From contig NC_041064.1 of NCBI RefSeq assembly GCF_900634775.1, forward strand, positions 1,508,717 to 1,572,716: 64,000 bases of DNA, given 5' to 3'. This document shows positions 1 through 64,000 of this stretch, one piece after another. The number at the start of each line of letters is the position of its first letter. Within the stretch, counting starts at the first letter, position 1. The position numbers and the translations under genes are program-made. The notes beneath the pieces were generated by a model. That model worked only from the letters and a program-made list of their open reading frames with translations. It had not been told where the DNA came from and ran no database searches. This DNA is from Gouania willdenowi. Lineage: Eukaryota.

Positions 1-1500
1 AAATGTTGCAGTTTATTGCTGTAGGTTTGTGATGTGATGGGATCTGTGGTTTGAGGAGATGGCTGACAGTGGAAAATAGTTTTTTTGAGTTTCCTGGGTT
101 GTTATTGATGACTGTTGAATAGTGTTCAGACCTGGCGGTGGAGAGGGCTTTTGCGTATGTGTGTTAATGTTCCCGGTATGCCAACTTATGCACCGTCAGG
201 CTAGATGTTTTGCTGGCACGCTCCAGGACGTGGCCCAACCTTTTCATGGCCCTGAGTTTGTCTGTGAACTAGGGAGCTGAACGGGTGAAAGTGACAGTCC
301 GGGTTTTTTGTGGGGCATGAATGTCCAGGATGGAGCTGAGGTTGTCGTTGTAGTAGGCTATAAGATCGCTGACTGATGAGTACAGAGAGGGTGAAAGAAG
401 CTGAAGGTGCTGGGTGAAGGAGGTGGAGTCAATGCTCTTGGTGTTCCAGTAAGTCATCTGCTGTTTTGGTTTGGTGAGATGGGATGATAAGGGGACTTTG
501 ATTGTCGGGAGGAGTGAGAGTCCATGTGTATATTGAAATCCCCAATAACCAGGATGTTTTTGTGTGATGTGCATAGGGAGATGAGAAAATCATGTATGTC
601 TGAGATGAAGATTGGTTGTGATTTGGGGGGGCGATAAATGAGGGCTATAGTTGCTGAGAGGGGATGTTTGCATTGAAGGACCAAGCTTTCAAATGAAGTG
701 ACATTGGGCACAGGCAGAGGAGAAAGGTGAATATTTTCGCAGAATATTACAGCAAGCCCCCCACCACGTCCGGTTGTGCGGGCCTTTTCCAGGTACGAGT
801 ACCCAGGGGGGCATGCCTCATTGAGGACTGAGTAGACCCCAGGCTGTTGCCAGGTCTCAGAGAGGCACGTAATGTCTATGTCTTTATCTAAGATGTGGTC
901 ATACATAAGTCCGGATTTATTTGACAGAGACTGAACGTTTAGTTGTTGTAGTGTGAGATGTGTTTTTGAGTCCAGTTTTTTTAGTGAGCGGAGGAGAGTG
1001 AAATCCACTCCGGGTTTTCTGTTAACTGTACCTGGGGCGGCGGCGTTCTGATGACGTAGCTGGTGATGACGTGACAGCTGTGCGACGGGACGTGCTGGAG
1101 ACCAGAGGGACGCAATGGAGCCGCAACCGCCGTGTCTGTTCACAGTGAACCGGCGGCCGGATCCCCGGTGGATGTAGCGAGGCCTGTAATGCAGACCCAA
1201 TTGCAGTGGAGCTTGGGTGTTGAAGAGCCCCCAGATCCGCGCTAGGCCTTCGGACCTCACGATGTGCGGAGAAACACCGGCGCTAGCGGTTAGCCATAAA
1301 GCCGGCGAGCAGAGACTGATGACGGCGGCCATGCAGGCGGCGATAATCCCCAGACTCCACAGCAATGCAACTCCACGTATTGAAATCCGTTGGGTTAGGG
1401 TTATAGAGCCCGGCTGGATCATCCACCACCAGAGCAGCGGCCAACAACAGTAGCCAGTAGCGAACCCACGATGGCACAAGGGCTCGGGGCACATGACCGG
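1..1500 (-). mobile_element. Fragment of a LINE (non-LTR retrotransposon, L2/RTE-like) truncated by the window edge. It carries the ORF2 apurinic/apyrimidinic endonuclease (APE) domain and the N-terminal part of the RT.
   Basis: ORF 454..1494 (-) has an APE-endonuclease-like segment (…DITCLSETWQQPG…GGGLAVIFCENIH…ILVIGDFNIHMD…). It continues in ORF 269..574 (-), a typical RT N-terminal region. Frameshifts and stops make it a decayed copy. Confidence 0.6.
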
Positions 1501-2529
1501 AGGGGGCCGCCTGGGTCGTGTCAGCTCTGACCTGACAGGTAAGTCATCATCATCATGGGCATTCTGATAAAAATGTCAGGGGAGGACGGATTTTGCAGAT
1601 AAGCGGCAAATAGTCAGCGCCAGCGTCCTCTCCGCGTGACCATCCGAGTGGGCCCGAGTAGTCAGGCTATGGCTGAGTATGGCTTATACTACAAGGCTCA
1701 AAATTCACTCAATTCATCGGGGGTGGGGGCTGAGTTAGTAATCTGAGTTTTGTGGTGTAATTCCAAAGTCAAAGGGGGTTAGCTACAGATCTTGTGTCGC
1801 AATCAGCTGTTTAACTATTGGATGGGGGAGGGGAGGAAGCTGGTCCTCGCTACAGACACGAAGGTGCTAGAACAAAACTAAAGACATTATTGGATTTGTC
1901 TCACCTTGTACTTTTGGGAATGAGGACCCTTGGTGCTATGCACCCTTGCATTGCAAAGATAGGCCCGGGAAGGTTCAAGAGGGACAGGGCCTCAATATGT
2001 TGTACAACCCCCCAGGGGCTTTCCAAAGATGCCCCAATGTAGTCCGTCATTTAGGGTACTCAAGTTAGAATGCTTCAAAAAGTGGATTGGTGGGCTCTAG
2101 TGGTCAAACGCAGGCAGCTACCTGTTCTGGACTTGCCTGGACAAGATCTTTCCAAAGAGGTCTCATTTGTGCAAATCGGATGAAAACTGCCCAAGTTGTG
2201 AACCTGGGGCCCTAAATCCAGGATCCTCTAAGGATTCAAGACCTAATGGGGGTGTTTTTGGAGAATTTCGGAGAACTTGAGAGAGGAACCTGATGTCCAC
2301 ATATGTTGTAAACCGCTGCTAGGCCTTTCCAACTGTACCTTTTACTTGTCTCTGTGACATTTCATTTCATGGTCCAAGAACCCCCAACCTTTGGGGGATT
2401 CTAGCTCCCCAGGGCAGGGTGCCAGAGCGTTGGTTCTACCACGGCTGTACTTGACGTGACGAGACCTTTCCTTGGATCTTTCATTTGATGGGATCGGAGC
2501 AAGAATGAGGGTTAGGGTTAGGGTTTCTA

Positions 2530-3250
2530 TTTGCTGGGGGGGTGGCGCGAGATGTTCCAGTGGTTGCAGTCACTGTCGGCCGCCTGGTAGGTCTGTCCTG
2601 CTATCTGCGGACCGGTGGGTCGGTCCGGTGCACCCTTGACTGGAGGCTGCTGTTCCGCACCGGGTGTGTGCCGTTGGAGTGCCTCCTTCTCGTGGTGCAG
2701 GCCGCTGGTCGCTCACGCGCCAGTGGGGGGCGCGCTGTCCGGTGGCGGCGGGGACTGGGCTGTTGTCCTTTCGCTGTCTGGGGCTGTGCAGTCCTGCTGG
2801 ACTGTGGCCAGTTCATGGGCTGTGGTGGGGGCTCACCTTTGGGGGTTCCCGGTCCCCGGGGGCGCTCTTGGGCTCTTAGGGGCGTCTAGAGGGCTGTTAG
2901 GCCATGGGGGGGTTGGCTGGGCTCCCTGGACCCCGCTTTTTCTTCTAGCCTGGCTGCATCTTCGGGTCCGGGACAGCGCTTGGGTTTGCAGTGGTGGTTC
3001 TTGCACATACATTGGTCTATGATGCACTGGCATGCCTTGGACTGTGGGATAAAACTCGCAGTGGGCTTAACTTTAGACACGTTGATCCTAAATACCTGTT
3101 TTAGGTATTACCACTCACTCCTACCCTCTGTCCACAGCCACCATCATTATACCTAAGCTTCATGCTTATCACCAGACTGGCTTGATTACACAACACAATA
3201 AGCACAACTGCAACTTCACATCTCACCCTTACTTTACAATAATCAACTCA
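2530..3250 (+). repeat. Copy 1 (shortest) of a GC-rich, G+T-skewed interspersed repeat of unknown family. Its 3' ~370 bp is shared with the copies at 15665..17520 and 29475..31400.
   Basis: Direct alignment by eye: 2880..3250 matches 17230..17520 and 31070..31400 (…ttcttgcacatacat.g.ctacgatgc.ctagcatgccttggactgtgg.ataaaact.g.agtgggcttaactt.agacacgttgatcc.aaatacctgtt.caggtattaccactcactcc…). It is preceded by (TTAGGG)~3 at 2505..2528. Confidence 0.55.
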
Positions 3251-3625
3251 AAATGGCCCCCGATCAGGCCAATCGGAAGAAGTGCCCTTTAAGAAAAATA
3301 CCTCCCTCGTGGAGGGGTGGGCCCGGGAGCGGGGCTAACCCAAAATGAGCCCAATTGGCCATCTTTTGTCCGAAGTTGCATCTATCGTTCAAATGTATCC
3401 CACATGGAATAAAGAGTACCCCTTCGTGGAAGTCCCTGAGGGGGAGACTTAGTCCACGAGGGAGAAAGTTCCCCTCAAGTCTTCCTTGAAGGAGAACCCC
3501 AAAGTGTTTTGGGGTACTTTAAATCTTTAAGGAAGACACGTAGTGCATTTGAGCAGCTCCCTCGCGGAACTTTTCCTGGAGGAGACCTGGGTAAACACCC
3601 TCACTGCAAATAACAGAGGGTCAAG

Positions 3626-3865
3626 CTAGTGATCCCAATTATGTTCATCATCACTAATGAACATGATCATGTTTTTCAAAGTCTTATTCAAATGCTCCAC
3701 AAGCCCATCGGTCTTTGGGTGATACACAATAGTTTGAATAGATTTAACCCCTAGTAGTCTGTACAGTTCTTTTAGTGCACCCGACATGAACAACGTGCCC
3801 TGGTTGGTTAGAATTTTTTTCAAAATTCCAACCCTGGAGATGACATGAAACAGTGCCTGAGCCAC
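3626..3865 (-). pseudogene. Fragment of the integrase core of a Ty3/gypsy-like (or ERV-like) retrotransposon
   Basis: ORF 3626..3865 (-) …ILTNQGTLFMS…SIQTIVYHPKTDGLVEHLNKTLKNMI… is the conserved HPxTDGxxER region of retroelement integrases. It has no start context and no flanking ORF. Confidence 0.55.
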
Positions 3866-3879
3866 ACTCCTTTTATTTT

Positions 3880-5540
3880 TATTTTATTTATTCAGTTTAT
3901 TTCCGACATGGTTACATTCACTTTTTTTTTTTTTTTTTACATTTTTTTTTTTTTTGTACATGCCGAAAAAGGAGACGAGAGAAGCAGTTTGCTTATCTGG
4001 GTCCCGTCCCCTGTTTTACCATCGCAAATTTACATGGGTTTACGTGTCTCTCTGGTCAAACATTCTTAGAGTTGTTCTGAACAGTCCTTTTTTGTGTATT
4101 CACATCTGTAGTCAGTGTTGTCTTGTTTTTATTCCTCCTCCTCTCTATCGTTGTTCGTGTTGGCCTTGTTCCCTGCCAGACGTTGTTAGCATTCCTCCAG
4201 TTCAAGAATAGTTCCTCTTTCGAAGGTGTTTGGAAGGTTTTTCCCTTTTCATCCATAATGCCACCACTGGGGAATGTCTCTTTTGGACACACAAGTTTGC
4301 AGCTTGTTTTTTTCTCTACATCAAGGCTAATCCAGCTGTTGTCAGCTCTATTGGCAGTGTTGTATTCTCCACTGTCAGATCCAACTTGTATAAACACATT
4401 ATTATATCCTAGTTCACAAGCAAGGTAGTAATTTCATTGTATTATATCTTAGTTCATAAGCAAGGTAGTAATTTCATTGTACAGGAAAACGTGTTTCTAA
4501 CTGCATTTATGACAATAAACACTTTGAATTTAAATTTGATGTAATCCTTAATCACCCCACCACCTAGCAATTGAAATGAATAAATGACAGACCTTTTTTA
4601 CTCTTGGTTTCCACAATTAATTCAGTCTCCGTAAAATAATCACAGTATGAGTTTTGTTTCCAGTGTTTATATTGATCTGGGTCCATATCCATGATTACCA
4701 TCAGTAATGTTGTTGTTTAGGTGGATCCTTCGTATTTTCCCAAGTCTTCCATCGTTTTGATGAGGATTGGTTTTCCGTTCTCTTCTCCGAGTGGTGTGAT
4801 GTAAATTTTGCAGTTCCTTGTCCACGTCCTCACAATTTGTCCTCCTTTTTTTATTTGGCGTGCCTTCCATGCAATGCTTGCATTTTGTTTCGTCAGGTTT
4901 TCATTGATGTACACCTTCGTTCCCTTGAGTTTATTTCCTTGCTTCAGTTGTTCTCCTTTGAATTTCATATTCGTGAAGGTGATTTTTACAGCTCTGTTAT
5001 CATTTTTCTTTGGCAGGAGATGGCAGGAGTTGATGTTGTCAGGGTTCAGGACAATGTCCTTCGACTCCAGGTAGTCAATGACCTGTTGTTCAATCGATTT
5101 TGTTTCTTTGTCACTCGCGTAACTACTGGGTTTTATCTTTAGGCCTGTGATGATGACATCTTTCTCTCTTTCCTTTTGTTCCAGCTGTTCAATCCTGGCG
5201 TTCAACAATTTGATCTCTTCAGCATTTCTTTCATTCTTTTCTTTCAGTACCTTTGCTTCGCTTTGTAGGTTTTCCAGTGAGTTTTCCAGCGTCTTTTCCA
5301 ACGACTTTATCTCGGCAGATAGGTTTCGTAGACCCTCGCATATCATCTCCTTGACCTCTTCCAAACCCGAATTGGGTTCTGAAGGGCTTCCCTGCGGTTT
5401 TTTCACCATTTTCCTTCAGTCTTGGGCCAATTTTTCAGGCTGTTCAGCTGTAGCCAGCTGTAGCCAAGGTCGTGTTATCGGAGCGAATGAAAAACACGTC
5501 TGCTCTCTCCAAAGACCAGAGATTTATTTTATGTTTGCAG
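3880..5540 (-). mobile_element. Internally deleted L1/Tx1-like LINE. The 5'UTR, ORF1 and the first ~150 bp of ORF2 are joined to the last ~550 bp (3' end, with internal poly-A seen as poly-T on +).
   Basis: ORF1 4717..5409 (-) is a coiled-coil protein homologous to ORF1 at 44333..45097. Segments 4400..4700 and 3880..4400 align respectively to 44100..44340 and 40985..41560 of the fuller copy at 40985..45240. Confidence 0.65.
4717..5409 (-). CDS. LINE ORF1 protein (coiled-coil / RNA-binding type); probably intact
   Basis: 230-aa ORF with a heptad-rich segment …SLEKTLENSLENLQSEAKVLKEKNERNAEEIKLLNARIEQLEQKEREKDVIITGLK… It is paralogous to 44333..45097. Confidence 0.6.
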   Translation of the reverse strand: MVKKPQGSPSEPNSGLEEVKEMICEGLRNLSAEIKSLEKTLENSLENLQSEAKVLKEKNERNAEEIKLLNARIEQLEQKEREKDVIITGLKIKPSSYASDKETKSIEQQVIDYLESKDIVLNPDNINSCHLLPKKNDNRAVKITFTNMKFKGEQLKQGNKLKGTKVYINENLTKQNASIAWKARQIKKGGQIVRTWTRNCKIYITPLGEENGKPILIKTMEDLGKYEGST

Positions 5541-5718
5541 AGATGGTGTGCAGCGGCACTGTTTTAGGATATCGGGTTGCATAATCTACTAAGAATAATA
5601 CAAAGCGATATACCCATGTGATCTGGTGAAATGGCCTGATCAGATTAATTCCTATACTTTCAACGGGACCTCCATTAATGGTAGGTTCATAACAGCAATA
5701 CCAAAAGCACAGGAGCAC
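5524..5718 (-). pseudogene. Fragment of retroelement integrase N-terminal core
   Basis: …LIRPFHQITWVYRFVLFLVDYATRYPKTVPLHTISA… matches integrase fragments at 8500..8720, 37380..37500 and 53150..53260. Confidence 0.5.
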
Positions 5719-6329
5719 AACTTTTGTTTACTTTTACTTGAGTTGAGTTTTTTTGGAAGTATTTTATTTCACTACATTTTAATTTGCATCTGTTACCGAG
5801 TAAAAATATTGACATGAACAAAAATGAAATGGGTACTCCATATATTCACTGTTTTATGTTGTTTATTATTGTCATATTTAGTGGTGTATGTATGTGTTGA
5901 ATGCTACATGGCTGATGGGATGTGATGCACTATCAAACTATAGTCATGGCTTACAGAGCAAAGATGAGCATTGTTCGACCACATGTGAGGACAGCTACTG
6001 CTTCACTGCTCAGCATCACATTTACCATTTTTATTTTAGTTCAACCCAAAATGTTAAGATAATGTTAGGTTTTTAATCATTAAACAAGGAAAAGCTTTAT
6101 ATCTGTAAATATTGGAGCTTCAGGATTTATTACAAACTGTCCTCTGTCTTTTCCCTGTTCATTCCATTGTTAAATAAGATAAAAACTCTGCTGGACAAGG
6201 TTTCATGAAGCAACGTTTATTTAGAGACCAATGTGAGAATAAGCTCAGAGCTACAAACAGCGTTACAGTGCGCAGGTTGATAAATAAAAACACAAGACAA
6301 TCAACTCATTAATCACAATCAGGTCTAAT

Positions 6330-6970
6330 AAAGAGACAGTGATGTTATATTTAACATATAGGCTCCGTACATCACCACCAGGAATCAAACACACCTTTAA
6401 AAAAGAGCCAGGCAGCATTTCTGATTTACTCTGGACTTTTAGAACCAGGTTGACTCATTCCTGGTTCCTGAGGGTGACTGTTCTGCATGTTCTTGATGAC
6501 CCTCTGCTCCAACATAAATACATCTAAAGTGCATTCACCTAAACAGTTCAGCTGAACATCTAAAGTTCTGCTCAATACATTCAGGTGTGTTAAAGCTGAG
6601 AAACACTGAAAACAAGCTGGACAGCAGCTCTCAAAAATCAGGAACAAACACTGATAATCAGTGAAGGACACATAGAAATGAGCAACATTAACCTGGTTTA
6701 GAATTAAACAATCATTGGTTTAAACTTTACTGCACTAACAAATAAAAATTATTTATTTTGGCATACAAAATGCTGGAAATTTTGTAATTGTTTAAAGCAT
6801 TAGGGGCCTGACTGTAAACAGCCTAAATTAGAAAATAAATATGGTACATTATGCCCTTGACAAACTTAAGGAGTCAGTGTGTTTCTCCTGTAGCAACATT
6901 TGATTTGATGACACATTAATTTTTTTTGTTGTCAAATTAAACATGATGATGGAAAACAAAGGCTGCTTTG
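6330..6970 (-). other. Conserved 3' flanking segment of the TAAR duplicon (short form, copy 1); likely 3'UTR / downstream region
   Basis: Aligns with 39481..40400, 49871..50480 and 61388..62230. It includes the recurrent antisense 78-aa ORF segment (6339..6527). Confidence 0.6.
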
Positions 6971-8059
6971 TCAGCGTTTCCGCTCTCTGTGCAGCAGGTT
7001 AATATCACTGGAGCCAGGCTTCATTATCTGAAAGGTAACAATGAGCTTGATGGACTTTCTGAACCAGGGGTAAAACAGTGCATAGATCAGAGGGTTGAAA
7101 AAGGAGTTCAGGTAAAACAGACAAATCACAAAAGCCAAAGTGGAAGCATTTAAAACAGAGTCTGCTCCAGTAATAGAAACACAAAAATATGGACAGGTGC
7201 ACAGGAGGAAAACCACAATGACAACGCTGATTGTGCTGAAAGCTTTAAGCTCAGATTTCTTTGTGGTGAATTGGGACTCGTGTGCAGGTCTCACAGATGC
7301 AGCATGAGAACGCATAGAATGAGCATGAGACAAAGCCACCACAAACACCCTCAGAGACATCAGTACGATGACAATAACAGGTCCAATAAATGACAGGATA
7401 ATCTCTACAATGCTACCAACATAACTGATAACTACTACACACTCCCCAAGGCACGTGCTGTACTGGCCTGGTTGTTCCAGGTTATCTTTAAGAAGAAAAG
7501 TGTGAGAGATGACAGACATGATCCAGCACAGAGAAACACATACTTTCACTCTGTTTGCTGTAACTTTAGTGGGATACTGCAGAGGTTCACACACTGCCAC
7601 GTAGCGATCCACTGAGAGCAGAACCATTGTTCCTATTGAAGCTGAGGTGAAGATAAAATCCAAATAATAATACACACTACACAACAGTGCCCCAAACAAC
7701 CAACAACCATCAATAAGTGATATTTGGAAGATCATAAGGATGCCCACAAAGAAATCTGAGATAGCCAGAGAGAGGAGGAGGAGGTTGGTGGGAGTGTGGA
7801 GCTTCCTGAAAAGTGAGAGATAAAGAAAAGTCAGATCAGATTTTATGAAAACAGAACCTCCTAAACACTGTGAAAGAATATTTAAATACCTGAAGTGTGA
7901 GATGGAGATGATGACCAGAAGGTTGAGGTTCACAGTCATCACAGAGATGGAGGAGAGGGTGATATAAATCAGCACAGAGACTGAGTGAGGACGCACGATC
8001 CTCCTGCACGATGAGTTAAGATTTGAAAAGCAGAACTCAGCGTCATCAACGGTTTCCAT
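6971..8059 (-). CDS. TAAR-family olfactory GPCR, paralog 1 (inverted copy). Two exons: complement(7890..8059) and complement(6971..7805). Spliced product ~334 aa.
   Basis: 362-aa ORF read-through. TAAR fingerprint NSFFNPLIYALFYPWF. DRY (SVDRYVAVCEPLQYP). C3.25 and D3.32 (YYYLDFIF). It has E5.42 (SIVEIILSFIGP) where the other copies have D. TM6 is CTCPYF. Kozak caaagATGG. Confidence 0.88.
   Translation of the reverse strand: METVDDAEFCFSNLNSSCRRIVRPHSVSVLIYITLSSISVMTVNLNLLVIISISHFRYLNILSQCLGGSVFIKSDLTFLYLSLFRKLHTPTNLLLLSLAISDFFVGILMIFQISLIDGCWLFGALLCSVYYYLDFIFTSASIGTMVLLSVDRYVAVCEPLQYPTKVTANRVKVCVSLCWIMSVISHTFLLKDNLEQPGQYSTCLGECVVVISYVGSIVEIILSFIGPVIVIVLMSLRVFVVALSHAHSMRSHAASVRPAHESQFTTKKSELKAFSTISVVIVVFLLCTCPYFCVSITGADSVLNASTLAFVICLFYLNSFFNPLIYALFYPWFRKSIKLIVTFQIMKPGSSDINLLHRERKR
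7806..7889 (-). other. 84-bp in-frame intron (phase 2) in ICL1 of TAAR paralog 1
   Basis: Minus-strand CAG|GTATTT … polypyrimidine CTTTTCTTTATCTCTCACTTTTCAG|G. If translated it adds 28 aa (RYLNILSQCLGGSVFIKSDLTFLYLSLF) between TM1 and TM2, where TAARs have a very short loop. Confidence 0.8.
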
Positions 8060-8097
8060 CTTTGACCCCTCTGCCTCTCACTCTAATGTTGCACTGA

Positions 8098-8103
8098 TTT
8101 ATA
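8098..8103 (-). promoter_or_regulatory. TATAAA box 44 bp upstream of the TAAR paralog 1 ATG, within the conserved proximal promoter 8060..8400
   Basis: Minus-strand ggttttataaatcagtgcaacattagagtgagaggcagaggggtcaaagATG is identical in all six copies. Confidence 0.5.
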
Positions 8104-8390
8104 AAACCTTTTTTCTTATTGCTACGCCCTCCTTTGATCTGGTAACTTCCTTTTTGAATGAATATTTAGATGATTTGACCTCTGGGTTGTTTTTGCTTAT
8201 TCTGTAAGGTTTTTGAAAAAACCATCCACAAATTCCAATTCCAGAGAAAAGAGAAAATGTTGTGAGCTAAAATGCTCTGCTTAATCCTGTAAAAGGCAAC
8301 TTTAAAAAAATTAAAAATATTGAAGTTCAACAAATGTAAAAAAAAAATTAGCACAACACAATCTAGGACTCGGATGGAAAGTGGAGAATT

Positions 8391-10060
8391 GTGGCGATGG
8401 TGGCGCTGGAACATCTCCAACGAAGACGAAGGAATGTCTCAACGCCGCCGCAGCCGATAGCAGCACCCCCGACGAAGCTAGGGCCCGCGGCAGGAAACGA
8501 CCTCATTGGGCTATTTCACCGGAGCACACTGGGTTATCGCTTTTTTAGTCTTAGTAGATTATGCAACGAGATATTCCAAATCAGTGCCACTGCACACTAT
8601 CTCTGCAAAGAGGCACAGGCACAGTTTCAGGACATTTACCGGGTTGGAATTACAAAAGAAATTCTAACTAACCAGGGCACATTGTTCATATCCCACACAC
8701 TTCAGGAAATATGACTTACTGGGGGTTAAATGTATTCACTGACTGATCACTGACCTATCCCTCTGTTATTTGCAGTGAGGGAGGTTCCCCAGGCCTCCCC
8801 AATTTTTTTCCTTTGAGCTGCTGTACAGCAAGAAACCATGGAGGGTCTTGGACCTGTTAAGAGAAAACTGGGATGAAGGTCCAAGTTCCAGCAAAAATAA
8901 AATACAATACATGTTTAACCTGACCCGTCACGTGATAATCTGCTCCAGGCCCAACAGCGTCAGATGAGCCTGTATGACAGAGCGGCGGAGCTTTGTCACT
9001 TTACACCGGGAGAAAAGGTGTTTGTATTACTCGCTACATCCAATTCTTAATTACTTGCTTAGTGGCAGGGGCCCTTTGTGGTCACACGGCGAGTGAAGTG
9101 GATTATGAGTGAGAGGCGGAGCACGACAGATCTACTACCTCAACCTCCTGGAATGAATGCGCAAGGCAGATCCTGTTTTCCTTGTGTCAGCGATTAAAGG
9201 GAAAGATGAGTTGGGACCTGAGGTACCAAAAACTACGACTCATGCTTCACTTCCCCTTGATGAACATCTCTCACCATCACAGAAAGCAGATGTGTATAAG
9301 TTGCAGGCAAAATTTACGAATGTGTCCTCCCCTCTACCCGGACGTACAACGTTCATTGAACATAAAATAAACATGCACCACGGGTTAACGATAGGTTCTC
9401 TGCCTTATAGTTTACCTGAGCATTAACAGGAAGTAGTGGCGATGTAGCAAATGGTTATAATTGAACAGTTCCACAGCGCATGGAGCAGCCCAATTGTTCT
9501 TGTAGCTTAGAAGGATGGGTCATTGCATTTTTGTGTAGACTATTGTGAACTGAATGAACTATCACGGTTTAATGCATACCCTATGTCCTTGGGGTCGACG
9601 AGCTCCTGGTGGATACCAGTACCAGTTGGGTACTGCTCGCTTTTTTACAATGCTGGATGTAACCATGGGCTACTGCCGATTCCATTGGTTTGTACCAATT
9701 TGTCATGCTTCCTCTTGAGTTGTTCAGTGCTCCTGATGAGTGCTGCGCTCAAACACTGCCTGTGATGACACCTGGGTTGGAACAGTGATGTGAGGGTTGT
9801 TTTATCCCAGCAGGTAATGAGAGTTGATCATCCTGTGGCCTACATTAGCCAGAAACTGCCAGAAAGAGACCATGCACTGTTCTATAGACTCCATAGACTT
9901 TTGTGTTCCATCCCCGTTGTTGAGTGTCTGCTGCAAGTGCTGTGAAGCACAGTTTCTTGCTCTCATAGGCCTCTCCAGCCAAGTTCTCCCATGGGACTGT
10001 AAGCTCTATGATGTAAACAGTCTTGTGAGAGGGCCCAGAATACCAAGTCTGACCTGAGGA
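8391..10060 (+). mobile_element. Decayed Ty3/gypsy-type pol fragment with the integrase upstream of reverse transcriptase (Gmr1-like domain order)
   Basis: INT core at 8500..8714 (…FFSLSRLCNEIFQISATAHYLCKEAQAQFQDIYRVGITKEILTNQGTLF…), with the INT C-terminal piece up to ~9100. About 60 bp later comes the RT N-terminal region at 9157..9426 (…LSPSQKADVYKLQAKFTNVSSPLPGRTTFIEHKINMHHG…). The RT core follows at 9523..9765 (…FCVDYCELNELSRFNAYPM…). All are on the + strand, and the same order recurs at 53100..54950. Confidence 0.55.
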
Positions 10061-11799
10061 TGGTGGTCGCTATCTCAACCTTGTTGTGCCTCCAGGTGTA
10101 AAAGCCTTGTGTAAACTTTGCCTAACATCAAAATGTGTTTGAGAGATGCTAGAGCTGGGCAGAGAGGACAGGTGAATATTCTTGCCATACCATTGATGGA
10201 GGTTATTTGGAGATGGGAGCTGGGAGCACATCATACGTAGCTCTGATGATGAAGCTGATTTTGCTTCCATTTTCCACAGCTACTTCCAGCTGAGCGTTCT
10301 CCTCTCCAGGCCTTCTCATCTCGTCCATTGACCCTGCTTGTCACGAGAGACAGCCTTTCCACTTCTTTCAGCTTCCTCCTGACGGAATACCTCCTTAACC
10401 ACCATTTTCTCCTCTTTAATGTTAAGGACTTATGCCAGGTTAGTTTACTTGCTGTAAGGCCAAAGCCTCCTCTTCCCTGTTGAACATGCCTCACAATATT
10501 GTTGTGCCTTATGGCAATGTAGCATGTTGCACCGCATCTAATGGTTTCCATTTCATTCTCAGGGGAGGTGCCATATTGCTGATGGTTTGGCCTCTGGAGA
10601 CCTCCAGGGTCATCTGGAGTCTCACTTTAGAGCACTTGTACTCTCGGTGAGGCTTGTGAAAGGCAACTCAAGGACTCCTTTACCATAGAGACCAATGTTC
10701 TTCAGACAGCGTGGGACCCCAAGCCATTTCTTCATGTAAGAAGTGATTGTTCGCTCCATCTTCTCCACAGTTGTTAGAATGTCTGGTGAATTCTTGTAGA
10801 GCTTATACGGTAGTCCTTTCAGCCCAGGGGATGATGCTGATCTTACACGCCTACAGTATTCTCTACTTCCTTCTATTTTAGAGGGTCAGTCTATTTAGAA
10901 TTCAGGTGATTGTATAATTGGGATGTCACGTGTGATACCAAGCTGTTTGTGGATTTTTATGTCATGGTAAACCTTTTCCACATGCTCCTCCAGCTGCTGC
11001 CTTAGAATTTTCAGGGTTCCACTTTTTTCCTTAGTGAACAGATCCTTGACAAACTTGAAGGGTTTTTATAGAAACATGTTCTTGCGGATTTTTCTTCCTC
11101 TTGCAAAGTTTCCTCAAGTTCTCTGCTCTATGTAAGGTTGCGAACCGGCTTTTGATGTCTCCATGGAGTAGTGATACCATCTCTCTTCATCAGAGGCTTT
11201 ATTCTATGGTTTTTTCAGATGCCTTCTTTCTCGAACCAGTCTTTAGATCTCTTGCTGTCTCTTGGATTTTGCTGCTGCTGCTTTGTCCCTTCTTACATTT
11301 ACACCAAAGCGAGTTTCTCTGTACTGGTAAATAATAGCCCCCATCTCTTTCAGCTTTTTATTTGCTGTGCAAGGAGGGACTGGCAGTTTGCATGAGGGAA
11401 AAAGCTCTTTTTGTCCGTCAAAAGCCACAAAAACAAGCAATCTGTTTGTGGAGCTGTGTCTAGAACTCTACACTTAGCAGACTTATTACAACATTAAACT
11501 ACGAACAGATTGTATTCTGCAAACTTTTTGACATTTGTTGAACTTCTATGATTTTTTTTCTCTAAAAGTTGTCTTTTACAGGATTAATCAGAGCATTTCA
11601 GCTCACAACATTGTCACTTTGCTCTGGAATTGGAAATTTTGTAAAAGTTGCAGCTTTTTTTTATTTTTTATTGTGGATGGTCTTTTCAAACAACCTTACA
11701 GAATAGGCAAAAACAACCCAGAGGTCAAATCATCTAAATATTCATTCAAAAAGGAAGTTACCAGATCAAAGGAGGGCGGAGCAATGAAAAAAAAGGTTT

Positions 11800-11805
11800 T
11801 ATAAA
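11800..11805 (+). promoter_or_regulatory. TATAAA box 44 bp upstream of the TAAR paralog 2 ATG, in the conserved proximal promoter (~11540..11843)
   Basis: ggttttataaatcagtgcaacattagagtgagaggcagaggggtcaaagATGG. Confidence 0.5.
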
Positions 11806-11843
11806 TCAGTGCAACATTAGAGTGAGAGGCAGAGGGGTCAAAG

Positions 11844-12932
11844 ATGGCAACCGTTGATGACGCTGAGTTCTGCTTTTCAAATCTTAACTCATCGTGCAGG
11901 AGGATCGTGCGTCCTCACTCAGTCTCTGTGCTGATTTATATCACCCTCTCCTCCATCTCTGTGATGACTGTGTACCTCAACCTGCTGGTCATCATCTCCA
12001 TCTCACACTTCAGGTATTTAAATATTCTTTCACAGTGTTTAGGAGGTTCTGTTTTCATAAAATCTGATCTGACTTTTCTTTATCTCTCACTTTTCAGGAA
12101 GCTCCACACTCCCACCAACCTCCTCCTCCTCTCTCTGGCTATCTCAGATTTCTTCGTGGGCATCCTTATGATCTTCCAAATAACACTTATTGATGGTTGT
12201 TGGTTGTTTGGGGCGCTGTTGTGTAGTGTGTATTATTATTTGGATTATATCTTCACCTCAGCTTCAATAGGAACAATGGTTCTGCTCTCAGTGGATCGCT
12301 ACGTGGCAGTGTGTGAACCTCTGCAGTATCCCACTAAAGTCACAGCAAACAGAGTGAAAGTATGTGTTTCTCTGTGCTGGATCATTTCTGTTCTCCATCA
12401 GTCTTTTCTTCTTAAAGATAACCTGGAACAACCAGGCCAGTACAGCACGTGCCTTGGGGAGTGTGTAGTAGTTGTCAGTTATGTTGGTAGTATTGTAGAT
12501 GTTATCCTGTCATTTATTGGACCTGTTATTGTCATCGTACTGATGTCTCTGAGGGTGTTTGTGGTGGCTTTGTCTCATGCTCATTCTATGCGTTCTCATG
12601 TTGCATCTGTGAGACCTGCACACGAGTCCCAATTCACAACAAAGAAATCTGAGCTTAAAGCTTTCAGCACAATCAGCGTTGTCATTGTGGTTTTCCTCCT
12701 GTGCATTAGTCCATATTTTTGTGTTTCTATGACTGGAGCAGATTCTGTTTTAAATGCTTCCACTTTGGCTTTTGTGATGTGTCTGTTTTACCTGAACTCC
12801 TTTTTCAACCCTCTGATCTATGCACTGTTTTACCCCTGGTTCAGAAAGTCCATCAAGCTCATTGTTACCTTTCAGATAATGAAGCCTGGCTCCAGTGATA
12901 TTAACCTGCTGCACAGAGAGCGGAAACGCTGA
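11844..12932 (+). CDS. TAAR-family olfactory GPCR, paralog 2. Two exons: 11844..12013 and 12098..12932.
   Basis: Fingerprint NSFFNPLIYALFYPWF, DRY, D3.32 (YYYLDYIF), D5.42 (SIVDVILSFIGP), TM6 CISPYF. Intact ORF. Confidence 0.9.
   Translation: MATVDDAEFCFSNLNSSCRRIVRPHSVSVLIYITLSSISVMTVYLNLLVIISISHFRYLNILSQCLGGSVFIKSDLTFLYLSLFRKLHTPTNLLLLSLAISDFFVGILMIFQITLIDGCWLFGALLCSVYYYLDYIFTSASIGTMVLLSVDRYVAVCEPLQYPTKVTANRVKVCVSLCWIISVLHQSFLLKDNLEQPGQYSTCLGECVVVVSYVGSIVDVILSFIGPVIVIVLMSLRVFVVALSHAHSMRSHVASVRPAHESQFTTKKSELKAFSTISVVIVVFLLCISPYFCVSMTGADSVLNASTLAFVMCLFYLNSFFNPLIYALFYPWFRKSIKLIVTFQIMKPGSSDINLLHRERKR
12014..12097 (+). other. 84-bp in-frame intron of TAAR paralog 2
   Basis: CACTTCAG|GTATTTAAAT…CTCACTTTTCAG|GAAGCTCCAC. 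Coordinates were verified by counting. Confidence 0.8.
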
Positions 12933-13324
12933 CAAAGCAGCCTTTGTTCTCCATCATCATCTTTAATTTGACATTAAAAAATGAATGTGTCATCAAATCA
13001 AATATTGCTGCAGGAGAAACACACTGACTCCTTAAGTTTGTCAAGGACATCATGTATTTATCAGGGCCCGACCACCAAAGGTGATGTGAATGCCCTATTG
13101 TTCCCGTAAGGATTTTTCTTATTCTAAATATTATAATTTTACCGACAATTTACTTTGATTTTTTTTCTAATTTAGATTGTTTACAGTCAGGCCCCTAATG
13201 CTTTGAACAATGATACAATTTCCAGCATTTATCAGTGCAGTAAAGTTTAAACCAATGATTGTTTAATTCTGCTGCAGTCCAGCTTGTTTTCAGTGTCTCT
13301 TAGCTTTAACACAGTTGAATGTAT

Positions 13325-14469
13325 AAGCCTTATCACACTCTCGCTCTGGTTCAATTCTTCCGCGATAGGTCAAAGGTCAAGAAGGATAAACTTGCCATGG
13401 CTGACGGTGTAGGAAGCGAGTCTGACAGAGATTTAAATATTTTTTGCCATTGTAGCGTTGATTCCTTAAATATTGTTTTTGGGCAAATGTGGCATCAGTC
13501 TCCAAGGCAGAAAGACCTACTTAGCTGCTAAAGCTAATGCTGCTAAGGCTAATGCTGCTAAAGCTAATGCTGCACACGAGCTGAAAATAAGTTTTTTCCT
13601 GACGTTTCAACAGTGACTCAGGTTATTGTCACATTTTGTGAACATGAATCGGCTGTTGACATGAAAGTGTTGTTTCACTTAATCAGAATCAGAAAATACT
13701 TTATTAAACACAGAGGGGTTCAATAAAGTATAAGTTTTGTATAAATGGCAAAGAGTGGTGTATTAAAAAAAGCCACACAAATAATGATAATTATACACAC
13801 GCAGAAAAAAGGAGCAATACGACACAAATTAAATGTGCAAATGAAACGACCTGTCCATCGTGCATTTCCTTCAACTTTGTAAAGTTAATTAATATAATAG
13901 CTTAATAAAAAAATAATCATATGGACCTGGTTAATGAATGGTATACCTCATAAATGTACTTTTTCAAAGTAAGAACTGTAATACCTGCCTGATCCACATC
14001 CTTGGTGTCATATAATGGTTCGTTTATATACATGTACATGTCTGTGATATGGAATTGTTAATCATGAAAACATTAAGATTAGACCAAGTCACTTTCCTTG
14101 TATTTTTTAAACTCTACTTGGCAGTAAAAATATTCTGAAACAAACATAGTGTTTTATTATTACAACAGAGCAAGGCAAAAGATTACGCTGCTCATTTTTT
14201 AAAATTTTTTTTTGCGACTCCTCGTCTATTAAAAGCACAAATACTTGTTGAAACTTATATGTTGAAAGCCAATCTAAATGTGTGACGGTCTGAGTGTTGC
14301 ACTTGCAATATATTGAATGTCAGATAGATTAGGCCTACTTTTATTGTACCAAAAGTCAGCTGAAAATCTCAGCGCATAGCACAAACAGCGTCGTGTTGAC
14401 ATTTATATCCCTCTTGACCTATGACCTCCGCTGATCGCGCATGTGCACTTCCAGAGTGTGAAAAGGCTT
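13325..14469. mobile_element. Non-autonomous (MITE-like) DNA transposon of ~1.15 kb with ~17-19 bp terminal inverted repeats and a 2-bp AT/TA target duplication. Present only in the duplicons of paralogs 2 and 3.
   Basis: Termini AAGCCTTATCACACTCTCG … AGAGTGTGAAAAGGCTT. The empty site gaatgtAT|tgagcag is seen in the other four duplicons (e.g. 39865..39880), and the filled site is gaatgtAT[element]ATtgagcag. The element is AT-rich with no ORF. Confidence 0.65.
13524..13571. repeat. 15-bp minisatellite (GCTGCTAAAGCTAAT)n, ~3 copies, inside the MITE-like element
   Basis: Direct tandem repeat. The orthologous position in the next duplicon has ~6-7 copies. Confidence 0.8.
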
Positions 14470-15177
14470 ATTGAGCAGAACTTTAGACGTTCAGCTGAAC
14501 TGTTTAGGTGAATGCACTTTAGATGTATTTATGTTGGAGCAGAGGGTCATCAAGAACATGCAGAACAGTCACCCTCAGGAACCAGGAATGAGTCAACCTG
14601 GTTCTAAAAGTCCAAAGTAAATCAGAAATGCTGCCTGGCTCTTTTTTAAAGGTGTGTTTGATTCCTGGTGGTGATGTACGGAGCCTATATGTTAAATATA
14701 ACATCACTGTCTCTTTATTAGACCTGATTGTGCTTAATGAGTTGATTGTCTTCATGTCCCTATAATAACTGACATCTCTGTGTTTTTGACAATATTTGGA
14801 GATTATTATTGTATTTCAGTCTTTATGTAAATGTTCCATCAGCCTGCGCACTGTAACGCTGTTTGTAGCTCTGAGCTTTTTTCACATTGGTCTCTAAATA
14901 AACGTTGCTTCATGAAACCTTGTCCAGCAGAGTTTTCATCTTATTTAACAATGGACTGAACAGGGAAAAGACAAAGGACAGTTTGTAATAAATCCTGAAG
15001 CCCAAATATTTACAGATGTAAAGCTCCTCCTACATTTTACATGTGAGCTACTTTTTACTTTTACTCGAGTAGATTTTTACACCAGTAACTTTACTTTTAC
15101 TTTAAGTACATTTTTAATCAAAGTAACAATACTTTAACTTAAGTAGATTTTTTTTCTGTACTCTCTCCACCCCTGGA

Positions 15178-15191
15178 CACACACACACGCA

Positions 15192-15223
<32 letters not shown>

Positions 15224-15230
15224 CACCCAC
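15178..15230. repeat. (CA)n / (CACG)n microsatellite
   Basis: cacacacacgcacgcacgcacgcacgcacgcacacacacacacaca. Confidence 0.9.
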
Positions 15231-15664
15231 CCCCTGTCACTCTCAATAATCAACTTACAAGCAAACGCTAGCATCAGGCGAACTACCAGAGAGGTAGTAT
15301 ATTTCCCTGCTTTGAAATGGAAGAAATGTAGGATGAGGGATTGACTTTCTCTGCTGTTGATATTTTACATTTCAGGTGCTGTGTCATGATCGTGGTGCTT
15401 CCAAGTCAGGTTATATCACTTTTGCAAAGCTAGCACGTCATGCTTTTTTTAGTTTGTTTTGTTTTTTGTTTTGTGAAGCGTGAAATACTCCCACATGTTT
15501 GAGGATTTCAGTCAAACTTTTTTTCTCTGTGTCGGTCATGTTTCTTTTTAAAATATGATTTTTTTAAACTTTGTTGACAAAGCTCTGCAGGTGAAGCAAA
15601 CGGCTCTGCAACATAGGGAGTAGGGTGGTTCACAAAAATCATTTTCACCAAATTTTTCCAGATC

Positions 15665-17520
15665 GCTTTTTGCTTTGTTCCAATTAACATTGTTAACCCC
15701 CAGCATCGGGGGTGGTTGGTCTGCTGGTTGGGTGCGCCGGGCCTCGTGGGCGCTGTTCCGAGGCGGGGGTTCCCTGGGGGTGGGCCTTTGGTTGGGGCGT
15801 CTTGGGACGCGTTCTCCTGCCATCCGCCTGGGAGCTGGCTGCGGTTCGGTGTGGCGCCGCACTGCCTTTGGCAGCTTCGGGGGGGTGTCTCGTGTCGGTG
15901 TGTGTGTGGCCTCCGTGGGGAGGGGGGGGGCTCTGCTGGTGGCACTTAGTGTCGGGTGGCGGAACCTGGCGGGACCTGGCTGGGGGTGCTTGGGTTCGCC
16001 CGATTATTGGTTGGTGGGTGGCGGGATGGCCCTGTTGGGCGGCTGATAGCGTCCTCTCTGGTCGGGGGGGCCGGGGCTGCCTCCCTGTAGAGGGTTTTTG
16101 CATCATCGTGCTCTGCGGGCCTGTGCTGGGCTGATGTGGGCGCGGACTTCTCTCCTGCCCGGCTGCTCTCTGTTGCGGCGGGGGGGCAGCATCGTGCTGT
16201 GGTGCGTCGGGGGTCGCCCCCTGGACTCCTGGGGGGTGTGGCTGGTGCCTGGCCCTGCCTGGGGGGTGGTAGTGCCGCCGTGCCCCGTGGGGTCTCCGGC
16301 CGTGCTGCTCGGCGCGTCCCTGGGGTCCGCTGTGCCGCGAGCCCGTCTGCGCCATCTACCCTCTCCGGTGGCCCGTCGTGTGGACGGGCCGGGCTCGCAC
16401 CAGACAGGCCTCCTAAATGAACACCTCACTTCACTCCCAGCTGGTCTGGCTCACTTACTTGGTGCACCACACACCCATACCCAACCCTTGGGGGGCTGGA
16501 TGATGGGGCTGGGGGTGGAGGGTGCCACCGCCTATGCTACTAAATAGTGGCACGGGGGTGGCATTCCCACCTCAAATTGCCCTACCAATCCCTCCAATTT
16601 TAATAGCACCTTAAAACACCACCCCCGGAGGGTGCGACCACAACTTCCACCCTCCGGATCTATTGCACCACATACACATATATACACAGAGGTTAGACAG
16701 GGAGCACTGGGCTTGGCCGGTCCTGGCGGGGGTCATCCGGGGTGGGTGGTGCGGGCTGCGCTCTTGCATACCAGTGGGTGCGGCGTGGGGTGGCCCCTGC
16801 TTGGGCGGTACCCGAATTACCGCCTCTAGTTTGTGCATGCCGGTGTGGCGGTCTGGCTGGGCCCTTGGGGGTGAGTGGGGCGGGGGTGCGAACTTTAGCA
16901 ATTACTAAGGCGCATTGCGCTGGGGGTATAAAAAAAAAAGTGACCTGGGGGGCTGGGTTAACCTAGCCCCCCAAACCCTAACCCGCTGACGAATGCACGC
17001 CGGCTGCCCGTTCGTCGCGGCTCTGGTCGTTTGCTGAGCATGGGCCTTGGCCCCTCTGTTGGGGTCTCGGGGGAGGGGGCTCTCCGGGCCCTCCCCTTGA
17101 GGGATTGGGTGCGGGGGTGGTGGGGTGGATGTCGCCTTGGGGTTGGGAGTGGGGTGCGCCGGTTCTTCGGCTCCTAGGTGCTTTCTCGGGTGTGTATGTG
17201 GGGGCAGTGGCTACCTCTCGACTTGGTGTCTTGAGGGTGTCTGGGGGGGCTCGGCCAGTTGGGGGTTGCCTGGGCTCCCTGGGTTTGCAGTGGTGGTTTC
17301 TTGCACATACATCTGTCTACGATGCGCTAGCATGCCTTGGACTGTGGAATAAAACTTGTAGTGGGCTTAACTTCAGACACGTTGATCCCAAATACCTATT
17401 TCAGGTATTACCACTCACTCCTTCCCTCTGTCCACAGCCACCACCATTATAGTTAAGCCTCACGCCTACAACTTCACATCTCACTCCACTTTACAATAAT
17501 CAACTCTTCCCCACCCTTCC
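15665..17520 (+). repeat. Copy 2 of the GC-rich G+T-skewed repeat (~1.85 kb)
   Basis: Near-identical to 29475..31400. It contains CCCTAACCC at ~16970 and the hairpin aaatacctatttcaggtatt near its 3' end. The long ORFs on both strands (e.g. 15693..16355, -) are Pro/Gly/Arg-rich compositional artefacts. Confidence 0.55.
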
Positions 17521-20500
17521 ATTTCTCTACCTTGAATCTCTCCTGTCTGCTCCCTTCATCTCAGCACAGTTCTCACAGTCTGTTGTCTGATGACATGGAA
17601 ATGATCTTGTAGAGATCTGATTCAGAAACAAAGTTCCTAGGTGGTAGCAGTTATGGAGAGAGGAGGGGACGCAGTGTCATTCGGCACAAACATCCTGGAG
17701 AATAGAGAGATAAGCCAGCCTTGACACAACTGGTTGTATGGGGGAGCCACTGAAAATAACAATTGTTTTCGGCCAGGCTAAGTACAATTTCTGTCAGCCT
17801 TGAGTTCTCTGGGTCTCGGGGTAATATATCCAATATGGTGGCCATTAACTTTTGAGCTGGGCTGTCAACTTCTCCAAGTTAGATTCCATCCCGCGTAGAA
17901 GATCAAAAGTTTCATCCTGCTTGCTTTTTAGTTCCTTTATTGCATGAGTCTAAGTGTTAAGAGCCCTGCACACTCCATTAGTCATGACAGGCAGTCTTCC
18001 CAAAACAGCTGCCAACGTTGTGTGAACTTTGCAATGAATCAGAAAACTGGCAGCTCCAAACAGCAGAACACCTGTTATCATCAAATTATGTAAACATCTT
18101 CAATATCCTCAATGGAAAGGATCTGCCATTCCTGCCAGGAGTCCATTGTGTATCCGGCTGTGAACGTTCTGTCAGGACAGGCAGGCTTTCCTCTGCTCAT
18201 TCTTTTTGTCAAAAAAATGGGGTTGATTCTATTGAGAGACCAGCTGATCAATTCCATAATTTCAGTTTTGGGTAGCAATGCAGAGATAAGCTCCTATTAG
18301 ATTCTGACATAAGAGAGTACAAGACAAAAGAGCAGAAAGAAGGGCTGATAAGGGCAGAGGGGAGCAAGGTAAGAAGATGATGTTCAGATGAAGAGTTTTG
18401 CTTATGGGGCAACACCCACCAAGCACAGTGCTTCTAATAATTATGATCAAGAGACTGGAGGCAAAACCAGCAATATCTCACATGCAAGAATAAAGAAGCA
18501 AGGCTCATCTGAAGTTCTTTACCCTTCATTGACAACAACACAGGACAGAGAGGGTGTATCCAATCTTCAGGATGCTGCATCTTTCACAATGACAGCAAAG
18601 TGCTTGGGACATGATGTCAACAATTACTCAATCAATTCAGCAGCTGTGCATAGAGCTCACTATAGGTACTGAGCAAAGGTGGCATCTCAGTGGGAGTCTT
18701 AAGTTTTTCGTGATCCATCTTTTCATTGGTATGGGAAACTTTTGCCTCAAGCCTGCCAGCGCAACCATGACGACAGGGATGCAGTCATTGCCAGTGGGGT
18801 AGATTTTGAAGAACTTTTGGGTGTCCCAGTGACAACTGATGGGTCTGGAAAATAGGCGAGTGATATAAAATAAGTTTGTTTAGTATAAATAGAGAGAGAC
18901 TTTTATTGACCATACTTACCTTTACATTATTTAAGTTCTGTTTCATAATATTTCATGAGATGTCTTACTATGGGATGTTGCCTCTGCTACATTCCTCAGA
19001 ATACCTATTTCACTTTGCCAATCTTGATTGGCTGATGAAACGCATTGGTCCGATGGGAGAACCTCCCACCTCCTACAGGAGGAGGGGACGGACAGGTGCG
19101 TGTCATTCTTAAACCTCTTCTGCTTTCAGCTACCTTTCTTTTTTCCTGCCGACAAACTCTGGCAGGGCTAATGGCTGGCAGCCTCTCACTACAGTGACAG
19201 CTCTGCTGCTAGCTCTTGGCCGTAAGACCAGAGCTCCCAGACCCCAGCTTACCATAGCTGCCGTTCCAGACCACAGCACACATTTCCCCCGGGCTCCTGC
19301 AGACGTTGGTCTCCCTCCTGGGCCCACAACTTGGTGTCTGGCCCGGACCCAGCTCCTATACCATGGTGTACAAGCTGCGGCCCAGCTGCTGTTCAGAGGC
19401 GACGCTGTCCTGCATCCTTGCAAGCACCTTTGCTAGCGCGAGCTAAACCACCTGCTCTCCTGCCTGTATCAGCAGCCATGAAAGACGAGGCTCTTCTGAC
19501 CGAGGGATTGGGATGCATCGTGGCTCGTCTTTGTCCATGCAGTGGAAAATTATTTATCAAGGACGGACACAAGACCTGCTCCGGGTGCCTGGGCTTTGAG
19601 CACGCCCGGATGGCTATCGAATACCCGGCGTCCTGCAAGCACTGTGCCGCATTCAGAGCCCGGTACCTCCCCTGGAGACTGGTGCGGCTTCTGAGACCCG
19701 AGCAAGGCCCCTCTTCCCCCTCATCTCTGGCCTGCCATTGTCGTGGAAACCACCAGGTCCTGCTACGAAGGGAAGAAGCTGCCTCTCTCCAGAGGCGCTC
19801 TGAGACAGACTCTCCCTTTCTTCCCCGAGCTTCTCGAGAAAGTGGTTCGCCTCTGGCAGACACGCCCGTTCACTGGGAGGGCCCCGGTTGCAGGCTTCTC
19901 TATCCTTGACTGCGAGGCGATAGAGGCCCGTAGACTGCTCAGGATGCCACAGGTGGAACCGCTCGTAGCTGTGCACCTGCTCCCATGTCGGCCTTCTGTG
20001 TCTTCACGGAGACCCATGCTACCGTCGAGATGGGACTGTCTGCAGTCGGACCTGTCCCGTAGGACTTACACAGCCGCTGGCCTCTCGGTCAGGGCCATGA
20101 ATGTCCTCTCCCTCCTCACCGCCTACTAAGGCTGAACTTTGTGAGGATTTCACTGCGTCCCATAACCCTGTAATAATAGAGTAGTTGTCTATGGTGACGA
20201 ATGTGTGCCTCTGAACCCAAGCCTGCTCACTACAGACTATGGAGAAATTCATGGGCAATATGGTGATCCAGGAGCGTGCTCGCTGGCTCAATCTTGCTAG
20301 GCTGACAGACGCCGAAAGACGCCCTATCTTCAATGCAGCAGCGCTGCAAAGCGAAGAAGAGGGAGGATGAGCACTGCTGCACCAGCGCAGCAGTCCCAGC
20401 GCGCACAGGCACGCAGAATGAAAAAGTTGGCCTGACCTCTTTCTTCTCCCACCTCGTGTCAAAAACAGTGATGTGCTCATAGCTCACGCCTCTGGGCAAA

Positions 20501-20521
20501 TGGCCAGAGGCATCCCTAAAT

Positions 20522-21933
20522 GTGAAAGCGTTGTCTGCCACAATAAACAGGGTGATAGCGGGAGACATTATCTCTACTCGAAGGGAGGCTTTAGCCTCTT
20601 CCTGTCAGAGACGGCGCTCCTCTTGTGATCACTTTGTCCCCCAGAACAAGCAGTGCATGCTTGCTCCGAGGGGTATGGCGCTGGCAGCAGGGCTCCTCAT
20701 CTGTGGGAACATTACCTCTGGGGTCGTGCGGCCCGCTGCTGCCAGGGGGCTCTGCCATTGCGTGGGCAAGCCACCTGCGGCTATGCGGAGGCACCATCTT
20801 GTCGCTCTTGTGTCTGCATGCAGCCTGCCCTCAGGAGAGGATGCCACCACTCTGCTGACGGTGCCTCTCTCAGTGAGGGCACCGGAGCACCTGTCCTCTC
20901 TTTCCCTGAGGATAGACAGGAGGGGGCTTGCAGTCCCGCCCTGGGTGTTATGGATGTTATCGAAGGATTACAAACTGCAGTTTGCATCTGTCCCTCCCGG
21001 TTTCGGCGGCATAGTGCACTCCCGGGCCTGGGGAGTTTTGGGCCACATTTTACACAAGGAAATTTCTTCTCTGTTGCACAAAGGAGCTGTGTCGGAATCT
21101 GCTGTCGCAGGCGGAAGGCACGGTTTTCCATCCACGACCACAGAGTCTGGTACTGTGGGCCTGGCCCCTGAGTGGCACAATCTGTTGGCTATAGGGTTAT
21201 CACAGGACGTTATCTCTACCATACAGAGCACTCAGGCCTCCTCTACTAGGTCTTTTAATGACTTTAAGTGGAGGGTATTTAAGAACTGGTGTCTCCAGGG
21301 AGGCCACGTCCCTTTCCAGTGCCTGGTGGGTGTGATTCTGTCATTCTTGCAGGGCCTGATTGACAAGTGCAAAGCCTTTTCCATGGGGAAAGTGTATTTG
21401 GCGGCGATCGCCACCTGTCATTTGGGCTTTGCGGACAAACCGGCGCGTCAGCATCTGCTGATATGCAGCTTTATGAAGGGGGCGTGCAGGCTCCTCCCCG
21501 TGTCCACATTGATGGTTCCACCATGGGATCTGGCGGTGGTTCTGGAGTGTCTTAAGGGACCCCCGTTTGAACCGATGGGTGAGACAAACCTAAAGTTCGC
21601 CTCTCTTAAAACTGTCTTGTTACTGGCTCTGGCTTCAACCAAGAGGATCAGTGACATCCACGTGCTCTCGGTTCACCCGTCGTGCACTCAGCTTTCCTCA
21701 GGTGACGCAAGGATCATTCTGAGACCCAACCTTTGTGCCGAAGGTGGTGGGCTCATGTTCTCCCATTGACCTGCTGGCCTTTTCTGCCTCACAGGGTGAT
21801 CAGCGGCCTCACTTATTGTGTCCTGTTTGTGCGATCCATACTTATATGGATAGGACAAGGACCCTCAGGAGGAGCAAACCAGCTGTTCGTCTCCTGGGCC
21901 AACTGTCATAAGGGGAAGCCTCTGTCAAAGTAA
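20522..21933 (+). pseudogene. Tyrosine recombinase (integrase-like) gene of the DIRS/Crypton-type element, frameshifted. Its C-terminal catalytic part is split by the LINE insertion at 22060 and resumes at ~24230..24310.
   Basis: …WDLAVVLECLKGPPFEPM…LKTVLLLALASTKRISDIHVLSV… (box-I Arg context). …LCPVRAIHTYMDRTRTLR…LFVSWAN…(K)PLSK… After the insertion comes …QDICAPAS.SSPHTFVRCYMLDV…, the motif that carries the catalytic Tyr in DIRS-type YRs. Confidence 0.6.
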
Positions 21934-22059
21934 CGCCTGTCATACTGGGTGGTGGAGGCTATTGCTTTGGCTTACTCGAATCAGGGTCTGCAGCCGCCTA
22001 TGAGTCTGCGTGCACACTCGACTTGGGGACTTGCCACATCCTGGGCCTTGTTTAGGGGA

Positions 22060-24230
22060 GTGTCTGTCAGAATCAGAATCAGAATCAACTTTATTGACCA
22101 AGTAATGTATTGAATACACATGAGGAATTTGTCTTGGTGAACCTGTGCTCTCTCTGATAGTGTAAACATTAAATAAAAACAATCAACTAGAATAAAGAAA
22201 AATAAATAAAAAAGAAGTATAACATAAATATAAATAGTTAGACTAAGAACAATCAACTAGAAAAAAGAAAAATAAATAAAAAAAGTTAAAATAAATATAG
22301 AGTACTTAGACTAATATGTGCAAACTAAATAAAATAACAAGATAATGATAATAGTAATAGTAATAATAATAATAATTATTATAATAATGAAATGAAATAA
22401 AAATACAATAATAATAATAATAATAAGATAATACTGCAGTAGTGCATTGATGAGTAGTGCAGGTGAACATTTAAATGAAAATATTATGTCCATGAACATT
22501 TTCAGTGACAGGTTGATCCAGGGTTGTTATGTTTAGTTCCAGGTTATTTCACAGTAACAGAAACAGGTCTGACACTCTATGACTGTTTAGTGTTGATCAG
22601 AGTGACAGCCTGGGGGAAGAAACTGTTTTTATGGCGGGTAGTTTTGGCGTACAGTGATCTGTAGCGTCTGCCGGAGGGGAGGAGTTTGAACAGATTGTGT
22701 GCAGGGTGTGAGGGATCTGCAGTGATGTTACCTGCCTGTTTCCTGACCCTGGACAGGTATAGGTCTTGAATGGAGGGCAGATCAACACCAATGATCTTTT
22801 CTGCAGTCCTGATTATCCTTTGTAGTCTGTGTCTGTCTAGTTTGGTTGTAGATCCAAACCAGACAGTGATGGAGGTGCACACAACAGACTGAATGATGGA
22901 GGTGTAGAACATGATCAGCAGCTCCTGGGGCAGGTTGAACTTCCTCAGCTGACGCAGGAAGTACATCCTCTGCTGTGCCTTTTTCCTGGTTGTGTCTATG
23001 TGGGAGGTCAACTTCAGGTCCTGTGAGATTGTGGATCCCAGGAACCTGAAGGAGTCCACGGTAGCCACTTTGCTATTCAGAATGGTAAGGGGGTGGGGGG
23101 GTGGGATTTCTCCTGAAGTCCACTGTCATCTCCACAGTCTTGAGCGGGTTCAGTTCCAGATGGTTCTGACTGCACCAGAGAGCCAGCTGTTCCACCTCCT
23201 GTCTGAAGGCAGACTCGTCCCCATCCCTGATGAGACCGATGATGGTGGTGTCGTCTGCAAACTTCAGGAGTTTCACAGAGGGGTCCCCTGAGGTGCAGTC
23301 ATTGGTGTAGTGGGAGAATAGAAGTGGGGAGGGAACACACCCCTGAGGGGCGCCAGTGCTGAGTGACCGGGTCCTAGATGTGATACTTCCCAGCCTTACT
23401 TGCTGCTTCCTGCCAGACAGGAAGTTGGTGATCCACTGACAGGTGGAGGCCGGCACTGTGAGCTGGGTGAGTTTCTGGTGAAGGATGTTCGGGATGATGG
23501 TGTTGAACGCAGAGCTGAAATCCACAAACAGGATCCTAGCGTAGGTCCCTGGGGAGTCGAGGTGATGCAGGATGTAGTTCAGTCCCATGTTGACTGCATC
23601 CTCGACAGACCTGTTTGCCCGATAGGCAAACTGCAGGGGGTCCAGCAGGGGTCTTGTGATGTCCTTCAGGTGGCTCAATACCAGCCTCTCAAAGGACTTC
23701 ATGACTACGGACGTCAGGGCAATGGGTCGATAGTCAATGAGTCCTGTGATGGCAGGTTTCTTTGGGACTGGGATGATGCTGGAACTTTTGAAGCAGGATG
23801 GTACTTCACACAACTCCAGTGATGTATTGAAGATCCGTGTGAAGATGGGAGCCAGCTGCTCAGCACAGGATTTCAGGCAGGAGGGAGATACTGGTCCTGG
23901 AGCCTTTTTGATCTTTTGTTTCTTGAATAGCTGGCACATATCTCTTTCATTGATCTTCAGGGCTGAGTCCAGGTGATGGGCTGATGCTAATGAGCTGGGG
24001 GGTGGGTGTGAAAACCTGCAGTAAAAGCTATTCAGGTCTTCAGCCAGTCATATTGTTACCTGCAGGGTGGGGGGAGGGTTTCCTGTAGTTAGTAACCTCA
24101 CACAGGCCTTTCCACACTTCTGAAGGGACTTTGTTTCAGAAGCTTTGTTTTAGCTTCTCAGTGTAGCACCTCTTGGCTACTCTGATCTCCTTGGTTAGTG
24201 TGTACTTAGCCTGCTTAAACAGGACCCAGG
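22060..24230 (-). mobile_element. 5'-truncated LINE (L2/CR1-like) 3' fragment nested inside DIRS-like copy A. The RT C-terminal half and (AAT)n / A-rich tail region lie at 22080..22450.
   Basis: RT ORFs 23073..23939 and 22577..23068 (-) have the FADDTT motif (…LLKFADDTTIIGLI…) and the common fish LINE C-terminus …LYLSRVRKQAGNITADPSHPAHNLF…QAVTLIN. The segment is absent from the otherwise collinear copy B (36130..36240 is contiguous). Confidence 0.7.
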
Positions 24231-25329
24231 ACATCTGTGCGCCGGCGAGCTAGTCCTCGCCCCACACCTTTGTCCGCTGTTACATGCTGGACGTATCAGC
24301 CCCGTGCGTGACACTGTCATGATGTAAGCATGTTCCTGCCCCACTGAGCTGGTGACGCTTGGTAAGCTTGTTTGCACTACTGGAGTTCCCATATCCCATA
24401 GTGAGACATCTCAAAAAATATTTTGAAATAGGACCATAGGTTACTTTCGTAACCCCGGTTTTATGAGTCATATGAGTGAGATGTCTCACCAGACTGCCCT
24501 TCTTTCTCGAACAAGGATAAAAGGTTTGTTGCTTACTAAGAATGACACGCATCTGTTCTTCCCCTCCTCTTATAGAAGGCGGGAGGTTCTCCCATCTGAC
24601 TGATGCGCTTCACCGGCCAATCAGGATTGACAAAGTGAAATAGGTATTCTGAAGAATATAGCAGAGGCGACATCCCACAGTGAGACATTTCACTCATATT
24701 ACTCATAGAACCAGGGTTACGTTAGTTTATGATATCTGTGAAAGTTGAGCATTATCTGGTTGAGCTATGAAAACTTTGAAAAAGGGTGCCACCCTTAACT
24801 GGCCTCATATTGGCTCTATTTTTTTACTCAATAACAAATACAAGTTCAAATTTGGCAAACTACAATACTTCCAAAACAACATACTCAGTTTAAAGTCAAC
24901 AAAAAATGTGCTCCTGCGATTTTGATATTGCTGGTGTACTAGCCAAATCCATGACTTGGCTACCTTGACAGGTTGATAAAGGGCTGAGTGACTGATGCGC
25001 CCACGGTGTACACCTTTCACTGTCAAGTTGAGATAAATCACGTACAACTTCTTGATGTATAATTATTTTGTCTTTATTTTATGCTTTATTGCTTCCAAAC
25101 TAATGTGTCCATTAAAACAATCAGTTCACCTGTAAACCTCTGCACTTCACATGGTATAGCATCAAACAGTGTTCGTGGTGTAGTGGTCTTGCGGTCAGAA
25201 ACCGTTTGAGCTCCACCCCATCAAGCAACCAACCCTTGTCCCGGAAGCGGCATCACATATACAGGTATAGTCTGTGATACGCTCAATTAAAACCCACACT
25301 TGTATACACCAATAAAATGGCCATTTCAG

Positions 25330-25520
25330 CTGGTATACCGTTTGAAGGTATAGGAATGGACCTCAGCAGGCCGTACGGTATCTGGGGTACCACTTGGGTT
25401 AACCCCAGTTCAAAAAAGACGTGAAGGGGTTCTAAGGTATGGCTGAAGTTAATTCTGAACTTTGCTGACCAGAAAGGTGCCTCAGATCCGGTCTAGTGGA
25501 CAAAACAGTGTCAGCAGGCG
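25330..25520 (+). pseudogene. Residual gypsy-like pol fragment (RT/RNase H junction) upstream of TAAR paralog 3
   Basis: Aligns to 37860..38110 and 54700..54950 (…ggtaccacttgggtt…cc.cagttcaaaaaagac.t.aaggggtt…aaaggtgcctcagatccggtc.agtgga…agtgtcagcaggcgtttaa.caggtaa). Confidence 0.5.
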
Positions 25521-25654
25521 TTTAATCAGGTAAATTATTTTCAAACAACCTTACAGAATAAGCAAAAACAACCCAGAGGTCAAATCATCTAAATATTAAT
25601 TCAAAAAGGAAGTTACCAGATCAAAGGAGGGCGGAGCAATGAAAAAAAAGGTTT

Positions 25655-25660
25655 TATAAA
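25655..25660 (+). promoter_or_regulatory. TATAAA box 44 bp upstream of the TAAR paralog 3 ATG
   Basis: Same conserved promoter sequence as the other copies. Confidence 0.5.
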
Positions 25661-25698
25661 TCAGTGCAACATTAGAGTGAGAGGCAGAGGGGTCAAAG

Positions 25699-26787
25699 AT
25701 GGCAACCGTTGATGACGCTGAGTTCTGCTTTTCAAATCTTAACTCATCGTGCAGGAGGATCGTGCGTCCTCACTCAGTCTCTGTGCTGATTTATATCACC
25801 CTCTCCTCCATCTCTGTGATGACTGTGTACCTCAACCTTCTGGTCATCATCTCCATCTCACACTTCAGGTATTTAAATATTCTTTCACAGTGTTTAGGAG
25901 GTTCTGTTTTCATAAAATCTGATCTGACTTTTCTTTATCTCTCACTTTTCAGGAAGCTCCACACTCCCACCAACCTCCTCCTCCTCTCTCTGGCTATCTC
26001 AGATTTCTTCGTGGGCATCCTTATGATCTTCCAAATATTACTTATTGATGGTTGTTGGTTGTTTGGGGCGCTGTTGTGTATTGTGTATTATTATTTGGAT
26101 TATATCTTCACCTCAGCTTCAATAGGAACAATGGTTCTGCTCTCAGTGGATCGCTACGTGGCAGTGTGTGAACCTCTGCAGTATCCCACTAAAGTCACAG
26201 CAAACAGAGTGAAAGTATGTGTTTCTCTGTGCTGGATCATTTCTGTTTTCTATCAATTTTACCTTTTTAAAGATAACCTGGAACAACCAGGCCAGTACAG
26301 CACGTGCCTTGGGGAGTGTGTAGTAGTTGTCAGTTATGTTGGTAGCATTGTCGATGTTATCCTGTCATTTATTGGACCTGTTATTGTCATCGTACTGATG
26401 TCTCTGAGGGTGTTTGTGGTGGCTTTGTCTCATGCTCATTCTATGCGTTCTCATGTTGCATCTGTGAGACCTGCACACGAGTCCCAATTCACCACAAAGA
26501 AATCTGAGCTTAAAGCTTTCAGCACAATCAGCGTTGTCATTGTGGTTTTCCTCCTGTGCACCTGTCCATATTTTTGTGTTTCTATGACTGGAGCAGACTC
26601 TGTTTTAAATGCTTCCACTTTGGCTTTTGTGATGTGTCTGTTTTACCTGAACTCCTTTTTCAACCCTCTGATCTATGCACTGTTTTACCCCTGGTTCAGA
26701 AAGTCCATCAAGCTCATTGTTACCTTTCAGATAATGAAGCCTGGCTCCAGTGATATTAACCTGCTGCACAGAGAGCGGAAACGCTGA
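25699..26787 (+). CDS. TAAR-family olfactory GPCR, paralog 3. Exons 25699..25868 and 25953..26787.
   Basis: Same motifs as paralog 2. Its distinct residues are IFQILLIDG, CIVYYY, ISVFYQFYLFKDN, TM6 CTCPYF. Confidence 0.9.
   Translation: MATVDDAEFCFSNLNSSCRRIVRPHSVSVLIYITLSSISVMTVYLNLLVIISISHFRYLNILSQCLGGSVFIKSDLTFLYLSLFRKLHTPTNLLLLSLAISDFFVGILMIFQILLIDGCWLFGALLCIVYYYLDYIFTSASIGTMVLLSVDRYVAVCEPLQYPTKVTANRVKVCVSLCWIISVFYQFYLFKDNLEQPGQYSTCLGECVVVVSYVGSIVDVILSFIGPVIVIVLMSLRVFVVALSHAHSMRSHVASVRPAHESQFTTKKSELKAFSTISVVIVVFLLCTCPYFCVSMTGADSVLNASTLAFVMCLFYLNSFFNPLIYALFYPWFRKSIKLIVTFQIMKPGSSDINLLHRERKR
25869..25952 (+). other. 84-bp in-frame intron of TAAR paralog 3
   Basis: CAG|GTATTT…TTTTCAG|G. Coordinates verified. 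Confidence 0.8.
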
Positions 26788-27179
26788 CAAAGCAGCCTTT
26801 GTTCTCCATCATCATCTTTAATTTGACATTAAAAAATGAATGTGTCATCAAATCAAATATTGCTGCAGGAGAAACACACTGACTCCTTAAGTTTGTCAAG
26901 GACATCATGTATTTATCAGGGCCCGACCACCAAAGGTGATGTGAATGCCCTATTGTTCCCGTAAGGATTTTTCTTATTCTAAATATTATAATTTTACCGA
27001 CAATTTACTTTGATTTTTTTTCTAATTTAGATTGTTTACAGTCAGGCCCCTAATGCTTTGAACAATGATACAATTTCCAGCATTTATCAGTGCAGTAAAG
27101 TTTAAACCAATGATTGTTTAATTCTGCTGCAGTCCAGCTTGTTTTCAGTGTCTCTTAGCTTTAACACAGTTGAATGTAT

Positions 27180-28365
27180 AAGCCTTATCACGCTCTCGCT
27201 CTGGTTCAATTCTTCCGCGATAGGTCAAAGGTCAAGAAGGATAAACTTGCCATGGCTGACGGTGTAGGAAGCGAGTCTGACAGAGATTTAAATATTTTTT
27301 GCCATTGTAGCGTTGATTCCTTAAATATTGTTTTTGTGCAAATGTGGCATCAGTCTCCAAGGCAGAAAGACCTACTTAGCTGCTAAAGCTAATGCTGCTA
27401 AAGCTAATGCTGCTAAAGCTAATGCTGCTAAAGCTAATGCTGCTAAAGCTAATGCTGCTAAAGCTAATGCTGCACACGAGCTGAAAATAAGTTTTTTCCT
27501 GACGTTTCAACAGTGACTCAGGTTATTGTCACATTTTGTGAACATGAATCGGCTGTTGACATGAAAGTGTTGTTTCACTTAATCAGAATCAGAAAATACT
27601 TTATTAAACACAGAGGGGTTCAATAAAGTATAAGTTTTGTATAAATGGCAAAGAGTGGTGTATTAAAAAAGCCACACAAATAATGATAATTATACACACG
27701 CAGAAAAAAGGAGCAATACGACACAAATTAAATGTGCAAATGAAACGACCTGTCCATCGTGCATTTCCTTCAACTTTGTAAAGTTAATTAATATAATAGC
27801 TTAATAAAAAAATAATCATATGGACCTGGTTAATGAATGGTATACCTCATAAATGTACTTTTTGAAAGTAAGAACTGTAATACCTGCCTGATCCACATCC
27901 TTGGTGTCATATAATGGTTCGTTTATATACATGTACATGTCTGTGATATGGAATTGTTAATCATGAAAACATTAAGATTAGACCAAGTCACTTTCCTTGT
28001 ATTTTTTAAACTCTACTTGGCAGTAAAAATATTCTGAAACAAACATAGTGTTTTATTACAACAGAGCAAGGCAAAAGATTACGCTGCCCATTTTTTAAAA
28101 TTTTTTTTTGCGACTCCTCGTCTATTAAAAGCACAAATACTTGTTGAAACTTATATGTTGAAAGCCAATCTAAATGTGTGACGGTCTGAGTGTTGCACTT
28201 GCAATATATTGAATGTCAGATAGATTAGGCCTACTTTTATTGTACCAAAAGTCAGCTGAAAATCTCAGCGCATAGCACAAACAGCGTCGTGTTGACATTT
28301 ATATCCCTCTTGACCTATGACCTCCGCTGATCGCGCATGTGCACTTCCAGAGTGTGAAAAGGCTT
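27180..28365. mobile_element. Second copy of the MITE-like TIR element, orthologous by duplication to 13325..14469. It carries the expanded minisatellite.
   Basis: Same TIRs and the same AT flanks. The minisatellite is at 27379..27472, with ~6 copies against ~3. Confidence 0.65.
27379..27472. repeat. 15-bp minisatellite (GCTGCTAAAGCTAAT)n, ~6 copies
   Basis: The ORF track shows the artefactual (AKANA)n reading at 27328..27516. Confidence 0.8.
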
Positions 28366-28986
28366 ATTGAGCAGAACTTTAGACGTTCAGCTGAACTGTT
28401 TAGGTGAATGCACTTTAGATGTATTTATGTTGGAGCAGAGGGTCATCAAGAACATGCAGAACAGTCACCCTCAGGAACCAGGAATGAGTCAACCTGGTTC
28501 TAAAAGTCCAAAGTAAATCAGAAATGCTGCCTGGCTCTTTTTTAAAGGTGTGTTTGATTCCTGGTGGTGATGTACGGAGCCTATATGTTAAATATAACAT
28601 CACTGTCTCTTTATTAGACCTGATTGTGTTTAATGAGTTGATTGTCTTCATGTCCCTATAATAACTGACATCTCTGTGTTTTTGACAATATTTGGAGATT
28701 ATTATTGTATTTCAGTCTTTATGTAAATGTTCCATCAGCCTGCGCACTGTAACGCTGTTTGTAGCTCTGAGCTTTTTTCACATTGGTCTCTAAATAAACG
28801 TTGCTTCATGAAAGTTTGTCCAGCAGAGTTTTCATCTTATTTACCAATGGACTGAACAGGGAAAAGACAAAGGACAGTTTGTAATAAATCCTGAAGCCCA
28901 AATATTTACAGATGTAAAGCTCCTCCTACATTTTACATGTGAGCTACTTTTTACTTTTACTCGAGTAGATTTTTCCACCAGTAACT

Positions 28987-29035
28987 GTGTGTGTGTGCAC
29001 GCACGCACACACACACACACGCACACACACACACC
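28987..29035. repeat. (GT)n/(CA)n microsatellite
   Basis: tgtgtgtgtgtgcacgcacgcacacacacacacacgcacacacacaca. Confidence 0.9.
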
Positions 29036-29474
29036 CCCTGTCACTCTCAATAATCAACTTACAAGCAAACGCTAGCATCAGGCGAACTACCAGAGAGGTG
29101 GTATATTTCCCTGCTTTGAAATGGAAGAAATGTAGGATGAGGGATTGACTTTCTCTGCTGTTGATATTTTACATTTCAGGTGCTGTGTCATGATCGTGGT
29201 GCTTCCAAGTCAGGTTATATCACTTTTGCAAAGCTAGCACGTCATTCTTTTTTTTAAATTTTTTTCTTTTGTTTGTTGAAGCGTGAAATACTCCCACATG
29301 TTTGAGGATTTCAGACTTTTTTTCTCTGTGTCGGTCATGTTTCTTTTTAAATTATGATTTTTTCAAACTTCGTTGACAAAGCTCTGCAGGTGAAGCAAAC
29401 GGCTCTGCAACATAGGGAGTAGGGTGGTTCACAAAATTTATTTTCACCAAATTTTTTCAGATCGCTTTTTGCTT

Positions 29475-31400
29475 TGTTCCAATTAACATTGTTAACCCCC
29501 CGCGTCGGGGGTGGTTGGTCTGCTGGTTGGGTGCGCCGTGCCCCGTGGGCGCTGTGCCGGGGCGGGGGTCCCCTGAGGGGTGGGTCTTTGGTTAAGGCGT
29601 CTTGGGACACATTCTCCTGCCGTCCACCCGGGAGCTGGTTGCGGTTCGGTGTGGCACCGAGCTGCCTTTGGCGGCGTTGGGGGGTGTCTCGTGTTGGTGT
29701 GTGTGTGGCCGGGGGTGGCCTCCGTGGGGAGGGGGGGTTGTGCTGGTGGCACTTGGTGTGGGGTGGCGGGACCTGGCTGGTGGTGCTTGGGTTCGCCGGC
29801 TTTTTGGGTGGTGGGTGGCGGGATGGCCCTGCTTAATAGCATCCTCTCTTGTCGGGGGGGTCAGTGCCGCCTCCCTGTAGAGGGCGTTGTATCGTCGTGC
29901 CCTGCGGGCCTGTGCTGGCCCTGATGTGGGCGCGGGCTTCTCTACTGCCACTCCCTGTTGCGGCAGGGGGGGCGCTTCGGGCTGGCGTGCGGCGGGGGTC
30001 ACCCCCTGGACTCCTGGGGGGTGTGGCTGGTGCCTGGCCGCGTCTCGGGGGTGGTGCCGCCATGCCCCGTGGGGTCTCCGGCCGTGCTGCTCGGCACGTC
30101 CCTGGGGTCCGCTGTGCCGCGTGCCTGTCTGCGCCATCTACCCTCTCCGGTGGCCCGCCGTGTGGACGGGCCGGGCTCGCACCAGACAGGCCTCCTAAAT
30201 GAACACCTCACTTCACTCCCAGCTGGTCTGGCTCACTCACTTGGTGAACCACACACCCATACCCAACCCTTGGGGGGCTGGATGATTGGGCTGGGGGTAG
30301 AGGGTGCCGCCGCCTATGCTACTAAATAGTGGCACGGGGTGGCATTCCCACCTCAAATTGCCCTACCAATCCCTCCAATTTTAATAGCACCTTAACACAC
30401 CACCCCCCGGAGGGTGCAACCACAACTTCCACCCTCCGAATCTATTGCACCTCATACACATATATACACAAAGGTTGGACAGGGAGCACTGGGCTTGGCC
30501 GGTCCTGGCGGGGGTCACCCGGGGTGGGTGGTGCGGGCCGCGCTCTTGCATACCAGTGGGTGCGGCGTGGGGTGGCCCCTGCTGGGGCGGTACCCGAATT
30601 ACCGCCTCTAGTTTGCGCACGCCGCATGCTGGTGTGGCGGTCTGGCTGGGCCCTTGGGGGTGAGTGGGGCGGGGGTGCGAACTTTACCAATTACTAAGGC
30701 GCATTGCGCTGGGGGTATAAAAAAAAGTGACCTGGGGTGTGTTGGGGGGCTGGGTTAACCTCGCCCCCCAAACCCTAACCCGTTGACGGGTGCCCGCCGG
30801 CGGCCCGTTTGTCGTGGCTCTGGTGGTTTGCTGAGCATGGGCCTTGGCCCCTCTGTTCAGGTCTCGGGCGGGGGGCTCTCCGGGCCCTCCCCTCGGGGGA
30901 TTGGGTGCGGGGGTGGGGGTGGTGGGGTGGATGTCGCCTTGGGGTTGGGGGCGGGGTGCGCCGGTTCTTCGGCTTCGGCCTAGGTGCTTTCTCGGGTGTG
31001 TATGTGGGGTGCAGTGGCTACCTCTCGACTTGGTGTCTTGAGGGTGTCTGGGGGGCTGCTCGGCCAGTGGGGGGTTGCCTGGGCTCCCCGGCCTCTGCTC
31101 TTTCTACTAATCTGGCTGCGTCCTTGGGTCCGGGGCAGCGCTTGGGTTTGCAGTGGCGGTTTCTTGCACATACATCTGTCTACGATGCGCTAGCATGCCT
31201 TGGACTGTGGGATAAAACTTGTAGTGGGCTTAACTTTAGACACGTTGATCCCAAATACCTGTTTCAGGTGTTACCACTCACTCCTTCCCTCTGTCCACAG
31301 CAACCACCATTATGGTTAAGCCTCACGCATACAACTTCACATCTCACTCCACTTTACAATAATCAACTCTTCCCCACCCTTCCATTTCTCTACCTTGAAT
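29475..31400 (+). repeat. Copy 3 of the GC-rich G+T-skewed repeat
   Basis: Collinear with 15665..17520. It has an extra ~57 bp at 31085..31145, which copy 1 also has but copy 2 lacks. Confidence 0.55.
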
Positions 31401-32749
31401 CTCTCCTGTCTGCTCCCTTCATCTCAGCACAGTTCTCACAGTCTGTTGTCTGATGACATGGAAATGATCTTGGCGAGATCTGATTCAGAAACAAAGTTCC
31501 TAGGTGGTAGCAGTGATGGAGAGAGGAGGGGACGCAGCGTCATTCGGCACAAACATCCTGGAGAATAGAGAGAAAAGCCAGCCTTGACACAGCTGGTTGT
31601 ATGGGGGAGCCACTGAAAATAACAATTGTTTTCGGCCAGGCTAAGTACAATTTCTGTCAGCCTTGAGTTCTCTGGGTCTCGGAGCAATATATCCAATATG
31701 GTGGCCATTAACTTTTGAGCTGGGCTGTCAACTTCTCCAAGTTAGATTCCATCCCGCGTAGAAGATCAAAAGTTTCATCCTGCTTGCTTTTTAGTTCCTT
31801 TATTGCATGAGTCTAAGTGTTAAGAGCCCTGCACACTCCATTAGTCATGACAGGCAGTCTTCCCAAAACAGCTGCCAACATTGTGTGAACTTTGCAATGA
31901 ATCAGAAAACTGCCAGCTCCAAACAGCAGAACACCTGTTATCATCAAATTATGTAAACGTCTTAAATATCCTCAATGGAAAGGATCTGCCATTCCTGCCA
32001 GGAGTCCATTGTGTATCCGGCTGTGAACGTTCTGTCAGGACAGGCAGGCTTTCCTCTGCTCATTCTTTTTGTCAAAAAAACGTGGTCGATTTTATTGAGA
32101 GACCAGCTGATCAATTCCATAATTTCAGTTTTGGATAGCAATGCAGAGAGAAGCTCCTATTGCATTCTGACATAAGAGAGTACAAGACAAAAGAGCAGAA
32201 AGCAGGGCAGATACATAAGGAGAGGGGGGAGCAAGGTAAGAAGAAAAAGTTCAGATGAAGAGTTTTGCTTACGGGGTAACGCCCACCAAGCACAGTGCTT
32301 CTAATAATTATGATTAAGAGACTGGAGGCAAAACCAGCAATATCTCACATGCAAGAATAAAGAAGCAAGGTTCATCTGAAGTTTCTGACCCTTTATTGAC
32401 AACAACACAGGACAGAGAGGGTGTATCCAATCTTCAGGATGCTGCATCTTTCACAATGACAGCAAAGTGCTGATGTCAACAATTACTCAATCAATTCAGC
32501 AGCTGTGCATAGAGCTCACTATAGGAATAGAGCAAAGGTGGCATCTCAGTGGGAGTCTTAAGTTTTTCGTGATCCACCTTTTCATTGGTATGGGAAACTA
32601 TTGCCTCAAGCCTGCCAGCGCAACCATGACGACAGGGATGTAGTCATTGCCAGTGGGGTAGATTTTGAAGAACTTTTGGAAGTCCTAGTGACAGCTGATG
32701 GGTCTGGAAAAGAGGCGAGTGACATAAAATAAGTTTGTTTAGTATAAAT

Positions 32750-35700
32750 ACAGACAGAGTCTTTTATTAACCATACTGACCTTTACATTATTTAAGTTCT
32801 ATTTCATAATATTTCGTGAGATGTCTTGCTATGGGATGTTGCCTCTGCTACATTCCTCAGAATACCTACAGTATTTCACTTTGCCAATCCTGATTGGCCG
32901 GTGAAGCGCATCAGTCCGATGGGAGAACCTCCCACCTCCTACAGCAGGAGGGAACGGACAGGTGCGTGTCATTCTTAAACTTCTTCTCCACTCAGCTACC
33001 TTGCATATTTTTGGCTCTGACCAGTTTAACTGTTCGCAGGTGGGATTTTCTTTTTTCTTGCCGACAAACTCTGGCAGGGCTAATGCCTAGCATTAGACCA
33101 CACCAGGTCAGAAGGTCAGGTTTACCAGCTCTTACCTCCCTCTGCGTGGTGAGGTGCTGTCCTTCACTGCAGCAAGGCGTGAAGCTCCGACTGTCTGTTC
33201 CCTCCAATGCTGCCGCTCCGGCGTGCACGTTGACCCAAGCGGCCTCTCACTACGGTGACAGCTCCGCTGCTAGCTCTGGGCCATAATACTAGAGCTCCCA
33301 GACCCCAGCTCACCATAGCTGCCGTTCCAGACCACAGCCCACGTTGCCCCTGGGCTCCTGCACACGTTGGTCTCCCTTCTTTGCCCACACCTTGGTGTCT
33401 GGCCCGGACCCAGCTCCTATACCACGGTGTACAAGCTGCAAAACTCCAGCGACCCAGCTGCTGTTCAGAGGCGACGCTGTCCTCGACATCTTGAATGCTC
33501 TGGAACACGCTGTCCTGCATCCCTGCTCGCACCAGTGCTAGCCACCACGTGATAGCACAAGCTAAACTACCTGCTCTCCTGCCTGTATCAGCAGCCATGG
33601 AAGACGAGGCTCCTCTGACCGAGGGAACGGGATGCGTCATGGCTCGTCTTTGTCCATGCGGTGGAAAAATATCTAGCAAGGACAGACACAAGACCTGCTC
33701 CGGGTGCCTGGGCATCGAGCACGCCCCGATGGCTATTGAATACCTGGCGTCCTGCAAGCACTGTGCCACATTCAGTGCCCGGTACCTCCCCTGGAGACTG
33801 ATGCAGCTCCTGAGATTCGAGCAAGGCCCCTCTTCCTCCACACATGACACAATCGCGGTGGACGCAGTGAAGACGGTCCCCAGCTGAACTTGGCAGATAT
33901 CTACCCCCCGACAAGGATGTCCTCATTATTGACTGTGGATATCTTGATGGGAACTCCTCCGACCCACCGCTCTCCGAGATGGATGAAGGGGACTGCGGAC
34001 TGCTCAGGATGCCACAGGTGGAACCGCTCGTTGTGGCACACCTTCTCCCATGCCAGCTTGCTGTGTCTCCACGGATGCCGTCGAGATGAGACCGTCTGCA
34101 GTCGGACCTGTCCCATAGGACTTATGCAGCCACTGCCCTCTTGGTCAGGGCCATGAATGTCCTCTCCCTGCTCACCGCCTACCAGGCTGAACTTTGTGAG
34201 GATTTCACTGCGTCCCACAAGCCTGCGATAATAGAGGAGATGTCTATGGTGACGAATGTGTGCCTCTGTACCCAGCCTGCTCACTACAGACTATGGGGAA
34301 AGTCATGGGCAATATGGTGATCCAGGAGCGTGCTCGCTGGCTCGACCTTGCTTGGCTGACAGACGCCGAAAGATGCCCTGTTTTCAATGCAGTGGCACTG
34401 CAAAGCGAAGAAGAGGGAGGATGAGGCTCTGCGCCTGTGCCTCCCTAGGAAGCCTCCGCTTGCGTCTCCGCCTGTTCCTACCCAGGGTCCGCTGGTCAAG
34501 ACACCGAGACCCTTCGCTCCACTTCTGCAACCTCAGTGGGCCCGCCTGCCTGGCCCGGGAAATCCTCGGCCCCAGCTACTGATGCACCAGTCCCAGCGTG
34601 CAAGGCACGGAGAATGAAAAAGTCGGCCTGACCGCTTTCTTCTCCCACCCCGTGTCAAAAACAGAGTGATGTGCTCATAACTCAATCCTCTGGGCCAATG
34701 GCCAGAGGCATCCCCAAATGTGAAAGCGTTGTCTGCCACAATAAACAGGGTGATGGCGGGACTCATTATCTCCACTCGAAGGGAGGCTTTAGCCTCTTCC
34801 TGTCGGAGACGGCACTCCACTCGTGATCTCTCTGTTCCCTGGAACAAGCAGTGCATGCTTGCTCCGAGGGGTGTTGCGCTGGCAGCGGGGCTCCTCCACT
34901 GTGGGAACAGTTCCTCTGGGGTCGTGTGGCCCGCCGCTAGAGTCTCTGCCATTGCGTGGGCAAGCCGCCTGCGGCTATGTGGAGGCGCCATCTCGGCCCT
35001 CATGAGTTGGGAGGATGCCACCTAATGGGTTGAGAGGATGCCACCACTCCGCTGACGGCGCCTCTCTGTGAGGGCACCGGAGAACCTGTCCTCTTTTTCC
35101 CTGAGAATAGACAGATGGAAGGCTCTTGCAGCCCCGTCCTGGGTGTTACGGATGTTATCGAAGGGTTACAGACTGCATTTTGCATCGGTCCCTCTCGGTT
35201 TTGCCGGCATAGTGCACTCCCGGGCCTGGGGAGATTTGGGCCACATTCTACACTCGCAAATTTCCTCTCTGTTGCACAAAGGAGCTGTGCAGGGATCTGC
35301 TGTCGCAGGCGGAAGGCACGGTTTTCCATCCATGCCCAGAGAGTCTGGTACTGTGGGCCTGGCCCCTGAGTGGCACAATCTGTTGGCTGTAGGGTTATCA
35401 CAGGTCGTGATCTCTACCATACAGAGCGCTCGAGTCTCGTCTACTAGGTCTTTTAAATATTTTAAGTGGAAGGTATTTGAGAACTGGTGTCTCCAGGGAG
35501 GTCACATTCTTTTCCAGTGCCTGGTGGGTGTGATTCTGTCATTATTGCAGGGCCTGATTGACACGTGCAAAGCCTTTTCCATGGGGAAAGTGTATTTGGC
35601 GGCGATCACCGCCTGTCACATGGGCTTTGCGGACAAACCGGCGAATCAGCATCTGCTGATATGCAGCTTTATGAAGGGTGAGTGCAGGTTCCTCCCCGTG

Positions 35701-36740
35701 TCCAGATTGATGGTTCCGCCATGGGATCTGGCGGTTGTTCTGGAGTGTTTTAAGGGACCCCCGTTCGAACCGATGGTTGAAGACAGACCTGAAATTTGCC
35801 TCCCTTAACGCTGTCTTGTTACTGGCTCTGGCTTCGACCAAGAGGATCAGTGACATCCATGCACTCTCGGTTCACCCGTCGTGCACTCAGCTTTCCTCAG
35901 GTGACGCAAGGATCATTCTGAGACCCAACCTTTGTGCCGAAGGTGGTGGGCTCATGTTCTCCCATTGACCTGCTGGCCTTTTCTGCCTCACAGGGTGATC
36001 AGCGGCCTCATTTATTGTGTCCTGTTCGTGCGATCCATACTTATATGGATAGGACAAGGACCCTCAGGAGGAGCAATGAGCTGTTCGTCTCCTGGGCCAA
36101 CTTTCATAAGGGGAAGCCTCTGTCAAAGTAACGCCTGTCATACTGGGTGGTGGAGGCTATTGCTTTGGCTTACTCGAATCAGAGTCTGCAGCCGCCTACA
36201 GGACTTGCCACATCCTGGGCCTTGTTCAGGGGGTGTCTGTCCAGGACATCTGTGCGCCGGCGAGCTAGTCCTCGCCCCACACCTTTGTCCGCTGTTACAT
36301 GATGGACGTATCAGCCTTGTGCGTGGCGCGGGCAGTCTCACTGTCCTGATGTTCCTGCCCCCATGAGCTGGTGACGCTTGGTAAGCTTGTCTGCACTACT
36401 GGAGTTCCCATATCCCATAGTGAGCCATCTCACAAAATATTATCAAATAGAACCATAGATTTCTTTCGTAACCCCAGTTTTATGAGTAATATGAGTGAGA
36501 TGTCTCACCAGACTGCCCTTTTTTCTCGAACAAGAATAAAAGGTTTGCTTACTAAAAATGACACGCATCTGTTCTTCCCCTCCTCTTATAAAAGGCGGGA
36601 GGTTCTCCCATCGGACTGATGCATTTCACCGGCCAATCAGGATTGGCAAAGTGAAATAGGTATTCTGAAGCATATTGCAGAGGCGACATCCCATAGTGAG
36701 ACATCTCATTCATATTACTCATAGAAGCAGGGTTACGAAA
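32750..36740 (+). mobile_element. DIRS/Crypton-type YR element, copy B, without the nested LINE. It has ITRs and the YR gene in several frameshifted pieces.
   Basis: Left ITR 32810..32980, right ITR/hairpins 36400..36720. YR pieces are at 34720..35025, 35068..35808, 35735..35968 and 35934..36131, then …SSPHTFVRCYM… at ~36270..36310. Confidence 0.6.
34720..36310 (+). pseudogene. Tyrosine recombinase gene of DIRS-like copy B (multiple frameshifts)
   Basis: Same motifs as copy A, and the C-terminus is contiguous here. Confidence 0.6.
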
Positions 36741-37329
36741 GTAACCTATAGTTTATGATATCTGTGAGAGTTAAGCATTATCTGGTTGAGCTATAAAAAA
36801 ATTTGAAAAAGGGTGCCACCCTTAACTGGCCTCATATTGGCTCTATTTTTTTACTCAATAACAAATACAAGTTCAAATTGAGCAAACTACAATACTTCCA
36901 AAACAACATACTCAAGTAAAAGTAAACAAAAAATGTGCTCCTGCGATTTTGGTATTGCTGGCGTACTAGCCAAATCCATGACTTGGCTACCTTGACAGGT
37001 TGATAAAGGGCTGAGTGGCTGATGCGCCCACCGTGTACACCTTTCACTGTCAAGTTGAGATAAATCATGTACAACTTCTTGATGTATAATTATTTTCTCT
37101 TTATTTTATGCTTTATTGCTTCCAAACCAACGTGTCCATTAAAACAATCAGTTCACCTGTAAACCTCTGCAATTCACATGGTATAGCATCAAACAGTGTT
37201 CGTGGTGTTGCGAGCAGAAACCGTTTGAGCTCCACCCCGTAGAGCAACTAACGGAAGCGGCATCACATATATAGTCTGTGATATGCTCAATTAAAACCCA
37301 CACTTGTATACACCAATAAAATGGCCATT

Positions 37330-38110
37330 TCAGCTGGTATGAGCCTGCCATTAATGGAGGTCCCATTTGAAGGTATAGGAATGGACCTCAGCAGGCCATT
37401 TCACCGGAGCGCCCCGAGTAATCGCTTTGTATTATTCTTAGTAGATTATACAACGTGATATTCCGAAGCAGTGTTGCTGCAAAGAGTGTGGCTCAGGGAA
37501 TATTTCTTGTCATCTCCAGGGTCACGCACATTGAAATAACTGTACAAATTACTGAGGATCAAATCTATTCAGACCAGTGTATATCACCCACAGACCAATG
37601 TGCTTGTGGAGCATCCTGAATAAGACTTTGAAAAACATGAACGCTAAATTAATTACTGTTGATGAACGTAATTTGGATCACTGGCTTAACCCTCTGTTTT
37701 CCGCAGTGGGGGACGTTCCCCAGGCCTCACGCCACCTTCCAACGTTTGATGCTCCCTGAACCCACACACTGCCTAAGCAGCTAATGATGTGATAATTTAC
37801 AGGGTGGAGCGTGTCAGTCGTGTTGGGTAAATTGAGTCAGGTGGGGCTCACGGCCAACCCAAAGAAGGGTGCTGTACGGTATCTGGGGTACCACTTGGGT
37901 TGTGGACAGGCCTTTGGTAGTTAAATTGGCAGTGGTTGTGGCCTGTCCACGGCCCCAGTTCAAAAAAGACATGAAGGGGTTCTAAGGTATGGCTATAGTT
38001 AATTCTGAACTTTGTTGACCAGACTGTCCCCCTAACCGACCTTACGCGCAAAGGTGCCTGAGATCCAGTCCAGTGGACAAAACAGTGTAAGCAGGCGTTT
38101 AAACAGGTAA
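37330..38110 (+). pseudogene. Internally deleted gypsy-like pol fragment (INT N-terminal core joined to the RT-end/RNase H start) immediately upstream of the TAAR paralog 4 promoter
   Basis: …MDLSRPFHRSAPSNRFVLFLVDYTT*YSEAVLLQ… at 37380..37480, and ORF 37577..37759 …DERNLDHWLNPLFSAVGDVPQAS… Then 37860..38110 aligns with 54700..54950. Confidence 0.5.
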
Positions 38111-38346
38111 AAAAACTCTGTGGTGATCATTTTTAGGATTACACAGAGCATTTCAACTCACAACATTGTCACTTTTATCTGGAACTAGAATTTTTGTTAA
38201 ATTTGCAGCTTTTTTTTATTGTGGGTGGTCTTTTCAAAAAACCTCACAGAATAAGCAAAAACAACCCAGAGGTCAAATCATCTAAATATTCATTCAAAAA
38301 GGAAGTTACCAGATCAAAGGAGGGCGGAGCAATGAAAAAAAAGGTT

Positions 38347-38352
38347 TTATAA
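38347..38352 (+). promoter_or_regulatory. TATAAA box upstream of TAAR paralog 4
   Basis: Conserved promoter. Confidence 0.5.
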
Positions 38353-38391
38353 ATCAGTGCAACATTAGAGTGAGAGGCAGAGGGGTCAAAG

Positions 38392-39480
38392 ATGGCAACC
38401 GTTGATGACGCTGAGTTCTGCTTTTCAAATCTTAACTCATCGTGCAGGAGGATCGTGCGTCCTCACTCAGTCTCTGTGCTGATTTATATCACCCTCTCCT
38501 CCATCTCTGTGATGACTGTGAACCTCAACCTGCTGGTCATCATCTCCATCTCACACTTCAGGTATTTAAATATTCTTTCACAGTGTTTAGGAGGTTCTGT
38601 TTTCATAAAATCTGATCTGACTTTTCTTTATCTCTCACTTTTCAGGAAGCTCCACACTCCCACCAACCTCCTCCTCCTCTCTCTGGCTATCTCAGATTTC
38701 TTCGTGGGCATCCTTATGATCTTCCAAATATCAGTTATTGATGGTTGTTGGTTGTTTGGGGCGCTGTTGTGTTTTGTGTATTATTATTTGGATTTTATCT
38801 TCACCTCAGCTTCAATAGGAACAATGGTTCTGCTCTCAGTGGATCGCTACGTGGCAGTGTGTGAACCTCTGCAGTATCCCACTAAAGTCACAGCAAACAG
38901 AGTGAAAGTATGTGTTTCTCTGTGCTGGATCATTTCTGTTTTCTGTCAATCTTTTCTTCTTAAAGATAACCTGGAACAACCAGGCCAGTACAGCACGTGC
39001 CTTGGGGAGTGTGTAGTAGTTGTCAGTTATGTTGGTAGCATTGTAGATGTTATCCTGTCATTTATTGGACCTGTTATTGTCATCGTACTGATGTCTCTGA
39101 GGGTGTTTGTGGTGGCTTTGTCTCATGCTCATTCTATGCGTTCTCATGTTGCATCTGTGAGACCTGCACACGAGTCCCAATTCACCACAAAGAAATCTGA
39201 GCTTAAAGCTTTCAGCACAATCAGCGTTGTCATTGTGGTTTTCCTCCTGTGCATTAGTCCATATTTTTGCATTTCTCTGACCGGAGCAGACAATGTTTTA
39301 AATGCTTCCGCTTTGACTTTTGTGACTTGTCTGTTTTACCTGAACTCACTTTTCAACCCTCTGATCTATGCACTGTTTTACCCCTGGTTCAGAAAGTCCA
39401 TCAAGCTCATTGTTACCTTTCAGATAATGAAGCCTGGCTCCAGTGATATTAACCTGCTGCACAGAGAGCGGAAACGCTGA
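38392..39480 (+). CDS. TAAR-family olfactory GPCR, paralog 4. Exons 38392..38561 and 38646..39480.
   Basis: Distinct residues: ISVIDG, CFVYYYLDF, ISVFCQSF, TM6 CISPYFCISLTGADNVLNASALTFVTC. Confidence 0.9.
   Translation: MATVDDAEFCFSNLNSSCRRIVRPHSVSVLIYITLSSISVMTVNLNLLVIISISHFRYLNILSQCLGGSVFIKSDLTFLYLSLFRKLHTPTNLLLLSLAISDFFVGILMIFQISVIDGCWLFGALLCFVYYYLDFIFTSASIGTMVLLSVDRYVAVCEPLQYPTKVTANRVKVCVSLCWIISVFCQSFLLKDNLEQPGQYSTCLGECVVVVSYVGSIVDVILSFIGPVIVIVLMSLRVFVVALSHAHSMRSHVASVRPAHESQFTTKKSELKAFSTISVVIVVFLLCISPYFCISLTGADNVLNASALTFVTCLFYLNSLFNPLIYALFYPWFRKSIKLIVTFQIMKPGSSDINLLHRERKR
38562..38645 (+). other. 84-bp in-frame intron of TAAR paralog 4
   Basis: Coordinates verified. Confidence 0.8.
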
Positions 39481-40494
39481 CAAAGCAGCCTTTGTTCACC
39501 ATCATCATCTTTAATTTGACATTAAAAAATGAATGTGTCATTAAATCAAATATTGCTACAGGAGAAACACACTGACTCCTTAAGTTTGTCAAGGTCACAA
39601 TGTATTTATTTGCTATTTTAGATTGTTTACAGTCAGGCCCCTCATGCTTTAAACAATGACAAAATTTCCAGCATTTTGTATGCCAAAATAAATTATTTTT
39701 TTTTTGTTAATGCAGTAAAGTTTAAACCAATGATTGTTTAATTCTAAACCAGGTTAATGTTGCTCATTTCTATGTGTCCTTCACTGATTATCAGTGTTTG
39801 TTCCTGATTTTTGAGAGCTGCTGTCCAGCTTGTTTTCAGTGTTTCTCAGCTTTAACACACCTGAATGTATTGAGCAGAACTTTAGACGTTCAGCTGAACT
39901 GTTGAGGTGAATGCACTTTAGATGTATTTATGTTGGAGCAGAGGGTCATCAAGAACATGCAGAACAGTCACCCTCAGGAACCAGGAATGAGTCAACCTGG
40001 TTCTAAAAGTCCAAAGTAAATCAGAAATGCTGCCTGGCTCTTTTTTAAAGGTGTGTTTGATTCCTGGTGGTGATGTACGGAGCCTATATGTTAAATATAA
40101 CATCACTGTCTCTTTATTAGACCTGATTGTGATTAATGAGTTGATTGTCTTCATGTCCCTATAATAACTGACATCTCTGTGTTTTTGACAATATTTGGAG
40201 ATTATTATTGTATTTCAGTCTCCATGTAAATGTTCCATCAGCCTGCGCACTGTAACGCTGTTTGTAGCTCTGAGCTTTTTTCACATTGGTTTCTAAATAA
40301 ACGTTGCTTCATGAAACCTTGTCCAGCAGAGTTTTCATCTTATTTAACAATGGAATGAACAGGGAAAAGACAAAGGACAGTTTGTAATAAACCCTGAAGA
40401 TCAAATATTTACAGATGTAAAGCTTTTACTCCTTTAATGATTAAAAACCTAACATTATCTTAACATTTTGGTTTCAATTAAAATAAAAAGATCT

Positions 40495-40640
40495 AGAAAA
40501 TCACATTTTTAATGAATTCATTTGCAAATTATGGTGGAAAATAAGTATTTGGTCATTAACAAAAGTTAATCTCAATACTTTGTAATGTACCCTTTGTTGT
40601 CAATGACAGAGGTCAGACGTTTTCCGTACATACCTGTCAA
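40495..40640. mobile_element. Solo fragment of a Tc1-like inverted repeat
   Basis: …aaaatcacatttttaatgaattcatttgcaaattatggtggaaaataagtatttggtca… matches the inner IR of the Tc1-like copy at 51577..52981. Confidence 0.6.
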
Positions 40641-40984
40641 AATATAAGCTCCAGTATCCCATATATATTTTAATATAGATGTACAAGAAATCTAAAATAT
40701 CCACTTATCAACCACTTACTAAATACAATTATGTGATTAGAATCTTGTAGGTCGACCTTTATCAACATTGAAATGCTGTGAACATTCCTATTAGGGCTGG
40801 GTGATATGGACCAAAACTCATATCTCAATATATTTTCTCAAAATGGTGATATATGATATAAATCTAGATAATTTTATTTCGAATGAAGTCTGAGAAGAAA
40901 GAGAATTCTGAGTTAAATTTGCTCATCCAAAATGCTACACATGTTCATTTATTAACAAACACCCGCACAATATATAAATATTTT

Positions 40985-43900
40985 TTTTATTTATTCAGTT
41001 TATTTCCGACATGGTTGCATTCGCATTTTTTTTTTTTTTGTACATGCCGAAAAAGGAGACGAGAGAAGCAGGTTGCTTATCCGAGTCCCGTCCCCTATTA
41101 TGAACACAGAAAATTTACATCAGAGCTCGTCTCTCTGGTCAAACATTCTTTGGTTCTGAACACGATTTCATTTTTTTTTTTTTTTTGTCCTTTTTTGTGT
41201 AGGATTTAATTCTCATCTGTAGTCAGTGTTGTCTTTTTTTTTTTTTTTTATTCTTCCTCTCCATCGTTGTTCGTGTCGTCCTTCTTCCCCGTAGATTTCA
41301 TTCCCAGACGTTGTTTGTGTTCCTCCAGTTCAAAAGAAAAGTTCATCTTCTTTCTCATTGATGTGTTGATCTCGTATTCTTGCAAAAATGTCTTCCAAGT
41401 TTTTTCTTTATATCTCGCCAAGTTTGCAGCTTGTTTTGTCTCTGCATCAAGGTTATTCCAGCTGGTAATAGCTCTATTGACAGTGCTGTATTTTACAATG
41501 TTAGATTTAACCCTTTCTTGTATAATCACATTATTATGTCTTAGTTCATAAGCAGTGTGTTTGTATGTGAAACGTTTTTGTATTTGATATGGGAGTGTTT
41601 TAAGTGAGGCCCTAAATGCGAGAATTTGTGTGTTGTAGTGTATTATTTCTTGCAGTTTTAGGTATTTGGCCTTTTCAAATAGTTCATTTGTGTGTGTGTT
41701 GTGTGGTGCTTTATATAAAATCCTAATTGCTTTTTTTGTAGTTTAAATAAAGGTTCAAGATACATTTTGTAGGTGTTTCCCCAGATTTCTGAGCAGTAAT
41801 TTAAATGTGACCCAATAAGGGAAGAATAGATTGTCTTCAGTGATGTTGTTTGTAGTATTTGTTGTAATTTCCATAGGATGAAGCTGCTTTTAGCAACTTT
41901 GTTTTTAACTACTTGTATGTGTTTTTTCCAGGTCAGTTTCTCATCTATCCACACTCCTAGTGCTCTATATTCTTTTACTTGTTCTATTATATCCATGTCT
42001 AGTTTCAGTCTAATATTTTCTGTTATTTTTTTATTTCCAAAGCTGATGAATTTTGTTTTGCTGACGTTTAGGGCTAGTTTATTTACATTGAGCCATGTTT
42101 GGATTTTTGATAGTTCCTCATTCGTCGTTTCTATTAGAGTTTTAATGTCTTTACCTGAACATAGAATGGTTGTGTCGTCTGCAAACAGCGTTAGTTTAAG
42201 GCAATTTGAGACTTTGAAAATGTCGTTTATTTATAGAATGAACAGTTTTGGCCCTAAAATCTAACCCTGTGGTACACCACATTGTATGGTTTGGCATATT
42301 GATATGTTTTGTTCAAAGTCCACATATTGGTTCCTATTTCTCATATAACTTTTAACCCAGTTTAAGGCGTTGTGCCTAATGCTGTAGTTTTGAAGTTTTT
42401 CTTCCAGAATATCATGGTTTATTGTGTCAAATGCTTTTTTAAGGTCCAAAAAAATGCTGAATACAAATAAATTGTTTTCTAATGCATCTCTTATATTTCC
42501 CGTGGTATCAGTTATAGCCATTGCTGTTGAACGTCCTTTTCTGAACCCATATTGGCCTTCATGTAATATATTATTCTCTTCTATGAATTTGTCCAGCCTT
42601 TTCATGAACAGTTTTTCTAGAAGTTTTGATAATTGAGGTAATATTGAAATAGGTCGATAGTTGGTGAAATCTCGTTTGTCTCCACTCTTGTGGATCAGTC
42701 TGATTTTTGTGATTTTCATTTGGTCTGGGAAAATACCATTTTTGAATGAGAGATTGCTGATATATGTTAGCGGTGGTGTCATTTCAGCTGTTATAGTTTT
42801 TAGTAGACTCATAGTTAGATTATTAACGTCTCTGGATTTTTTTGAATTACAGTTTGTAATGATTGCTTTCACCTCTGCTTCCGTTACTTCTTCAAGTGTT
42901 AAATACTTATCATTCTCTATATTCTCACTGTCAAAATGGTTCCATTTAAGTGTTGGATGTTGATAGATTCCTCTCCCAGTCTCCATTCCAATATTTATAA
43001 AGAAATTATTAAGTTCTTCTGCGATTTTTTTTCTTATTGTATTCCTTTAAGTTGTTTATTATAAAATGATCTGTGGCTTCTTCTTTGCTTTTACGCATAG
43101 TTATGGAATTTACAATTTCCCAAAGTTTTTGGTTTTTGTTTTTATTCTTTTAATTGTTTTTCATAATATTCTCTTTTTTTTTCTCTTAGGAGAGTGTTGA
43201 CTTTGTTTCTGTATTTTTTGTATCGTAGTTCTGTTTTCAATGTTTTATCTTTAAGATATTTTTTATATAGTGTTTTTTTTTTTTTGGATGTGTTTGCTAA
43301 TTTTTTATCAATCCAGGGTATTGTGTTTGTCTTATGGTTGATTGTTATTTGTTTCAAAGGGCAGCATTTATCATATATTGTAGTTATTATGTCAGTGAAT
43401 GTGTCATATGCTCTGTTCACCTCCTGTTTTGTGTAAACCTCCTTCCACGTTTCTGTTCTTATCTGTTGTTTAAAGTTTTCTAGCTGTTTTTCTCCTTCCA
43501 GTCTTTTGTATGTTTTTGGTTCTAGTGTTTGTAGGTGGATGCTGTCGTTAGTATTAACTATTGTAAATATTGGTAGATGGTCAGAGATGCCATTTATTAA
43601 TATTCCATTGGTTAGATCTGAATTTTGTATGTTTGTGAAGATGTTGTCTATCAGTGTTGAGCTGTGTTTATTGATTCTAGTTGGTTTCGTTATAAGAGGT
43701 TTTAGTCCATTTGTGTACATGTAGTTAATGAAGTCTTCGATGTGTGTGTTTTTTAAGGGATTTACAATGTTTATATTGAAGTCTCCACAGATCAATATGC
43801 TCTAGTGTTTAGCCTTTTCTATTATTTTGGTTAGGTTCTCATTAAATATGTCTATTTTGCAATTAGGAGCTCGATACAAACAACAGATTAATATGTTCTC

Positions 43901-45240
43901 TCCCTTTGGTCTCGTTATTTTTACTGTTACACATTCCATTACTCCTTCCACAGTTGTACTCATCGACTCTAGTATCTCCATTTCATTGTTATCTTTGATG
44001 TATAATGCCACCCCACCACCTTGCTTATATAATCTGTTTTTACAGACAAATTTATATCCTTTTATCGTAAAATTCATACCTTTCTCTTCATTTAACCAAG
44101 TTTCTGACAGTGCTATTATTTCAAACTTGTACAAGGTTGTAATGTAATCCTTAATGTTTTCAAAATTTGCATACATACTACGACAATTGAAATGAATAAG
44201 TGACAGACCTTTTTTACTCTTGGTTTCCACATTGAATTCATTGTCCGTAAAGTAAGCACAGTCTGAGTCTTGTTTCCAGTGTTTATATAGATCTGGATCC
44301 ATGTCCGTGTTTACCATCAGTAATGTTGTTGTTTAGGTGGATCCTTCGTATTTTCCCAAGTCTTCCATCGTTTTGATGAGGATTGGTTTCCCGTTCTCTT
44401 CTCCCAGTGGTGTGATATAAATCCTGCAGTTTCTTGTCCACGTCCTCAGAATTTTTCCTCCTTTTTTTATTTGGCGTGCCTTCCATGCGATGCTTGCATT
44501 TTGTTTAGTCAGGTTTTCATTGATGTACACCTTCGTTCCCTTCAGTTTATTTCCTTGCTTCAGTAGTTGCCCTTTAAATTTCATATTCGTGAAAGTGATT
44601 TTTACAGCTCTGTTATCATTACGCTTTGGCAGGAGATGGCAGGAGTTGATGTTGTCAGGGTTCAACACAATGTCCTTCGACTCCAAGTAGTCAACGACCT
44701 GTTGTTCAATCGATTTTGTGTCTTCGTCATTCGGTTCCGTTGCCTGTCTCAACGCACACGCGTAACTCCTGGGTATTATCTTTAGGCCTGTAATGATGAC
44801 ATCTTTCTCTCTTTCCTTTTGTTCCAGCTCTTCGACCCTCGCGTTCAACAGTTTTATTTCTTCAGCATTCTTCTCATTCTGTTGTTTCAGTACCTTTGCT
44901 TCACTTTGAAGGTTTTCCAGTGATTTTTCCAGCGTCTTTTCCAACGACTTTATCTCGGCTGTTATCCGTGTAGATAGATCGTCTTTGATAGAAGATAGAT
45001 CGTCTTTGAGGTTTCGTATCATCTCCTTGACCTCTTCCAAACCTGGATCAGGTTCTGTAGCGCCTGCAGGCGGTTTTTTTACCATTTTTCTTTTCATCTT
45101 GGGCCCAAGTTTTATTTCTCAGGCTGTCCAGCTGCAGCTGTAAGCTGTTAATCTCACAAGGTTGTGTTATCGGAGCGAGTGAACACACGTCCTCTCTCTT
45201 CGAAGACCAGAGAGAAGTGAATATGGGCCACTTTTGTTTT
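40985..45240 (-). mobile_element. Near full-length but decayed L1/Tx1-like LINE. Contents: 5'UTR, ORF1 (intact), ORF2 APE endonuclease + RT + C-terminal domain split by frameshifts, and a 3'UTR with internal poly-A.
   Basis: ORF1 is at 44333..45097. APE pieces are at 43802..44317 (…LSLIHFNCRSMYANF…IIALSETWL…GGGVALYIKDN…) and 43142..43795. RT pieces are at 42261..42986 (…YRPISILPQLSKLLEKLF…GQYGFRKGRST…FLDLKKAFDTINHDIL…) and 41658..41996. The C-terminal piece is at 41248..41529. Poly-T runs on + at 41161..41185 and 41237..41255. Confidence 0.75.
44333..45097 (-). CDS. LINE ORF1 protein (coiled-coil), apparently intact
   Basis: 254 aa, homologous to 4717..5409. Confidence 0.6.
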   Translation of the reverse strand: MKRKMVKKPPAGATEPDPGLEEVKEMIRNLKDDLSSIKDDLSTRITAEIKSLEKTLEKSLENLQSEAKVLKQQNEKNAEEIKLLNARVEELEQKEREKDVIITGLKIIPRSYACALRQATEPNDEDTKSIEQQVVDYLESKDIVLNPDNINSCHLLPKRNDNRAVKITFTNMKFKGQLLKQGNKLKGTKVYINENLTKQNASIAWKARQIKKGGKILRTWTRNCRIYITPLGEENGKPILIKTMEDLGKYEGST

Positions 45241-46011
45241 TTTCTCCTGTAAGGGACAGCATGTGTGAGTGATATGTAATCTGTAATATGGCTTGTTATG
45301 GGAAAGCTCTGAGTTAGGACTCTGTTCTGAGAAGTAAAAGCAGTGACTCTTAAAACTAGTATTTTGATACTGTTATGGTCATTTTTATATTCATCATCAT
45401 ATCCTCAAATGTATGTTCATGTGTACAATTTGTCATGTTTTAATACATGAAGACTCCATTACTCTTTACACTTTTGAACAGCTGAATCATGATTAAACAG
45501 TACAGAGCGTACTCAGTGCACAGAGCCAAGGCCAGAGTCTCTGCTCGCATGCAGCACACACTATCAAGGAGATAAGAGTGGCGCACATCTTCTTCATAAC
45601 ATAACATCTTCATCATCCTCCAACATTTCCACTATGGGCATCTGACTCCCTCCCTTTTGTCTCTCACTGTTGGGACCTTTTCTTATCTGTATAAAACCTT
45701 AAGCTGAAACTGTTAGGGCGCGGCACTTCCTTCGGACGTCCGCCTGGACGGACGCTAACTTTGTTCCATCTTGTACCTTTTTTCTTAGTTTAGAATAAAC
45801 TTTTTTTATATAAAATCATCAATGCTTCTCCTGGACTCCATCATTCAACCAGAGCAATGAATCATGTCTCCAAATGAGGTCAACCGTAAATTCAGCCGTA
45901 ACAATACAAAATAAGCTATTATATATCATAGAAAACTCAATACATCTTAAATCTCGATATATTGCCCAGTCCTAATTCCTAAATTATAAAACAGCCTAAA
46001 TTAAAACATAA

Positions 46012-48600
46012 ATGGATATTATATTAAGCACGTGTTTAGCTGGTCACGGGGAGCTGCTTTCCCTTGTAACGGGACCTGGTTGCCTCGGTCACAACGGCTG
46101 GTCAGGGGATGGCCAGACGGGCAACGGCGCATCTGCAGACATCCAACATGTCAGAGCCGAGGAGAGGAGAAGCTGGTGTGCTTGCCTCACCTCTCTCCAT
46201 GGAGGTGTCAGAGGCAACAGGTTTTGCAGCCCAAGCCGGGATGACAAAGATGTCGTCCTTCTCTTTGTCCTCTGAAATGAGGACTTCAGAGGTAACGTCC
46301 CCTCAGTTCAAGTCTAAAATGTCCTCCCCGGACGGAAGGACAAAGATGAGGTCGGACTGGGAACCCCAGCTGGAAACGAGTCCCACCGCAGGCTTTCAAC
46401 AGGTCTCTGTCTCCATCTCCAATTCGATGGCCGATTGAAGGTCTGTGCTACTACCTCCTGAGACGCCCTTTGACCCTCTGTTTGGACCATGCACCGCTCC
46501 ATTGGCTCCATATGAAGGATAACAATGTGGCTTTACAACCTTTTAAGTTTAAAGTGGTCCATAGACCGGGGTCTCAGATAGTTCTGGCTGACTTTTTCTC
46601 TCAATCGCATTTGGGAGTTGGGTTGGCCGGATGATGCTCTACTACACACCCCCACGTGTGTAGTTAACAGGTTAGAGAGGATCTGTCGAGAAATGCAGGT
46701 CAGGGAGGGACTGGCAGTCTGCACAAAACTCCTGCGGAGGAGACACAGGATGCAGTTCTCAGAGCTCACTAATGTGGAATAGCTTGTTTTGTCCAAAAAA
46801 AGCCACAAAAACAAACATTCTGTCTGTGGAGCTGTGTCCGGAACTCTCACCTCGTTAGCAGGATGTCGAGATGACTCTGGAGACAATATTACATTAAAAA
46901 TCAATATAAATGATGCAATATCAAGCGGCATTTACTGTCTGAATATCCAATGTAACAGGAGGGCTTTCTATGTAGCCATCCTATGCTGCTGCCACGTCTC
47001 CTCAGACACTTTTTATTCATATTATTCACCGCTCGTCACGTCACTGAAGCGATAAAGTGATGAAGTGACCAAAAAGTGACTAATTACAGGTGATTTAAGC
47101 CACTATAATCACTGAAGACTGAACGCACCTTTAGAACAGGCTCATATTCCTCAAACACCGGCTTATTTCACCCATTACGGTGAATAAATCACTATTTTCC
47201 GGGTGGTTGTCATGGCAGCTCAAGTCATCTCTGATCCATTGATGATGGCTTTTTATCGCGCGCGTGCCCGTCAGTAACCCAAGGTTTACATACTCAGGGT
47301 TGATTAACCCACTTCATACCAGCTTTAATGGAATCAGATACCCAGAGTTTCCCATCGTGGGGTATGTTGACCCAGAGTTTATGGATAAACTCAGAGTTTG
47401 TTAACCCTCCTTTATGGAACACCCCTCTAGAGTCATTTTGTGGGATATGAGCATGATAAATGTGTTTGTAGTTTTTTTTTTTTTACTCACTTTTATATTT
47501 TTTTGTTTGGTGTATTTTTCTGTATTGTATGTTTTTTGGAGTCATAATGTGTATTTTTGTATCTTTCTGTTGTGTTTTTGTGCATTATTTGTATAATTAT
47601 TGTTTTTGTTGCCATTGTAGTGATTCTGGAATTATTTTGTGTATTTTTTGTATAAATATTGTTTAGTTTTTGTTTTATTTTACTCATTTAGTATATTTTT
47701 TAATATAAATACTGTGTGTGTGTGTGTGAGTGTGTGTGTGTCTACATCCATCTCCTCCGTTTACGCGCATCAGCCGTGTGTGTGTGTGTGTGTCTACATC
47801 CGACTCCGTGAACGTGCATCAAATAAATAAATACCTTGTGTGTTCCCGTGAATGTTTGAGACGCTGATTACAAAACTCCATAGACATTGTAGTGCAAATC
47901 AGAAAAGTAACAAAACTGCGCAAAACCAAATGTAAAGTTCCAAACTACATGAGTGAGTAATAAATTAAAGTATTATCTACAATTCGGCTGTCTTTTTTTA
48001 AAAAACAAAAATCATTTTTTACCTTTGAACCGAGTGGTCAGAGCGTATCTTCCAAGCACGGCACCACAGAGAATCTGCAGTTTTCCAGATGGAGAATTGA
48101 ACGGGTTGGGAAACGTGTCTCTAAAAGACTCACCAGTGGCTGATGGTTTCAAACGTTCTATTCAGAGAGCTCCGTGTCTCGGTCTAAACTATCTTCTTCT
48201 CTATCGCTCGTGTGTTTACAGCTGCTTAGCTGTGTGCGCAGCGATTGGCTCTGGTCGCACATGTGACTCTTGCTCTTACTCTTGAGCTGTGCAGTGAAGA
48301 TGGTGCGCGAGCGCCCCCTCACACCCTGAGGTCAAAAGCTGAATAGGTTTCATTTCAGGGCCGTCCAGAAGTGAAATGAAATTAAAATAAACATTTTGAA
48401 ATGACTCCAAATTACTCCAAAATAACAGATACACACACTCGGGGTATTTGGAACCCGTCGACCGAGTTTCAGGTCCAACTCGCACCGCATCGGGGAGATA
48501 TTTGCTGCACACACACAAATCCCCACATCCCCACAGACCTCCCTTGAATTTATAGGTAGATTAAGCAGCAACTTTTCATTTCGGGTCACTTTTCTCTGGA
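46012..48600 (+). repeat. Block B1: a ~2.6-kb segment duplicated at 57170..60100 (block B2). It forms the extended upstream region of TAAR paralogs 5 and 6.
   Basis: Collinear identity by eye. It includes poly-T at 47470..47490, (GT)n at 47713..47800 and the ORF-like pieces 46109..46438 / 57283..57573. Confidence 0.7.
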
Positions 48601-48737
48601 ATTGGAATTTGTGGGTGGTCTTTTCAAACAACCTTACAGAATAAGCAAAAACAAACCAGAGGTCAAATCATCTAAATATTCATTCAAAAAGGAAGTTACC
48701 AGATCAAAGGAGGGCGGAGCAATGAGAGAAAAGGTTT

Positions 48738-48743
48738 TATAAA
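48738..48743 (+). promoter_or_regulatory. TATAAA box upstream of TAAR paralog 5
   Basis: Conserved promoter. Confidence 0.5.
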
Positions 48744-48781
48744 TCAGTGCAACATTAGAGTGAGAGGCAGAGGGGTCAAAG

Positions 48782-49870
48782 ATGGCAACCGTTGACGACG
48801 CTGAGTTCTGCTTTTCAAATCTTAACTCATCGTGCAGGAGGATCGTGCGTCCTCACTCAGTCTCTGTGCTGATTTATATCACCCTCTCCTCCATCTCTGT
48901 GATGACTGTGTACCTCAACCTGCTGGTCATCATCTCCATCTCACACTTCAGGTATTTAAATATTCTTTCACAGTGTTTAGGAGGTTCTGTTTTCATAAAA
49001 TCTGATCTGACTTTTCTTTATCTCTCACTTTTCAGGAAGCTCCACACTCCCACCAACCTCCTCCTCCTCTCTCTGGCTATCTCAGATTTTTTTGTGGGCA
49101 TCCTTATGATCTTCCAAATATCACTTATTGATGGTTGTTGGTTGTTTGGGGCGCTGTTGTGTATTGTGTATTATTATTTGGATTATATCTTCACCTCAGC
49201 TTCAATAGGAACAATGGTTCTGCTCTCAGTGGATCGCTACGTGGCAGTGTGTGAACCTCTGCAGTATCCCACTAAAGTCACAGCAAACAGAGTGAAAGTA
49301 TGTGTTTCTCTGTGCTGGATCATTTCTGTTCTCTATCAATCTTTTCTTTTTAAAGATAACCTGGAACAACCAGGCCAGTACAGCACGTGCCTTGGGGAGT
49401 GTGTAGTAGTTGTCAGTTATGTTGGTAGCATTGTAGATGTTATCCTGTCATTTATTGGACCTGTTATTGTCATCGTACTGATGTCTCTGAGGGTGTTTGT
49501 GGTGGCTTTGTCTCATGCTCATTCTATGCGTTCTCATGTTGCATCTGTGAGACCTGCACACGAGTCCCAATTCACCACAAAGAAATCTGAGCTTAAAGCT
49601 TTCAGCACAATCAGCGTTGTCATTGTGGTTTTCCTCCTGTGCATTAGTCCATATTTTTGTGTTTCTATGACTGGAGCAGATTCTTTTTTAAATGCTTCCG
49701 CTTTGAGTTTTGTGATTTGTCTGTTTTACCTGAACTCCTTTTTCAACCCTCTGATCTATGCACTGTTTTACCCCTGGTTCAGAAAGTCCATCAAGCTCAT
49801 TGTTACCTTTCAGATAATGAAGCCTGGCTCCAGTGATATTAACCTGCTGCACAGAGAGCGGAAACGCTGA
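48782..49870 (+). CDS. TAAR-family olfactory GPCR, paralog 5. Exons 48782..48951 and 49036..49870.
   Basis: Distinct residues: ISLIDG, CIVYYYLDY, ISVLYQSFLFKDN, ADSFLNASALSFVIC. Confidence 0.9.
   Translation: MATVDDAEFCFSNLNSSCRRIVRPHSVSVLIYITLSSISVMTVYLNLLVIISISHFRYLNILSQCLGGSVFIKSDLTFLYLSLFRKLHTPTNLLLLSLAISDFFVGILMIFQISLIDGCWLFGALLCIVYYYLDYIFTSASIGTMVLLSVDRYVAVCEPLQYPTKVTANRVKVCVSLCWIISVLYQSFLFKDNLEQPGQYSTCLGECVVVVSYVGSIVDVILSFIGPVIVIVLMSLRVFVVALSHAHSMRSHVASVRPAHESQFTTKKSELKAFSTISVVIVVFLLCISPYFCVSMTGADSFLNASALSFVICLFYLNSFFNPLIYALFYPWFRKSIKLIVTFQIMKPGSSDINLLHRERKR
48952..49035 (+). other. 84-bp in-frame intron of TAAR paralog 5
   Basis: Coordinates verified. Confidence 0.8.
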
Positions 49871-50615
49871 CAAAGCAGCCTTTGTTCACCATCATCATCT
49901 TTAATTTCATATAAAACATCAAATGTCAAATCAAATGTTGCTACAGGAAAAACACACTGACTCCTTAAGTTTGTCAAGGTCACAATGTATTTATTTGCTA
50001 TTTTAGATTGTTTACAGTCAGGCCCCTCATGCTTTGAACAATGACACAATTTCCAGCATTCATCAGTGCAGTAAAGTTTAAATCAATGATTGTTTAATTC
50101 TAAACCAGGTTAATGTTGCTCATTTCTATGTGTCCTTCACTGATTATCAGTGTTTGTTCCTGGTTTTTGAGAGCTGCTGTCCAGCTTGTTTTCAGTGTTT
50201 CTCAGCTTTAACACACCTGAATGTATTGAGCAGAACTTTAGACGTTCAGCTGAACTGTTTAGGTGAATGCACTTTAGATGTATTTATGTTGGAGCAGAGG
50301 GTCATCAAGAACATGCAGAACAGTCACCCTCAGGAACCAGGAATGAGTCAACCTGGTTCTAAAAGTCCAAAGTAAATCAGAAATGCTGCCTGGCTCTTTT
50401 TTAAAGGTGTGTTTGATTCCTGGTGGTGATGTACGGAGCCTATATGTTAAATATAACATCACTGTCTCTTTATTAGACCTGATTGTGTTTAACAGTAGAA
50501 GTCCCAATGACGGGTCATTTTATCTTCATACTGTACCTATGGAGCCCACAGAAGGGTCACTTGAGCTGAAGGTTTTTACCTAACACCTTCTCCTAAGCTG
50601 AAAACATGCGCTTTT

Positions 50616-50616
<1 letters not shown>

Positions 50617-50646
<30 letters not shown>

Positions 50647-50653
50647 CATGTGT
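50617..50653. repeat. (GT)n microsatellite
   Basis: gtctgtgtgtgtgtgtgtgtgtgtgtgtgcatgtgtg. Confidence 0.9.
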
Positions 50654-51576
50654 GATTTCAGTACTCACTCCCTTACTCAGCATTGGTCGGAACATACTGT
50701 ACCTTGCACTGCATTTATAGAAATAGCCTATAGCTTGCTCTCAAACGAGAATACTTTTGAGAGCAAGCTATAGGCTTGCTATATGCTTGCAAATTTGGAC
50801 CATTTCACACCTGGGTGGTGACCCTACATGACAATGTGAAAACTGGTCAATTGAGTCCTCTGCTTGTTATACATGAACGATCCTCTCAAAACTCCCCTGT
50901 TTGTATGCATATTTTTGTACCACAGTCAGACAATTGAGCAACAAACAAGTGAAATCTGCATTACAGTTGATGATACTCATATCCGATGTGAGAAGCAGTA
51001 TTATAGTTAGAGCTCCTCTGCTTCCTACTGTTGTATTTTCTCTATTTACTTTTATTGTCGATAGTTTTTTATTTTATTTACTTCTTTTAACAACTGTAAA
51101 ATGTTTATAAAATGTATTGTTAGCATTGATAGTAAAGCTAGATTTTCGAGTGTGTAAAGCACAGTATGAGTTCTCACTTTGAAAAGGTAAATTTACGAGG
51201 TCCACCATTCTCTAACCAGGTCCATGATTATTTTTATTTATTTTTGTACAAATTTGAAGGAAGTGCACAAGATGGACAGGCCGACAAGAGAAACAGCACT
51301 GTTTAGCTGATTGATCACTGTTTAGCTTGTGTGCAGCATTAGCTTTAGCAGCTAACTCATCATTTCTACTTTGGAGACCTAATGCGGAAGTACTGAACCA
51401 TAGCGAGAGTGTGAAAAGGCCTGTAAGGTGTGAAAAATTCCTTTCCACCTCCATGTTTAGAGTCAGTCTCTCACCTCTCCCTCCCCTGCTGATTCCTCCA
51501 GCAATGGTCACATTGCTTCATTTAAAAATGAAAGGATGCTGATTGTTGGTGTCAGTTTGAGCTGAGGGTCTTTTAA

Positions 51577-52981
51577 TGAATTCATTTGCAAATTATGGTG
51601 GAAAATAAGTATTTGGTCAATAAAAAGTTAATCTCAATACTTTGTAATGTACCCTTTGTTGTCAATGACAGAGGTCAAACGTTTTCTGTAAGTCTTCACA
51701 AGGTTGTCACACACTGTTGCTGGTATGTTGATTCATTCCTCCATGCAGATCTCCTCTAGAGCAGTGATATTTTGGGGCTGTCGCTAGGCAACACAGACTT
51801 TCAACTCCCTCCAAAGATTTTTTATGGGGTTAAGATCTAGAGACTGGCTAGGCCAGACCAGGACCTTGAAATGCTTCTTACAAAGCAACTCCTTCATTGC
51901 CAGGGCGGTGTGTTTGTGATCATTGTCGTGCTGAAAGACCCAACCACGTTTCATCTTCAATGCCCTTGTTGATGGAAGGAGGTTTTCACTCAGAATCTCA
52001 CTATACATGGCCCCATTCATTCTTTCCTTTACATGGATCAGTCATCCTGGTCCCTTTGCAGAGAAACAGCCCCAAAGCATGATGTTACCACCACCATGCT
52101 TTCCAGTAGGTATGGTATTCTTTCTCCTCCAAACAAGACAAGTTGAGGTTTTACCAAAAAGTTCTATTTTGGTTTCATCTGACCATTTGACATTCACCCA
52201 ATCCTTTTCTGGATCATCCAAATGCTCTCTATCAAACTTCAGACGGGCCTGGACATGTAGTGGCTTAAGCAGGGGGACACGTCTGGTACTGCAGGATTTG
52301 AGTCCCTGGTGGTGTAGTGTGTTACTGATCGTAGCCTTTGTTACTTTGGTCCCAGCTCTCTGCAGGTCATTCACTAGGTCCCCCCGTGTCTTTCTGGGAT
52401 TTTTGCTCACCTTGTGATCATTTTGACCCCACGCGGTGAGATCTTGCATGGAGCCCCAGATGGAGGGAGATTATCAGTGGTCTTGTATGTCTTCCATTTT
52501 CTAATAATTGCTCCCACAGTTGATTTCTTCACACCAAGCTGCTTACCTATTGCAGATTCAGTCTTCCCAGCCTGGTGCAGGTCTACAGTTTAGTTTCTGG
52601 TGTCCTTTGACAGCTCTTTGGTCTTGGCCATAGTGGAGTTTGGAGTGCGACTGTTTGAGGTTGTGGACAGGTGTGTTTTATACTGATAACCAATTCAAAC
52701 AGGTTCCATTAATACAGGACAGAGGAGCCTCTTAAAGAAGAAGTTACAGGTCTGTGAGAGACACAAATCTTGATTGTTTGTAGATGACCAAATACTTATT
52801 TTACAGAGAGATTTACCAATTAATTAATCAAAAATCCTACAATGGGATTTTCTGTATTTTTTTTTCATTTTGTCTCTCATAGTTGAGGTATACCGATGAT
52901 GAAAATTACAGGTCTCTCTAATCTTTTTAAGTGGGAGTTCTTGCACAATTGGTGTCTGACTAATTACTTTTTGCCCCACTG
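51577..52981 (-). mobile_element. Tc1-like DNA transposon. One IR is complete (ends …gactaattactttttgccccactg at 52981). The other IR is truncated to its inner ~75 bp.
   Basis: Transposase pieces are at 52042..52449 (…[56 protein letters not shown]…[17 protein letters not shown]) and 51784..52020 (…[19 protein letters not shown]…[19 protein letters not shown]…, DDE C-terminus), separated by a frameshift. The IR is of the CAGTGGGGCAAAAAGTAATTAGTC…TGACCAAATACTTATTTTCCACC type. Confidence 0.8.
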
Positions 52982-53099
52982 TCCATGCACCACTAAATAT
53001 GACAATAACAAATAAAATAAAACAATGAATACTTCCAAAAAAACTTAACTCAAGTAAAAGTAATCAAAAGTTGTACTCCTGCACTTTTGGTTTTGCCGG

Positions 53100-54950
53100 T
53101 ATGAACCTACCATTAATGGAGGTAGCGTTTGAAAGTAGAGGAATGGACCTCATCAGGCCATTTCACCAGACCGCATGGGTTTATGGCTTTGTATTATTGT
53201 TAGTAAATTATGCAACGTAATATCCCAAAGCAGTGCCGCTGCACACCATTTCTGCAAAGAGTGTGGCTCAGGTGCTGTTTCATGGCATCTTCAGGGTTGG
53301 AATTCCAAAAGAAATTTTAACCAACCAGGGCGCATTGTTCCTGTCACGCACACAAAAAGAACTGTACAGATTACAGGGGGTTAAATCTATATGACTTACT
53401 GGGGGTTAAAACTATTCAGACCAGTGTGTATCACCCAAAGACTGACGGGCTTGTGGAACGTCTGAATAAGATTTTGAAAAACATGATCTGTAAGTTCCTT
53501 AGTGATGATGAACATAATTTGGATCACTCGCTTGACCCTCTCTTCTTTGCAGTGAGGGAGGTTACCCAGGCCTCCACAGGATTTTCTCCCTTTGAGCTGC
53601 TGTACAATAAGAAACCATGTGGGATCTTGGACCTGTTAAGAGAAAACTGTGAGGAAGGTCCAAGTTTCAGCAAAAACAAAATACAACATGTGTAGGACCT
53701 GAGAACAAAACTCCACACATTGGGTCACCCGTCACATGAGAATCTGCTCCAGGCCCAACAGCATCAGACAAGACTGGAGCTTTGTCACTTTACACCGGGA
53801 GAAAAGGTGGTTGTATTTTTCCCTACATCCAATTCAAAAGTACTTGCTTCGTGGCAGGGGCCCTTTGTGGTCACACGGCGAGTGGTTGACATGGATTATG
53901 AGGTTGAGTGATCTGACAGACGTGGAGCTCTACAGATCTACCACCTTAACATCCTGAAATTAAGGCGTGAGATAGATCCTAGTGTCTGCAATTAAAGGGA
54001 AAAATGAATAGGGACCTGAGGTACCAAAAACTACTAATTATGCTTCACTTTTGCTTGATGACCATCTCTCACTGTCGCAGAAAGCAGATGTGTGTAAGTT
54101 GCAGGCAGAATTTGCAAATGTGTTCTCTCCTCTGCCCGGACGTATAACGTTCATTGAACATAAAATAGACATGCACCATGGATTAATGATATGTTCCCTG
54201 TCTTATAGGTTACCTGAGCATTAACACAAAGTAGTACAGGATAAGTTCACGGCCATGTTGGAAGAGGAAGTGATAAAACAGCCATACAGCGCATGGAGCA
54301 GCCCAATTGTTCTTGTAGCTTAGAAGGATAAGGGATGGGTCAGTGCGTTTCTGTGTGGACTATCGTAAGTTGAATGAAGTGTCACGGTTTGATGCATGCC
54401 CTTTACCCCTGGGGTCGGTGAACTCCTGGACTGGCTGGGAAGTGGTCGCTTTTTTACAACTCTGGATTTAACCAAAGACTAGTGGCCGCTGCAGAGTCCA
54501 AGGAAAAATTGGCCTTTTTTCGTCACACTTTCTTTTGGGTTGTTCGGGGCTCCAGCCTCCCTCCAACGCCTGATGTGTGCTGCACTCACACACTGCCTAT
54601 GCTGCTACATACCTTAATGACATAATAATTCACAGTGATGACACCTGGGAGGAGCATGTCAGCCGCGTTGGGTGCATTAAGGCAGGCGGGGCTCACGGCC
54701 AACCCAAAGAAGTGTGCGGTAGGTTATCTTGGGTACCACTTAAGTTGTGGTTTAGGTCGATAAAATTGCAGCAATTGTGGTCTGACCACGGCCCCAATCC
54801 AAAAAAGACATTGGGGGTTATTGGGTATGGCAGAAGTACATTCCAAACTTTGCATATCAGACTGTTCCCCAAACCGACCTTACTCGCAAAGGTGCCTCAG
54901 ATCCGGTCCAGTGAACGGAGCAGTGTCAGTAGGTGTTTAAACAGGTAAAG
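53100..54950 (+). mobile_element. Second decayed Ty3/gypsy-type pol fragment with INT → RT → RNase H-start order (Gmr1-like)
   Basis: INT core at 53175..53695 (…VNYAT*YPKAVPLHTISAKSVAQVLFHGIFRVGIPKEILTNQGALF…YHPKTDGLVERLNKILKNMI…). INT C-terminus at 53720..53957 (…VVFFPTSNSKVLASWQGPFVVTRRVVDMDYEV…YHLNILK). RT N-terminus at 54000..54500 (…FCVDYRKLNEVSRFDACP…). RT core and connection at 54577..54948. Confidence 0.6.
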
Positions 54951-54959
54951 AAAACTATA

Positions 54960-55100
54960 GGTTATTTGCATAACCCCGGTTCTCTGAGTAATATGAGTGA
55001 GATGTCTCACTATGAGATATACGCCTCTGCGTCATATATCAGAAGCCCTATCTCATTACGCCAATCCTGATTGGCTGGGTGAAATGTATTCATCCATGAC
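54960..55100. repeat. Solo hairpin/ITR fragment related to the DIRS-like termini
   Basis: …cgtaaccccggttctctgagtaatatgagtgagatgtctcac…ccaatcctgattggctgg… resembles 24420..24660 and 36400..36700. Confidence 0.45.
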
Positions 55101-56399
55101 AGGAAGTCCCACCTACTATGAGTAGAGTGGGCGGAGAAAACAGCACCATTCAAATAAGGCTCACAACCCAGCAACCTTTCACAGATCGCCCCTCGTGCAC
55201 AACGCCCTAGGCTGGCGTCCTTGGTGACCACCTTCCTGGATGTGATGATGCCCATAGGCACTCCTTAGGTCAGGAAAAATTTGGGCGCGTCAGTGGCGCA
55301 AAGCCCTGGCGCACTCCGATGTGACCAATACCTTCTATGCGCCATAACGCACCGGGTCCAGCCAACATGTGGTCATCCACAGCTGGAATTCCCACATGTG
55401 GAGGTGGCCGAGGTGGGTCACAAGGATTGCTGACGCTATTAGCCCGAGCAGCCGAAGACACGTTCTGTATTGGATGAACCTTCCCGGTTGGAAACGCACA
55501 AGACACGTTGCAAAGGTTTCCACCCGTGCAGCCGAAAGGCATGCCTTGAATGGCACCGAATGCAAGGATAGACCTAAAAACACTATCTCCTGTACCGCTG
55601 CCAACATGCTCTTTTCCATGTTTATCACAAAACCTAGGTCGTCTAGGTGACACAACAGAATACGCGTGTGCGCTCTGGCCTCCACCTCTCATTCAGATAT
55701 GTGGCCAAGCTGATGCCCTGCCATCTCAGCAGGGCCACCGCTGCTTCTGTGCCCCGTACAAACAACCTTGGACTCAGTGAGAGGCCGAAGGGGAGGACCC
55801 GCTACTCGTAACAAATCCCCTGGAAAGCAAACCGGTGGTATTTTCTGTGGGGAAGATATATTGGGATGTGGACATATGCAACTTTCAGGTCGACAGACAT
55901 GAACCAATCGTTCTAAAGCACCATGCACAGCAGGGAGGCATGCGTACGCATTTTGAACCTGTATTTCCTGAGATATTTGTTGAGAGCACATAAATCCATT
56001 GCTGTCTAAAAAAAGATTGGACTTCTTGTAGTGTTGACCTTTGACAGCATGTGCAGACAAGTAAGAAGAGTTTAAAAAAAAAAAGAGAGCACGTAAATCC
56101 AGGACAGCCCACCTACCGAGAGGAAACAGCGAACATCGCTGCCGCGCTGCTTATGGTAACATATTCTGCTTTTTGTTGATTTTTTATTTGCTGCGCTCTC
56201 AGCAACCTGGGTGTGTCAGCGGGGCACACTTTATTGGGTGCGTACTTTTGGACACTTTTTCAGAGGGGCAACAGCCGGAACCTCCATGGAAAAACGTCCT
56301 TCTCTCTCGGTAGCCTTCGGACCGAGTCGTGGAGTTGGGGGCGTGGGGGGTGTCAGGTGCATGCTTGGCAGCAAAACAGTTGGAGCTGGAGAACGGGGA

Positions 56400-56850
56400 A
56401 CATCCAGCTGCTTCACCAGGAAAGATGAGAAGAGCGCGTCAGGTTACCCTTTTCTTCTTCCTGGCCTGGCTGTGTTGCACAGGCGGAACCGGCGGGGTCG
56501 CAGCCGAGGCCGAAGGCTTCCTGGGCCAGCCGAAAGAACCGTGACCTGAGTTTGGGCGGGCTGGGGCGCAGACAGTTTGGGGGTCTTGAACTGCGTGCCC
56601 TGAAGATCCGGGAATGTGAGCAGGTGGAGACAGGATTGGGGACTTCTTGGAAAGGCAGAAGCGGAGAGCTTCATCATCCTTCTTCTTGGCCTCGCAACGC
56701 CTCTGCAGAGAGGCTAGCGTGGAGCCGAAGATCCCCTTCGGGATGACGGTCAGGTCAAGGATGTCGCCCCTCTCGTTCTCTAGCAGGTTCACCCGGTCAA
56801 GCCAGCGAGCCCGCTCCTGGAGGACCATGGTCCCCATCGCTCTGCCTGTG
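56400..56850 (-). pseudogene. Diverged fragment of a DIRS-like element (different subfamily)
   Basis: ORF 56439..56837 (-) MGTMVLQERARWLDRVNLLENERG… parallels the + strand segment 20230..20340 of copy A (MEKFMGNMVIQERARWLNLARLTDAERRP…). Confidence 0.35.
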
Positions 56851-57169
56851 GCCTGGACCGCACAGCGCTAGATCTGGAGGCACAAGTCTGTGACCACCAA
56901 CATCTCCTCCCACCTGGTCAAGTCCGGAGTGGACGCAAGGTCTTCTACAGCTCTGCCTGGTATACCGTGAGAGGCAACAACACGTTGAGTGCTCTAGCTT
57001 AGAGTGCCACAGCCTTGTAGGAGTGCTCCTTCAGGGTTGACTTTAAGGGTTCGGACTTGGCGGGCATCATGCGGAGCAGGCCCAGGTTCTTCATTGCCTC
57101 ACAGTCAAGAGATGAAGTGCACCACCTTGTCCAGCAGCTCCGGGAAGACAGGGACCAGCTGCTTTGCCA

Positions 57170-60100
57170 TACCCCTGGTCACGGGGAGCTGCTTTCCCTT
57201 GTAACGGGACCTGGTTGCCTCGGTCACAACGGCTGGTCAGGGGATGGCATGACGGGCAACGGCGCATCTGCAGACATCCAACATGTCAGAGCCGAGGAGA
57301 GGAGAAGCTGGTGTGCTTGCCTCACCTCTCTCCATGGAGGTGTCAGAGGCAACAGGTTTTGCAGCCCAAGCCGGGATGACAAAGATGTCGTCCTTCTCTT
57401 TGTCCTCTGAAATGAGGAGTTCAGAGGTAACGTCCCCTCAGTCCAAGTCTAAAATGTCCTCCCCGGACGGAAGGACAAAGATGAGGTCGGACTGGGAACC
57501 CCAGCTGGAAACGAGTCCCACCGCAGGCTTTCCACAGGTCTCTGTTTCCATCTCCAATTCGATGGCCGATTGAAGGTCTGTGCTACTACCTCCTGAGACG
57601 CCCTTTGACCCTCTGCTTGGACCATGCACCACTCCATTGGCTCCATATGAAGGATACCAATGTGGCTTTACAACCTTTTAAGTTTAAAGTGGTCCATAGA
57701 CCGGGGTCTCAGATAGTTCTGGATGACTTTTTCTCTCAATCGCAGTTGGGAGTTGGGTTGGCCGGATGATGCTCTACTACACACCCCCATGTGTGTAGTT
57801 AATAGATTAGAGAGGATCTGTCGAGAAATGCTGGTCAGGGAGGGACTGGCAGTCTGCACAAAACTCCTGCGGAGGAGACACATGATGGAGTTCTCAGAAC
57901 TCACTAATGTGGAATAGCTTGTTTTGTCCAAAAAAAGCCACAAAAACAAACATTCTGTCTGTGGAGCTGTGTCCGGAACTCTCACCTCGTTAGCAGTCTT
58001 GCTACATACAACATTAAACTACAAACAGATTGTGTTCTGCAAACCTTTTGGCATTTGTTTAAACTCTATAATTTTTTCCCCTAAAAGTTGTCTTTTACAG
58101 GACTAGTACAGTGCCCGTCGGAAGTATGCATTCATATAGTGGGCGCTTAAGGAGTCTGTAGTAAAGTTAACTGAATACAAACCTGTGGATAATATAAAGT
58201 AGGAGGAGATGATTTAAATTAATACATTTTTAAGGCTCGATTGTTTTTTTTTATAATGTTATACAGTTAAGTCTGTAACTCATGACTCTTTGAAGGTATG
58301 ATGGTGCAGTGAATTGTGACGCTGCTCTTGAAAGTGACGGGTCGCGGGTTTGCGTCCCGCATCAGTGTTCTTTTATGACATTTTTTAGGATGTCGAGATG
58401 ACTCTGGAGACAATGTTACATTAAAAATCAATATAAATTATGCAATATCAAGTGGCATTCACTGTCTTAATATCCAGTGTAACAGGAGGGCTTTCTATGT
58501 AGCCATCCTATGCTGCTGCCACGTCTCCTCAGACACATTTTATTCATATTATTCACCGCTCGTCACGTCACTGAAGCGATAAAGTGATGAAGTGACCAAA
58601 AAGTGACTAATTACAGGTGATTTAAGCCACTATAGTCACTGAAGACTGAACGCACCTTTAGAACAGGCTCATATTCCTCAAACACCGGCTTATTTCACCC
58701 ATTACGGTGAATAAATCACTATTTTCCGGGTGGTTGTCATGGCAGCTCAAGTCATCTCTGATCCATTGATGATGGCTTTTTATCGCGCGCGTGCCCGTCA
58801 GTAACCCAAGGTTTACATACTCAGGGTTGATTAACCCACTTCATACCAGCTTTAATGAATCAGATACCCAGAGTTTCCCATCGCGGGGTATGTTGACCCA
58901 GAGTTTATGGATAAACTCAGAGTTTGTTAACCCTCCTTTATGGAACACCCCTCTAGAGTCATTTTGTGGGATATGAGCATGATAAATGTGTTTGTAGTTT
59001 TTTTTTTTTTTACTCACTTTTATATTTTTTTGTTTGGTGTATTTTTCTGTATTGTATGTTTTTTGGAGTCATAATGTGTATTTTTGTATCTTTCTGTTGT
59101 GTTTTTGTGCATTATTTGTATAATTATTGTTTTTGTTGCCATTGTAGTGATTCTGGAATTATTTTGTGTATTTTGTGTATAAATATTGTTTAGTTTTTGT
59201 TTTATTTTACTCATTTAGTATATTTTTTAATATAAATACTGTGTGTGTGTGTGTGAGTGTGTGTGTGTCTACATCCATCTCCTCCGTTTACGCGCATCAG
59301 CCGTGTGTGTGTGTGTGTGTCTACATCCGACTCCGTGAACGTGCATCAAATAAATAAATACCTTGTGTGTTCCCGTGAATGTTTGAGACGCTGATTACAA
59401 AACTCCATAGACATTGTAGTGCAAATCAGAAAAGTAACAAAACTGCGCAAAACCAAATGTAAAGTTCCAAACTACATGAGTGAGTAATAAATTAAAGTAT
59501 TATCTACAATTCGGCTGTCTTTTTTTAAAAAACAAAAATCATTTTTTACCTTTGAACCGAGTGGTCAGAGCGTATCTTCCAAGCACGGCACCACAGAGAA
59601 TCTGCAGTTTTCCAGATGGAGAATTGAACGGGTTGGGAAACGTGTCTCTAAAAGACTCACCAGTGGCTGATGGTTTCAAACGTTCTATTCAGAGAGCTCC
59701 GTGTCTCGGTCTAAACTATCTTCTTCTCTATCGCTCGTGTTTACAGCTGCTTAGCTGTGTGTGCAGCGATTGGCTCTGGTCGCACATGTGACTCTTGCGC
59801 TTACTCTTGAGCTGTGCAGTGAAGATGGTGCGCGAGCGCCCCCTCACACCCTGAGGTCAAAAGCTGAATAGGTTTCATTTCAGGGCCGTCCAGAAGTGAA
59901 ATGAAATTAAAATAAACATTTTGAAATGACCAAATTACTCCAAAATAACAGATACACACACTCGGGGTATTTGGAACCCGTCGACCGAGTTTCAGGTCCA
60001 ACTCGCACCGCATCGGGGAGATATTTGCTGCACACACACAAATCCCCACATCCCCACAGACCTCCCTTGAATTTATAGGTAGATTAAGCAGCAACTTTTC
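57170..60100 (+). repeat. Block B2: duplicate of 46012..48600 with an extra ~390-bp segment at 57993..58384
   Basis: See block B1. The extra segment contains a tRNA-T-arm-like gggtcgcgggtttgcgtcccg (58340..58360), a possible SINE remnant. Confidence 0.65.
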
Positions 60101-60260
60101 ATTTCGGGTCACTTTTCTCTGGAATTGGAATTTGTGGGTGGTCTTTTCAAACAACCTTACAGAATAAGCAAAAACAACCCAGAGGTCAAATCATCTAAAT
60201 ATTCATTCAAAAAGGAAGTTACCAGATCAAAGGAGGGCGGAGCAATGAGAGAAAAGGTTT

Positions 60261-60266
60261 TATAAA
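60261..60266 (+). promoter_or_regulatory. TATAAA box upstream of TAAR paralog 6
   Basis: Conserved promoter. Confidence 0.5.
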
Positions 60267-60304
60267 TCAGTGCAACATTAGAGTGAGAGGCAGAGGGGTC
60301 AAAG

Positions 60305-61387
60305 ATGGCAACCGTTGATGACGTTGAGTTCTGCTTTTCAAATCTTAACTCATCGTGCAGGAGGATCGTGCGTCCTCACTCAGTCTCTGTGCTGATTTAT
60401 ATCACCCTCTCCTCCATCTCTGTGATGACTGTGAACCTCAACCTGCTGGTCATCATCTCCATCTCACACTTCAGGTATTTAAATATTCTTTCACAGTGTT
60501 TAGGAGGTTCTGTTTTCATAAAATCTGATCTGACTTTTCTTTATCTCTCACTTTTCAGGAAGCTCCACACTCCCACCAACCTCCTCCTCCTCTCTCTGGC
60601 TATCTCAGATTTCTTCGTGGGCATCCTTATGATCTTCCAATTATCACTTATTGATGGTTGTTGGTTGTTTGGGGCGCTGTTGTGTATTGTGTATTATTAT
60701 TTGGATTTTATCTTCACCTCAGCTTCAATAGGAACAATGGTTCTGCTCTCAGTGGATCGCTACGTGGCAGTGTGTGAACCTCTGCAGTATCCCACTAAAG
60801 TCACAGCAAACAGAGTGAAAGTATGTGTTTCTCTGTGCTGGATAATTTCTGTTTTCTATCAATCTTTTCTTCTTAAAGATAACCTGGAACAACCAGGCCA
60901 GTACAGCACGTGCCTTGGGGAGTGTGTAGTAGTTGTCAGTTATGTTGGTAGTATTGTAGATGTTATCCTGTCATTTATTGGACCTGTTATTGTCATCGTA
61001 CTGATGTCTCTGAGGGTGTTTGTGGTGGCTTTGTCTCATGCTCATTCTATGCGTTCTCATGTTGCATCTGTGAGACCTGCACACGAGTCCCAATTCACCA
61101 CAAAGAAATCTGAGCTTAAAGCTTTCAGCACAATCAGCGTTGTCATTGTGGTTTTCCTCCTGTGCATCTGTCCATATTTTTGTGTTTCTATGACTGGAGC
61201 AGACTCTGTTTTAAATGCTTCCACTTTCGTGATGTTTCTGTTTTACCTGAACTCACTTTTCAACCCTCTGATCTATGCACTGTTTTACCCCTGGTTCAGA
61301 AAGTCCATCAAGCTCATTGTTACCTTTCAGATAATGAAGGATGGCTCCAGTGATATTAACCTGCTGCACAGAGAGCGGAAACGCTGA
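60305..61387 (+). CDS. TAAR-family olfactory GPCR, paralog 6. Exons 60305..60474 and 60559..61387. It has a 2-codon in-frame deletion in TM7.
   Basis: 360-aa ORF. …NASTFVMFLFYLNSLFNPLIY… against …NASTLAFVMCLFYLNSFFNPLIY… in the others. MKDGSSD against MKPGSSD. TM6 CICPYF. D3.32 and D5.42 retained. Confidence 0.85.
   Translation: MATVDDVEFCFSNLNSSCRRIVRPHSVSVLIYITLSSISVMTVNLNLLVIISISHFRYLNILSQCLGGSVFIKSDLTFLYLSLFRKLHTPTNLLLLSLAISDFFVGILMIFQLSLIDGCWLFGALLCIVYYYLDFIFTSASIGTMVLLSVDRYVAVCEPLQYPTKVTANRVKVCVSLCWIISVFYQSFLLKDNLEQPGQYSTCLGECVVVVSYVGSIVDVILSFIGPVIVIVLMSLRVFVVALSHAHSMRSHVASVRPAHESQFTTKKSELKAFSTISVVIVVFLLCICPYFCVSMTGADSVLNASTFVMFLFYLNSLFNPLIYALFYPWFRKSIKLIVTFQIMKDGSSDINLLHRERKR
60475..60558 (+). 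other. 84-bp in-frame intron of TAAR paralog 6
   Basis: Coordinates verified. Confidence 0.8.
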
Positions 61388-64000
61388 CAAAGCAGCCTTT
61401 GTTCACCATCATCATCTTTAATTTGACATTAAAAAATGAATGTGTCATCAAATCAAATGTTGCTACAGGAGAAACACACTGACTCCTTAAGTTTGTCAAG
61501 GGCATAATGTACCATATTTATTTTCTAATTTAGGCTGTATACAGTCAGGCCCCTAATGCTTTAAACAATGACACAATTTCCAGCATTTTGTATGCCAAAA
61601 TAAATTATTATTATTATTATTTTTTTGTTAATGCAGTAAAGTTTAAACCAATGATTGTTTAATTCTAAACCAGGTTAATGTTGCTCATTTCTATGTGTCC
61701 TTCACTGATTATCAGTGTTTGTTCCTGGTTTTTGAGAGCTGCTGTCCAGCTTGTTTTCAGTGTTTCTCAGCTTTAACACACTTTAACAGAACTTTAGACG
61801 TTCAGCTGAACTGTTTAGGTGAATGCACTTTAGATGTATTTATGTTGGAGCAGAGGGTCATCAAGAACATGCAGAACAGTCACCCTCAGGAACCAGGAAT
61901 GAGTCAACCTGGTTCTAAAAGTCCAAAGTAAATCAGAAATGCTGCCTGGCTCTTTTTTAAAGGTGTGTTTGATTCCTGGTGGTGATGTACGGAGCCTATA
62001 TGTTAAATATAACATCACTGTCTCTTTATTAGACCTGATTGTGCTTAATGAGTTGATTGTCTTCATGTCCCTATAATAACTGACATCTCTGTGTTTTTGA
62101 CAATATTTGGAGATTATTATTGTATTTCAGTCTTTATGTAAATGTTCCATCAGCCTGCGCACTGTAACGCTGTTTGTAGCTCTGAGCTTTTTTCACATTG
62201 GTTTCTAAATAAACGTTGCTTCATGAAACCTTGTCCAGTCGAGACATACATACTCCACTAAATATGACCATAATGAACAAAATAAAACAATGAATATATG
62301 GAGTACGCATTTCATTTTCTTTTTATGCCAAATGCAAATTAAAATGTAGCAAAAAAACATTAACCAGTAAAAGTGAAATTACAGATTTTAAAAAAGGAAA
62401 TCATTTGAAAACTACAAGGACACAAAACATTTACAAAATTACAATATTGTGAGTAAATGTAATCCGGAACTCTTACTACTATATAGCACTTTTATGTGCT
62501 ATACAGTAGATAACATATTAGTATACATTATAGTAATTCAGGATACACACATGTATCTTGATTGTTATTGATTGTTATAGATTAAATAATATGTATTATT
62601 ATCATTATTATTATAGATTAAATAAGAAACTATAATAACTTTACAAGGAAGTAAATATTTAAAAATAAAAAAAAAACTAAATAAGCAGTCTATGTCAAGC
62701 TATGCTGTATAATAAATACGAATATGTTCATATAATATCTACGACTGTAAACATTACAGGTTTTGATGCAGTTTTCGTTTAAAAAAAAAAAAAAAAAAAA
62801 TCATAACACCATAATCATGTAAAATAAAACTATTAGACATGTTGCAAGTCTTGCACATTGTTAGAAATGACAAAATATACTTTTACTGTGACGGATTTGT
62901 TCGTGGGGCGGTTTGTTTACGTGGGCAGAAGCTGATGTTGGCGGTAGTCCCAGGCAAGATGGCGGACGAAGCGGCTTCTTCTACGTGGGTCACGTTCATT
63001 CTTCTGGACGCTTCTATAGAGACACGTACGTGTCTGACTTCTGTGTCATTTCGGTCATTATCAGCTGAAATTGTGCGTACAGGACTCACCAAATTGTGAC
63101 AGTTTATGTGACCTGCTCGACAGTTTGGGTGTGTTGGCCACAGCTAGCTAGCTAGCACAAAGCTAACATCATCCTGAGAGGAGGACAGGACTAAGCTCAT
63201 CATCCTTCTCCTGTTTCAGGCTAAACATGACATTTAAAACTGAGCAAGGGTAGCAAAAGTACTAGTATTCAGAACTCAAGTAAAAGTATAGATACTTGAA
63301 TAAAATAATGATTCTAGTAGAAGTCGGAAGTTTTGACGTTGCTCCCTTACTTGAGTAAAAGTAAAAAGGTACATGCTACTAAACTTTCTTAAGTAACAAA
63401 TTAAAACAAGTGCCCCTTCAATAATAAAACAGGGGTTTTAAACCAGTAAATTTCATATCTTTTTCTCTTTTTTTTCATTTAAGAACTTGTGGAAGAAGGA
63501 AACAATTTATTGAAGAGCTGAGGTTTATTCTATAAAGCAGGTTGTTAGAGCCATATCATTATTATGTCATAGTATTTTTATGTTTAAATATTAATATGTT
63601 TGGAACAGACGAGTCAGAAAACTTCATGTCCTGCAAGGAAGTGGTAAAACTTCGTTTTTGTGTGTTGCCACTACATTAAGTCAGAAACACTGCTCCGGGG
63701 ATGGAAACATTGCTAAGAAAACTGGACATTGTTTCTTTGGAGTACATCGATGCACGCTGCCGCTGCACCTGGATAATTGGACGTGCACATTCCTGTGTTT
63801 GAGGATAATCAACATTTATTCCGGACTTTTCGAACAAGAAGTTGGTCAAGGAGCGTAAGCATCACTCATATTATTCAAAGGAAAAAGGACAATAATAGGT
63901 GTGCTCTGCTTGCTGGGAAACTGTGATCAGCTGCTGTGTGGAAACTTCAGTCATGTGAGTCAAGTTTATAAAGTTATTTTATCTGCATTAAAGTAAGAAG

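Follow-up and report, generated by a model that had tools for sequence, protein, structure and literature searches.

The cluster of TAAR genes in the clingfish Gouania willdenowi raises the question of which amines its products detect and whether, as proposed in the initial annotation, they are diamine receptors of the zebrafish TAAR13c type. The analyzed window, a stretch of 64,000 nt, contains six intact TAAR genes, five on the forward strand and one inverted; a tblastn search across this window found no further TAAR copies or fragments. The genes, herein numbered by position, are copy 1 (6971..8059, reverse strand; XP_028291866.1) and, on the forward strand, copies 2 (11844..12932; XP_028291867.1), 3 (25699..26787; XP_028291868.1), 4 (38392..39480; XP_028291869.1), 5 (48782..49870; XP_028291871.1), and 6 (60305..61387; XP_028291872.1). 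All six ORFs match the Pfam 7tm_1 family (PF00001, E = 4e-41 to 5e-39), and amino-acid identity among the copies is 94-98%. After splicing, all six products are identical to these G. willdenowi RefSeq proteins; thus, the genes are not new but already annotated. The six ORFs had been described as a tandem array at these positions. Their positions were confirmed; because copies 1 and 2 are arranged head-to-head, however, the array is tandem only in part.

The 362-aa ORFs correspond to intact genes but not to the true products. Each of them spans an 84-nt in-frame, stop-free GT..AG intron in intracellular loop 1, and reading through this intron adds 28 spurious residues (YLNILSQC...LSLFR). The spliced products are 334 aa long, except for that of copy 6 (332 aa), which has a two-residue (6-nt) deletion at the ECL3/TM7 boundary. 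Exon 1, intron, and exon 2 occupy positions 7890-8059, 7806-7889, and 6971-7805 in copy 1; 11844-12013, 12014-12097, and 12098-12932 in copy 2; 25699-25868, 25869-25952, and 25953-26787 in copy 3; 38392-38561, 38562-38645, and 38646-39480 in copy 4; 48782-48951, 48952-49035, and 49036-49870 in copy 5; and 60305-60474, 60475-60558, and 60559-61387 in copy 6. The intron has a polypyrimidine tract and is located at the Phe56-Arg57 junction, in copy 2 between the second and third bases of the Arg57 codon. The 28 intron-encoded residues have no counterpart in TAAR13c, where the HMMER alignment splits at query residues 59/84, and are missing from the seven other percomorph homologues aligned; they are kept in one Gouania prediction, P0002. 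The position of the intron agrees with that of the family-A TAAR intron, which lies in intracellular loop 1 near codon 55-57 and splits an aromatic-basic dipeptide, mostly Phe-Arg (PMC4415300). The exon boundary found here is inside the Arg codon (AG|G), whereas phase 0 is given in that paper.

In all six copies, the start codons, ORFs, GT..AG splice sites, DRY and NPxxY motifs, TAAR fingerprint, and both disulfide cysteines are intact. The best PDB matches (HMMER) are all TAARs, ranking above histamine H2 and beta-adrenergic receptors; the top ones are zebrafish TAAR13c, TAAR13a, TAAR13d, and TAAR13e (PDB 9m2s, 9m3s, 9m0x, and 9m40; E = 1e-58 to 1e-55). The TM7 fingerprint NSxxNPxx[YH]xxx[YF]xWF is found in every copy, with the common form NS(F/L)FNPLIYALFYPWF. 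The narrower pattern noted initially, NSxxNPxxYxxxYxWF, also fits all six, but only four copies contain the exact string quoted for it, NSFFNPLIYALFYPWF; in copies 4 and 6 the sequence is NSLFNPLIYALFYPWF, with the motif NSLFNP in copy 4. An AlphaFold2 model of low confidence (pLDDT 56.6) shows seven helices and helix 8. The copies share these motifs because of their very recent common ancestry and therefore do not represent six independent observations.

Two acidic residues are the basis for assigning a ligand class. Counted from R3.50 (residue 124), Asp is found at position 3.32 (D106, spliced numbering) in all six copies, within the segment YYYLD(Y/F)IF that has Phe in copies 1, 4, and 6 and Tyr in copies 2, 3, and 5. 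Counted from P5.50 (residue 199), Asp is found at position 5.42 (D191) in copies 2-6, and Glu in copy 1. The codons for positions 3.32 and 5.42 are located at 7658-7660 (GAT) and 7403-7405 (GAG) on the reverse strand in copy 1 and, on the forward strand, at 12243-12245 and 12498-12500 in copy 2, 26098-26100 and 26353-26355 in copy 3, 38791-38793 and 39046-39048 in copy 4, 49181-49183 and 49436-49438 in copy 5, and 60704-60706 and 60959-60961 in copy 6. D106 and D191 stand opposite D112 and D202 of TAAR13c, both in the HMMER alignment with the PDB chain and in a MAFFT alignment with curated TAARs, and the initial assignment of both positions, including Glu in copy 1, was thus borne out. Among the 116 closest database homologues that were aligned, 83 have both D3.32 and D5.42, with many percomorph species represented; the pair is also found in 15 of 68 TAARs of the mandarin fish (PMC12560584). 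The double-Asp signature is widespread in percomorphs. None of the 116 homologues has Glu at 5.42, as copy 1 does, or at 3.32, as does a seventh Gouania paralogue located outside the window.

The kinship of these genes with TAAR13c was contradicted by phylogeny. In a neighbour-joining tree with bootstrap, the only tree method used, which included the curated sequences of PMC8890504, the six Gouania copies are monophyletic (bootstrap 100), forming a species-specific expansion. They fall inside neoteleost clade III with TAAR22-31 of medaka, stickleback, and pufferfish (bootstrap 99) and, within it, in the TAAR24/25/26/30 group (bootstrap 77), nearest to stickleback TAAR25/26. Thus, the genes are members of the neoteleost-specific clade III (class III of Hussain, family A of Azzouzi). 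In the same tree, the TAAR13 sequences of zebrafish and catfish group apart, and the Gouania genes are in the sister clade, from which TAAR13 is excluded with bootstrap 100. Membership in the TAAR13 subfamily is also contradicted by the two-exon structure of all six copies, since zebrafish TAAR genes, TAAR13 included, are all single-exon (PMC4415300). The RefSeq name "TAAR13c-like" was assigned automatically and is no sign of orthology.

The nearest named relatives in the tree, stickleback TAAR25/TAAR26 and TAAR24 and medaka TAAR30, are 60-67% identical to the Gouania receptors and have the same two exons with a loop-1 intron at the Phe-Arg junction. D3.32 and D5.42 are also found together in TAAR24, TAAR25a, TAAR25k, and TAAR30b, and TAAR25 resembles the Gouania receptors in having an aliphatic residue in place of W6.48, Cys at 7.40, and Tyr at 7.43. 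The Glu residues at 5.42 in copy 1 and at 3.32 in the seventh paralogue distinguish Gouania from this stickleback and medaka group. With TAAR13c, the Gouania receptors share T3.36, S3.37, F6.52, S6.55, and Y7.43; with TAAR13 receptors, the TM7 fingerprint and a similar C-terminal PxSSDINL tail. However, the pocket differs from that of TAAR13c, with Ile or Thr instead of W6.48, Cys or Phe (Phe in copy 6) instead of W7.40, Tyr or Phe instead of L3.33, and Val or Ile instead of T5.43; Gly takes the place of the gating site D6.58, and positions 6.51 and 7.39 also differ.

Di-cation (diamine-type) TAARs are defined by the presence of Asp at both 3.32 and 5.42 and by a response to di-cationic ligands that relies on both acidic residues (Li et al., 2015). 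The double-Asp zebrafish receptors TAAR13a, TAAR13c, TAAR13d, TAAR13e, and TAAR14d bind di-cations, each of them depending on both Asp residues (PMC4695389). Their ligands vary: TAAR13a is histamine-selective, and TAAR13e and TAAR14d detect agmatine. TAAR14d, the only clade III double-Asp example outside TAAR13 with a ligand, responds to agmatine weakly (EC50 ~100 uM). Like the Gouania receptors, it has lost both W6.48 (Leu) and W7.40 (Ile). Unlike them, it is single-exon and belongs to a branch other than the neoteleost clade, and its ligand is not cadaverine or putrescine. We found no ligand in the literature for TAAR25-type or other intron-containing neoteleost TAARs, a search that covered the deorphanisation table in its columns other than those for clade III. 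By the published rule, di-cation sensing of a diamine, agmatine, or histamine type is the best-supported function that can be inferred for the Gouania receptors. The cadaverine/putrescine specificity proposed initially is therefore one option only, as histamine and agmatine receptors are double-Asp as well. Copy 1 lacks the Asp5.42 of the definition; since the substitution D202E abolishes the diamine response of TAAR13c (PMC4914996), this copy cannot be assumed to be equivalent to the others.

We favor, with reasonable though not high confidence, the explanation that the locus is a recently expanded six-gene chromosomal cluster of clade III olfactory TAARs that has kept both anchors and whose likeliest ligands are di-cations. 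Each gene would have a short, conserved promoter region of its own, and splicing of the loop-1 intron would yield a class-A GPCR. The receptor is predicted to act in the cilia of olfactory neurons, signalling via Golf and cAMP as other olfactory TAARs do. The two carboxylates would bind one amine at TM3 (D3.32) and the other at TM5 (D5.42). Retention of both anchors makes water-borne ligands with two cationic groups most likely, such as the diamines putrescine and cadaverine, agmatine, histamine, or polyamines.

Alternatively, these may be olfactory monoamine receptors that use one Asp only, the classical D3.32 or the non-classical D5.42, the other being an inherited relic or serving structure or gating. 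Most members of clade III detect monoamines via D5.42 alone, and catfish TAAR13g groups with aromatic-amine responders. Mammalian TAAR6 and TAAR8 (D3.32 and D5.43) respond only to monoamines (PMC8890504); having a second Asp is therefore not enough, with the reservation that these two receptors have it at 5.43 rather than 5.42. Moreover, D3.32 is lost in the same-group paralogues stickleback TAAR25f (Ala) and Gouania P0006 (Asn) and P0031 (Gly), and D5.42 in TAAR25d and TAAR25h (both Asn); thus, a gene can be kept without one or the other anchor. Nevertheless, we consider monoamine sensing rather unlikely: both Asp residues are present in the majority of the closest homologues and in five of the six copies, and all the zebrafish receptors with this pair tested so far need both and prefer di-cations.

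The surroundings of the genes are also duplicated. The large unit containing copy 2 and a retroelement-rich spacer (11683..22000) is repeated at 25538-36198 with 90-99% identity and a period of ~13.9 kb, and the unit around copy 5 (46040..50060) is repeated around copy 6 at 57175-61587 with ~97.7% identity. The duplicon cores are 96-98% identical; the spacers, of 10.4-13.9 kb, differ in length and content and are full of LINE-type retroelement fragments. Each of the six genes is preceded by a conserved 5' flank of ~165 bp (11680..11843, forward strand, for copy 2), in which TATAAA lies 44 nt ahead of the ATG (8098-8103 on the reverse strand for copy 1, then 11800-11805, 25655-25660, 38348-38353, 48738-48743, and 60261-60266). 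As a candidate proximal promoter, this flank is part of every duplicon.

The six copies differ at 48 codons. Of the 32 sites that vary in amino acid, 28 fall within the receptor's extracellular half (Fisher p = 3e-7), including 3.33, 5.42, 5.43, 6.48, 7.39, and 7.40. Since the paralogues differ mainly at pocket-lining positions, anchors included, they probably differ in ligand tuning. For the intracellular half dN/dS equals 0.27, compared with 0.81 for the extracellular half. These values do not prove adaptive diversification, because no dN/dS is above 1 and dS too is higher in the pocket half (0.051 against 0.019 in the other half). In their site patterns the copies are mosaics of one another, and sequence exchange among them seems to be ongoing. 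The same differences could be neutral drift among recent copies that are partly or wholly non-functional, unexpressed, or decaying, in line with a gene-wide pairwise dN/dS of 0.39-1.0, which is high for a GPCR, and with the crowding of the spacers by retroelement fragments. We regard this as improbable, as ORFs, splice sites, and motifs are intact and the promoter-like flank is kept in all six copies, the intracellular dN/dS is low, and substitutions avoid the G-protein-facing half, contrary to the prediction of neutral decay. That haplotypes or collapsed reads were laid in tandem during assembly is very improbable despite the near-identical cores and an intron 100% identical in all copies, given the differing codons, the deletion in copy 6, the unequal spacers, the inverted copy, the mosaic patterns expected of real paralogues exchanging sequence, and the presence of the same six models in RefSeq on a 39-Mb scaffold.

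For the favored di-cation receptors, a wider role can be proposed only tentatively. Whether the loss of TAAR13 in most percomorphs is compensated was left open by Dieris et al. (2021). In neoteleosts, double-Asp TAAR25-type receptors might have taken the place of these lost TAAR13 diamine sensors, with the Gouania array serving as graded "molecular rulers". If so, the combinations D3.32/D5.42, D3.32/E5.42 (copy 1), and E3.32/D5.42 (seventh paralogue) would shift the spacing of the carboxylates, changes at 3.33, 5.43, 6.48, 7.39, and 7.40 would also reshape the pocket, and the preferred chain length of di- or polyamines would vary from copy to copy. A comparable percomorph repertoire, with tandem-duplicated class I and class III TAARs, is described for the mandarin fish Siniperca chuatsi, where the 15 double-Asp receptors were proposed as sensors of necromones (death odours) (PMC12560584). 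Subfamilies in that paper are named after zebrafish TAAR14-20, not TAAR22-31.

Six TAAR genes are encoded in the window, copy 1 on the minus strand (ORF 6971-8059) and copies 2 to 6 on the plus strand (11844-12932, 25699-26787, 38392-39480, 48782-49870, and 60305-61387, respectively). The ORFs are 360-362 amino acids long, and each of them gives a match to the rhodopsin-type 7TM family (E about 1e-40). No fragments or pseudogenes besides these copies were found by tblastn in the whole window. In a comparison with the solved structure of zebrafish TAAR13c, copy 2 aligned in two pieces (residues 4-59 to TAAR13c 8-63 and 84-356 to 60-339), leaving about 28 residues of the ORF (YLNILSQC...LSLFR) without a counterpart in TAAR13c. 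The DNA at the break, CACTTCAG|GTATTT...CACTTTTCAG|GAAGCT, is an 84-nt GT..AG intron with a polypyrimidine tract. This intron is in frame and stop-free, so a plain ORF scan runs through it; in copies 1 to 6 it is located at 7806-7889, 12014-12097, 25869-25952, 38562-38645, 48952-49035, and 60475-60558, respectively. Splicing fuses His-Phe-Arg with Lys-Leu-His-Thr-Pro, recovering the conserved ISHF(R/K)xLHTPTN motif, and yields proteins of 334 amino acids (332 in copy 6). Each spliced product is identical to a Gouania willdenowi RefSeq protein named 'trace amine-associated receptor 13c-like' (XP_028291866, XP_028291867, XP_028291868, XP_028291869, XP_028291871, and XP_028291872 for copies 1 to 6). 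This identity independently confirms the splice model and fixes the species; the genes are thus already annotated. A translated insertion was rejected because the 28 residues, kept in one Gouania UniProt prediction (P0002), are missing from TAAR13c and the other percomorph homologues aligned and would fall in intracellular loop 1; 28 codons without a stop are unremarkable, the chance being roughly one in four by our own estimate. Cloning of intron-containing TAARs requires cDNA or spliced constructs, since translation of a genomic clone can run on across the intron.

Azzouzi et al. (PMC4415300) regard an intron that splits Phe-Arg near codon 55-57, in intracellular loop 1, as the hallmark of family A within percomorph class III; the TAAR genes of zebrafish and mammals consist of one exon. 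The Gouania intron lies at Phe56-Arg57. A bootstrapped neighbour-joining tree was built with the curated TAARs of Guo et al. 2022 (data S1; PMC8890504). In it, the six copies formed a single group (bootstrap 100), joined by another Gouania gene, P0006 (bootstrap 100). They were placed in the neoteleost clade with TAAR22-31 (bootstrap 99) and, inside it, in the TAAR24/25/26/30 group, adjoining stickleback TAAR25/26 (bootstrap 77). Zebrafish and catfish TAAR13 were left out of the clade containing the Gouania genes (bootstrap 100). Class II, TAAR13 included, is missing in most neoteleosts (PMC12560584, PMC8032801). Despite the RefSeq name, TAAR13c orthology of the cluster is therefore contradicted by both gene structure and phylogeny; 'TAAR13c-like' labels in fish genomes are no proof of orthology. 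The cluster represents a species-specific expansion within a percomorph TAAR subfamily that is already known, is widespread, and retains the di-cation motif; in itself it is an ordinary chemoreceptor expansion.

The anchor residues were numbered in the spliced protein. R124 of the DRY motif, as 3.50, places D106 at 3.32 and C99 at 3.25, and P199, as 5.50, places D191 at 5.42. D106 and D191 lie opposite D112 and D202 of TAAR13c in the HMMER alignment to this receptor and in a MAFFT alignment with 37 curated TAARs. Thus, the initial annotation had correctly assigned Asp to 3.32 and to 5.42, the latter being Glu (GAG) in copy 1. Its TM7 fingerprint fits all six copies as a pattern, but the quoted NSFFNP reads NSLFNP in two of them. 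The toggle-switch Trp6.48 (CWxP) is replaced by Ile or Thr at residue 260, varying between the paralogues; throughout neoteleost clade III and in zebrafish TAAR14, this position is taken by Val, Leu, Ile, or Phe. In the Gouania copies, Cys or Phe stands in place of Trp7.40.

The double aspartate is not unusual in this branch. Asp at both positions was found in 83 of the 116 closest alignable database homologues, from many percomorph species, as well as in stickleback TAAR24, TAAR25a, and TAAR25k and medaka TAAR30b (MAFFT alignment) and in 15 of 68 mandarin fish TAARs (PMC12560584). Single-anchor losses are scattered: Ala at 3.32 in TAAR25f, Asn at 5.42 in TAAR25d and TAAR25h, and Asn at 3.32 in Gouania P0006. 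From these frequencies, carriers, and losses, the double Asp is a subfamily trait that is occasionally shed.

The cadaverine response of TAAR13c requires D3.32 and D5.42, and other zebrafish receptors with this pair detect di-cations in dependence on both Asp residues: histamine for TAAR13a, putrescine for TAAR13d, agmatine for TAAR13e and, weakly, for TAAR14d (Li et al. 2015, PMC4695389). Since the zebrafish two-aspartate receptors detect di-cations, di-cation ligands are predicted for the Gouania copies. The closest functional precedent is TAAR14d, in which W6.48 and W7.40 are also absent. Beyond the anchors, the pocket residues common to Gouania and TAAR13c are only T3.36, S3.37, F6.52, S6.55, and Y7.43, whereas the two differ at 3.33, 5.43, 6.48, 6.51, 7.39, and 7.40 and at the 6.58 gating site. 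Receptors with D3.32 and D5.43 respond to monoamines only (PMC8890504). No ligand for any receptor of the TAAR24/25/26/30-type neoteleost group was found in the literature, as far as the accessible texts extend. It is reasonable to infer, by analogy with zebrafish, that the Gouania copies are diamine receptors; cadaverine or putrescine as the specific ligand is a more tentative prediction. The initial annotation's reading of the array as a candidate diamine receptor cluster is partly supported. An AlphaFold2 model of copy 2, built on a 54-sequence alignment, was of low confidence (pLDDT 56.6, pTM 0.48), and its helix boundaries alone were used. Literature searches turned up neither a paper describing the zebrafish TAAR13 cryo-EM structures (PDB 9m2s and related entries) nor one on the TAARs of Gouania.

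Copy 1 is inverted, head-to-head with copy 2, and the five plus-strand copies are spaced by 10.4-13.9 kb. Two duplicated blocks were found: copy 2 with its spacer (11683-22000) recurs around copy 3 (25538-36198), and the region of copy 5 (46040-50060) recurs around copy 6 (57175-61587). The copies are mosaic. In the four-gamete test, performed on each ORF with 160 nt of 5' flank and 120 nt of 3' flank (6811-8219, 11684-13052, 25539-26907, 38232-39600, 48622-49990, and 60145-61507), 141 of 231 informative site pairs failed. The six copies share one and the same intron sequence (100 % identity), and exon 1 varies at 5 of 170 columns, exon 2 at 58 of 835, and the 160-nt 5' flank at 11. This distribution suggests homogenisation of the 5' gene part by gene conversion. 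The mosaic sites, together with the identical intron and near-invariant exon 1, indicate that gene conversion or unequal crossing-over mixes the copies. Because of this exchange, a simple duplication tree is not meaningful, and dS (about 0.03) is no clock for the duplications.

Protein identity among the copies is 94-98 %, with 48 variable codons, 32 of them with an amino-acid change. The extracellular half, which binds the ligand, accounts for 28 of these 32 residues (Fisher p = 3e-7). Among the 28 are 2.61-2.63, 3.26, 3.33 (Tyr or Phe), 4.52-4.61, 5.42, 5.43, 6.48 (Ile or Thr), 6.49, 6.54, 6.56, extracellular loop 3, 7.39, and 7.40. By the Nei-Gojobori method, pairwise dN/dS is 0.39-1.0; computed separately for the two halves, the ratio comes to 0.81 on the extracellular side and 0.27 on the intracellular side. 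This contrast and the clustering of changes in the pocket half argue against the possibility that the copies are pseudogenes. The pattern fits retuning of the pocket while the G-protein side stays constrained. Positive selection is not claimed, since dN/dS exceeded 1 in no pair or partition and dS is also raised in the pocket half.

A seventh paralogue, XP_028291865.1 (P0127), falls in the same 90 % protein cluster as copies 1-6 and is not encoded in the window. Look-ups of the neighbourhood outside the window returned no record for this protein or for copy 6, and we infer its genomic position solely from accession-number order. Its anchors are E3.32 (YYYLEYIF) and D5.42, reversing the D3.32/E5.42 arrangement of copy 1. 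With D/D in copies 2-6, the family therefore holds three anchor-pair types. Glu at either position was not seen among the 116 aligned database homologues. Substitution of Asp by Glu at either anchor abolishes the TAAR13c response (PMC4914996). The swaps may represent natural variation in charge-charge spacing, and they may equally mark copies that no longer sense diamines. Cadaverine and putrescine trigger decay avoidance in fish. Most spiny-rayed fishes, a group that comprises about half of all fish species, lack the TAAR13 subfamily, the only receptors for these two amines that are well characterised; whether class III compensates for this loss was asked by Dieris et al. (PMC8032801). The cluster is a compact natural panel of seven near-identical receptors, differing almost only in the ligand pocket and including a natural Asp-to-Glu swap at each anchor. 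Such a panel could show whether the zebrafish two-aspartate rule predicts ligands in another TAAR branch and whether class III took over diamine sensing once most percomorphs lost TAAR13.

The spacers hold remnants of non-LTR (LINE-type) retrotransposons, recognised by domain content as minus-strand ORFs with endonuclease/exonuclease/phosphatase and reverse-transcriptase domains (454-1494, 23073-23939, 42261-42986, and 43142-43795). Two further minus-strand ORFs, 4717-5409 and 44333-45097, encode related coiled-coil proteins of no clear family (about 89 % DNA identity). Related long plus-strand ORFs, 20522-21769 and 35068-35808, follow copies 2 and 3 within the duplicated, GC-rich spacers; neither has a Pfam match, and they are probably a piece of a repeated element co-duplicated in the 13.9-kb event. 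All six copies share a nearly invariant 5' flank of about 165 bp. No O/E-type olfactory promoter motifs were found in this flank by sequence scan, only TATAAA, 44 nt before the ATG (8098-8103 on the minus strand for copy 1; 11800-11805, 25655-25660, 38348-38353, 48738-48743, and 60261-60266 for copies 2 to 6). Each duplicon carries, in this TATAAA-containing flank, a candidate core promoter.

Follow-up and report, generated by a model that had tools for sequence, protein, structure and literature searches.

TAARs carry a family fingerprint of the NSxxNPxxYxxxYxWF type (PMC8032801), and structural work on mammalian and lamprey receptors calls a 'DWY' pocket motif (D3.32-W6.48-Y7.43) characteristic of them (PMC12476453; bioRxiv 2025.08.25.669582). 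Reviews describe both CWxP and "DWY" as conserved in the family. Class III is defined by D5.42, a non-classical amine contact (PMC4695389); most, but not all, of its members have lost D3.32, and a minority, the TAAR13s and TAAR14c/d, keep both aspartates (Li et al. 2015, PMC4695389). Among these, zebrafish TAAR13c/13d/13a/13e have cadaverine/putrescine/histamine/agmatine as ligands, and agmatine activates zebrafish TAAR14d in a cAMP reporter assay with an EC50 of ~100 uM, a response that is lowered or abolished by mutation of D3.32 or D5.42 (PMC4695389). The spliced TAARs of percomorphs (cichlid 'family A') have one intron that splits Phe-Arg near codon 55-57 and is given as phase 0 (PMC4415300).

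The window analyzed here, a stretch of 64,000 nucleotides from the clingfish Gouania willdenowi, contains exactly six intact TAAR genes in a tandem array. Copy 1 is the sole inverted copy. The genes and their TM6 motifs are as follows.

6971-8059, minus strand: TAAR copy 1 (exon 1 8059-7890, intron 7889-7806, exon 2 7805-6971); spliced protein 334 aa, XP_028291866; T6.48, C6.49, E5.42; Pfam 7tm_1 E=3.6e-41
7184-7201, minus strand: CTCPYF TM6 motif of copy 1; 6.48 codon ACC at 7196-7198
11844-12932, plus strand: TAAR copy 2 (exon 1 11844-12013, intron 12014-12097, exon 2 12098-12932); 334 aa after splicing, XP_028291867; I6.48, S6.49
12702-12719, plus strand: CISPYF TM6 motif of copy 2; 6.48 codon ATT at 12705-12707
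25699-26787, plus strand: TAAR copy 3 (intron 25869-25952); 334 aa, XP_028291868; T6.48, C6.49
26557-26574, plus strand: CTCPYF TM6 motif of copy 3
38392-39480, plus strand: TAAR copy 4 (intron 38562-38645); 334 aa, XP_028291869; I6.48, S6.49
39250-39267, plus strand: CISPYF TM6 motif of copy 4
48782-49870, plus strand: TAAR copy 5 (intron 48952-49035); 334 aa, XP_028291871; I6.48, S6.49
49640-49657, plus strand: CISPYF TM6 motif of copy 5
60305-61387, plus strand: TAAR copy 6 (intron 60475-60558); 332 aa, XP_028291872; I6.48, C6.49; F7.40 (C7.40F) and a 2-aa deletion at 7.35-7.36 in TM7
61163-61180, plus strand: CICPYF TM6 motif of copy 6, the state nearest the clade consensus C[LVI]CPY[FY]

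Each open reading frame reads through an 84-nt in-frame GT..AG intron (362 aa; 360 aa in copy 6). After splicing, all six proteins (334 aa; 332 aa in copy 6) are identical to RefSeq G. willdenowi proteins named "TAAR13c-like". A tblastn search of the window returned these six copies and no extra fragments.

In a six-frame motif scan, C-x-x-P-Y-F occurred once per gene in the context VVIVVFLLC..PYFC, as CTCPYF (copies 1 and 3), CISPYF (copies 2, 4 and 5) or CICPYF (copy 6). When copies 1-6 are numbered from P6.50, position 6.48 is T, I, T, I, I, I and position 6.49 is C, S, C, S, S, C. The canonical CWxP micro-switch therefore retains C6.47 and P6.50 and lacks W6.48, and none of the six copies has a Trp in the 6 residues on either side of the motif Pro. 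In a phmmer search against the PDB, 'vvfllcIspyf' aligned opposite 'gafilcWlpff' of zebrafish TAAR13c (9m2s, E=2.5e-65), and the same pairing was obtained with TAAR13a/d/e. Open reading frames, motif scan and RefSeq identity thus bear out the first-pass annotation, which had described six Trp-less TAAR paralogues at these positions with differences at 6.48 (T/I) and 6.49 (C/S) and no Trp near the Pro; alignment to the solved TAAR13 receptors also upholds its TM6 register. Because the paralogues are ~97-99% identical to one another, the absence of Trp from six copies is a single inherited state and not six independent observations.

The proteins belong to the rhodopsin-type 7TM fold (Pfam PF00001, 7tm_1, E~1e-41). 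The 15 best sequence matches in the PDB were all TAARs, with zebrafish TAAR13c/a/e/d on top (E=1e-62 to 2.5e-65), and the top Foldseek matches were zTAAR13-Gs complexes (TMq 0.76-0.78); the AF2 model used had a pLDDT of 74.8 and was only moderately confident in the outer half of TM6 (pLDDT 57-76). The fingerprint at the TM7/helix 8 junction, NSxxNPxx[YH]xxx[YF]xWF, is present as NS[FL]FNPLIYALFYPWF in 6/6 spliced proteins. The 'DWY' motif is not, since D3.32 and Y7.43 are accompanied by I or T at 6.48. This does not remove the genes from the family: 'DWY' is a generalization from W-bearing TAARs and not a formal family definition, and >200 bona fide fish TAARs lack it as well. Position 5.42 is D in copies 2-6, E in copy 1 and D in 114/116 of the nearest homologues. 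The loss of D3.32 seen in most of class III is absent here (D3.32 in 6/6 copies and in 85/116 nearest homologues), which places the six copies in the 'both aspartates' subset of class III and does not exclude them from the class. In a neighbor-joining tree, the window genes nest among other euteleost sequences (bootstrap 71) inside the D5.42 group; support at the deeper nodes is weak. All six genes share the cichlid 'family A' intron, a single one in intracellular loop 1 after ...SHF|R at codon 57, although the GT/AG boundaries in the window split the Arg codon as AG|G and not in the published phase 0. We are highly confident that these are intact two-exon olfactory TAARs of the teleost D5.42 ('class/clade III') radiation, and that their loss of Trp is clade-wide and ancestral.

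Among the 116 nearest homologues, from dozens of percomorph species, 6.48 is L in 67, V in 31, I in 15, T in 2, F in 1 and Trp in none. Likewise, 112 ostariophysan TAAR14-type proteins gave L109/F1/I1/V1 and no Trp, and zebrafish TAAR14a, b, d, e, f, g, h, i and l (nine) all have L. In the Guo 2022 data S1 sequences, medaka TAAR22/23/31 and Tetraodon TAAR22 have F, medaka TAAR30a and catfish TAAR14 have L, zebrafish/goldfish TAAR16 have W, and gar TAAR14c has W whereas gar TAAR14d has L. TAAR13, TAAR16, the mouse/human TAARs of known structure and the classical TAARs sampled (D3.32, non-D5.42) all keep Trp, so the earlier statement that canonical TAARs retain W6.48 holds for those sampled. The absence of Trp as a feature of "this lineage", however, is not supported: hundreds of fish TAARs lack W6.48, so its loss is not special to this locus. 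In the tree, all 20 representatives of the euteleost Trp-less clade (bootstrap 71) are non-W, and the TAAR14 core is a second supported group (bootstrap 90). Trp loss is at least as old as the last ancestor shared by the sampled osmeriform and percomorph sequences, and the TAAR14 lineage shows it as far down as gar; with bootstraps of 10-47 at the deep nodes, the loss may have happened once or several times. The first-pass annotation had allowed that the substitution might prove common and well described in the relevant TAAR clade. Common it is; as to well described, no explicit description of W6.48 loss in TAARs was found in the literature searched. We regard W6.48 loss as an under-described clade trait within a known receptor family.

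The other micro-switches are intact. N1.50, D2.50, DRY, W4.50, the P5.50-I3.40-F6.44 (PIF) triad, C6.47, P6.50, Y6.51 and NPxxY are kept in all six proteins and are invariant or nearly so among the 116 homologues. Acidic residues at both 3.32 and 5.42 mark di-cation TAARs, and D3.32 with D/E5.42 occurs in 6/6 copies; by analogy, the predicted ligands are di-cationic amines (diamine/agmatine/histamine-type). The sequence of TAAR14d has D3.32, D5.42 and L6.48, and its response to agmatine indicates that Trp-less TAARs can signal. Its weak EC50 may reflect a cost of Trp loss in efficacy or potency. Judged by these residues, the window receptors most likely work as amine sensors coupled to Gs/Golf. 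An altered activation mechanism or an enlarged pocket floor, as first suggested, is a reasonable reading of the sequence, but its scope is constrained because TAAR14d gives a ligand-dependent reporter response and the remaining micro-switches are in place.

How might these receptors work without the indole? Phe occupies 7.42 in 109/116 nearest homologues and in the window proteins. A bulky 7.42 accompanies a non-W residue in 29/33 representatives versus 6/27 with W (raw counts, kinship ignored). The exceptions are gar TAAR14d and medaka TAAR30a (both L6.48/A7.42), zebrafish TAAR16c (W6.48/L7.42) and four sporadic non-W representatives with a small 7.42. Within the clade, bulky 7.42 (Phe) tends to accompany Trp loss. 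We propose that (i) the retained aromatic residues Y6.51/F6.52/F6.44 and the proline kink of TM6 would report ligand occupancy; (ii) the space beside 6.48 would be partly filled by bulky 7.42 (Phe here; Gly/Ala in Trp-bearing TAARs); (iii) 6.48 would act as a tunable hydrophobic pocket floor that helps to set ligand size/selectivity and not as an invariant switch; and (iv) the I/T (6.48) and C/S (6.49) differences between paralogues would be part of a wider diversification of the pocket lining. That 7.42 compensates for the missing indole and that 6.48 contributes to selectivity are inferred from these comparisons, and we hold the mechanistic part tentatively, as a plausible account that could well be wrong. 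Taken as a whole, blending this mechanism with the far firmer identity and ancestral Trp loss, we consider the explanation probable.

There are several alternatives. The most serious is that I/T at 6.48 and C/S at 6.49 reflect no adaptive tuning and were carried along neutrally by patchy gene conversion and recent duplication. The variable codons among the six paralogues comprise 32 nonsynonymous and 16 synonymous-only codons in the same segments, and such co-clustering means that patchy gene conversion, not selection on 6.48, may explain the pattern. The six copies do not differ in the intron or in most of exon 1, inter-copy identity drops abruptly ~270 bp upstream of the ATG, and dN/dS over the six open reading frames is below 1 (0.65 at dS = 0.033). 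Against this, the sites that differ between paralogues coincide more often than expected with the TM positions that vary most across the clade (p=3.6e-5), nearly all of them sit in the bundle's extracellular half, and Thr6.48 arose independently in sea bass (sequence P0068). We think neutral hitch-hiking rather unlikely, though a genuine contender. Improbable by comparison is the older view of class III, in which receptors that lost W6.48 and W7.40 would have turned to non-amine ligands. W7.40 is indeed replaced as well (C in 106/116), and a pre-2015 proposal, as cited in PMC4695389, held that the clade does not detect amines; but the paired acidic residues are present in all six copies, D5.42 is nearly universal among the homologues, and TAAR14d and TAAR16c/e/f sense amines through the D3.32/D5.42 aspartates (PMC4695389).

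That the receptors are decaying or non-functional, with the missing Trp a symptom of relaxed constraint, is very improbable. A dN/dS of 0.65 is high for a GPCR, and copy 6 has its TM7 deletion and C7.40F. However, 6/6 open reading frames are intact, have canonical splice sites and match their RefSeq models exactly, the conserved micro-switches are retained, and Trp-less TAAR14d signals. The non-W state is conserved in >200 homologues, and although 6.48 ranks 30/221 among TM positions by entropy, it is almost always aliphatic (L/V/I in 113/116). Substitutions are concentrated in the outer, pocket-lining half, like those of diversifying odorant receptors. In the mandarin fish, whose repertoire its authors split into Class I and Class III only, 61/68 taars are expressed in olfactory epithelium (PMC12560584).

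An innovation of the clingfish lineage with a newly altered activation mechanism is more improbable still. Trp is absent from every local paralogue, 6.48/6.49 vary among them, and Thr6.48 (2/116) and Ser6.49 (6/116) are rare clade states seen locally. Yet Trp is missing from both homologue sets and from the sampled medaka/Tetraodon TAAR22/23/30/31, and F6.48 in the osmeriform Hypomesus together with L6.48 in gar TAAR14d makes the loss far older than the clingfish lineage, which rules out a clingfish-specific origin; only the Thr/Ser variants, not Trp loss itself, could be lineage-specific. A register error hiding a real Trp has practically no chance and is ruled out, as TM6 aligns gap-free with TAAR13c/a/d/e (P6.50, C6.47 and F6.44 column for column) and residues 152-303 of the 334-aa protein contain no Trp.

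The window receptors can be set beside four known systems. Zebrafish TAAR13c/13d/13a/13e (Gs complexes 9m2s, 9m0x, 9m3s, 9m40) are the best sequence and fold match and share D3.32+D5.42, Y7.43 and the TAAR fingerprint, but they have CWxPFF (CWLPFF in TAAR13c), W7.40 and G7.42 where the window has C[I/T][S/C]PYF, C/F7.40 and F7.42, and identity is 34-37% over the structural alignment. Zebrafish TAAR14 resembles the window proteins in its D5.42 type, F7.42, F6.44, DRY, NPxxY and Trp-less 6.48 (L, motif CLLPYY), and TAAR14d also keeps D3.32; it differs in I/V7.40 (C7.40 in the window) and is only ~35-39% identical. Since TAAR14 lies on a different tree branch, its Trp loss may be independent. The percomorph 'TAAR13c-like' class III receptors (cichlid family A; medaka TAAR30/31; mandarin-fish class III taars), for which no published ligand was found in the literature searched, are 60-67% identical and share the TM6 consensus F-L-[LIV]-C-[LVI]-C-P-Y-[FY], C7.40, F7.42, D3.32+D5.42 in most members and the intron after Phe|Arg in intracellular loop 1. 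Thr6.48 (copies 1, 3), Ser6.49 (copies 2, 4, 5) and Glu5.42 (copy 1) are rare among them. Outside the TAARs, MRGPRX1/2 (G6.48; PMC10435460) and vertebrate odorant receptors (FYGx, Y6.48; PMC12573245) are class-A receptors that activate without W6.48, a precedent for a dispensable toggle Trp; in both, TM6 motifs around P6.50/6.51/6.52 take over from Trp. These are unrelated lineages with other replacement residues, and the MRGPRX pocket is shallow, whereas the window receptors keep P6.50, C6.47 and the PIF triad and have an aliphatic replacement. The resemblance is thus one of functional analogy only, and not of membership.

Six homologous ORFs, and no more, occur in the window. They are 360-362 codons long, five lie on the plus strand and one lies on the minus strand, and each matches Pfam 7tm_1 (E~1e-41); a tblastn search of the 64 kb returned no TAAR copies or fragments beyond these six. 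Compared with other receptors, every ORF is 28 codons longer between TM1 and TM2. Inspection of the DNA identified the extra stretch as an 84-nt intron with GT...polypyrimidine...AG boundaries. Because this intron is in frame and stop-free, ORF finders give 362-aa proteins with a spurious 28-aa insert. An ICL1 intron splitting a Phe-Arg dipeptide has been described for most percomorph class III TAAR genes (PMC4415300). The genes and their introns are as follows.

6971-8059, minus strand: copy 1, intron at 7806-7889
11844-12932, plus strand: copy 2, intron at 12014-12097
25699-26787, plus strand: copy 3, intron at 25869-25952
38392-39480, plus strand: copy 4, intron at 38562-38645
48782-49870, plus strand: copy 5, intron at 48952-49035
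60305-61387, plus strand: copy 6, intron at 60475-60558

With the intron spliced out, the proteins are 334 aa (copies 1-5) or 332 aa (copy 6) long and match, at every residue, six RefSeq proteins of Gouania willdenowi, the blunt-snouted clingfish (XP_028291866, XP_028291867, XP_028291868, XP_028291869, XP_028291871 and XP_028291872), all named "trace amine-associated receptor 13c-like". The locus is an unremarkable tandem array of class III TAAR genes, a known family, and had been annotated before. An AlphaFold2 model of a window protein, used for fold confirmation only (pLDDT 74.8, pTM 0.76), shows the seven helices and helix 8, with TM6 at residues 237-267; the structures that it matches best are the zTAAR13c/d/a-Gs complexes (TMq 0.76-0.78).

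The first-pass annotation had reported that all six paralogues lack W6.48, the toggle Trp of the TM6 CWxP motif, and that positions 6.48 and 6.49 vary between copies. Both observations hold. A six-frame scan gives C-x-x-P-Y-F once per gene, in the strings originally read: copies 1 and 3 have CTCPYF, copies 2, 4 and 5 have CISPYF, and copy 6 has CICPYF. Counted from P6.50, copies 1-6 thus have T, I, T, I, I, I at 6.48 and C, S, C, S, S, C at 6.49. A phmmer search against all PDB chains placed TM6 without gaps over zebrafish TAAR13c, 13a, 13e and 13d (E = 2.5e-65 to 1e-62), with "fllcIspyf" over "filcWlpff"; therefore, the register is secure and misalignment is rejected. Between W4.50 and the TAAR-fingerprint Trp of helix 8, the window proteins have no Trp. 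Since the six paralogues are 97-99% identical, the absence counts as one inherited state and not as six independent ones. Pseudogenization is also rejected: all six ORFs are intact and the activation micro-switch residues are kept (N1.50, D2.50, DRY, I3.40, W4.50, P5.50, F6.44, C6.47, P6.50, Y6.51, N7.45 and NPxxY), a set that is invariant or nearly so among the 116 nearest homologues.

The part of the original claim that fails is its framing of the loss as a feature of "this lineage", as the Trp is missing clade-wide and its loss is far older than the clingfishes. The 116 closest proteins, which are near-full-length, 60-96% identical to the window genes and drawn from dozens of percomorph species, have L (67), V (31), I (15), T (2) or F (1) at 6.48, and none has Trp. 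The same is true of 112 ostariophysan TAAR14-type proteins from a piranha-seeded search (L 109, F 1, I 1, V 1; alignment-based extraction), and a clingfish-specific loss is thereby rejected. CLLPYY is common to zebrafish TAAR14a, b, d, e, f, g, h, i and l. When 1.84 billion cluster representatives (50% identity) were searched, L, F, M or Y stood at 6.48 in those D5.42-type TAARs that lie closest to the query, and W6.48 appeared in more distant cyprinid D5.42-type receptors and in all classical D3.32-type TAARs. The Trp-less clusters take in sea bream, Betta, mackerel, seahorse and mudskipper, as well as the osmeriform Hypomesus (F6.48) and piranha "TAAR14j" (L6.48). Among the sequences named by Guo et al. 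2022, medaka TAAR22/23/31 and Tetraodon TAAR22 have F6.48, medaka TAAR30a and catfish TAAR14 have L6.48, and zebrafish and goldfish TAAR16 have W6.48. Their data S1 also hold a natural W/L pair from spotted gar, TAAR14c (XP_006626325.2, CWVPYY) and TAAR14d (XP_015209289.1, CLVPYY), 67% identical; gar being a non-teleost, the substitution is not confined to teleosts.

In a neighbor-joining tree of 60 sequences (100 bootstraps), bootstrap support is 71 for a euteleost Trp-less clade (20/20 non-W) and 90 for the core of the TAAR14 group. The nodes joining the two are weak (10-47), so the tree does not tell one Trp loss from several. Whether lost once or repeatedly, the Trp disappeared long before the clingfish lineage arose, and its absence is a clade-wide, under-discussed trait and not a property of this locus. 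The subclade that holds the window genes (stickleback, cichlid, Parambassis, Salarias, Gouania) has D3.32, with S, T, N, L or A in neighbouring neoteleost subclades; Asp3.32 was either regained here or lost many times elsewhere. C7.40 is restricted to the same subclade.

What is locally unusual is the particular residues at 6.48, 6.49 and 5.42. Thr6.48 (copies 1 and 3) recurs in 2 of the 116 homologues, another Gouania paralogue and a sea bass protein; Ser6.49 (copies 2, 4 and 5) in 6; and Glu5.42 (copy 1) in none. Copy 1, the sole inverted gene, has GAG for GAT at residue 191 (Glu, not Asp, at 5.42), together with I5.43 and, of all copies, the TM4 end that diverges most (ISHTF). Copy 6, whose ORF is intact and whose exact RefSeq model is XP_028291872, lacks 2 aa at the top of TM7 (residues 280-285; 7.35-7.36) and also carries C7.40F and P320D.

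Mean pairwise dS among the paralogues is 0.033 and dN/dS 0.65, with 32 nonsynonymous and 16 synonymous codon differences. These differences cluster at 2.61-2.63, 3.26, 3.33, 4.52-4.61, 5.42/5.43, 6.48/6.49, 6.54-6.61 and 7.34-7.40, and the variable positions tend to be those TM sites at which the clade as a whole varies most (Mann-Whitney p=3.6e-5), an overlap that fits ligand-pocket diversification. For any single variable site, patchy gene conversion is a serious alternative, because synonymous changes cluster in the same segments as nonsynonymous ones and the remainder of the gene, intron included, is homogenised. The 84-nt intron is 100% identical across all six copies at that coding dS, which suggests either that gene conversion has acted on the 5' part or that the intron itself is constrained.

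The six repeat units are ~96-100% similar from about -270 bp of the ATG, through the gene, to roughly 1.2-1.5 kb past the stop (columns -270 to ~+3400, counted from the ATG, of an alignment with long copy-specific insertions). A 100% identical block lies ~1.7-1.9 kb beyond the stop in alignment columns, with background identity farther on. Upstream of -270, identity falls abruptly. The spacers are otherwise unrelated; therefore, the homogenised unit falls far short of the gene spacing of 10-13 kb. The spacers contain the following ORFs.

454-1494, minus strand: non-LTR retrotransposon remnant
23073-23939, minus strand: non-LTR retrotransposon remnant
42261-43795, minus strand: non-LTR retrotransposon remnant
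4717-5409 and 44333-45097, both minus strand: homologous pair, Lys/Glu-rich, coiled-coil-like, ending ...GKPILIKTMEDLGKYEGST
20522-21769 and 35068-35808, both plus strand: homologous pair sharing ...LSKxYxLxFASVP..GIVHSRAWG...
15693-16355, minus strand: long ORF, low-complexity Pro/Gln/Arg/Gly-rich translation
30809-31453, plus strand: long ORF, same type of translation
33164-33850, minus strand: long ORF, same type of translation

The hits of the retrotransposon remnants are to Exo_endo_phos endonuclease (E=3.6e-7) and to RVT_1 reverse transcriptase (E=9e-31, 1e-22). The two homologous pairs, which have no Pfam match, are probably parts of repeated mobile elements flanking different TAAR copies, and the three low-complexity ORFs probably arose by chance in GC-rich repeats.

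Across the 116 homologues, 6.48 ranks 30th in entropy among 221 TM positions and is L, V or I in 113; around it, C6.47 and F6.44 are present in all 116, T3.36 in 113, Y6.51 in 112 and F7.42 in 109. In the 60-sequence sample, counted with no phylogenetic correction, a bulky 7.42 accompanies non-W 6.48 in 29/33 and a small 7.42 (G/A/S/T/C) accompanies W6.48 in 21/27. Exceptions are gar TAAR14d and medaka TAAR30a (A7.42) and zebrafish TAAR16c (W6.48 with L7.42). Phylogenetic signal dominated when columns were scanned by mutual information for co-variation with W/non-W, and 7.42 alone emerged as a size swap in the pocket core. We hypothesize that this swap is tied to loss of W6.48. Both Trp-less clades have W-bearing sisters in which 7.42 is already F or L, which suggests that 7.42 was filled first and the Trp lost later. 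On this evidence we tentatively propose, as a possibility with the odds somewhat against it, that neoteleost class III TAARs, and TAAR14s perhaps independently, which together make up a very large, old radiation of olfactory amine receptors in fish, rebuilt the core of the aminergic pocket. A bulky residue at 7.42 would arise before the toggle Trp is lost and would partly compensate sterically for its absence; an aliphatic or Phe residue would then take the place of W6.48, turning 6.48 from an invariant activation switch into a tunable hydrophobic pocket floor that helps to set ligand selectivity. The signal may pass through Y6.51/F6.52/F6.44 and the proline kink. If this is true, the "DWY" recognition/activation hallmark fails for the majority of fish TAARs, and nature has supplied, in W/L pairs like gar TAAR14c/14d, a test case for how an aminergic-type GPCR activates without W6.48.

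Hussain et al. 2009 (PNAS) is the founding class III TAAR paper. The literature searched, whose coverage lay outside that paper, held no mention of W6.48 loss in fish TAARs; for this reason, and because the loss is visible in any published alignment, we do not claim it as previously unknown. A review published in 2025 has CWxP in a table as a conserved motif of TAARs (PMC12573245), structural papers give D3.32-W6.48-Y7.43 as a conserved TAAR motif (PMC12476453; bioRxiv 10.1101/2025.08.25.669582), and the cadaverine contacts in TAAR13c include W6.48 (PMC4914996). Such reviews and structures generalise to the family from mammalian, lamprey and TAAR13 receptors, yet whole subfamilies lack the Trp: TAAR14, TAAR22/23/30/31 (sampled members) and the percomorph "TAAR13c-like" expansion. 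For GPCR mechanists, these receptors form a natural series in which 6.48 is W, F, L/V/I or T and 7.42 is either small or bulky, suited to asking how activation passes without the toggle Trp; for modellers, they are a caution against using W6.48 templates when the pockets of fish class III TAARs are built.

At least one Trp-less TAAR signals in a ligand-dependent manner. Zebrafish TAAR14d was deorphanized by Li et al. 2015 in a HEK293 CRE-SEAP assay with agmatine (EC50 ~100 uM), and mutation of D3.32 or D5.42 reduces or abolishes the response (PMC4695389); its sequence (NP_001076381) has D3.32, D5.42 and L6.48. All six window copies have D3.32 and an acidic 5.42 (Asp in copies 2-6, Glu in copy 1), a combination that in the scheme of Li et al. 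is the signature of di-cationic amine receptors (PMC4695389). These residues make the six genes candidate diamine/polyamine ("death odour"-type) sensors. In their main text, Guo et al. 2022 assign no ligand to any neoteleost clade III receptor by name, and a mandarin-fish taar study covers expression changes and localisation only, without receptor activation assays (PMC12560584). Outside the TAARs, MRGPRX1 is a solved receptor with G6.48 in place of the Trp, inside a conserved TM6 kink motif (PMC10435460), and odorant receptors have FYGx in place of CWxP (PMC12573245). Their likeness to the Trp-less TAARs is one of analogy only. Since solved receptors without W6.48 exist, class-A activation without the Trp is possible.

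Follow-up and report, generated by a model that had tools for sequence, protein, structure and literature searches.

Mosaic paralogs and retained coding variation in a TAAR13c-like tandem array of Gouania willdenowi

Described TAAR families and the clingfish array

Neoteleost fish carry expansions of class III ('family A') olfactory TAARs (Hussain et al. 2009, PNAS, cited in PMC4256280; Azzouzi et al. 2015, PMC4415300). The Gouania copies resemble these receptors in several ways. Both form lineage-specific tandem expansions, both have two exons split near codon 55 by a loop-1 intron, between F and R (PMC4415300), and both conserve D5.42 (E in the copy P1). Raised dN/dS is also common to the two, with means of 0.43-0.51 and reported positive selection for cichlid class III TAARs and an ω of 0.8 in Gouania. 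However, D3.32 is lost in most class III TAARs and is kept in all six Gouania copies; retention of D5.42 with loss of D3.32 has been linked to non-classical amine recognition (PMC4695389). The Gouania copies are also 97% similar and visibly homogenised, whereas the sets in class III studies are far less alike. The term 'gene conversion' has 0 occurrences in PMC4415300 and in PMC4786312.

The zebrafish diamine receptors TAAR13c, a, d and e have been characterized (PDB 9m2s, 9m3s, 9m40, 9m0x; Li et al. 2015, PMC4695389), and they share with the Gouania copies the D3.32 and D5.42 motif (E5.42 in P1) and the TAAR TM7 motif. The Gouania copies differ from TAAR13c in having I or T in place of W6.48, a two-residue deletion in TM2, and an intron. 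In mammals, positive selection around the pocket has been reported for the recently duplicated TAAR7 and TAAR8 (Eyun et al. 2016, PMC4786312). The sites in mammals and in Gouania lie at extracellular helix ends and overlap at 3.33, 4.57, 4.61 and 5.42. However, the mammalian study used tree-based tests across species and paralogs, and the Gouania copies recombine, which undermines such tests.

The window analysed here, a stretch of 64,000 nucleotides of Gouania willdenowi, contains six intact TAAR paralogs with an ORF of 1089 bp in five and 1083 bp in P6. All six are already in RefSeq as TAAR13c-like, and the RefSeq proteins XP_028291866-72 are identical to the spliced proteins of the window. 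The tandem array has at least seven copies, six inside the window and XP_028291865 outside it.

6971..8059, minus strand: P1, TAAR13c-like gene XP_028291866, inverted relative to the other copies
11844..12932, plus strand: P2, XP_028291867, spliced protein of 334 aa
11844..12013 and 12098..12932, plus strand: exons 1 and 2 of P2
12014..12097, plus strand: P2 intron (84 bp, GT..AG), in-frame and stop-free, in intracellular loop 1 (HF|RK junction), identical in 6/6 copies
25699..26787, plus strand: P3, XP_028291868
38392..39480, plus strand: P4, XP_028291869
48782..49870, plus strand: P5, XP_028291871
60305..61387, plus strand: P6, XP_028291872

P1 has the most divergent TM4 motif of the copies (ISHT) and E at 5.42, and P6 has a 6-bp deletion in TM7 (7.35-7.36). 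Every copy has the GT..AG intron after codon 56 (…HF|RK…). Since the 1089-bp ORF contains this in-frame 84-bp intron, the spliced coding sequence is 1005 bp (334 aa); the first-pass annotation had counted the intron in a coding sequence of 1089 bp.

The protein matches Pfam 7tm_1 over residues 46-298 (E=3e-44) and seven helices are predicted; the AlphaFold model is poor (pLDDT 57). The best 15 matches in a PDB search are all TAARs (E 2.5e-65 to 5e-39), followed by the β1-adrenergic receptor (E=4e-34). The closest relatives of solved structure are zebrafish TAAR13c/a/e/d (E=2.5e-65), with an HMMER alignment that spans residues 4-328. A TAAR fingerprint in TM7, NSxxNPxx[YH]xxx[YF]xWF, was reportedly defined by Lindemann and colleagues in 2005, and residues 290-305 fit it in 6/6 copies (N-S-[FL]-F-N-P-L-I-Y-A-L-F-Y-P-W-F). 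Alignment to TAAR13c places D106 at 3.32 and D191 at 5.42. D3.32 is kept in all six copies and is present in 81 of 110 percomorph homologues, and position 5.42 is acidic in all six (D, but E in P1). Because an acidic pair at 3.32 and 5.42 is the di-cation motif (PMC4695389), the six copies are predicted to be olfactory TAARs that recognise diamines or polyamines. W6.48 of CWxP, the canonical aminergic activation switch, is absent from the six copies, which read C-[IT]-[SC]-P; position 6.48 is L, V or I throughout the percomorph clade.

A near-identical tract within an older unit

The first-pass annotation had described P2 and P3 as paralogs with almost identical flanks and offered, as one of two readings, diversifying selection on the ligand-binding pocket after a very recent duplication. 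The near-identity stands. Over the 388 bp downstream of the stop codons (12933..13320 against 26788..27175) there are 0 differences; the single one reported earlier reflects coordinates shifted by 3 bases, and the units first differ at 13337. The features of the P2 unit are as follows.

11683..15090, plus strand (partner 25538..28986): near-identical P2/P3 tract, 30 substitutions in 3404 aligned bp
12183..12743, plus strand (partner 26038..26598): central P2 coding segment from the end of TM2 to ECL3, carrying 17 of the 18 P2/P3 differences
13524..13573, plus strand: 15-bp minisatellite GCTGCTAAAGCTAAT, 3.3 copies; the counterpart at 27379..27473 has 6.3
15054..15152, plus strand: 37-bp tandem repeat at the 3' end of the near-identical tract
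15193..25336, plus strand: older part of the P2 unit, collinear with 28997..37340, 5-9% diverged overall and 4.1-7.1% at non-CpG sites
22009..24226, minus strand: 2.2-kb insertion in the P2 unit only, holding a reverse-transcriptase ORF at 23073..23939 (PF00078)

Within the tract, where the GCTGCTAAAGCTAAT minisatellite is the sole sizeable indel, the exons differ at 18 of 1005 positions and the non-coding sequence at 12 of 2399 (0.5%), a 3.6x difference (Fisher p=0.0008). The two units are collinear over about 13.8 kb. Non-CpG divergence is 0.43% in the near flank and 4.1-7.1% over the next ~10 kb past 15090/28986. The same collinear units are thus too diverged farther out for the very recent duplication that had been proposed, and we interpret the tract at 11683..15090 as the product of recent interlocus gene conversion or unequal crossing-over.

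Between P2 and P3 there are 18 nucleotide differences in 15 codons, which change nine residues (T/L, S/I, L/F, H/Y, S/F, F/Y, L/F, I/T and S/C), in good agreement with the earlier estimate of roughly 15-20 nucleotides and about nine residues. The changes are not almost all non-synonymous, as had been thought, but split 10 N to 8 S; six codons have synonymous changes only, and a further two include a synonymous step. Nei-Gojobori counts are Sd=8 and Nd=10, with dS=0.034, dN=0.013 and dN/dS=0.39. The first-pass numbering of IS/TC at 6.48-6.49 is correct. S/I is at 3.26, in TM3 as assigned, but T/L sits in TM2, at its extracellular end (counting gives 2.62 and alignment to TAAR13c about 2.64), and LHQSFLL, previously placed at the ECL2/TM4 end, occupies 4.55-4.61 within the TM4 helix.

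Where do these differences come from? States also carried by other paralogs, including the seventh copy outside the window, account for 12 of the 18. At nine of the 18 both states are found in other paralogs of the window, and three further differences (TM4 F and Y) match XP_028291865. This copy and P3 share seven of the nine amino-acid differences, with the TM4 motif FYQFYLF and TM6 TC common to both. The six private differences (3 N, 3 S) amount to 0.6%, close to the flank divergence of 0.5%. The central segment has diverged by about 3% between P2 and P3, the level of any other paralog pair, and in the central coding sequence (TM2-TM7) P2 is as distant from P3 as are P1, P4 and P5. P2 and P3 are identical from the C-terminus onward, and homogenisation covers the flanks and both ends of the coding sequence.

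It could be argued that P2 and P3 are very recent duplicates in which new pocket mutations were fixed by positive selection. The near-identical flanks (0/388 bp, and 0.5% over 2.4 kb), the 3.6x excess in exons, a ratio of dN to flank divergence of about 2.4-2.6, and a site-model test that is significant at nominal thresholds are all consistent with this. However, the collinear units have diverged by 4-7% in their far flanks, dS (about 6x the flank divergence) is raised more than dN, most differences are shared with other paralogs, the private ones have accumulated at the flank rate, and P2 is not closest to P3 in the central coding sequence. The proposal is largely refuted and we consider it very improbable; with a P2/P3 dN/dS of 0.39, diverged far flanks and shared states, the selection after very recent duplication that was originally put forward is not supported.

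The best coding-sequence tree joins P2 with P5, and the flank joins P2 with P3. The four-gamete test is failed by 137 of 231 informative site pairs (59%), with an Rmin of 12. A PHI-like distance test across paralogs gives no significant signal (p=0.67), as incompatibility is high throughout. The paralogs differ mostly because short stretches are exchanged by gene conversion, and mutations new since a recent duplication contribute little. The alternative offered in the first-pass annotation, gene conversion that spares pocket sites, is close to these data, given the homogenised flanks and coding-sequence ends, the tree conflict and the four-gamete failures.

Near-identical tandem arrays are prone to collapse and cross-polishing. 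With units that are 97-99% identical, misassigned reads might have produced falsely identical flanks and chimeric coding sequences. This is very improbable: each of the six ORFs is intact and keeps its splice sites, the units are anchored by distinct flanks, indels and transposon insertions, and the differences cluster at family-wide variable positions instead of falling randomly.

Distribution of diversity and tests for selection

The hotspot motifs noted in the first-pass annotation do vary across all six copies. Changes are concentrated in the extracellular half of the receptor, for both non-synonymous (38/42, p=7e-9) and synonymous (15/19, p=0.004) classes, and the concentration is also significant when the intron together with intracellular synonymous sites serves as the reference (p=8e-5). 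The balance of N to S does not differ significantly between the extracellular half and the intracellular half (p=0.24), and tree-free counts put ω at 0.82 overall and about 0.9 in the extracellular half. It had been proposed that dN/dS at or below 1, together with flank divergence equal to synonymous divergence, would speak against selection. Pairwise dN/dS is at or below 1 in 15/15 pairs, but flank and synonymous divergence are not equal.

Comparison of M1a and M2a gave 2ΔlnL of 25.6-29 with 13% of codons at ω≈6, and 27.0 after codons with tandem changes were masked. Null simulations had no positive selection and 13 independent-tree segments, with or without tandem mutations. A 2ΔlnL of at least 29 was reached in 5% of runs with 7% tandem mutations and p0=0.63, in 15% with 7% and p0=0.30, and in 23% with 20% tandem mutations. 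It was reached in 0/110 runs when tandem mutations were left out (empirical probability below 0.01). The site-model test is not robust here and does not demonstrate pocket selection; selection for diversity at pocket positions is plausible from the tree-free contrast in ω given below.

Eight codons are multi-allelic (2.62, 3.26, 4.55, 4.56, 4.58, 6.56, 7.36 and 7.39), each with 2-3 non-synonymous changes and zero synonymous ones. Variation among the paralogs falls at positions that are likewise variable in 110 percomorph homologues (p=9e-6), where 3.26, 4.56 and 4.57 rank 4th, 5th and 9th of 334 for variability. Tree-free ω is about 1.9 (1.7-2.1) at family-variable positions and 0.38 elsewhere (Fisher p=0.014); judged by the synonymous counts of those family-variable positions, ω does not significantly exceed 1 there (p=0.18-0.30). 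Known TAAR ligand contacts are at 3.33, 5.42, 5.43, 6.48 and 7.39 (PMC11364543), and by Ballesteros-Weinstein numbering alone the paralog-variable sites include 3.33, 5.42, 6.48 and 7.39. The hotspots 3.26, 4.55, 4.58, 6.49 and 6.56 are outside the canonical contacts. In TM4 six of seven consecutive residues vary, and these cannot all face one pocket.

Could the pattern be neutral? Conversion and unequal crossing-over might simply shuffle variants, with the least constrained positions varying and no selection for diversity. The ω values at or below 1, overall and in every pair, fit this proposal, as do the co-localisation of synonymous with non-synonymous changes and the 5-23% of recombination-plus-tandem null runs that reach the observed site-test value. 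Low constraint could also explain the high entropy of the hotspots across the family. Mutational or conversion events are suggested by an excess of adjacent substitutions, of which three cross from one codon into the next. However, the eight multi-allelic codons have independent non-synonymous states and no synonymous change, and many changes flip polarity within helices (S/H/Y/C, S/I/F, I/T, M/I/T). The contrast in ω between family-variable and family-conserved positions and a site-test value above all 110 recombination-only null runs also argue against it, as do the six intact ORFs with C3.25, D3.32, DRY and NPxxY kept. On balance a neutral mosaic is a possible but unlikely account.

Probable concerted evolution of the array

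We favour concerted evolution with variation kept in ligand-facing segments, probably by selection, as a reasonably likely explanation. Interlocus gene conversion, possibly with unequal crossing-over, would repeatedly homogenise the TAAR13c-like copies, and the latest event would have left the old P2 and P3 units almost identical over a 3.4-kb tract. Homogenisation appears to be incomplete where the sequence encodes those halves of TM2-TM7 that are extracellular and face the ligand, and short patches of alternative states would be exchanged there among paralogs, so that each copy has its own combination. Because these states are retained or imported where homogenisation is incomplete, most P2/P3 coding differences would be standing paralogous variation and not new mutations. 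Selection for distinct ligand specificities may purge conversions that erase differences, and linked synonymous variants may be retained along with the selected ones.

In MHC peptide-binding regions, clustered protocadherins and primate olfactory receptor clusters, concerted evolution occurs and variation is kept in recognition segments. The clingfish array appears to share their homogenised flanks and constant parts, their mosaic motifs, and a dS raised together with dN in recognition segments. These are other gene families. The clingfish TAAR array would then be an ordinary case of a pattern already known from families of this kind.

The receptor genes

Six intact paralogous open reading frames (ORFs) were found in the window, referred to here as P1 to P6.

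Receptor genes and their RefSeq proteins
P1: 6971..8059, minus strand, intact ORF, XP_028291866
P2: 11844..12932, plus strand, intact ORF, XP_028291867
P3: 25699..26787, intact ORF, XP_028291868
P4: 38392..39480, intact ORF, XP_028291869
P5: 48782..49870, intact ORF, XP_028291871
P6: 60305..61387, intact ORF, XP_028291872

The spliced proteins have 334 residues (332 in P6) and match the listed Gouania willdenowi RefSeq proteins at 100%. All lie on one 39-Mb contig and carry the name 'trace amine-associated receptor 13c-like'. They match Pfam 7tm_1, and their closest relatives of solved structure are zebrafish TAAR13c, 13a, 13e and 13d (E=2.5e-65). The TAAR TM7 motif, D3.32 and D5.42 (Ballesteros-Weinstein numbers) are present, with E5.42 in P1, and position 6.48 is I or T in place of W. 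The pair D3.32 and D5.42 corresponds to the di-cation motif described by Li et al. 2015 (PMC4695389). P1 is also inverted relative to the other five copies. A seventh paralog outside the window, XP_028291865, has E at 3.32; this and E5.42 are conservative changes at two amine-binding acidic positions. Since the nearest proteins from other fishes are only ~67% identical, P1-P6 and XP_028291865 are a lineage-specific expansion. P6 lacks two residues at the top of TM7 (7.35-7.36) because of a 6-bp deletion, and also differs by C7.40F and by P320D, the latter from a tandem CC>GA change. The function of P6 may be altered or reduced.

Every copy has an in-frame 84-bp GT..AG intron (P2: 12014..12097), with the same position and F|R junction as in the class III TAARs of neoteleosts (PMC4415300). 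The intron is stop-free and 100% identical in all six copies, compared to 19 changes at the synonymous sites of the same genes, and if retained it would insert 28 residues in intracellular loop 1. Upstream homology common to all six copies is limited to ~160 bp before the start codon (P2: 11683..11843). This segment is nearly invariant and is likely a shared core promoter; in P2 a TATAAA lies at 11802..11807, ~40 bp 5' of the ATG.

Elements between the receptor genes
14469..15025, 28365..28921, 39868..40424 and 61787..62238: ~450-557 bp element downstream of P2, P3, P4 and P6, respectively
454..1494, minus strand: transposon-derived ORF
20522..21769, plus strand: transposon-derived ORF
23073..23939, minus strand: transposon-derived ORF
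44333..45097, minus strand: transposon-derived ORF

The downstream element is 98-99.8% identical between units, above the identity of the genes themselves, and may represent either a repeat of recent origin or a regulatory element that has been homogenised. Two of the transposon-derived ORFs had Pfam domains, one for an endonuclease (PF03372) and the other for a reverse transcriptase (PF00078), and the remaining two long ORFs had no Pfam match. Intergenic GC-rich stretches (up to 58%) overlap these ORFs.

Divergence of P2 and P3

The first-pass annotation proposed that P2 and P3 differ at coding pocket positions between near-identical flanks, as expected from diversifying selection after a very recent duplication or from gene conversion that spares those sites. 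The coding sequences have 18 nucleotide differences, spread over 15 codons, and nine residues differ as a result; the 388 bp 3' of the stop codons are the same in both. Within the near-identical tract (11683..15090; 30 substitutions in 3404 aligned bp) the exons differ at 18/1005 sites and the non-coding sequence at 12/2399 (Fisher p=0.0008). The greater divergence of the coding sequence was therefore correctly noted, as was the variation of the hotspot motifs across the six copies. However, the differences are not almost all non-synonymous, since synonymous changes alone account for six of the altered codons and contribute to two more, and the T/L difference assigned to TM3 lies at the end of TM2. 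By the Nei-Gojobori method, P2 and P3 have Sd=8, Nd=10, dS=0.034, dN=0.013 and dN/dS=0.39, and dN/dS is at most 1 in 15/15 paralog pairs. The flanks also contain a 15-bp minisatellite, with 3.3 copies beside P2 (13524..13573) and 6.3 beside P3 (27379..27473).

Collinearity of the P2 and P3 units extends over ~13.8 kb. Past 15090/28986 their identity drops to 87-97%. The P2 unit alone carries a 2.2-kb insertion, which contains a reverse-transcriptase ORF. Non-CpG divergence is 4.1-7.1% in this far flank versus 0.43% in the near flank, so the duplication itself is old. The near-identical 3.4 kb thus appears to be a recently homogenised part of an old duplicate. CpG hypermutation was ruled out as the source of the far-flank divergence, which persists at non-CpG sites. 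Independent transposon insertion is an unlikely source of the far-flank homology, which is collinear over ~10 kb and confined to the P2 and P3 units. A 37-bp tandem repeat (15054..15152) is located exactly where near-identity stops.

From the end of TM2 to TM7, the distance of P3 to P2 is no smaller than its distance to P1, P4 or P5, and P2 and P3 do not differ from the C-terminus on. The best codon tree groups P2 with P5. In the four-gamete test, 137/231 pairs drawn from 22 informative sites fail (Rmin 12). Other paralogs in the window carry both states at nine of the 18 sites where P2 and P3 differ, and the whole TM4 motif of P3 (FYQFYLF) and its TM6 TC, which cover 7/9 of the amino-acid differences, also occur in XP_028291865. 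Differences private to P2 or P3 number three non-synonymous and three synonymous (6/1005, 0.6%), matching the flank value of 0.5%. Because the private differences are at the flank rate and the other states are shared, the excess coding divergence requires no new adaptive mutations. The coding differences are mostly shuffled standing variation. Incompatibility did not depend significantly on distance in a PHI-like test (p=0.67), but this is not evidence against recombination because incompatibility is high at all distances. A GENECONV-like run test was dominated by blocks differing through indels and was set aside.

Codon models and variable positions

By tree-free minimum counts, the six copies show 42 non-synonymous and 19 synonymous changes (ω 0.82). 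Of these, 38/42 non-synonymous (p=7e-9) and 15/19 synonymous changes (p=0.004) fall in the extracellular half, an enrichment also seen when intracellular synonymous sites and the invariant intron serve as the reference (p=8e-5). ω is ~0.9 in the extracellular and 0.4 in the intracellular half, a contrast that is not significant (p=0.24).

Codon models, run with our own code, gave ω=0.84 under M0. Comparisons of M1a with M2a and of M7 with M8 gave 2ΔlnL of 25.6-29, with ω≈6 at 13% of codons. High-posterior sites were 2.62, 3.26, 4.55, 4.56, 4.58, 4.61, 6.48, 6.49, 6.56, ECL3, 7.34, 7.36, 7.39 and one site in the C-terminal tail. Since these models assume one tree and single-nucleotide mutation, nulls lacking positive selection were simulated with 13 segments, each on an independent tree; the refits fix branch proportions and reproduce the real-data value (28.99 vs 29.02). 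When tandem mutation was left out, 0/110 nulls reached 29 (95th percentile 19.4, maximum 26.7). With 7% tandem events, the rate estimated from the non-coding flank, 29 was reached in 5-15% of runs, and with 20% in 23%. Adjacent variable columns in the coding sequences number 16 versus 3.1 expected; seven of the adjacent pairs share one paralog pattern, three of them across codon boundaries. Examples of adjacent substituted bases are found at codons 191/192, 260/261, 291/292, 273 and 320. The excess is consistent with micro-conversion from diverged donors or with tandem multi-nucleotide mutation, and it inflates the codon-model tests. After masking nine codons picked by eye as same-lineage tandem changes (7/9 within same-pattern pairs), 2ΔlnL was 27.0.

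Positions were also partitioned independently, by entropy over 110 percomorph homologues. The paralog-variable positions are those that vary family-wide (p=9e-6); 3.26, 4.56 and 4.57 rank 4th, 5th and 9th in entropy among 334 positions. At family-variable positions ω≈1.9 (28 non-synonymous, 6 synonymous) versus 0.38 elsewhere (14 and 13; Fisher p=0.014), while ω>1 at the family-variable positions is not significant on its own. Ligand contacts known from TAARs or aminergic receptors include the variable sites 3.33, 5.42, 6.48 and 7.39; 4.57 and 5.43 are among the contacts of OR51E2 (PMC11364543). Selection has been reported at similar positions in mammalian TAAR7/8 (PMC4786312). In TM4, 6/7 consecutive residues vary; not all can face one pocket. 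An AlphaFold2 model from 58 sequences was of low quality (pLDDT 57) and served for helix limits only.

Concerted evolution of the array

Taken together, the sequence comparisons indicate that the TAAR array evolves in concert. Gene conversion homogenises the flanks together with exon 1, the intron and the intracellular segments, and the ligand-facing segments retain a limited set of alternative states that are reshuffled among copies. It is most likely, though not proven, that these states persist through selection keeping the receptors different; raised synonymous diversity in the ligand-facing segments would follow from linkage to the selected differences. A serious rival to selection is a neutral mosaic at positions under weak constraint. 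Recent duplication plus positive selection, as first suggested, is not supported, given the old far flanks, the shared states and the private changes at the flank rate. The suggestion of gene conversion sparing pocket sites came close.

It is conceivable, if rather doubtful, that short-tract gene conversion among the clingfish copies acts as a combinatorial generator of pocket combinations that are then kept by selection. The shuffled cassettes would be the TM2 end, 3.26, TM4 4.55-4.61, TM6 6.48-6.49 and TM7 7.34-7.39. If true, this would be a germline analogue of cassette diversification in a diamine-receptor family lacking the W6.48 switch.

The array adds one more case to a pattern already familiar from chemosensory and immune gene arrays. 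Positive selection in teleost TAARs was reported by Hussain et al. 2009, as that work is cited in PMC4256280. What the array does show is how young chemoreceptor arrays should be read. Identical flanks with clustered coding differences mimic rapid adaptive divergence after duplication, but here they stem mainly from the mosaicism that gene conversion has produced among older copies, and standard site-model tests are unreliable when copies are such mosaics. The predicted diamine receptors of this locus, which differ at ~30 positions, also make up a compact natural series that could serve to map the residues that set ligand tuning in D3.32/D5.42 TAARs.
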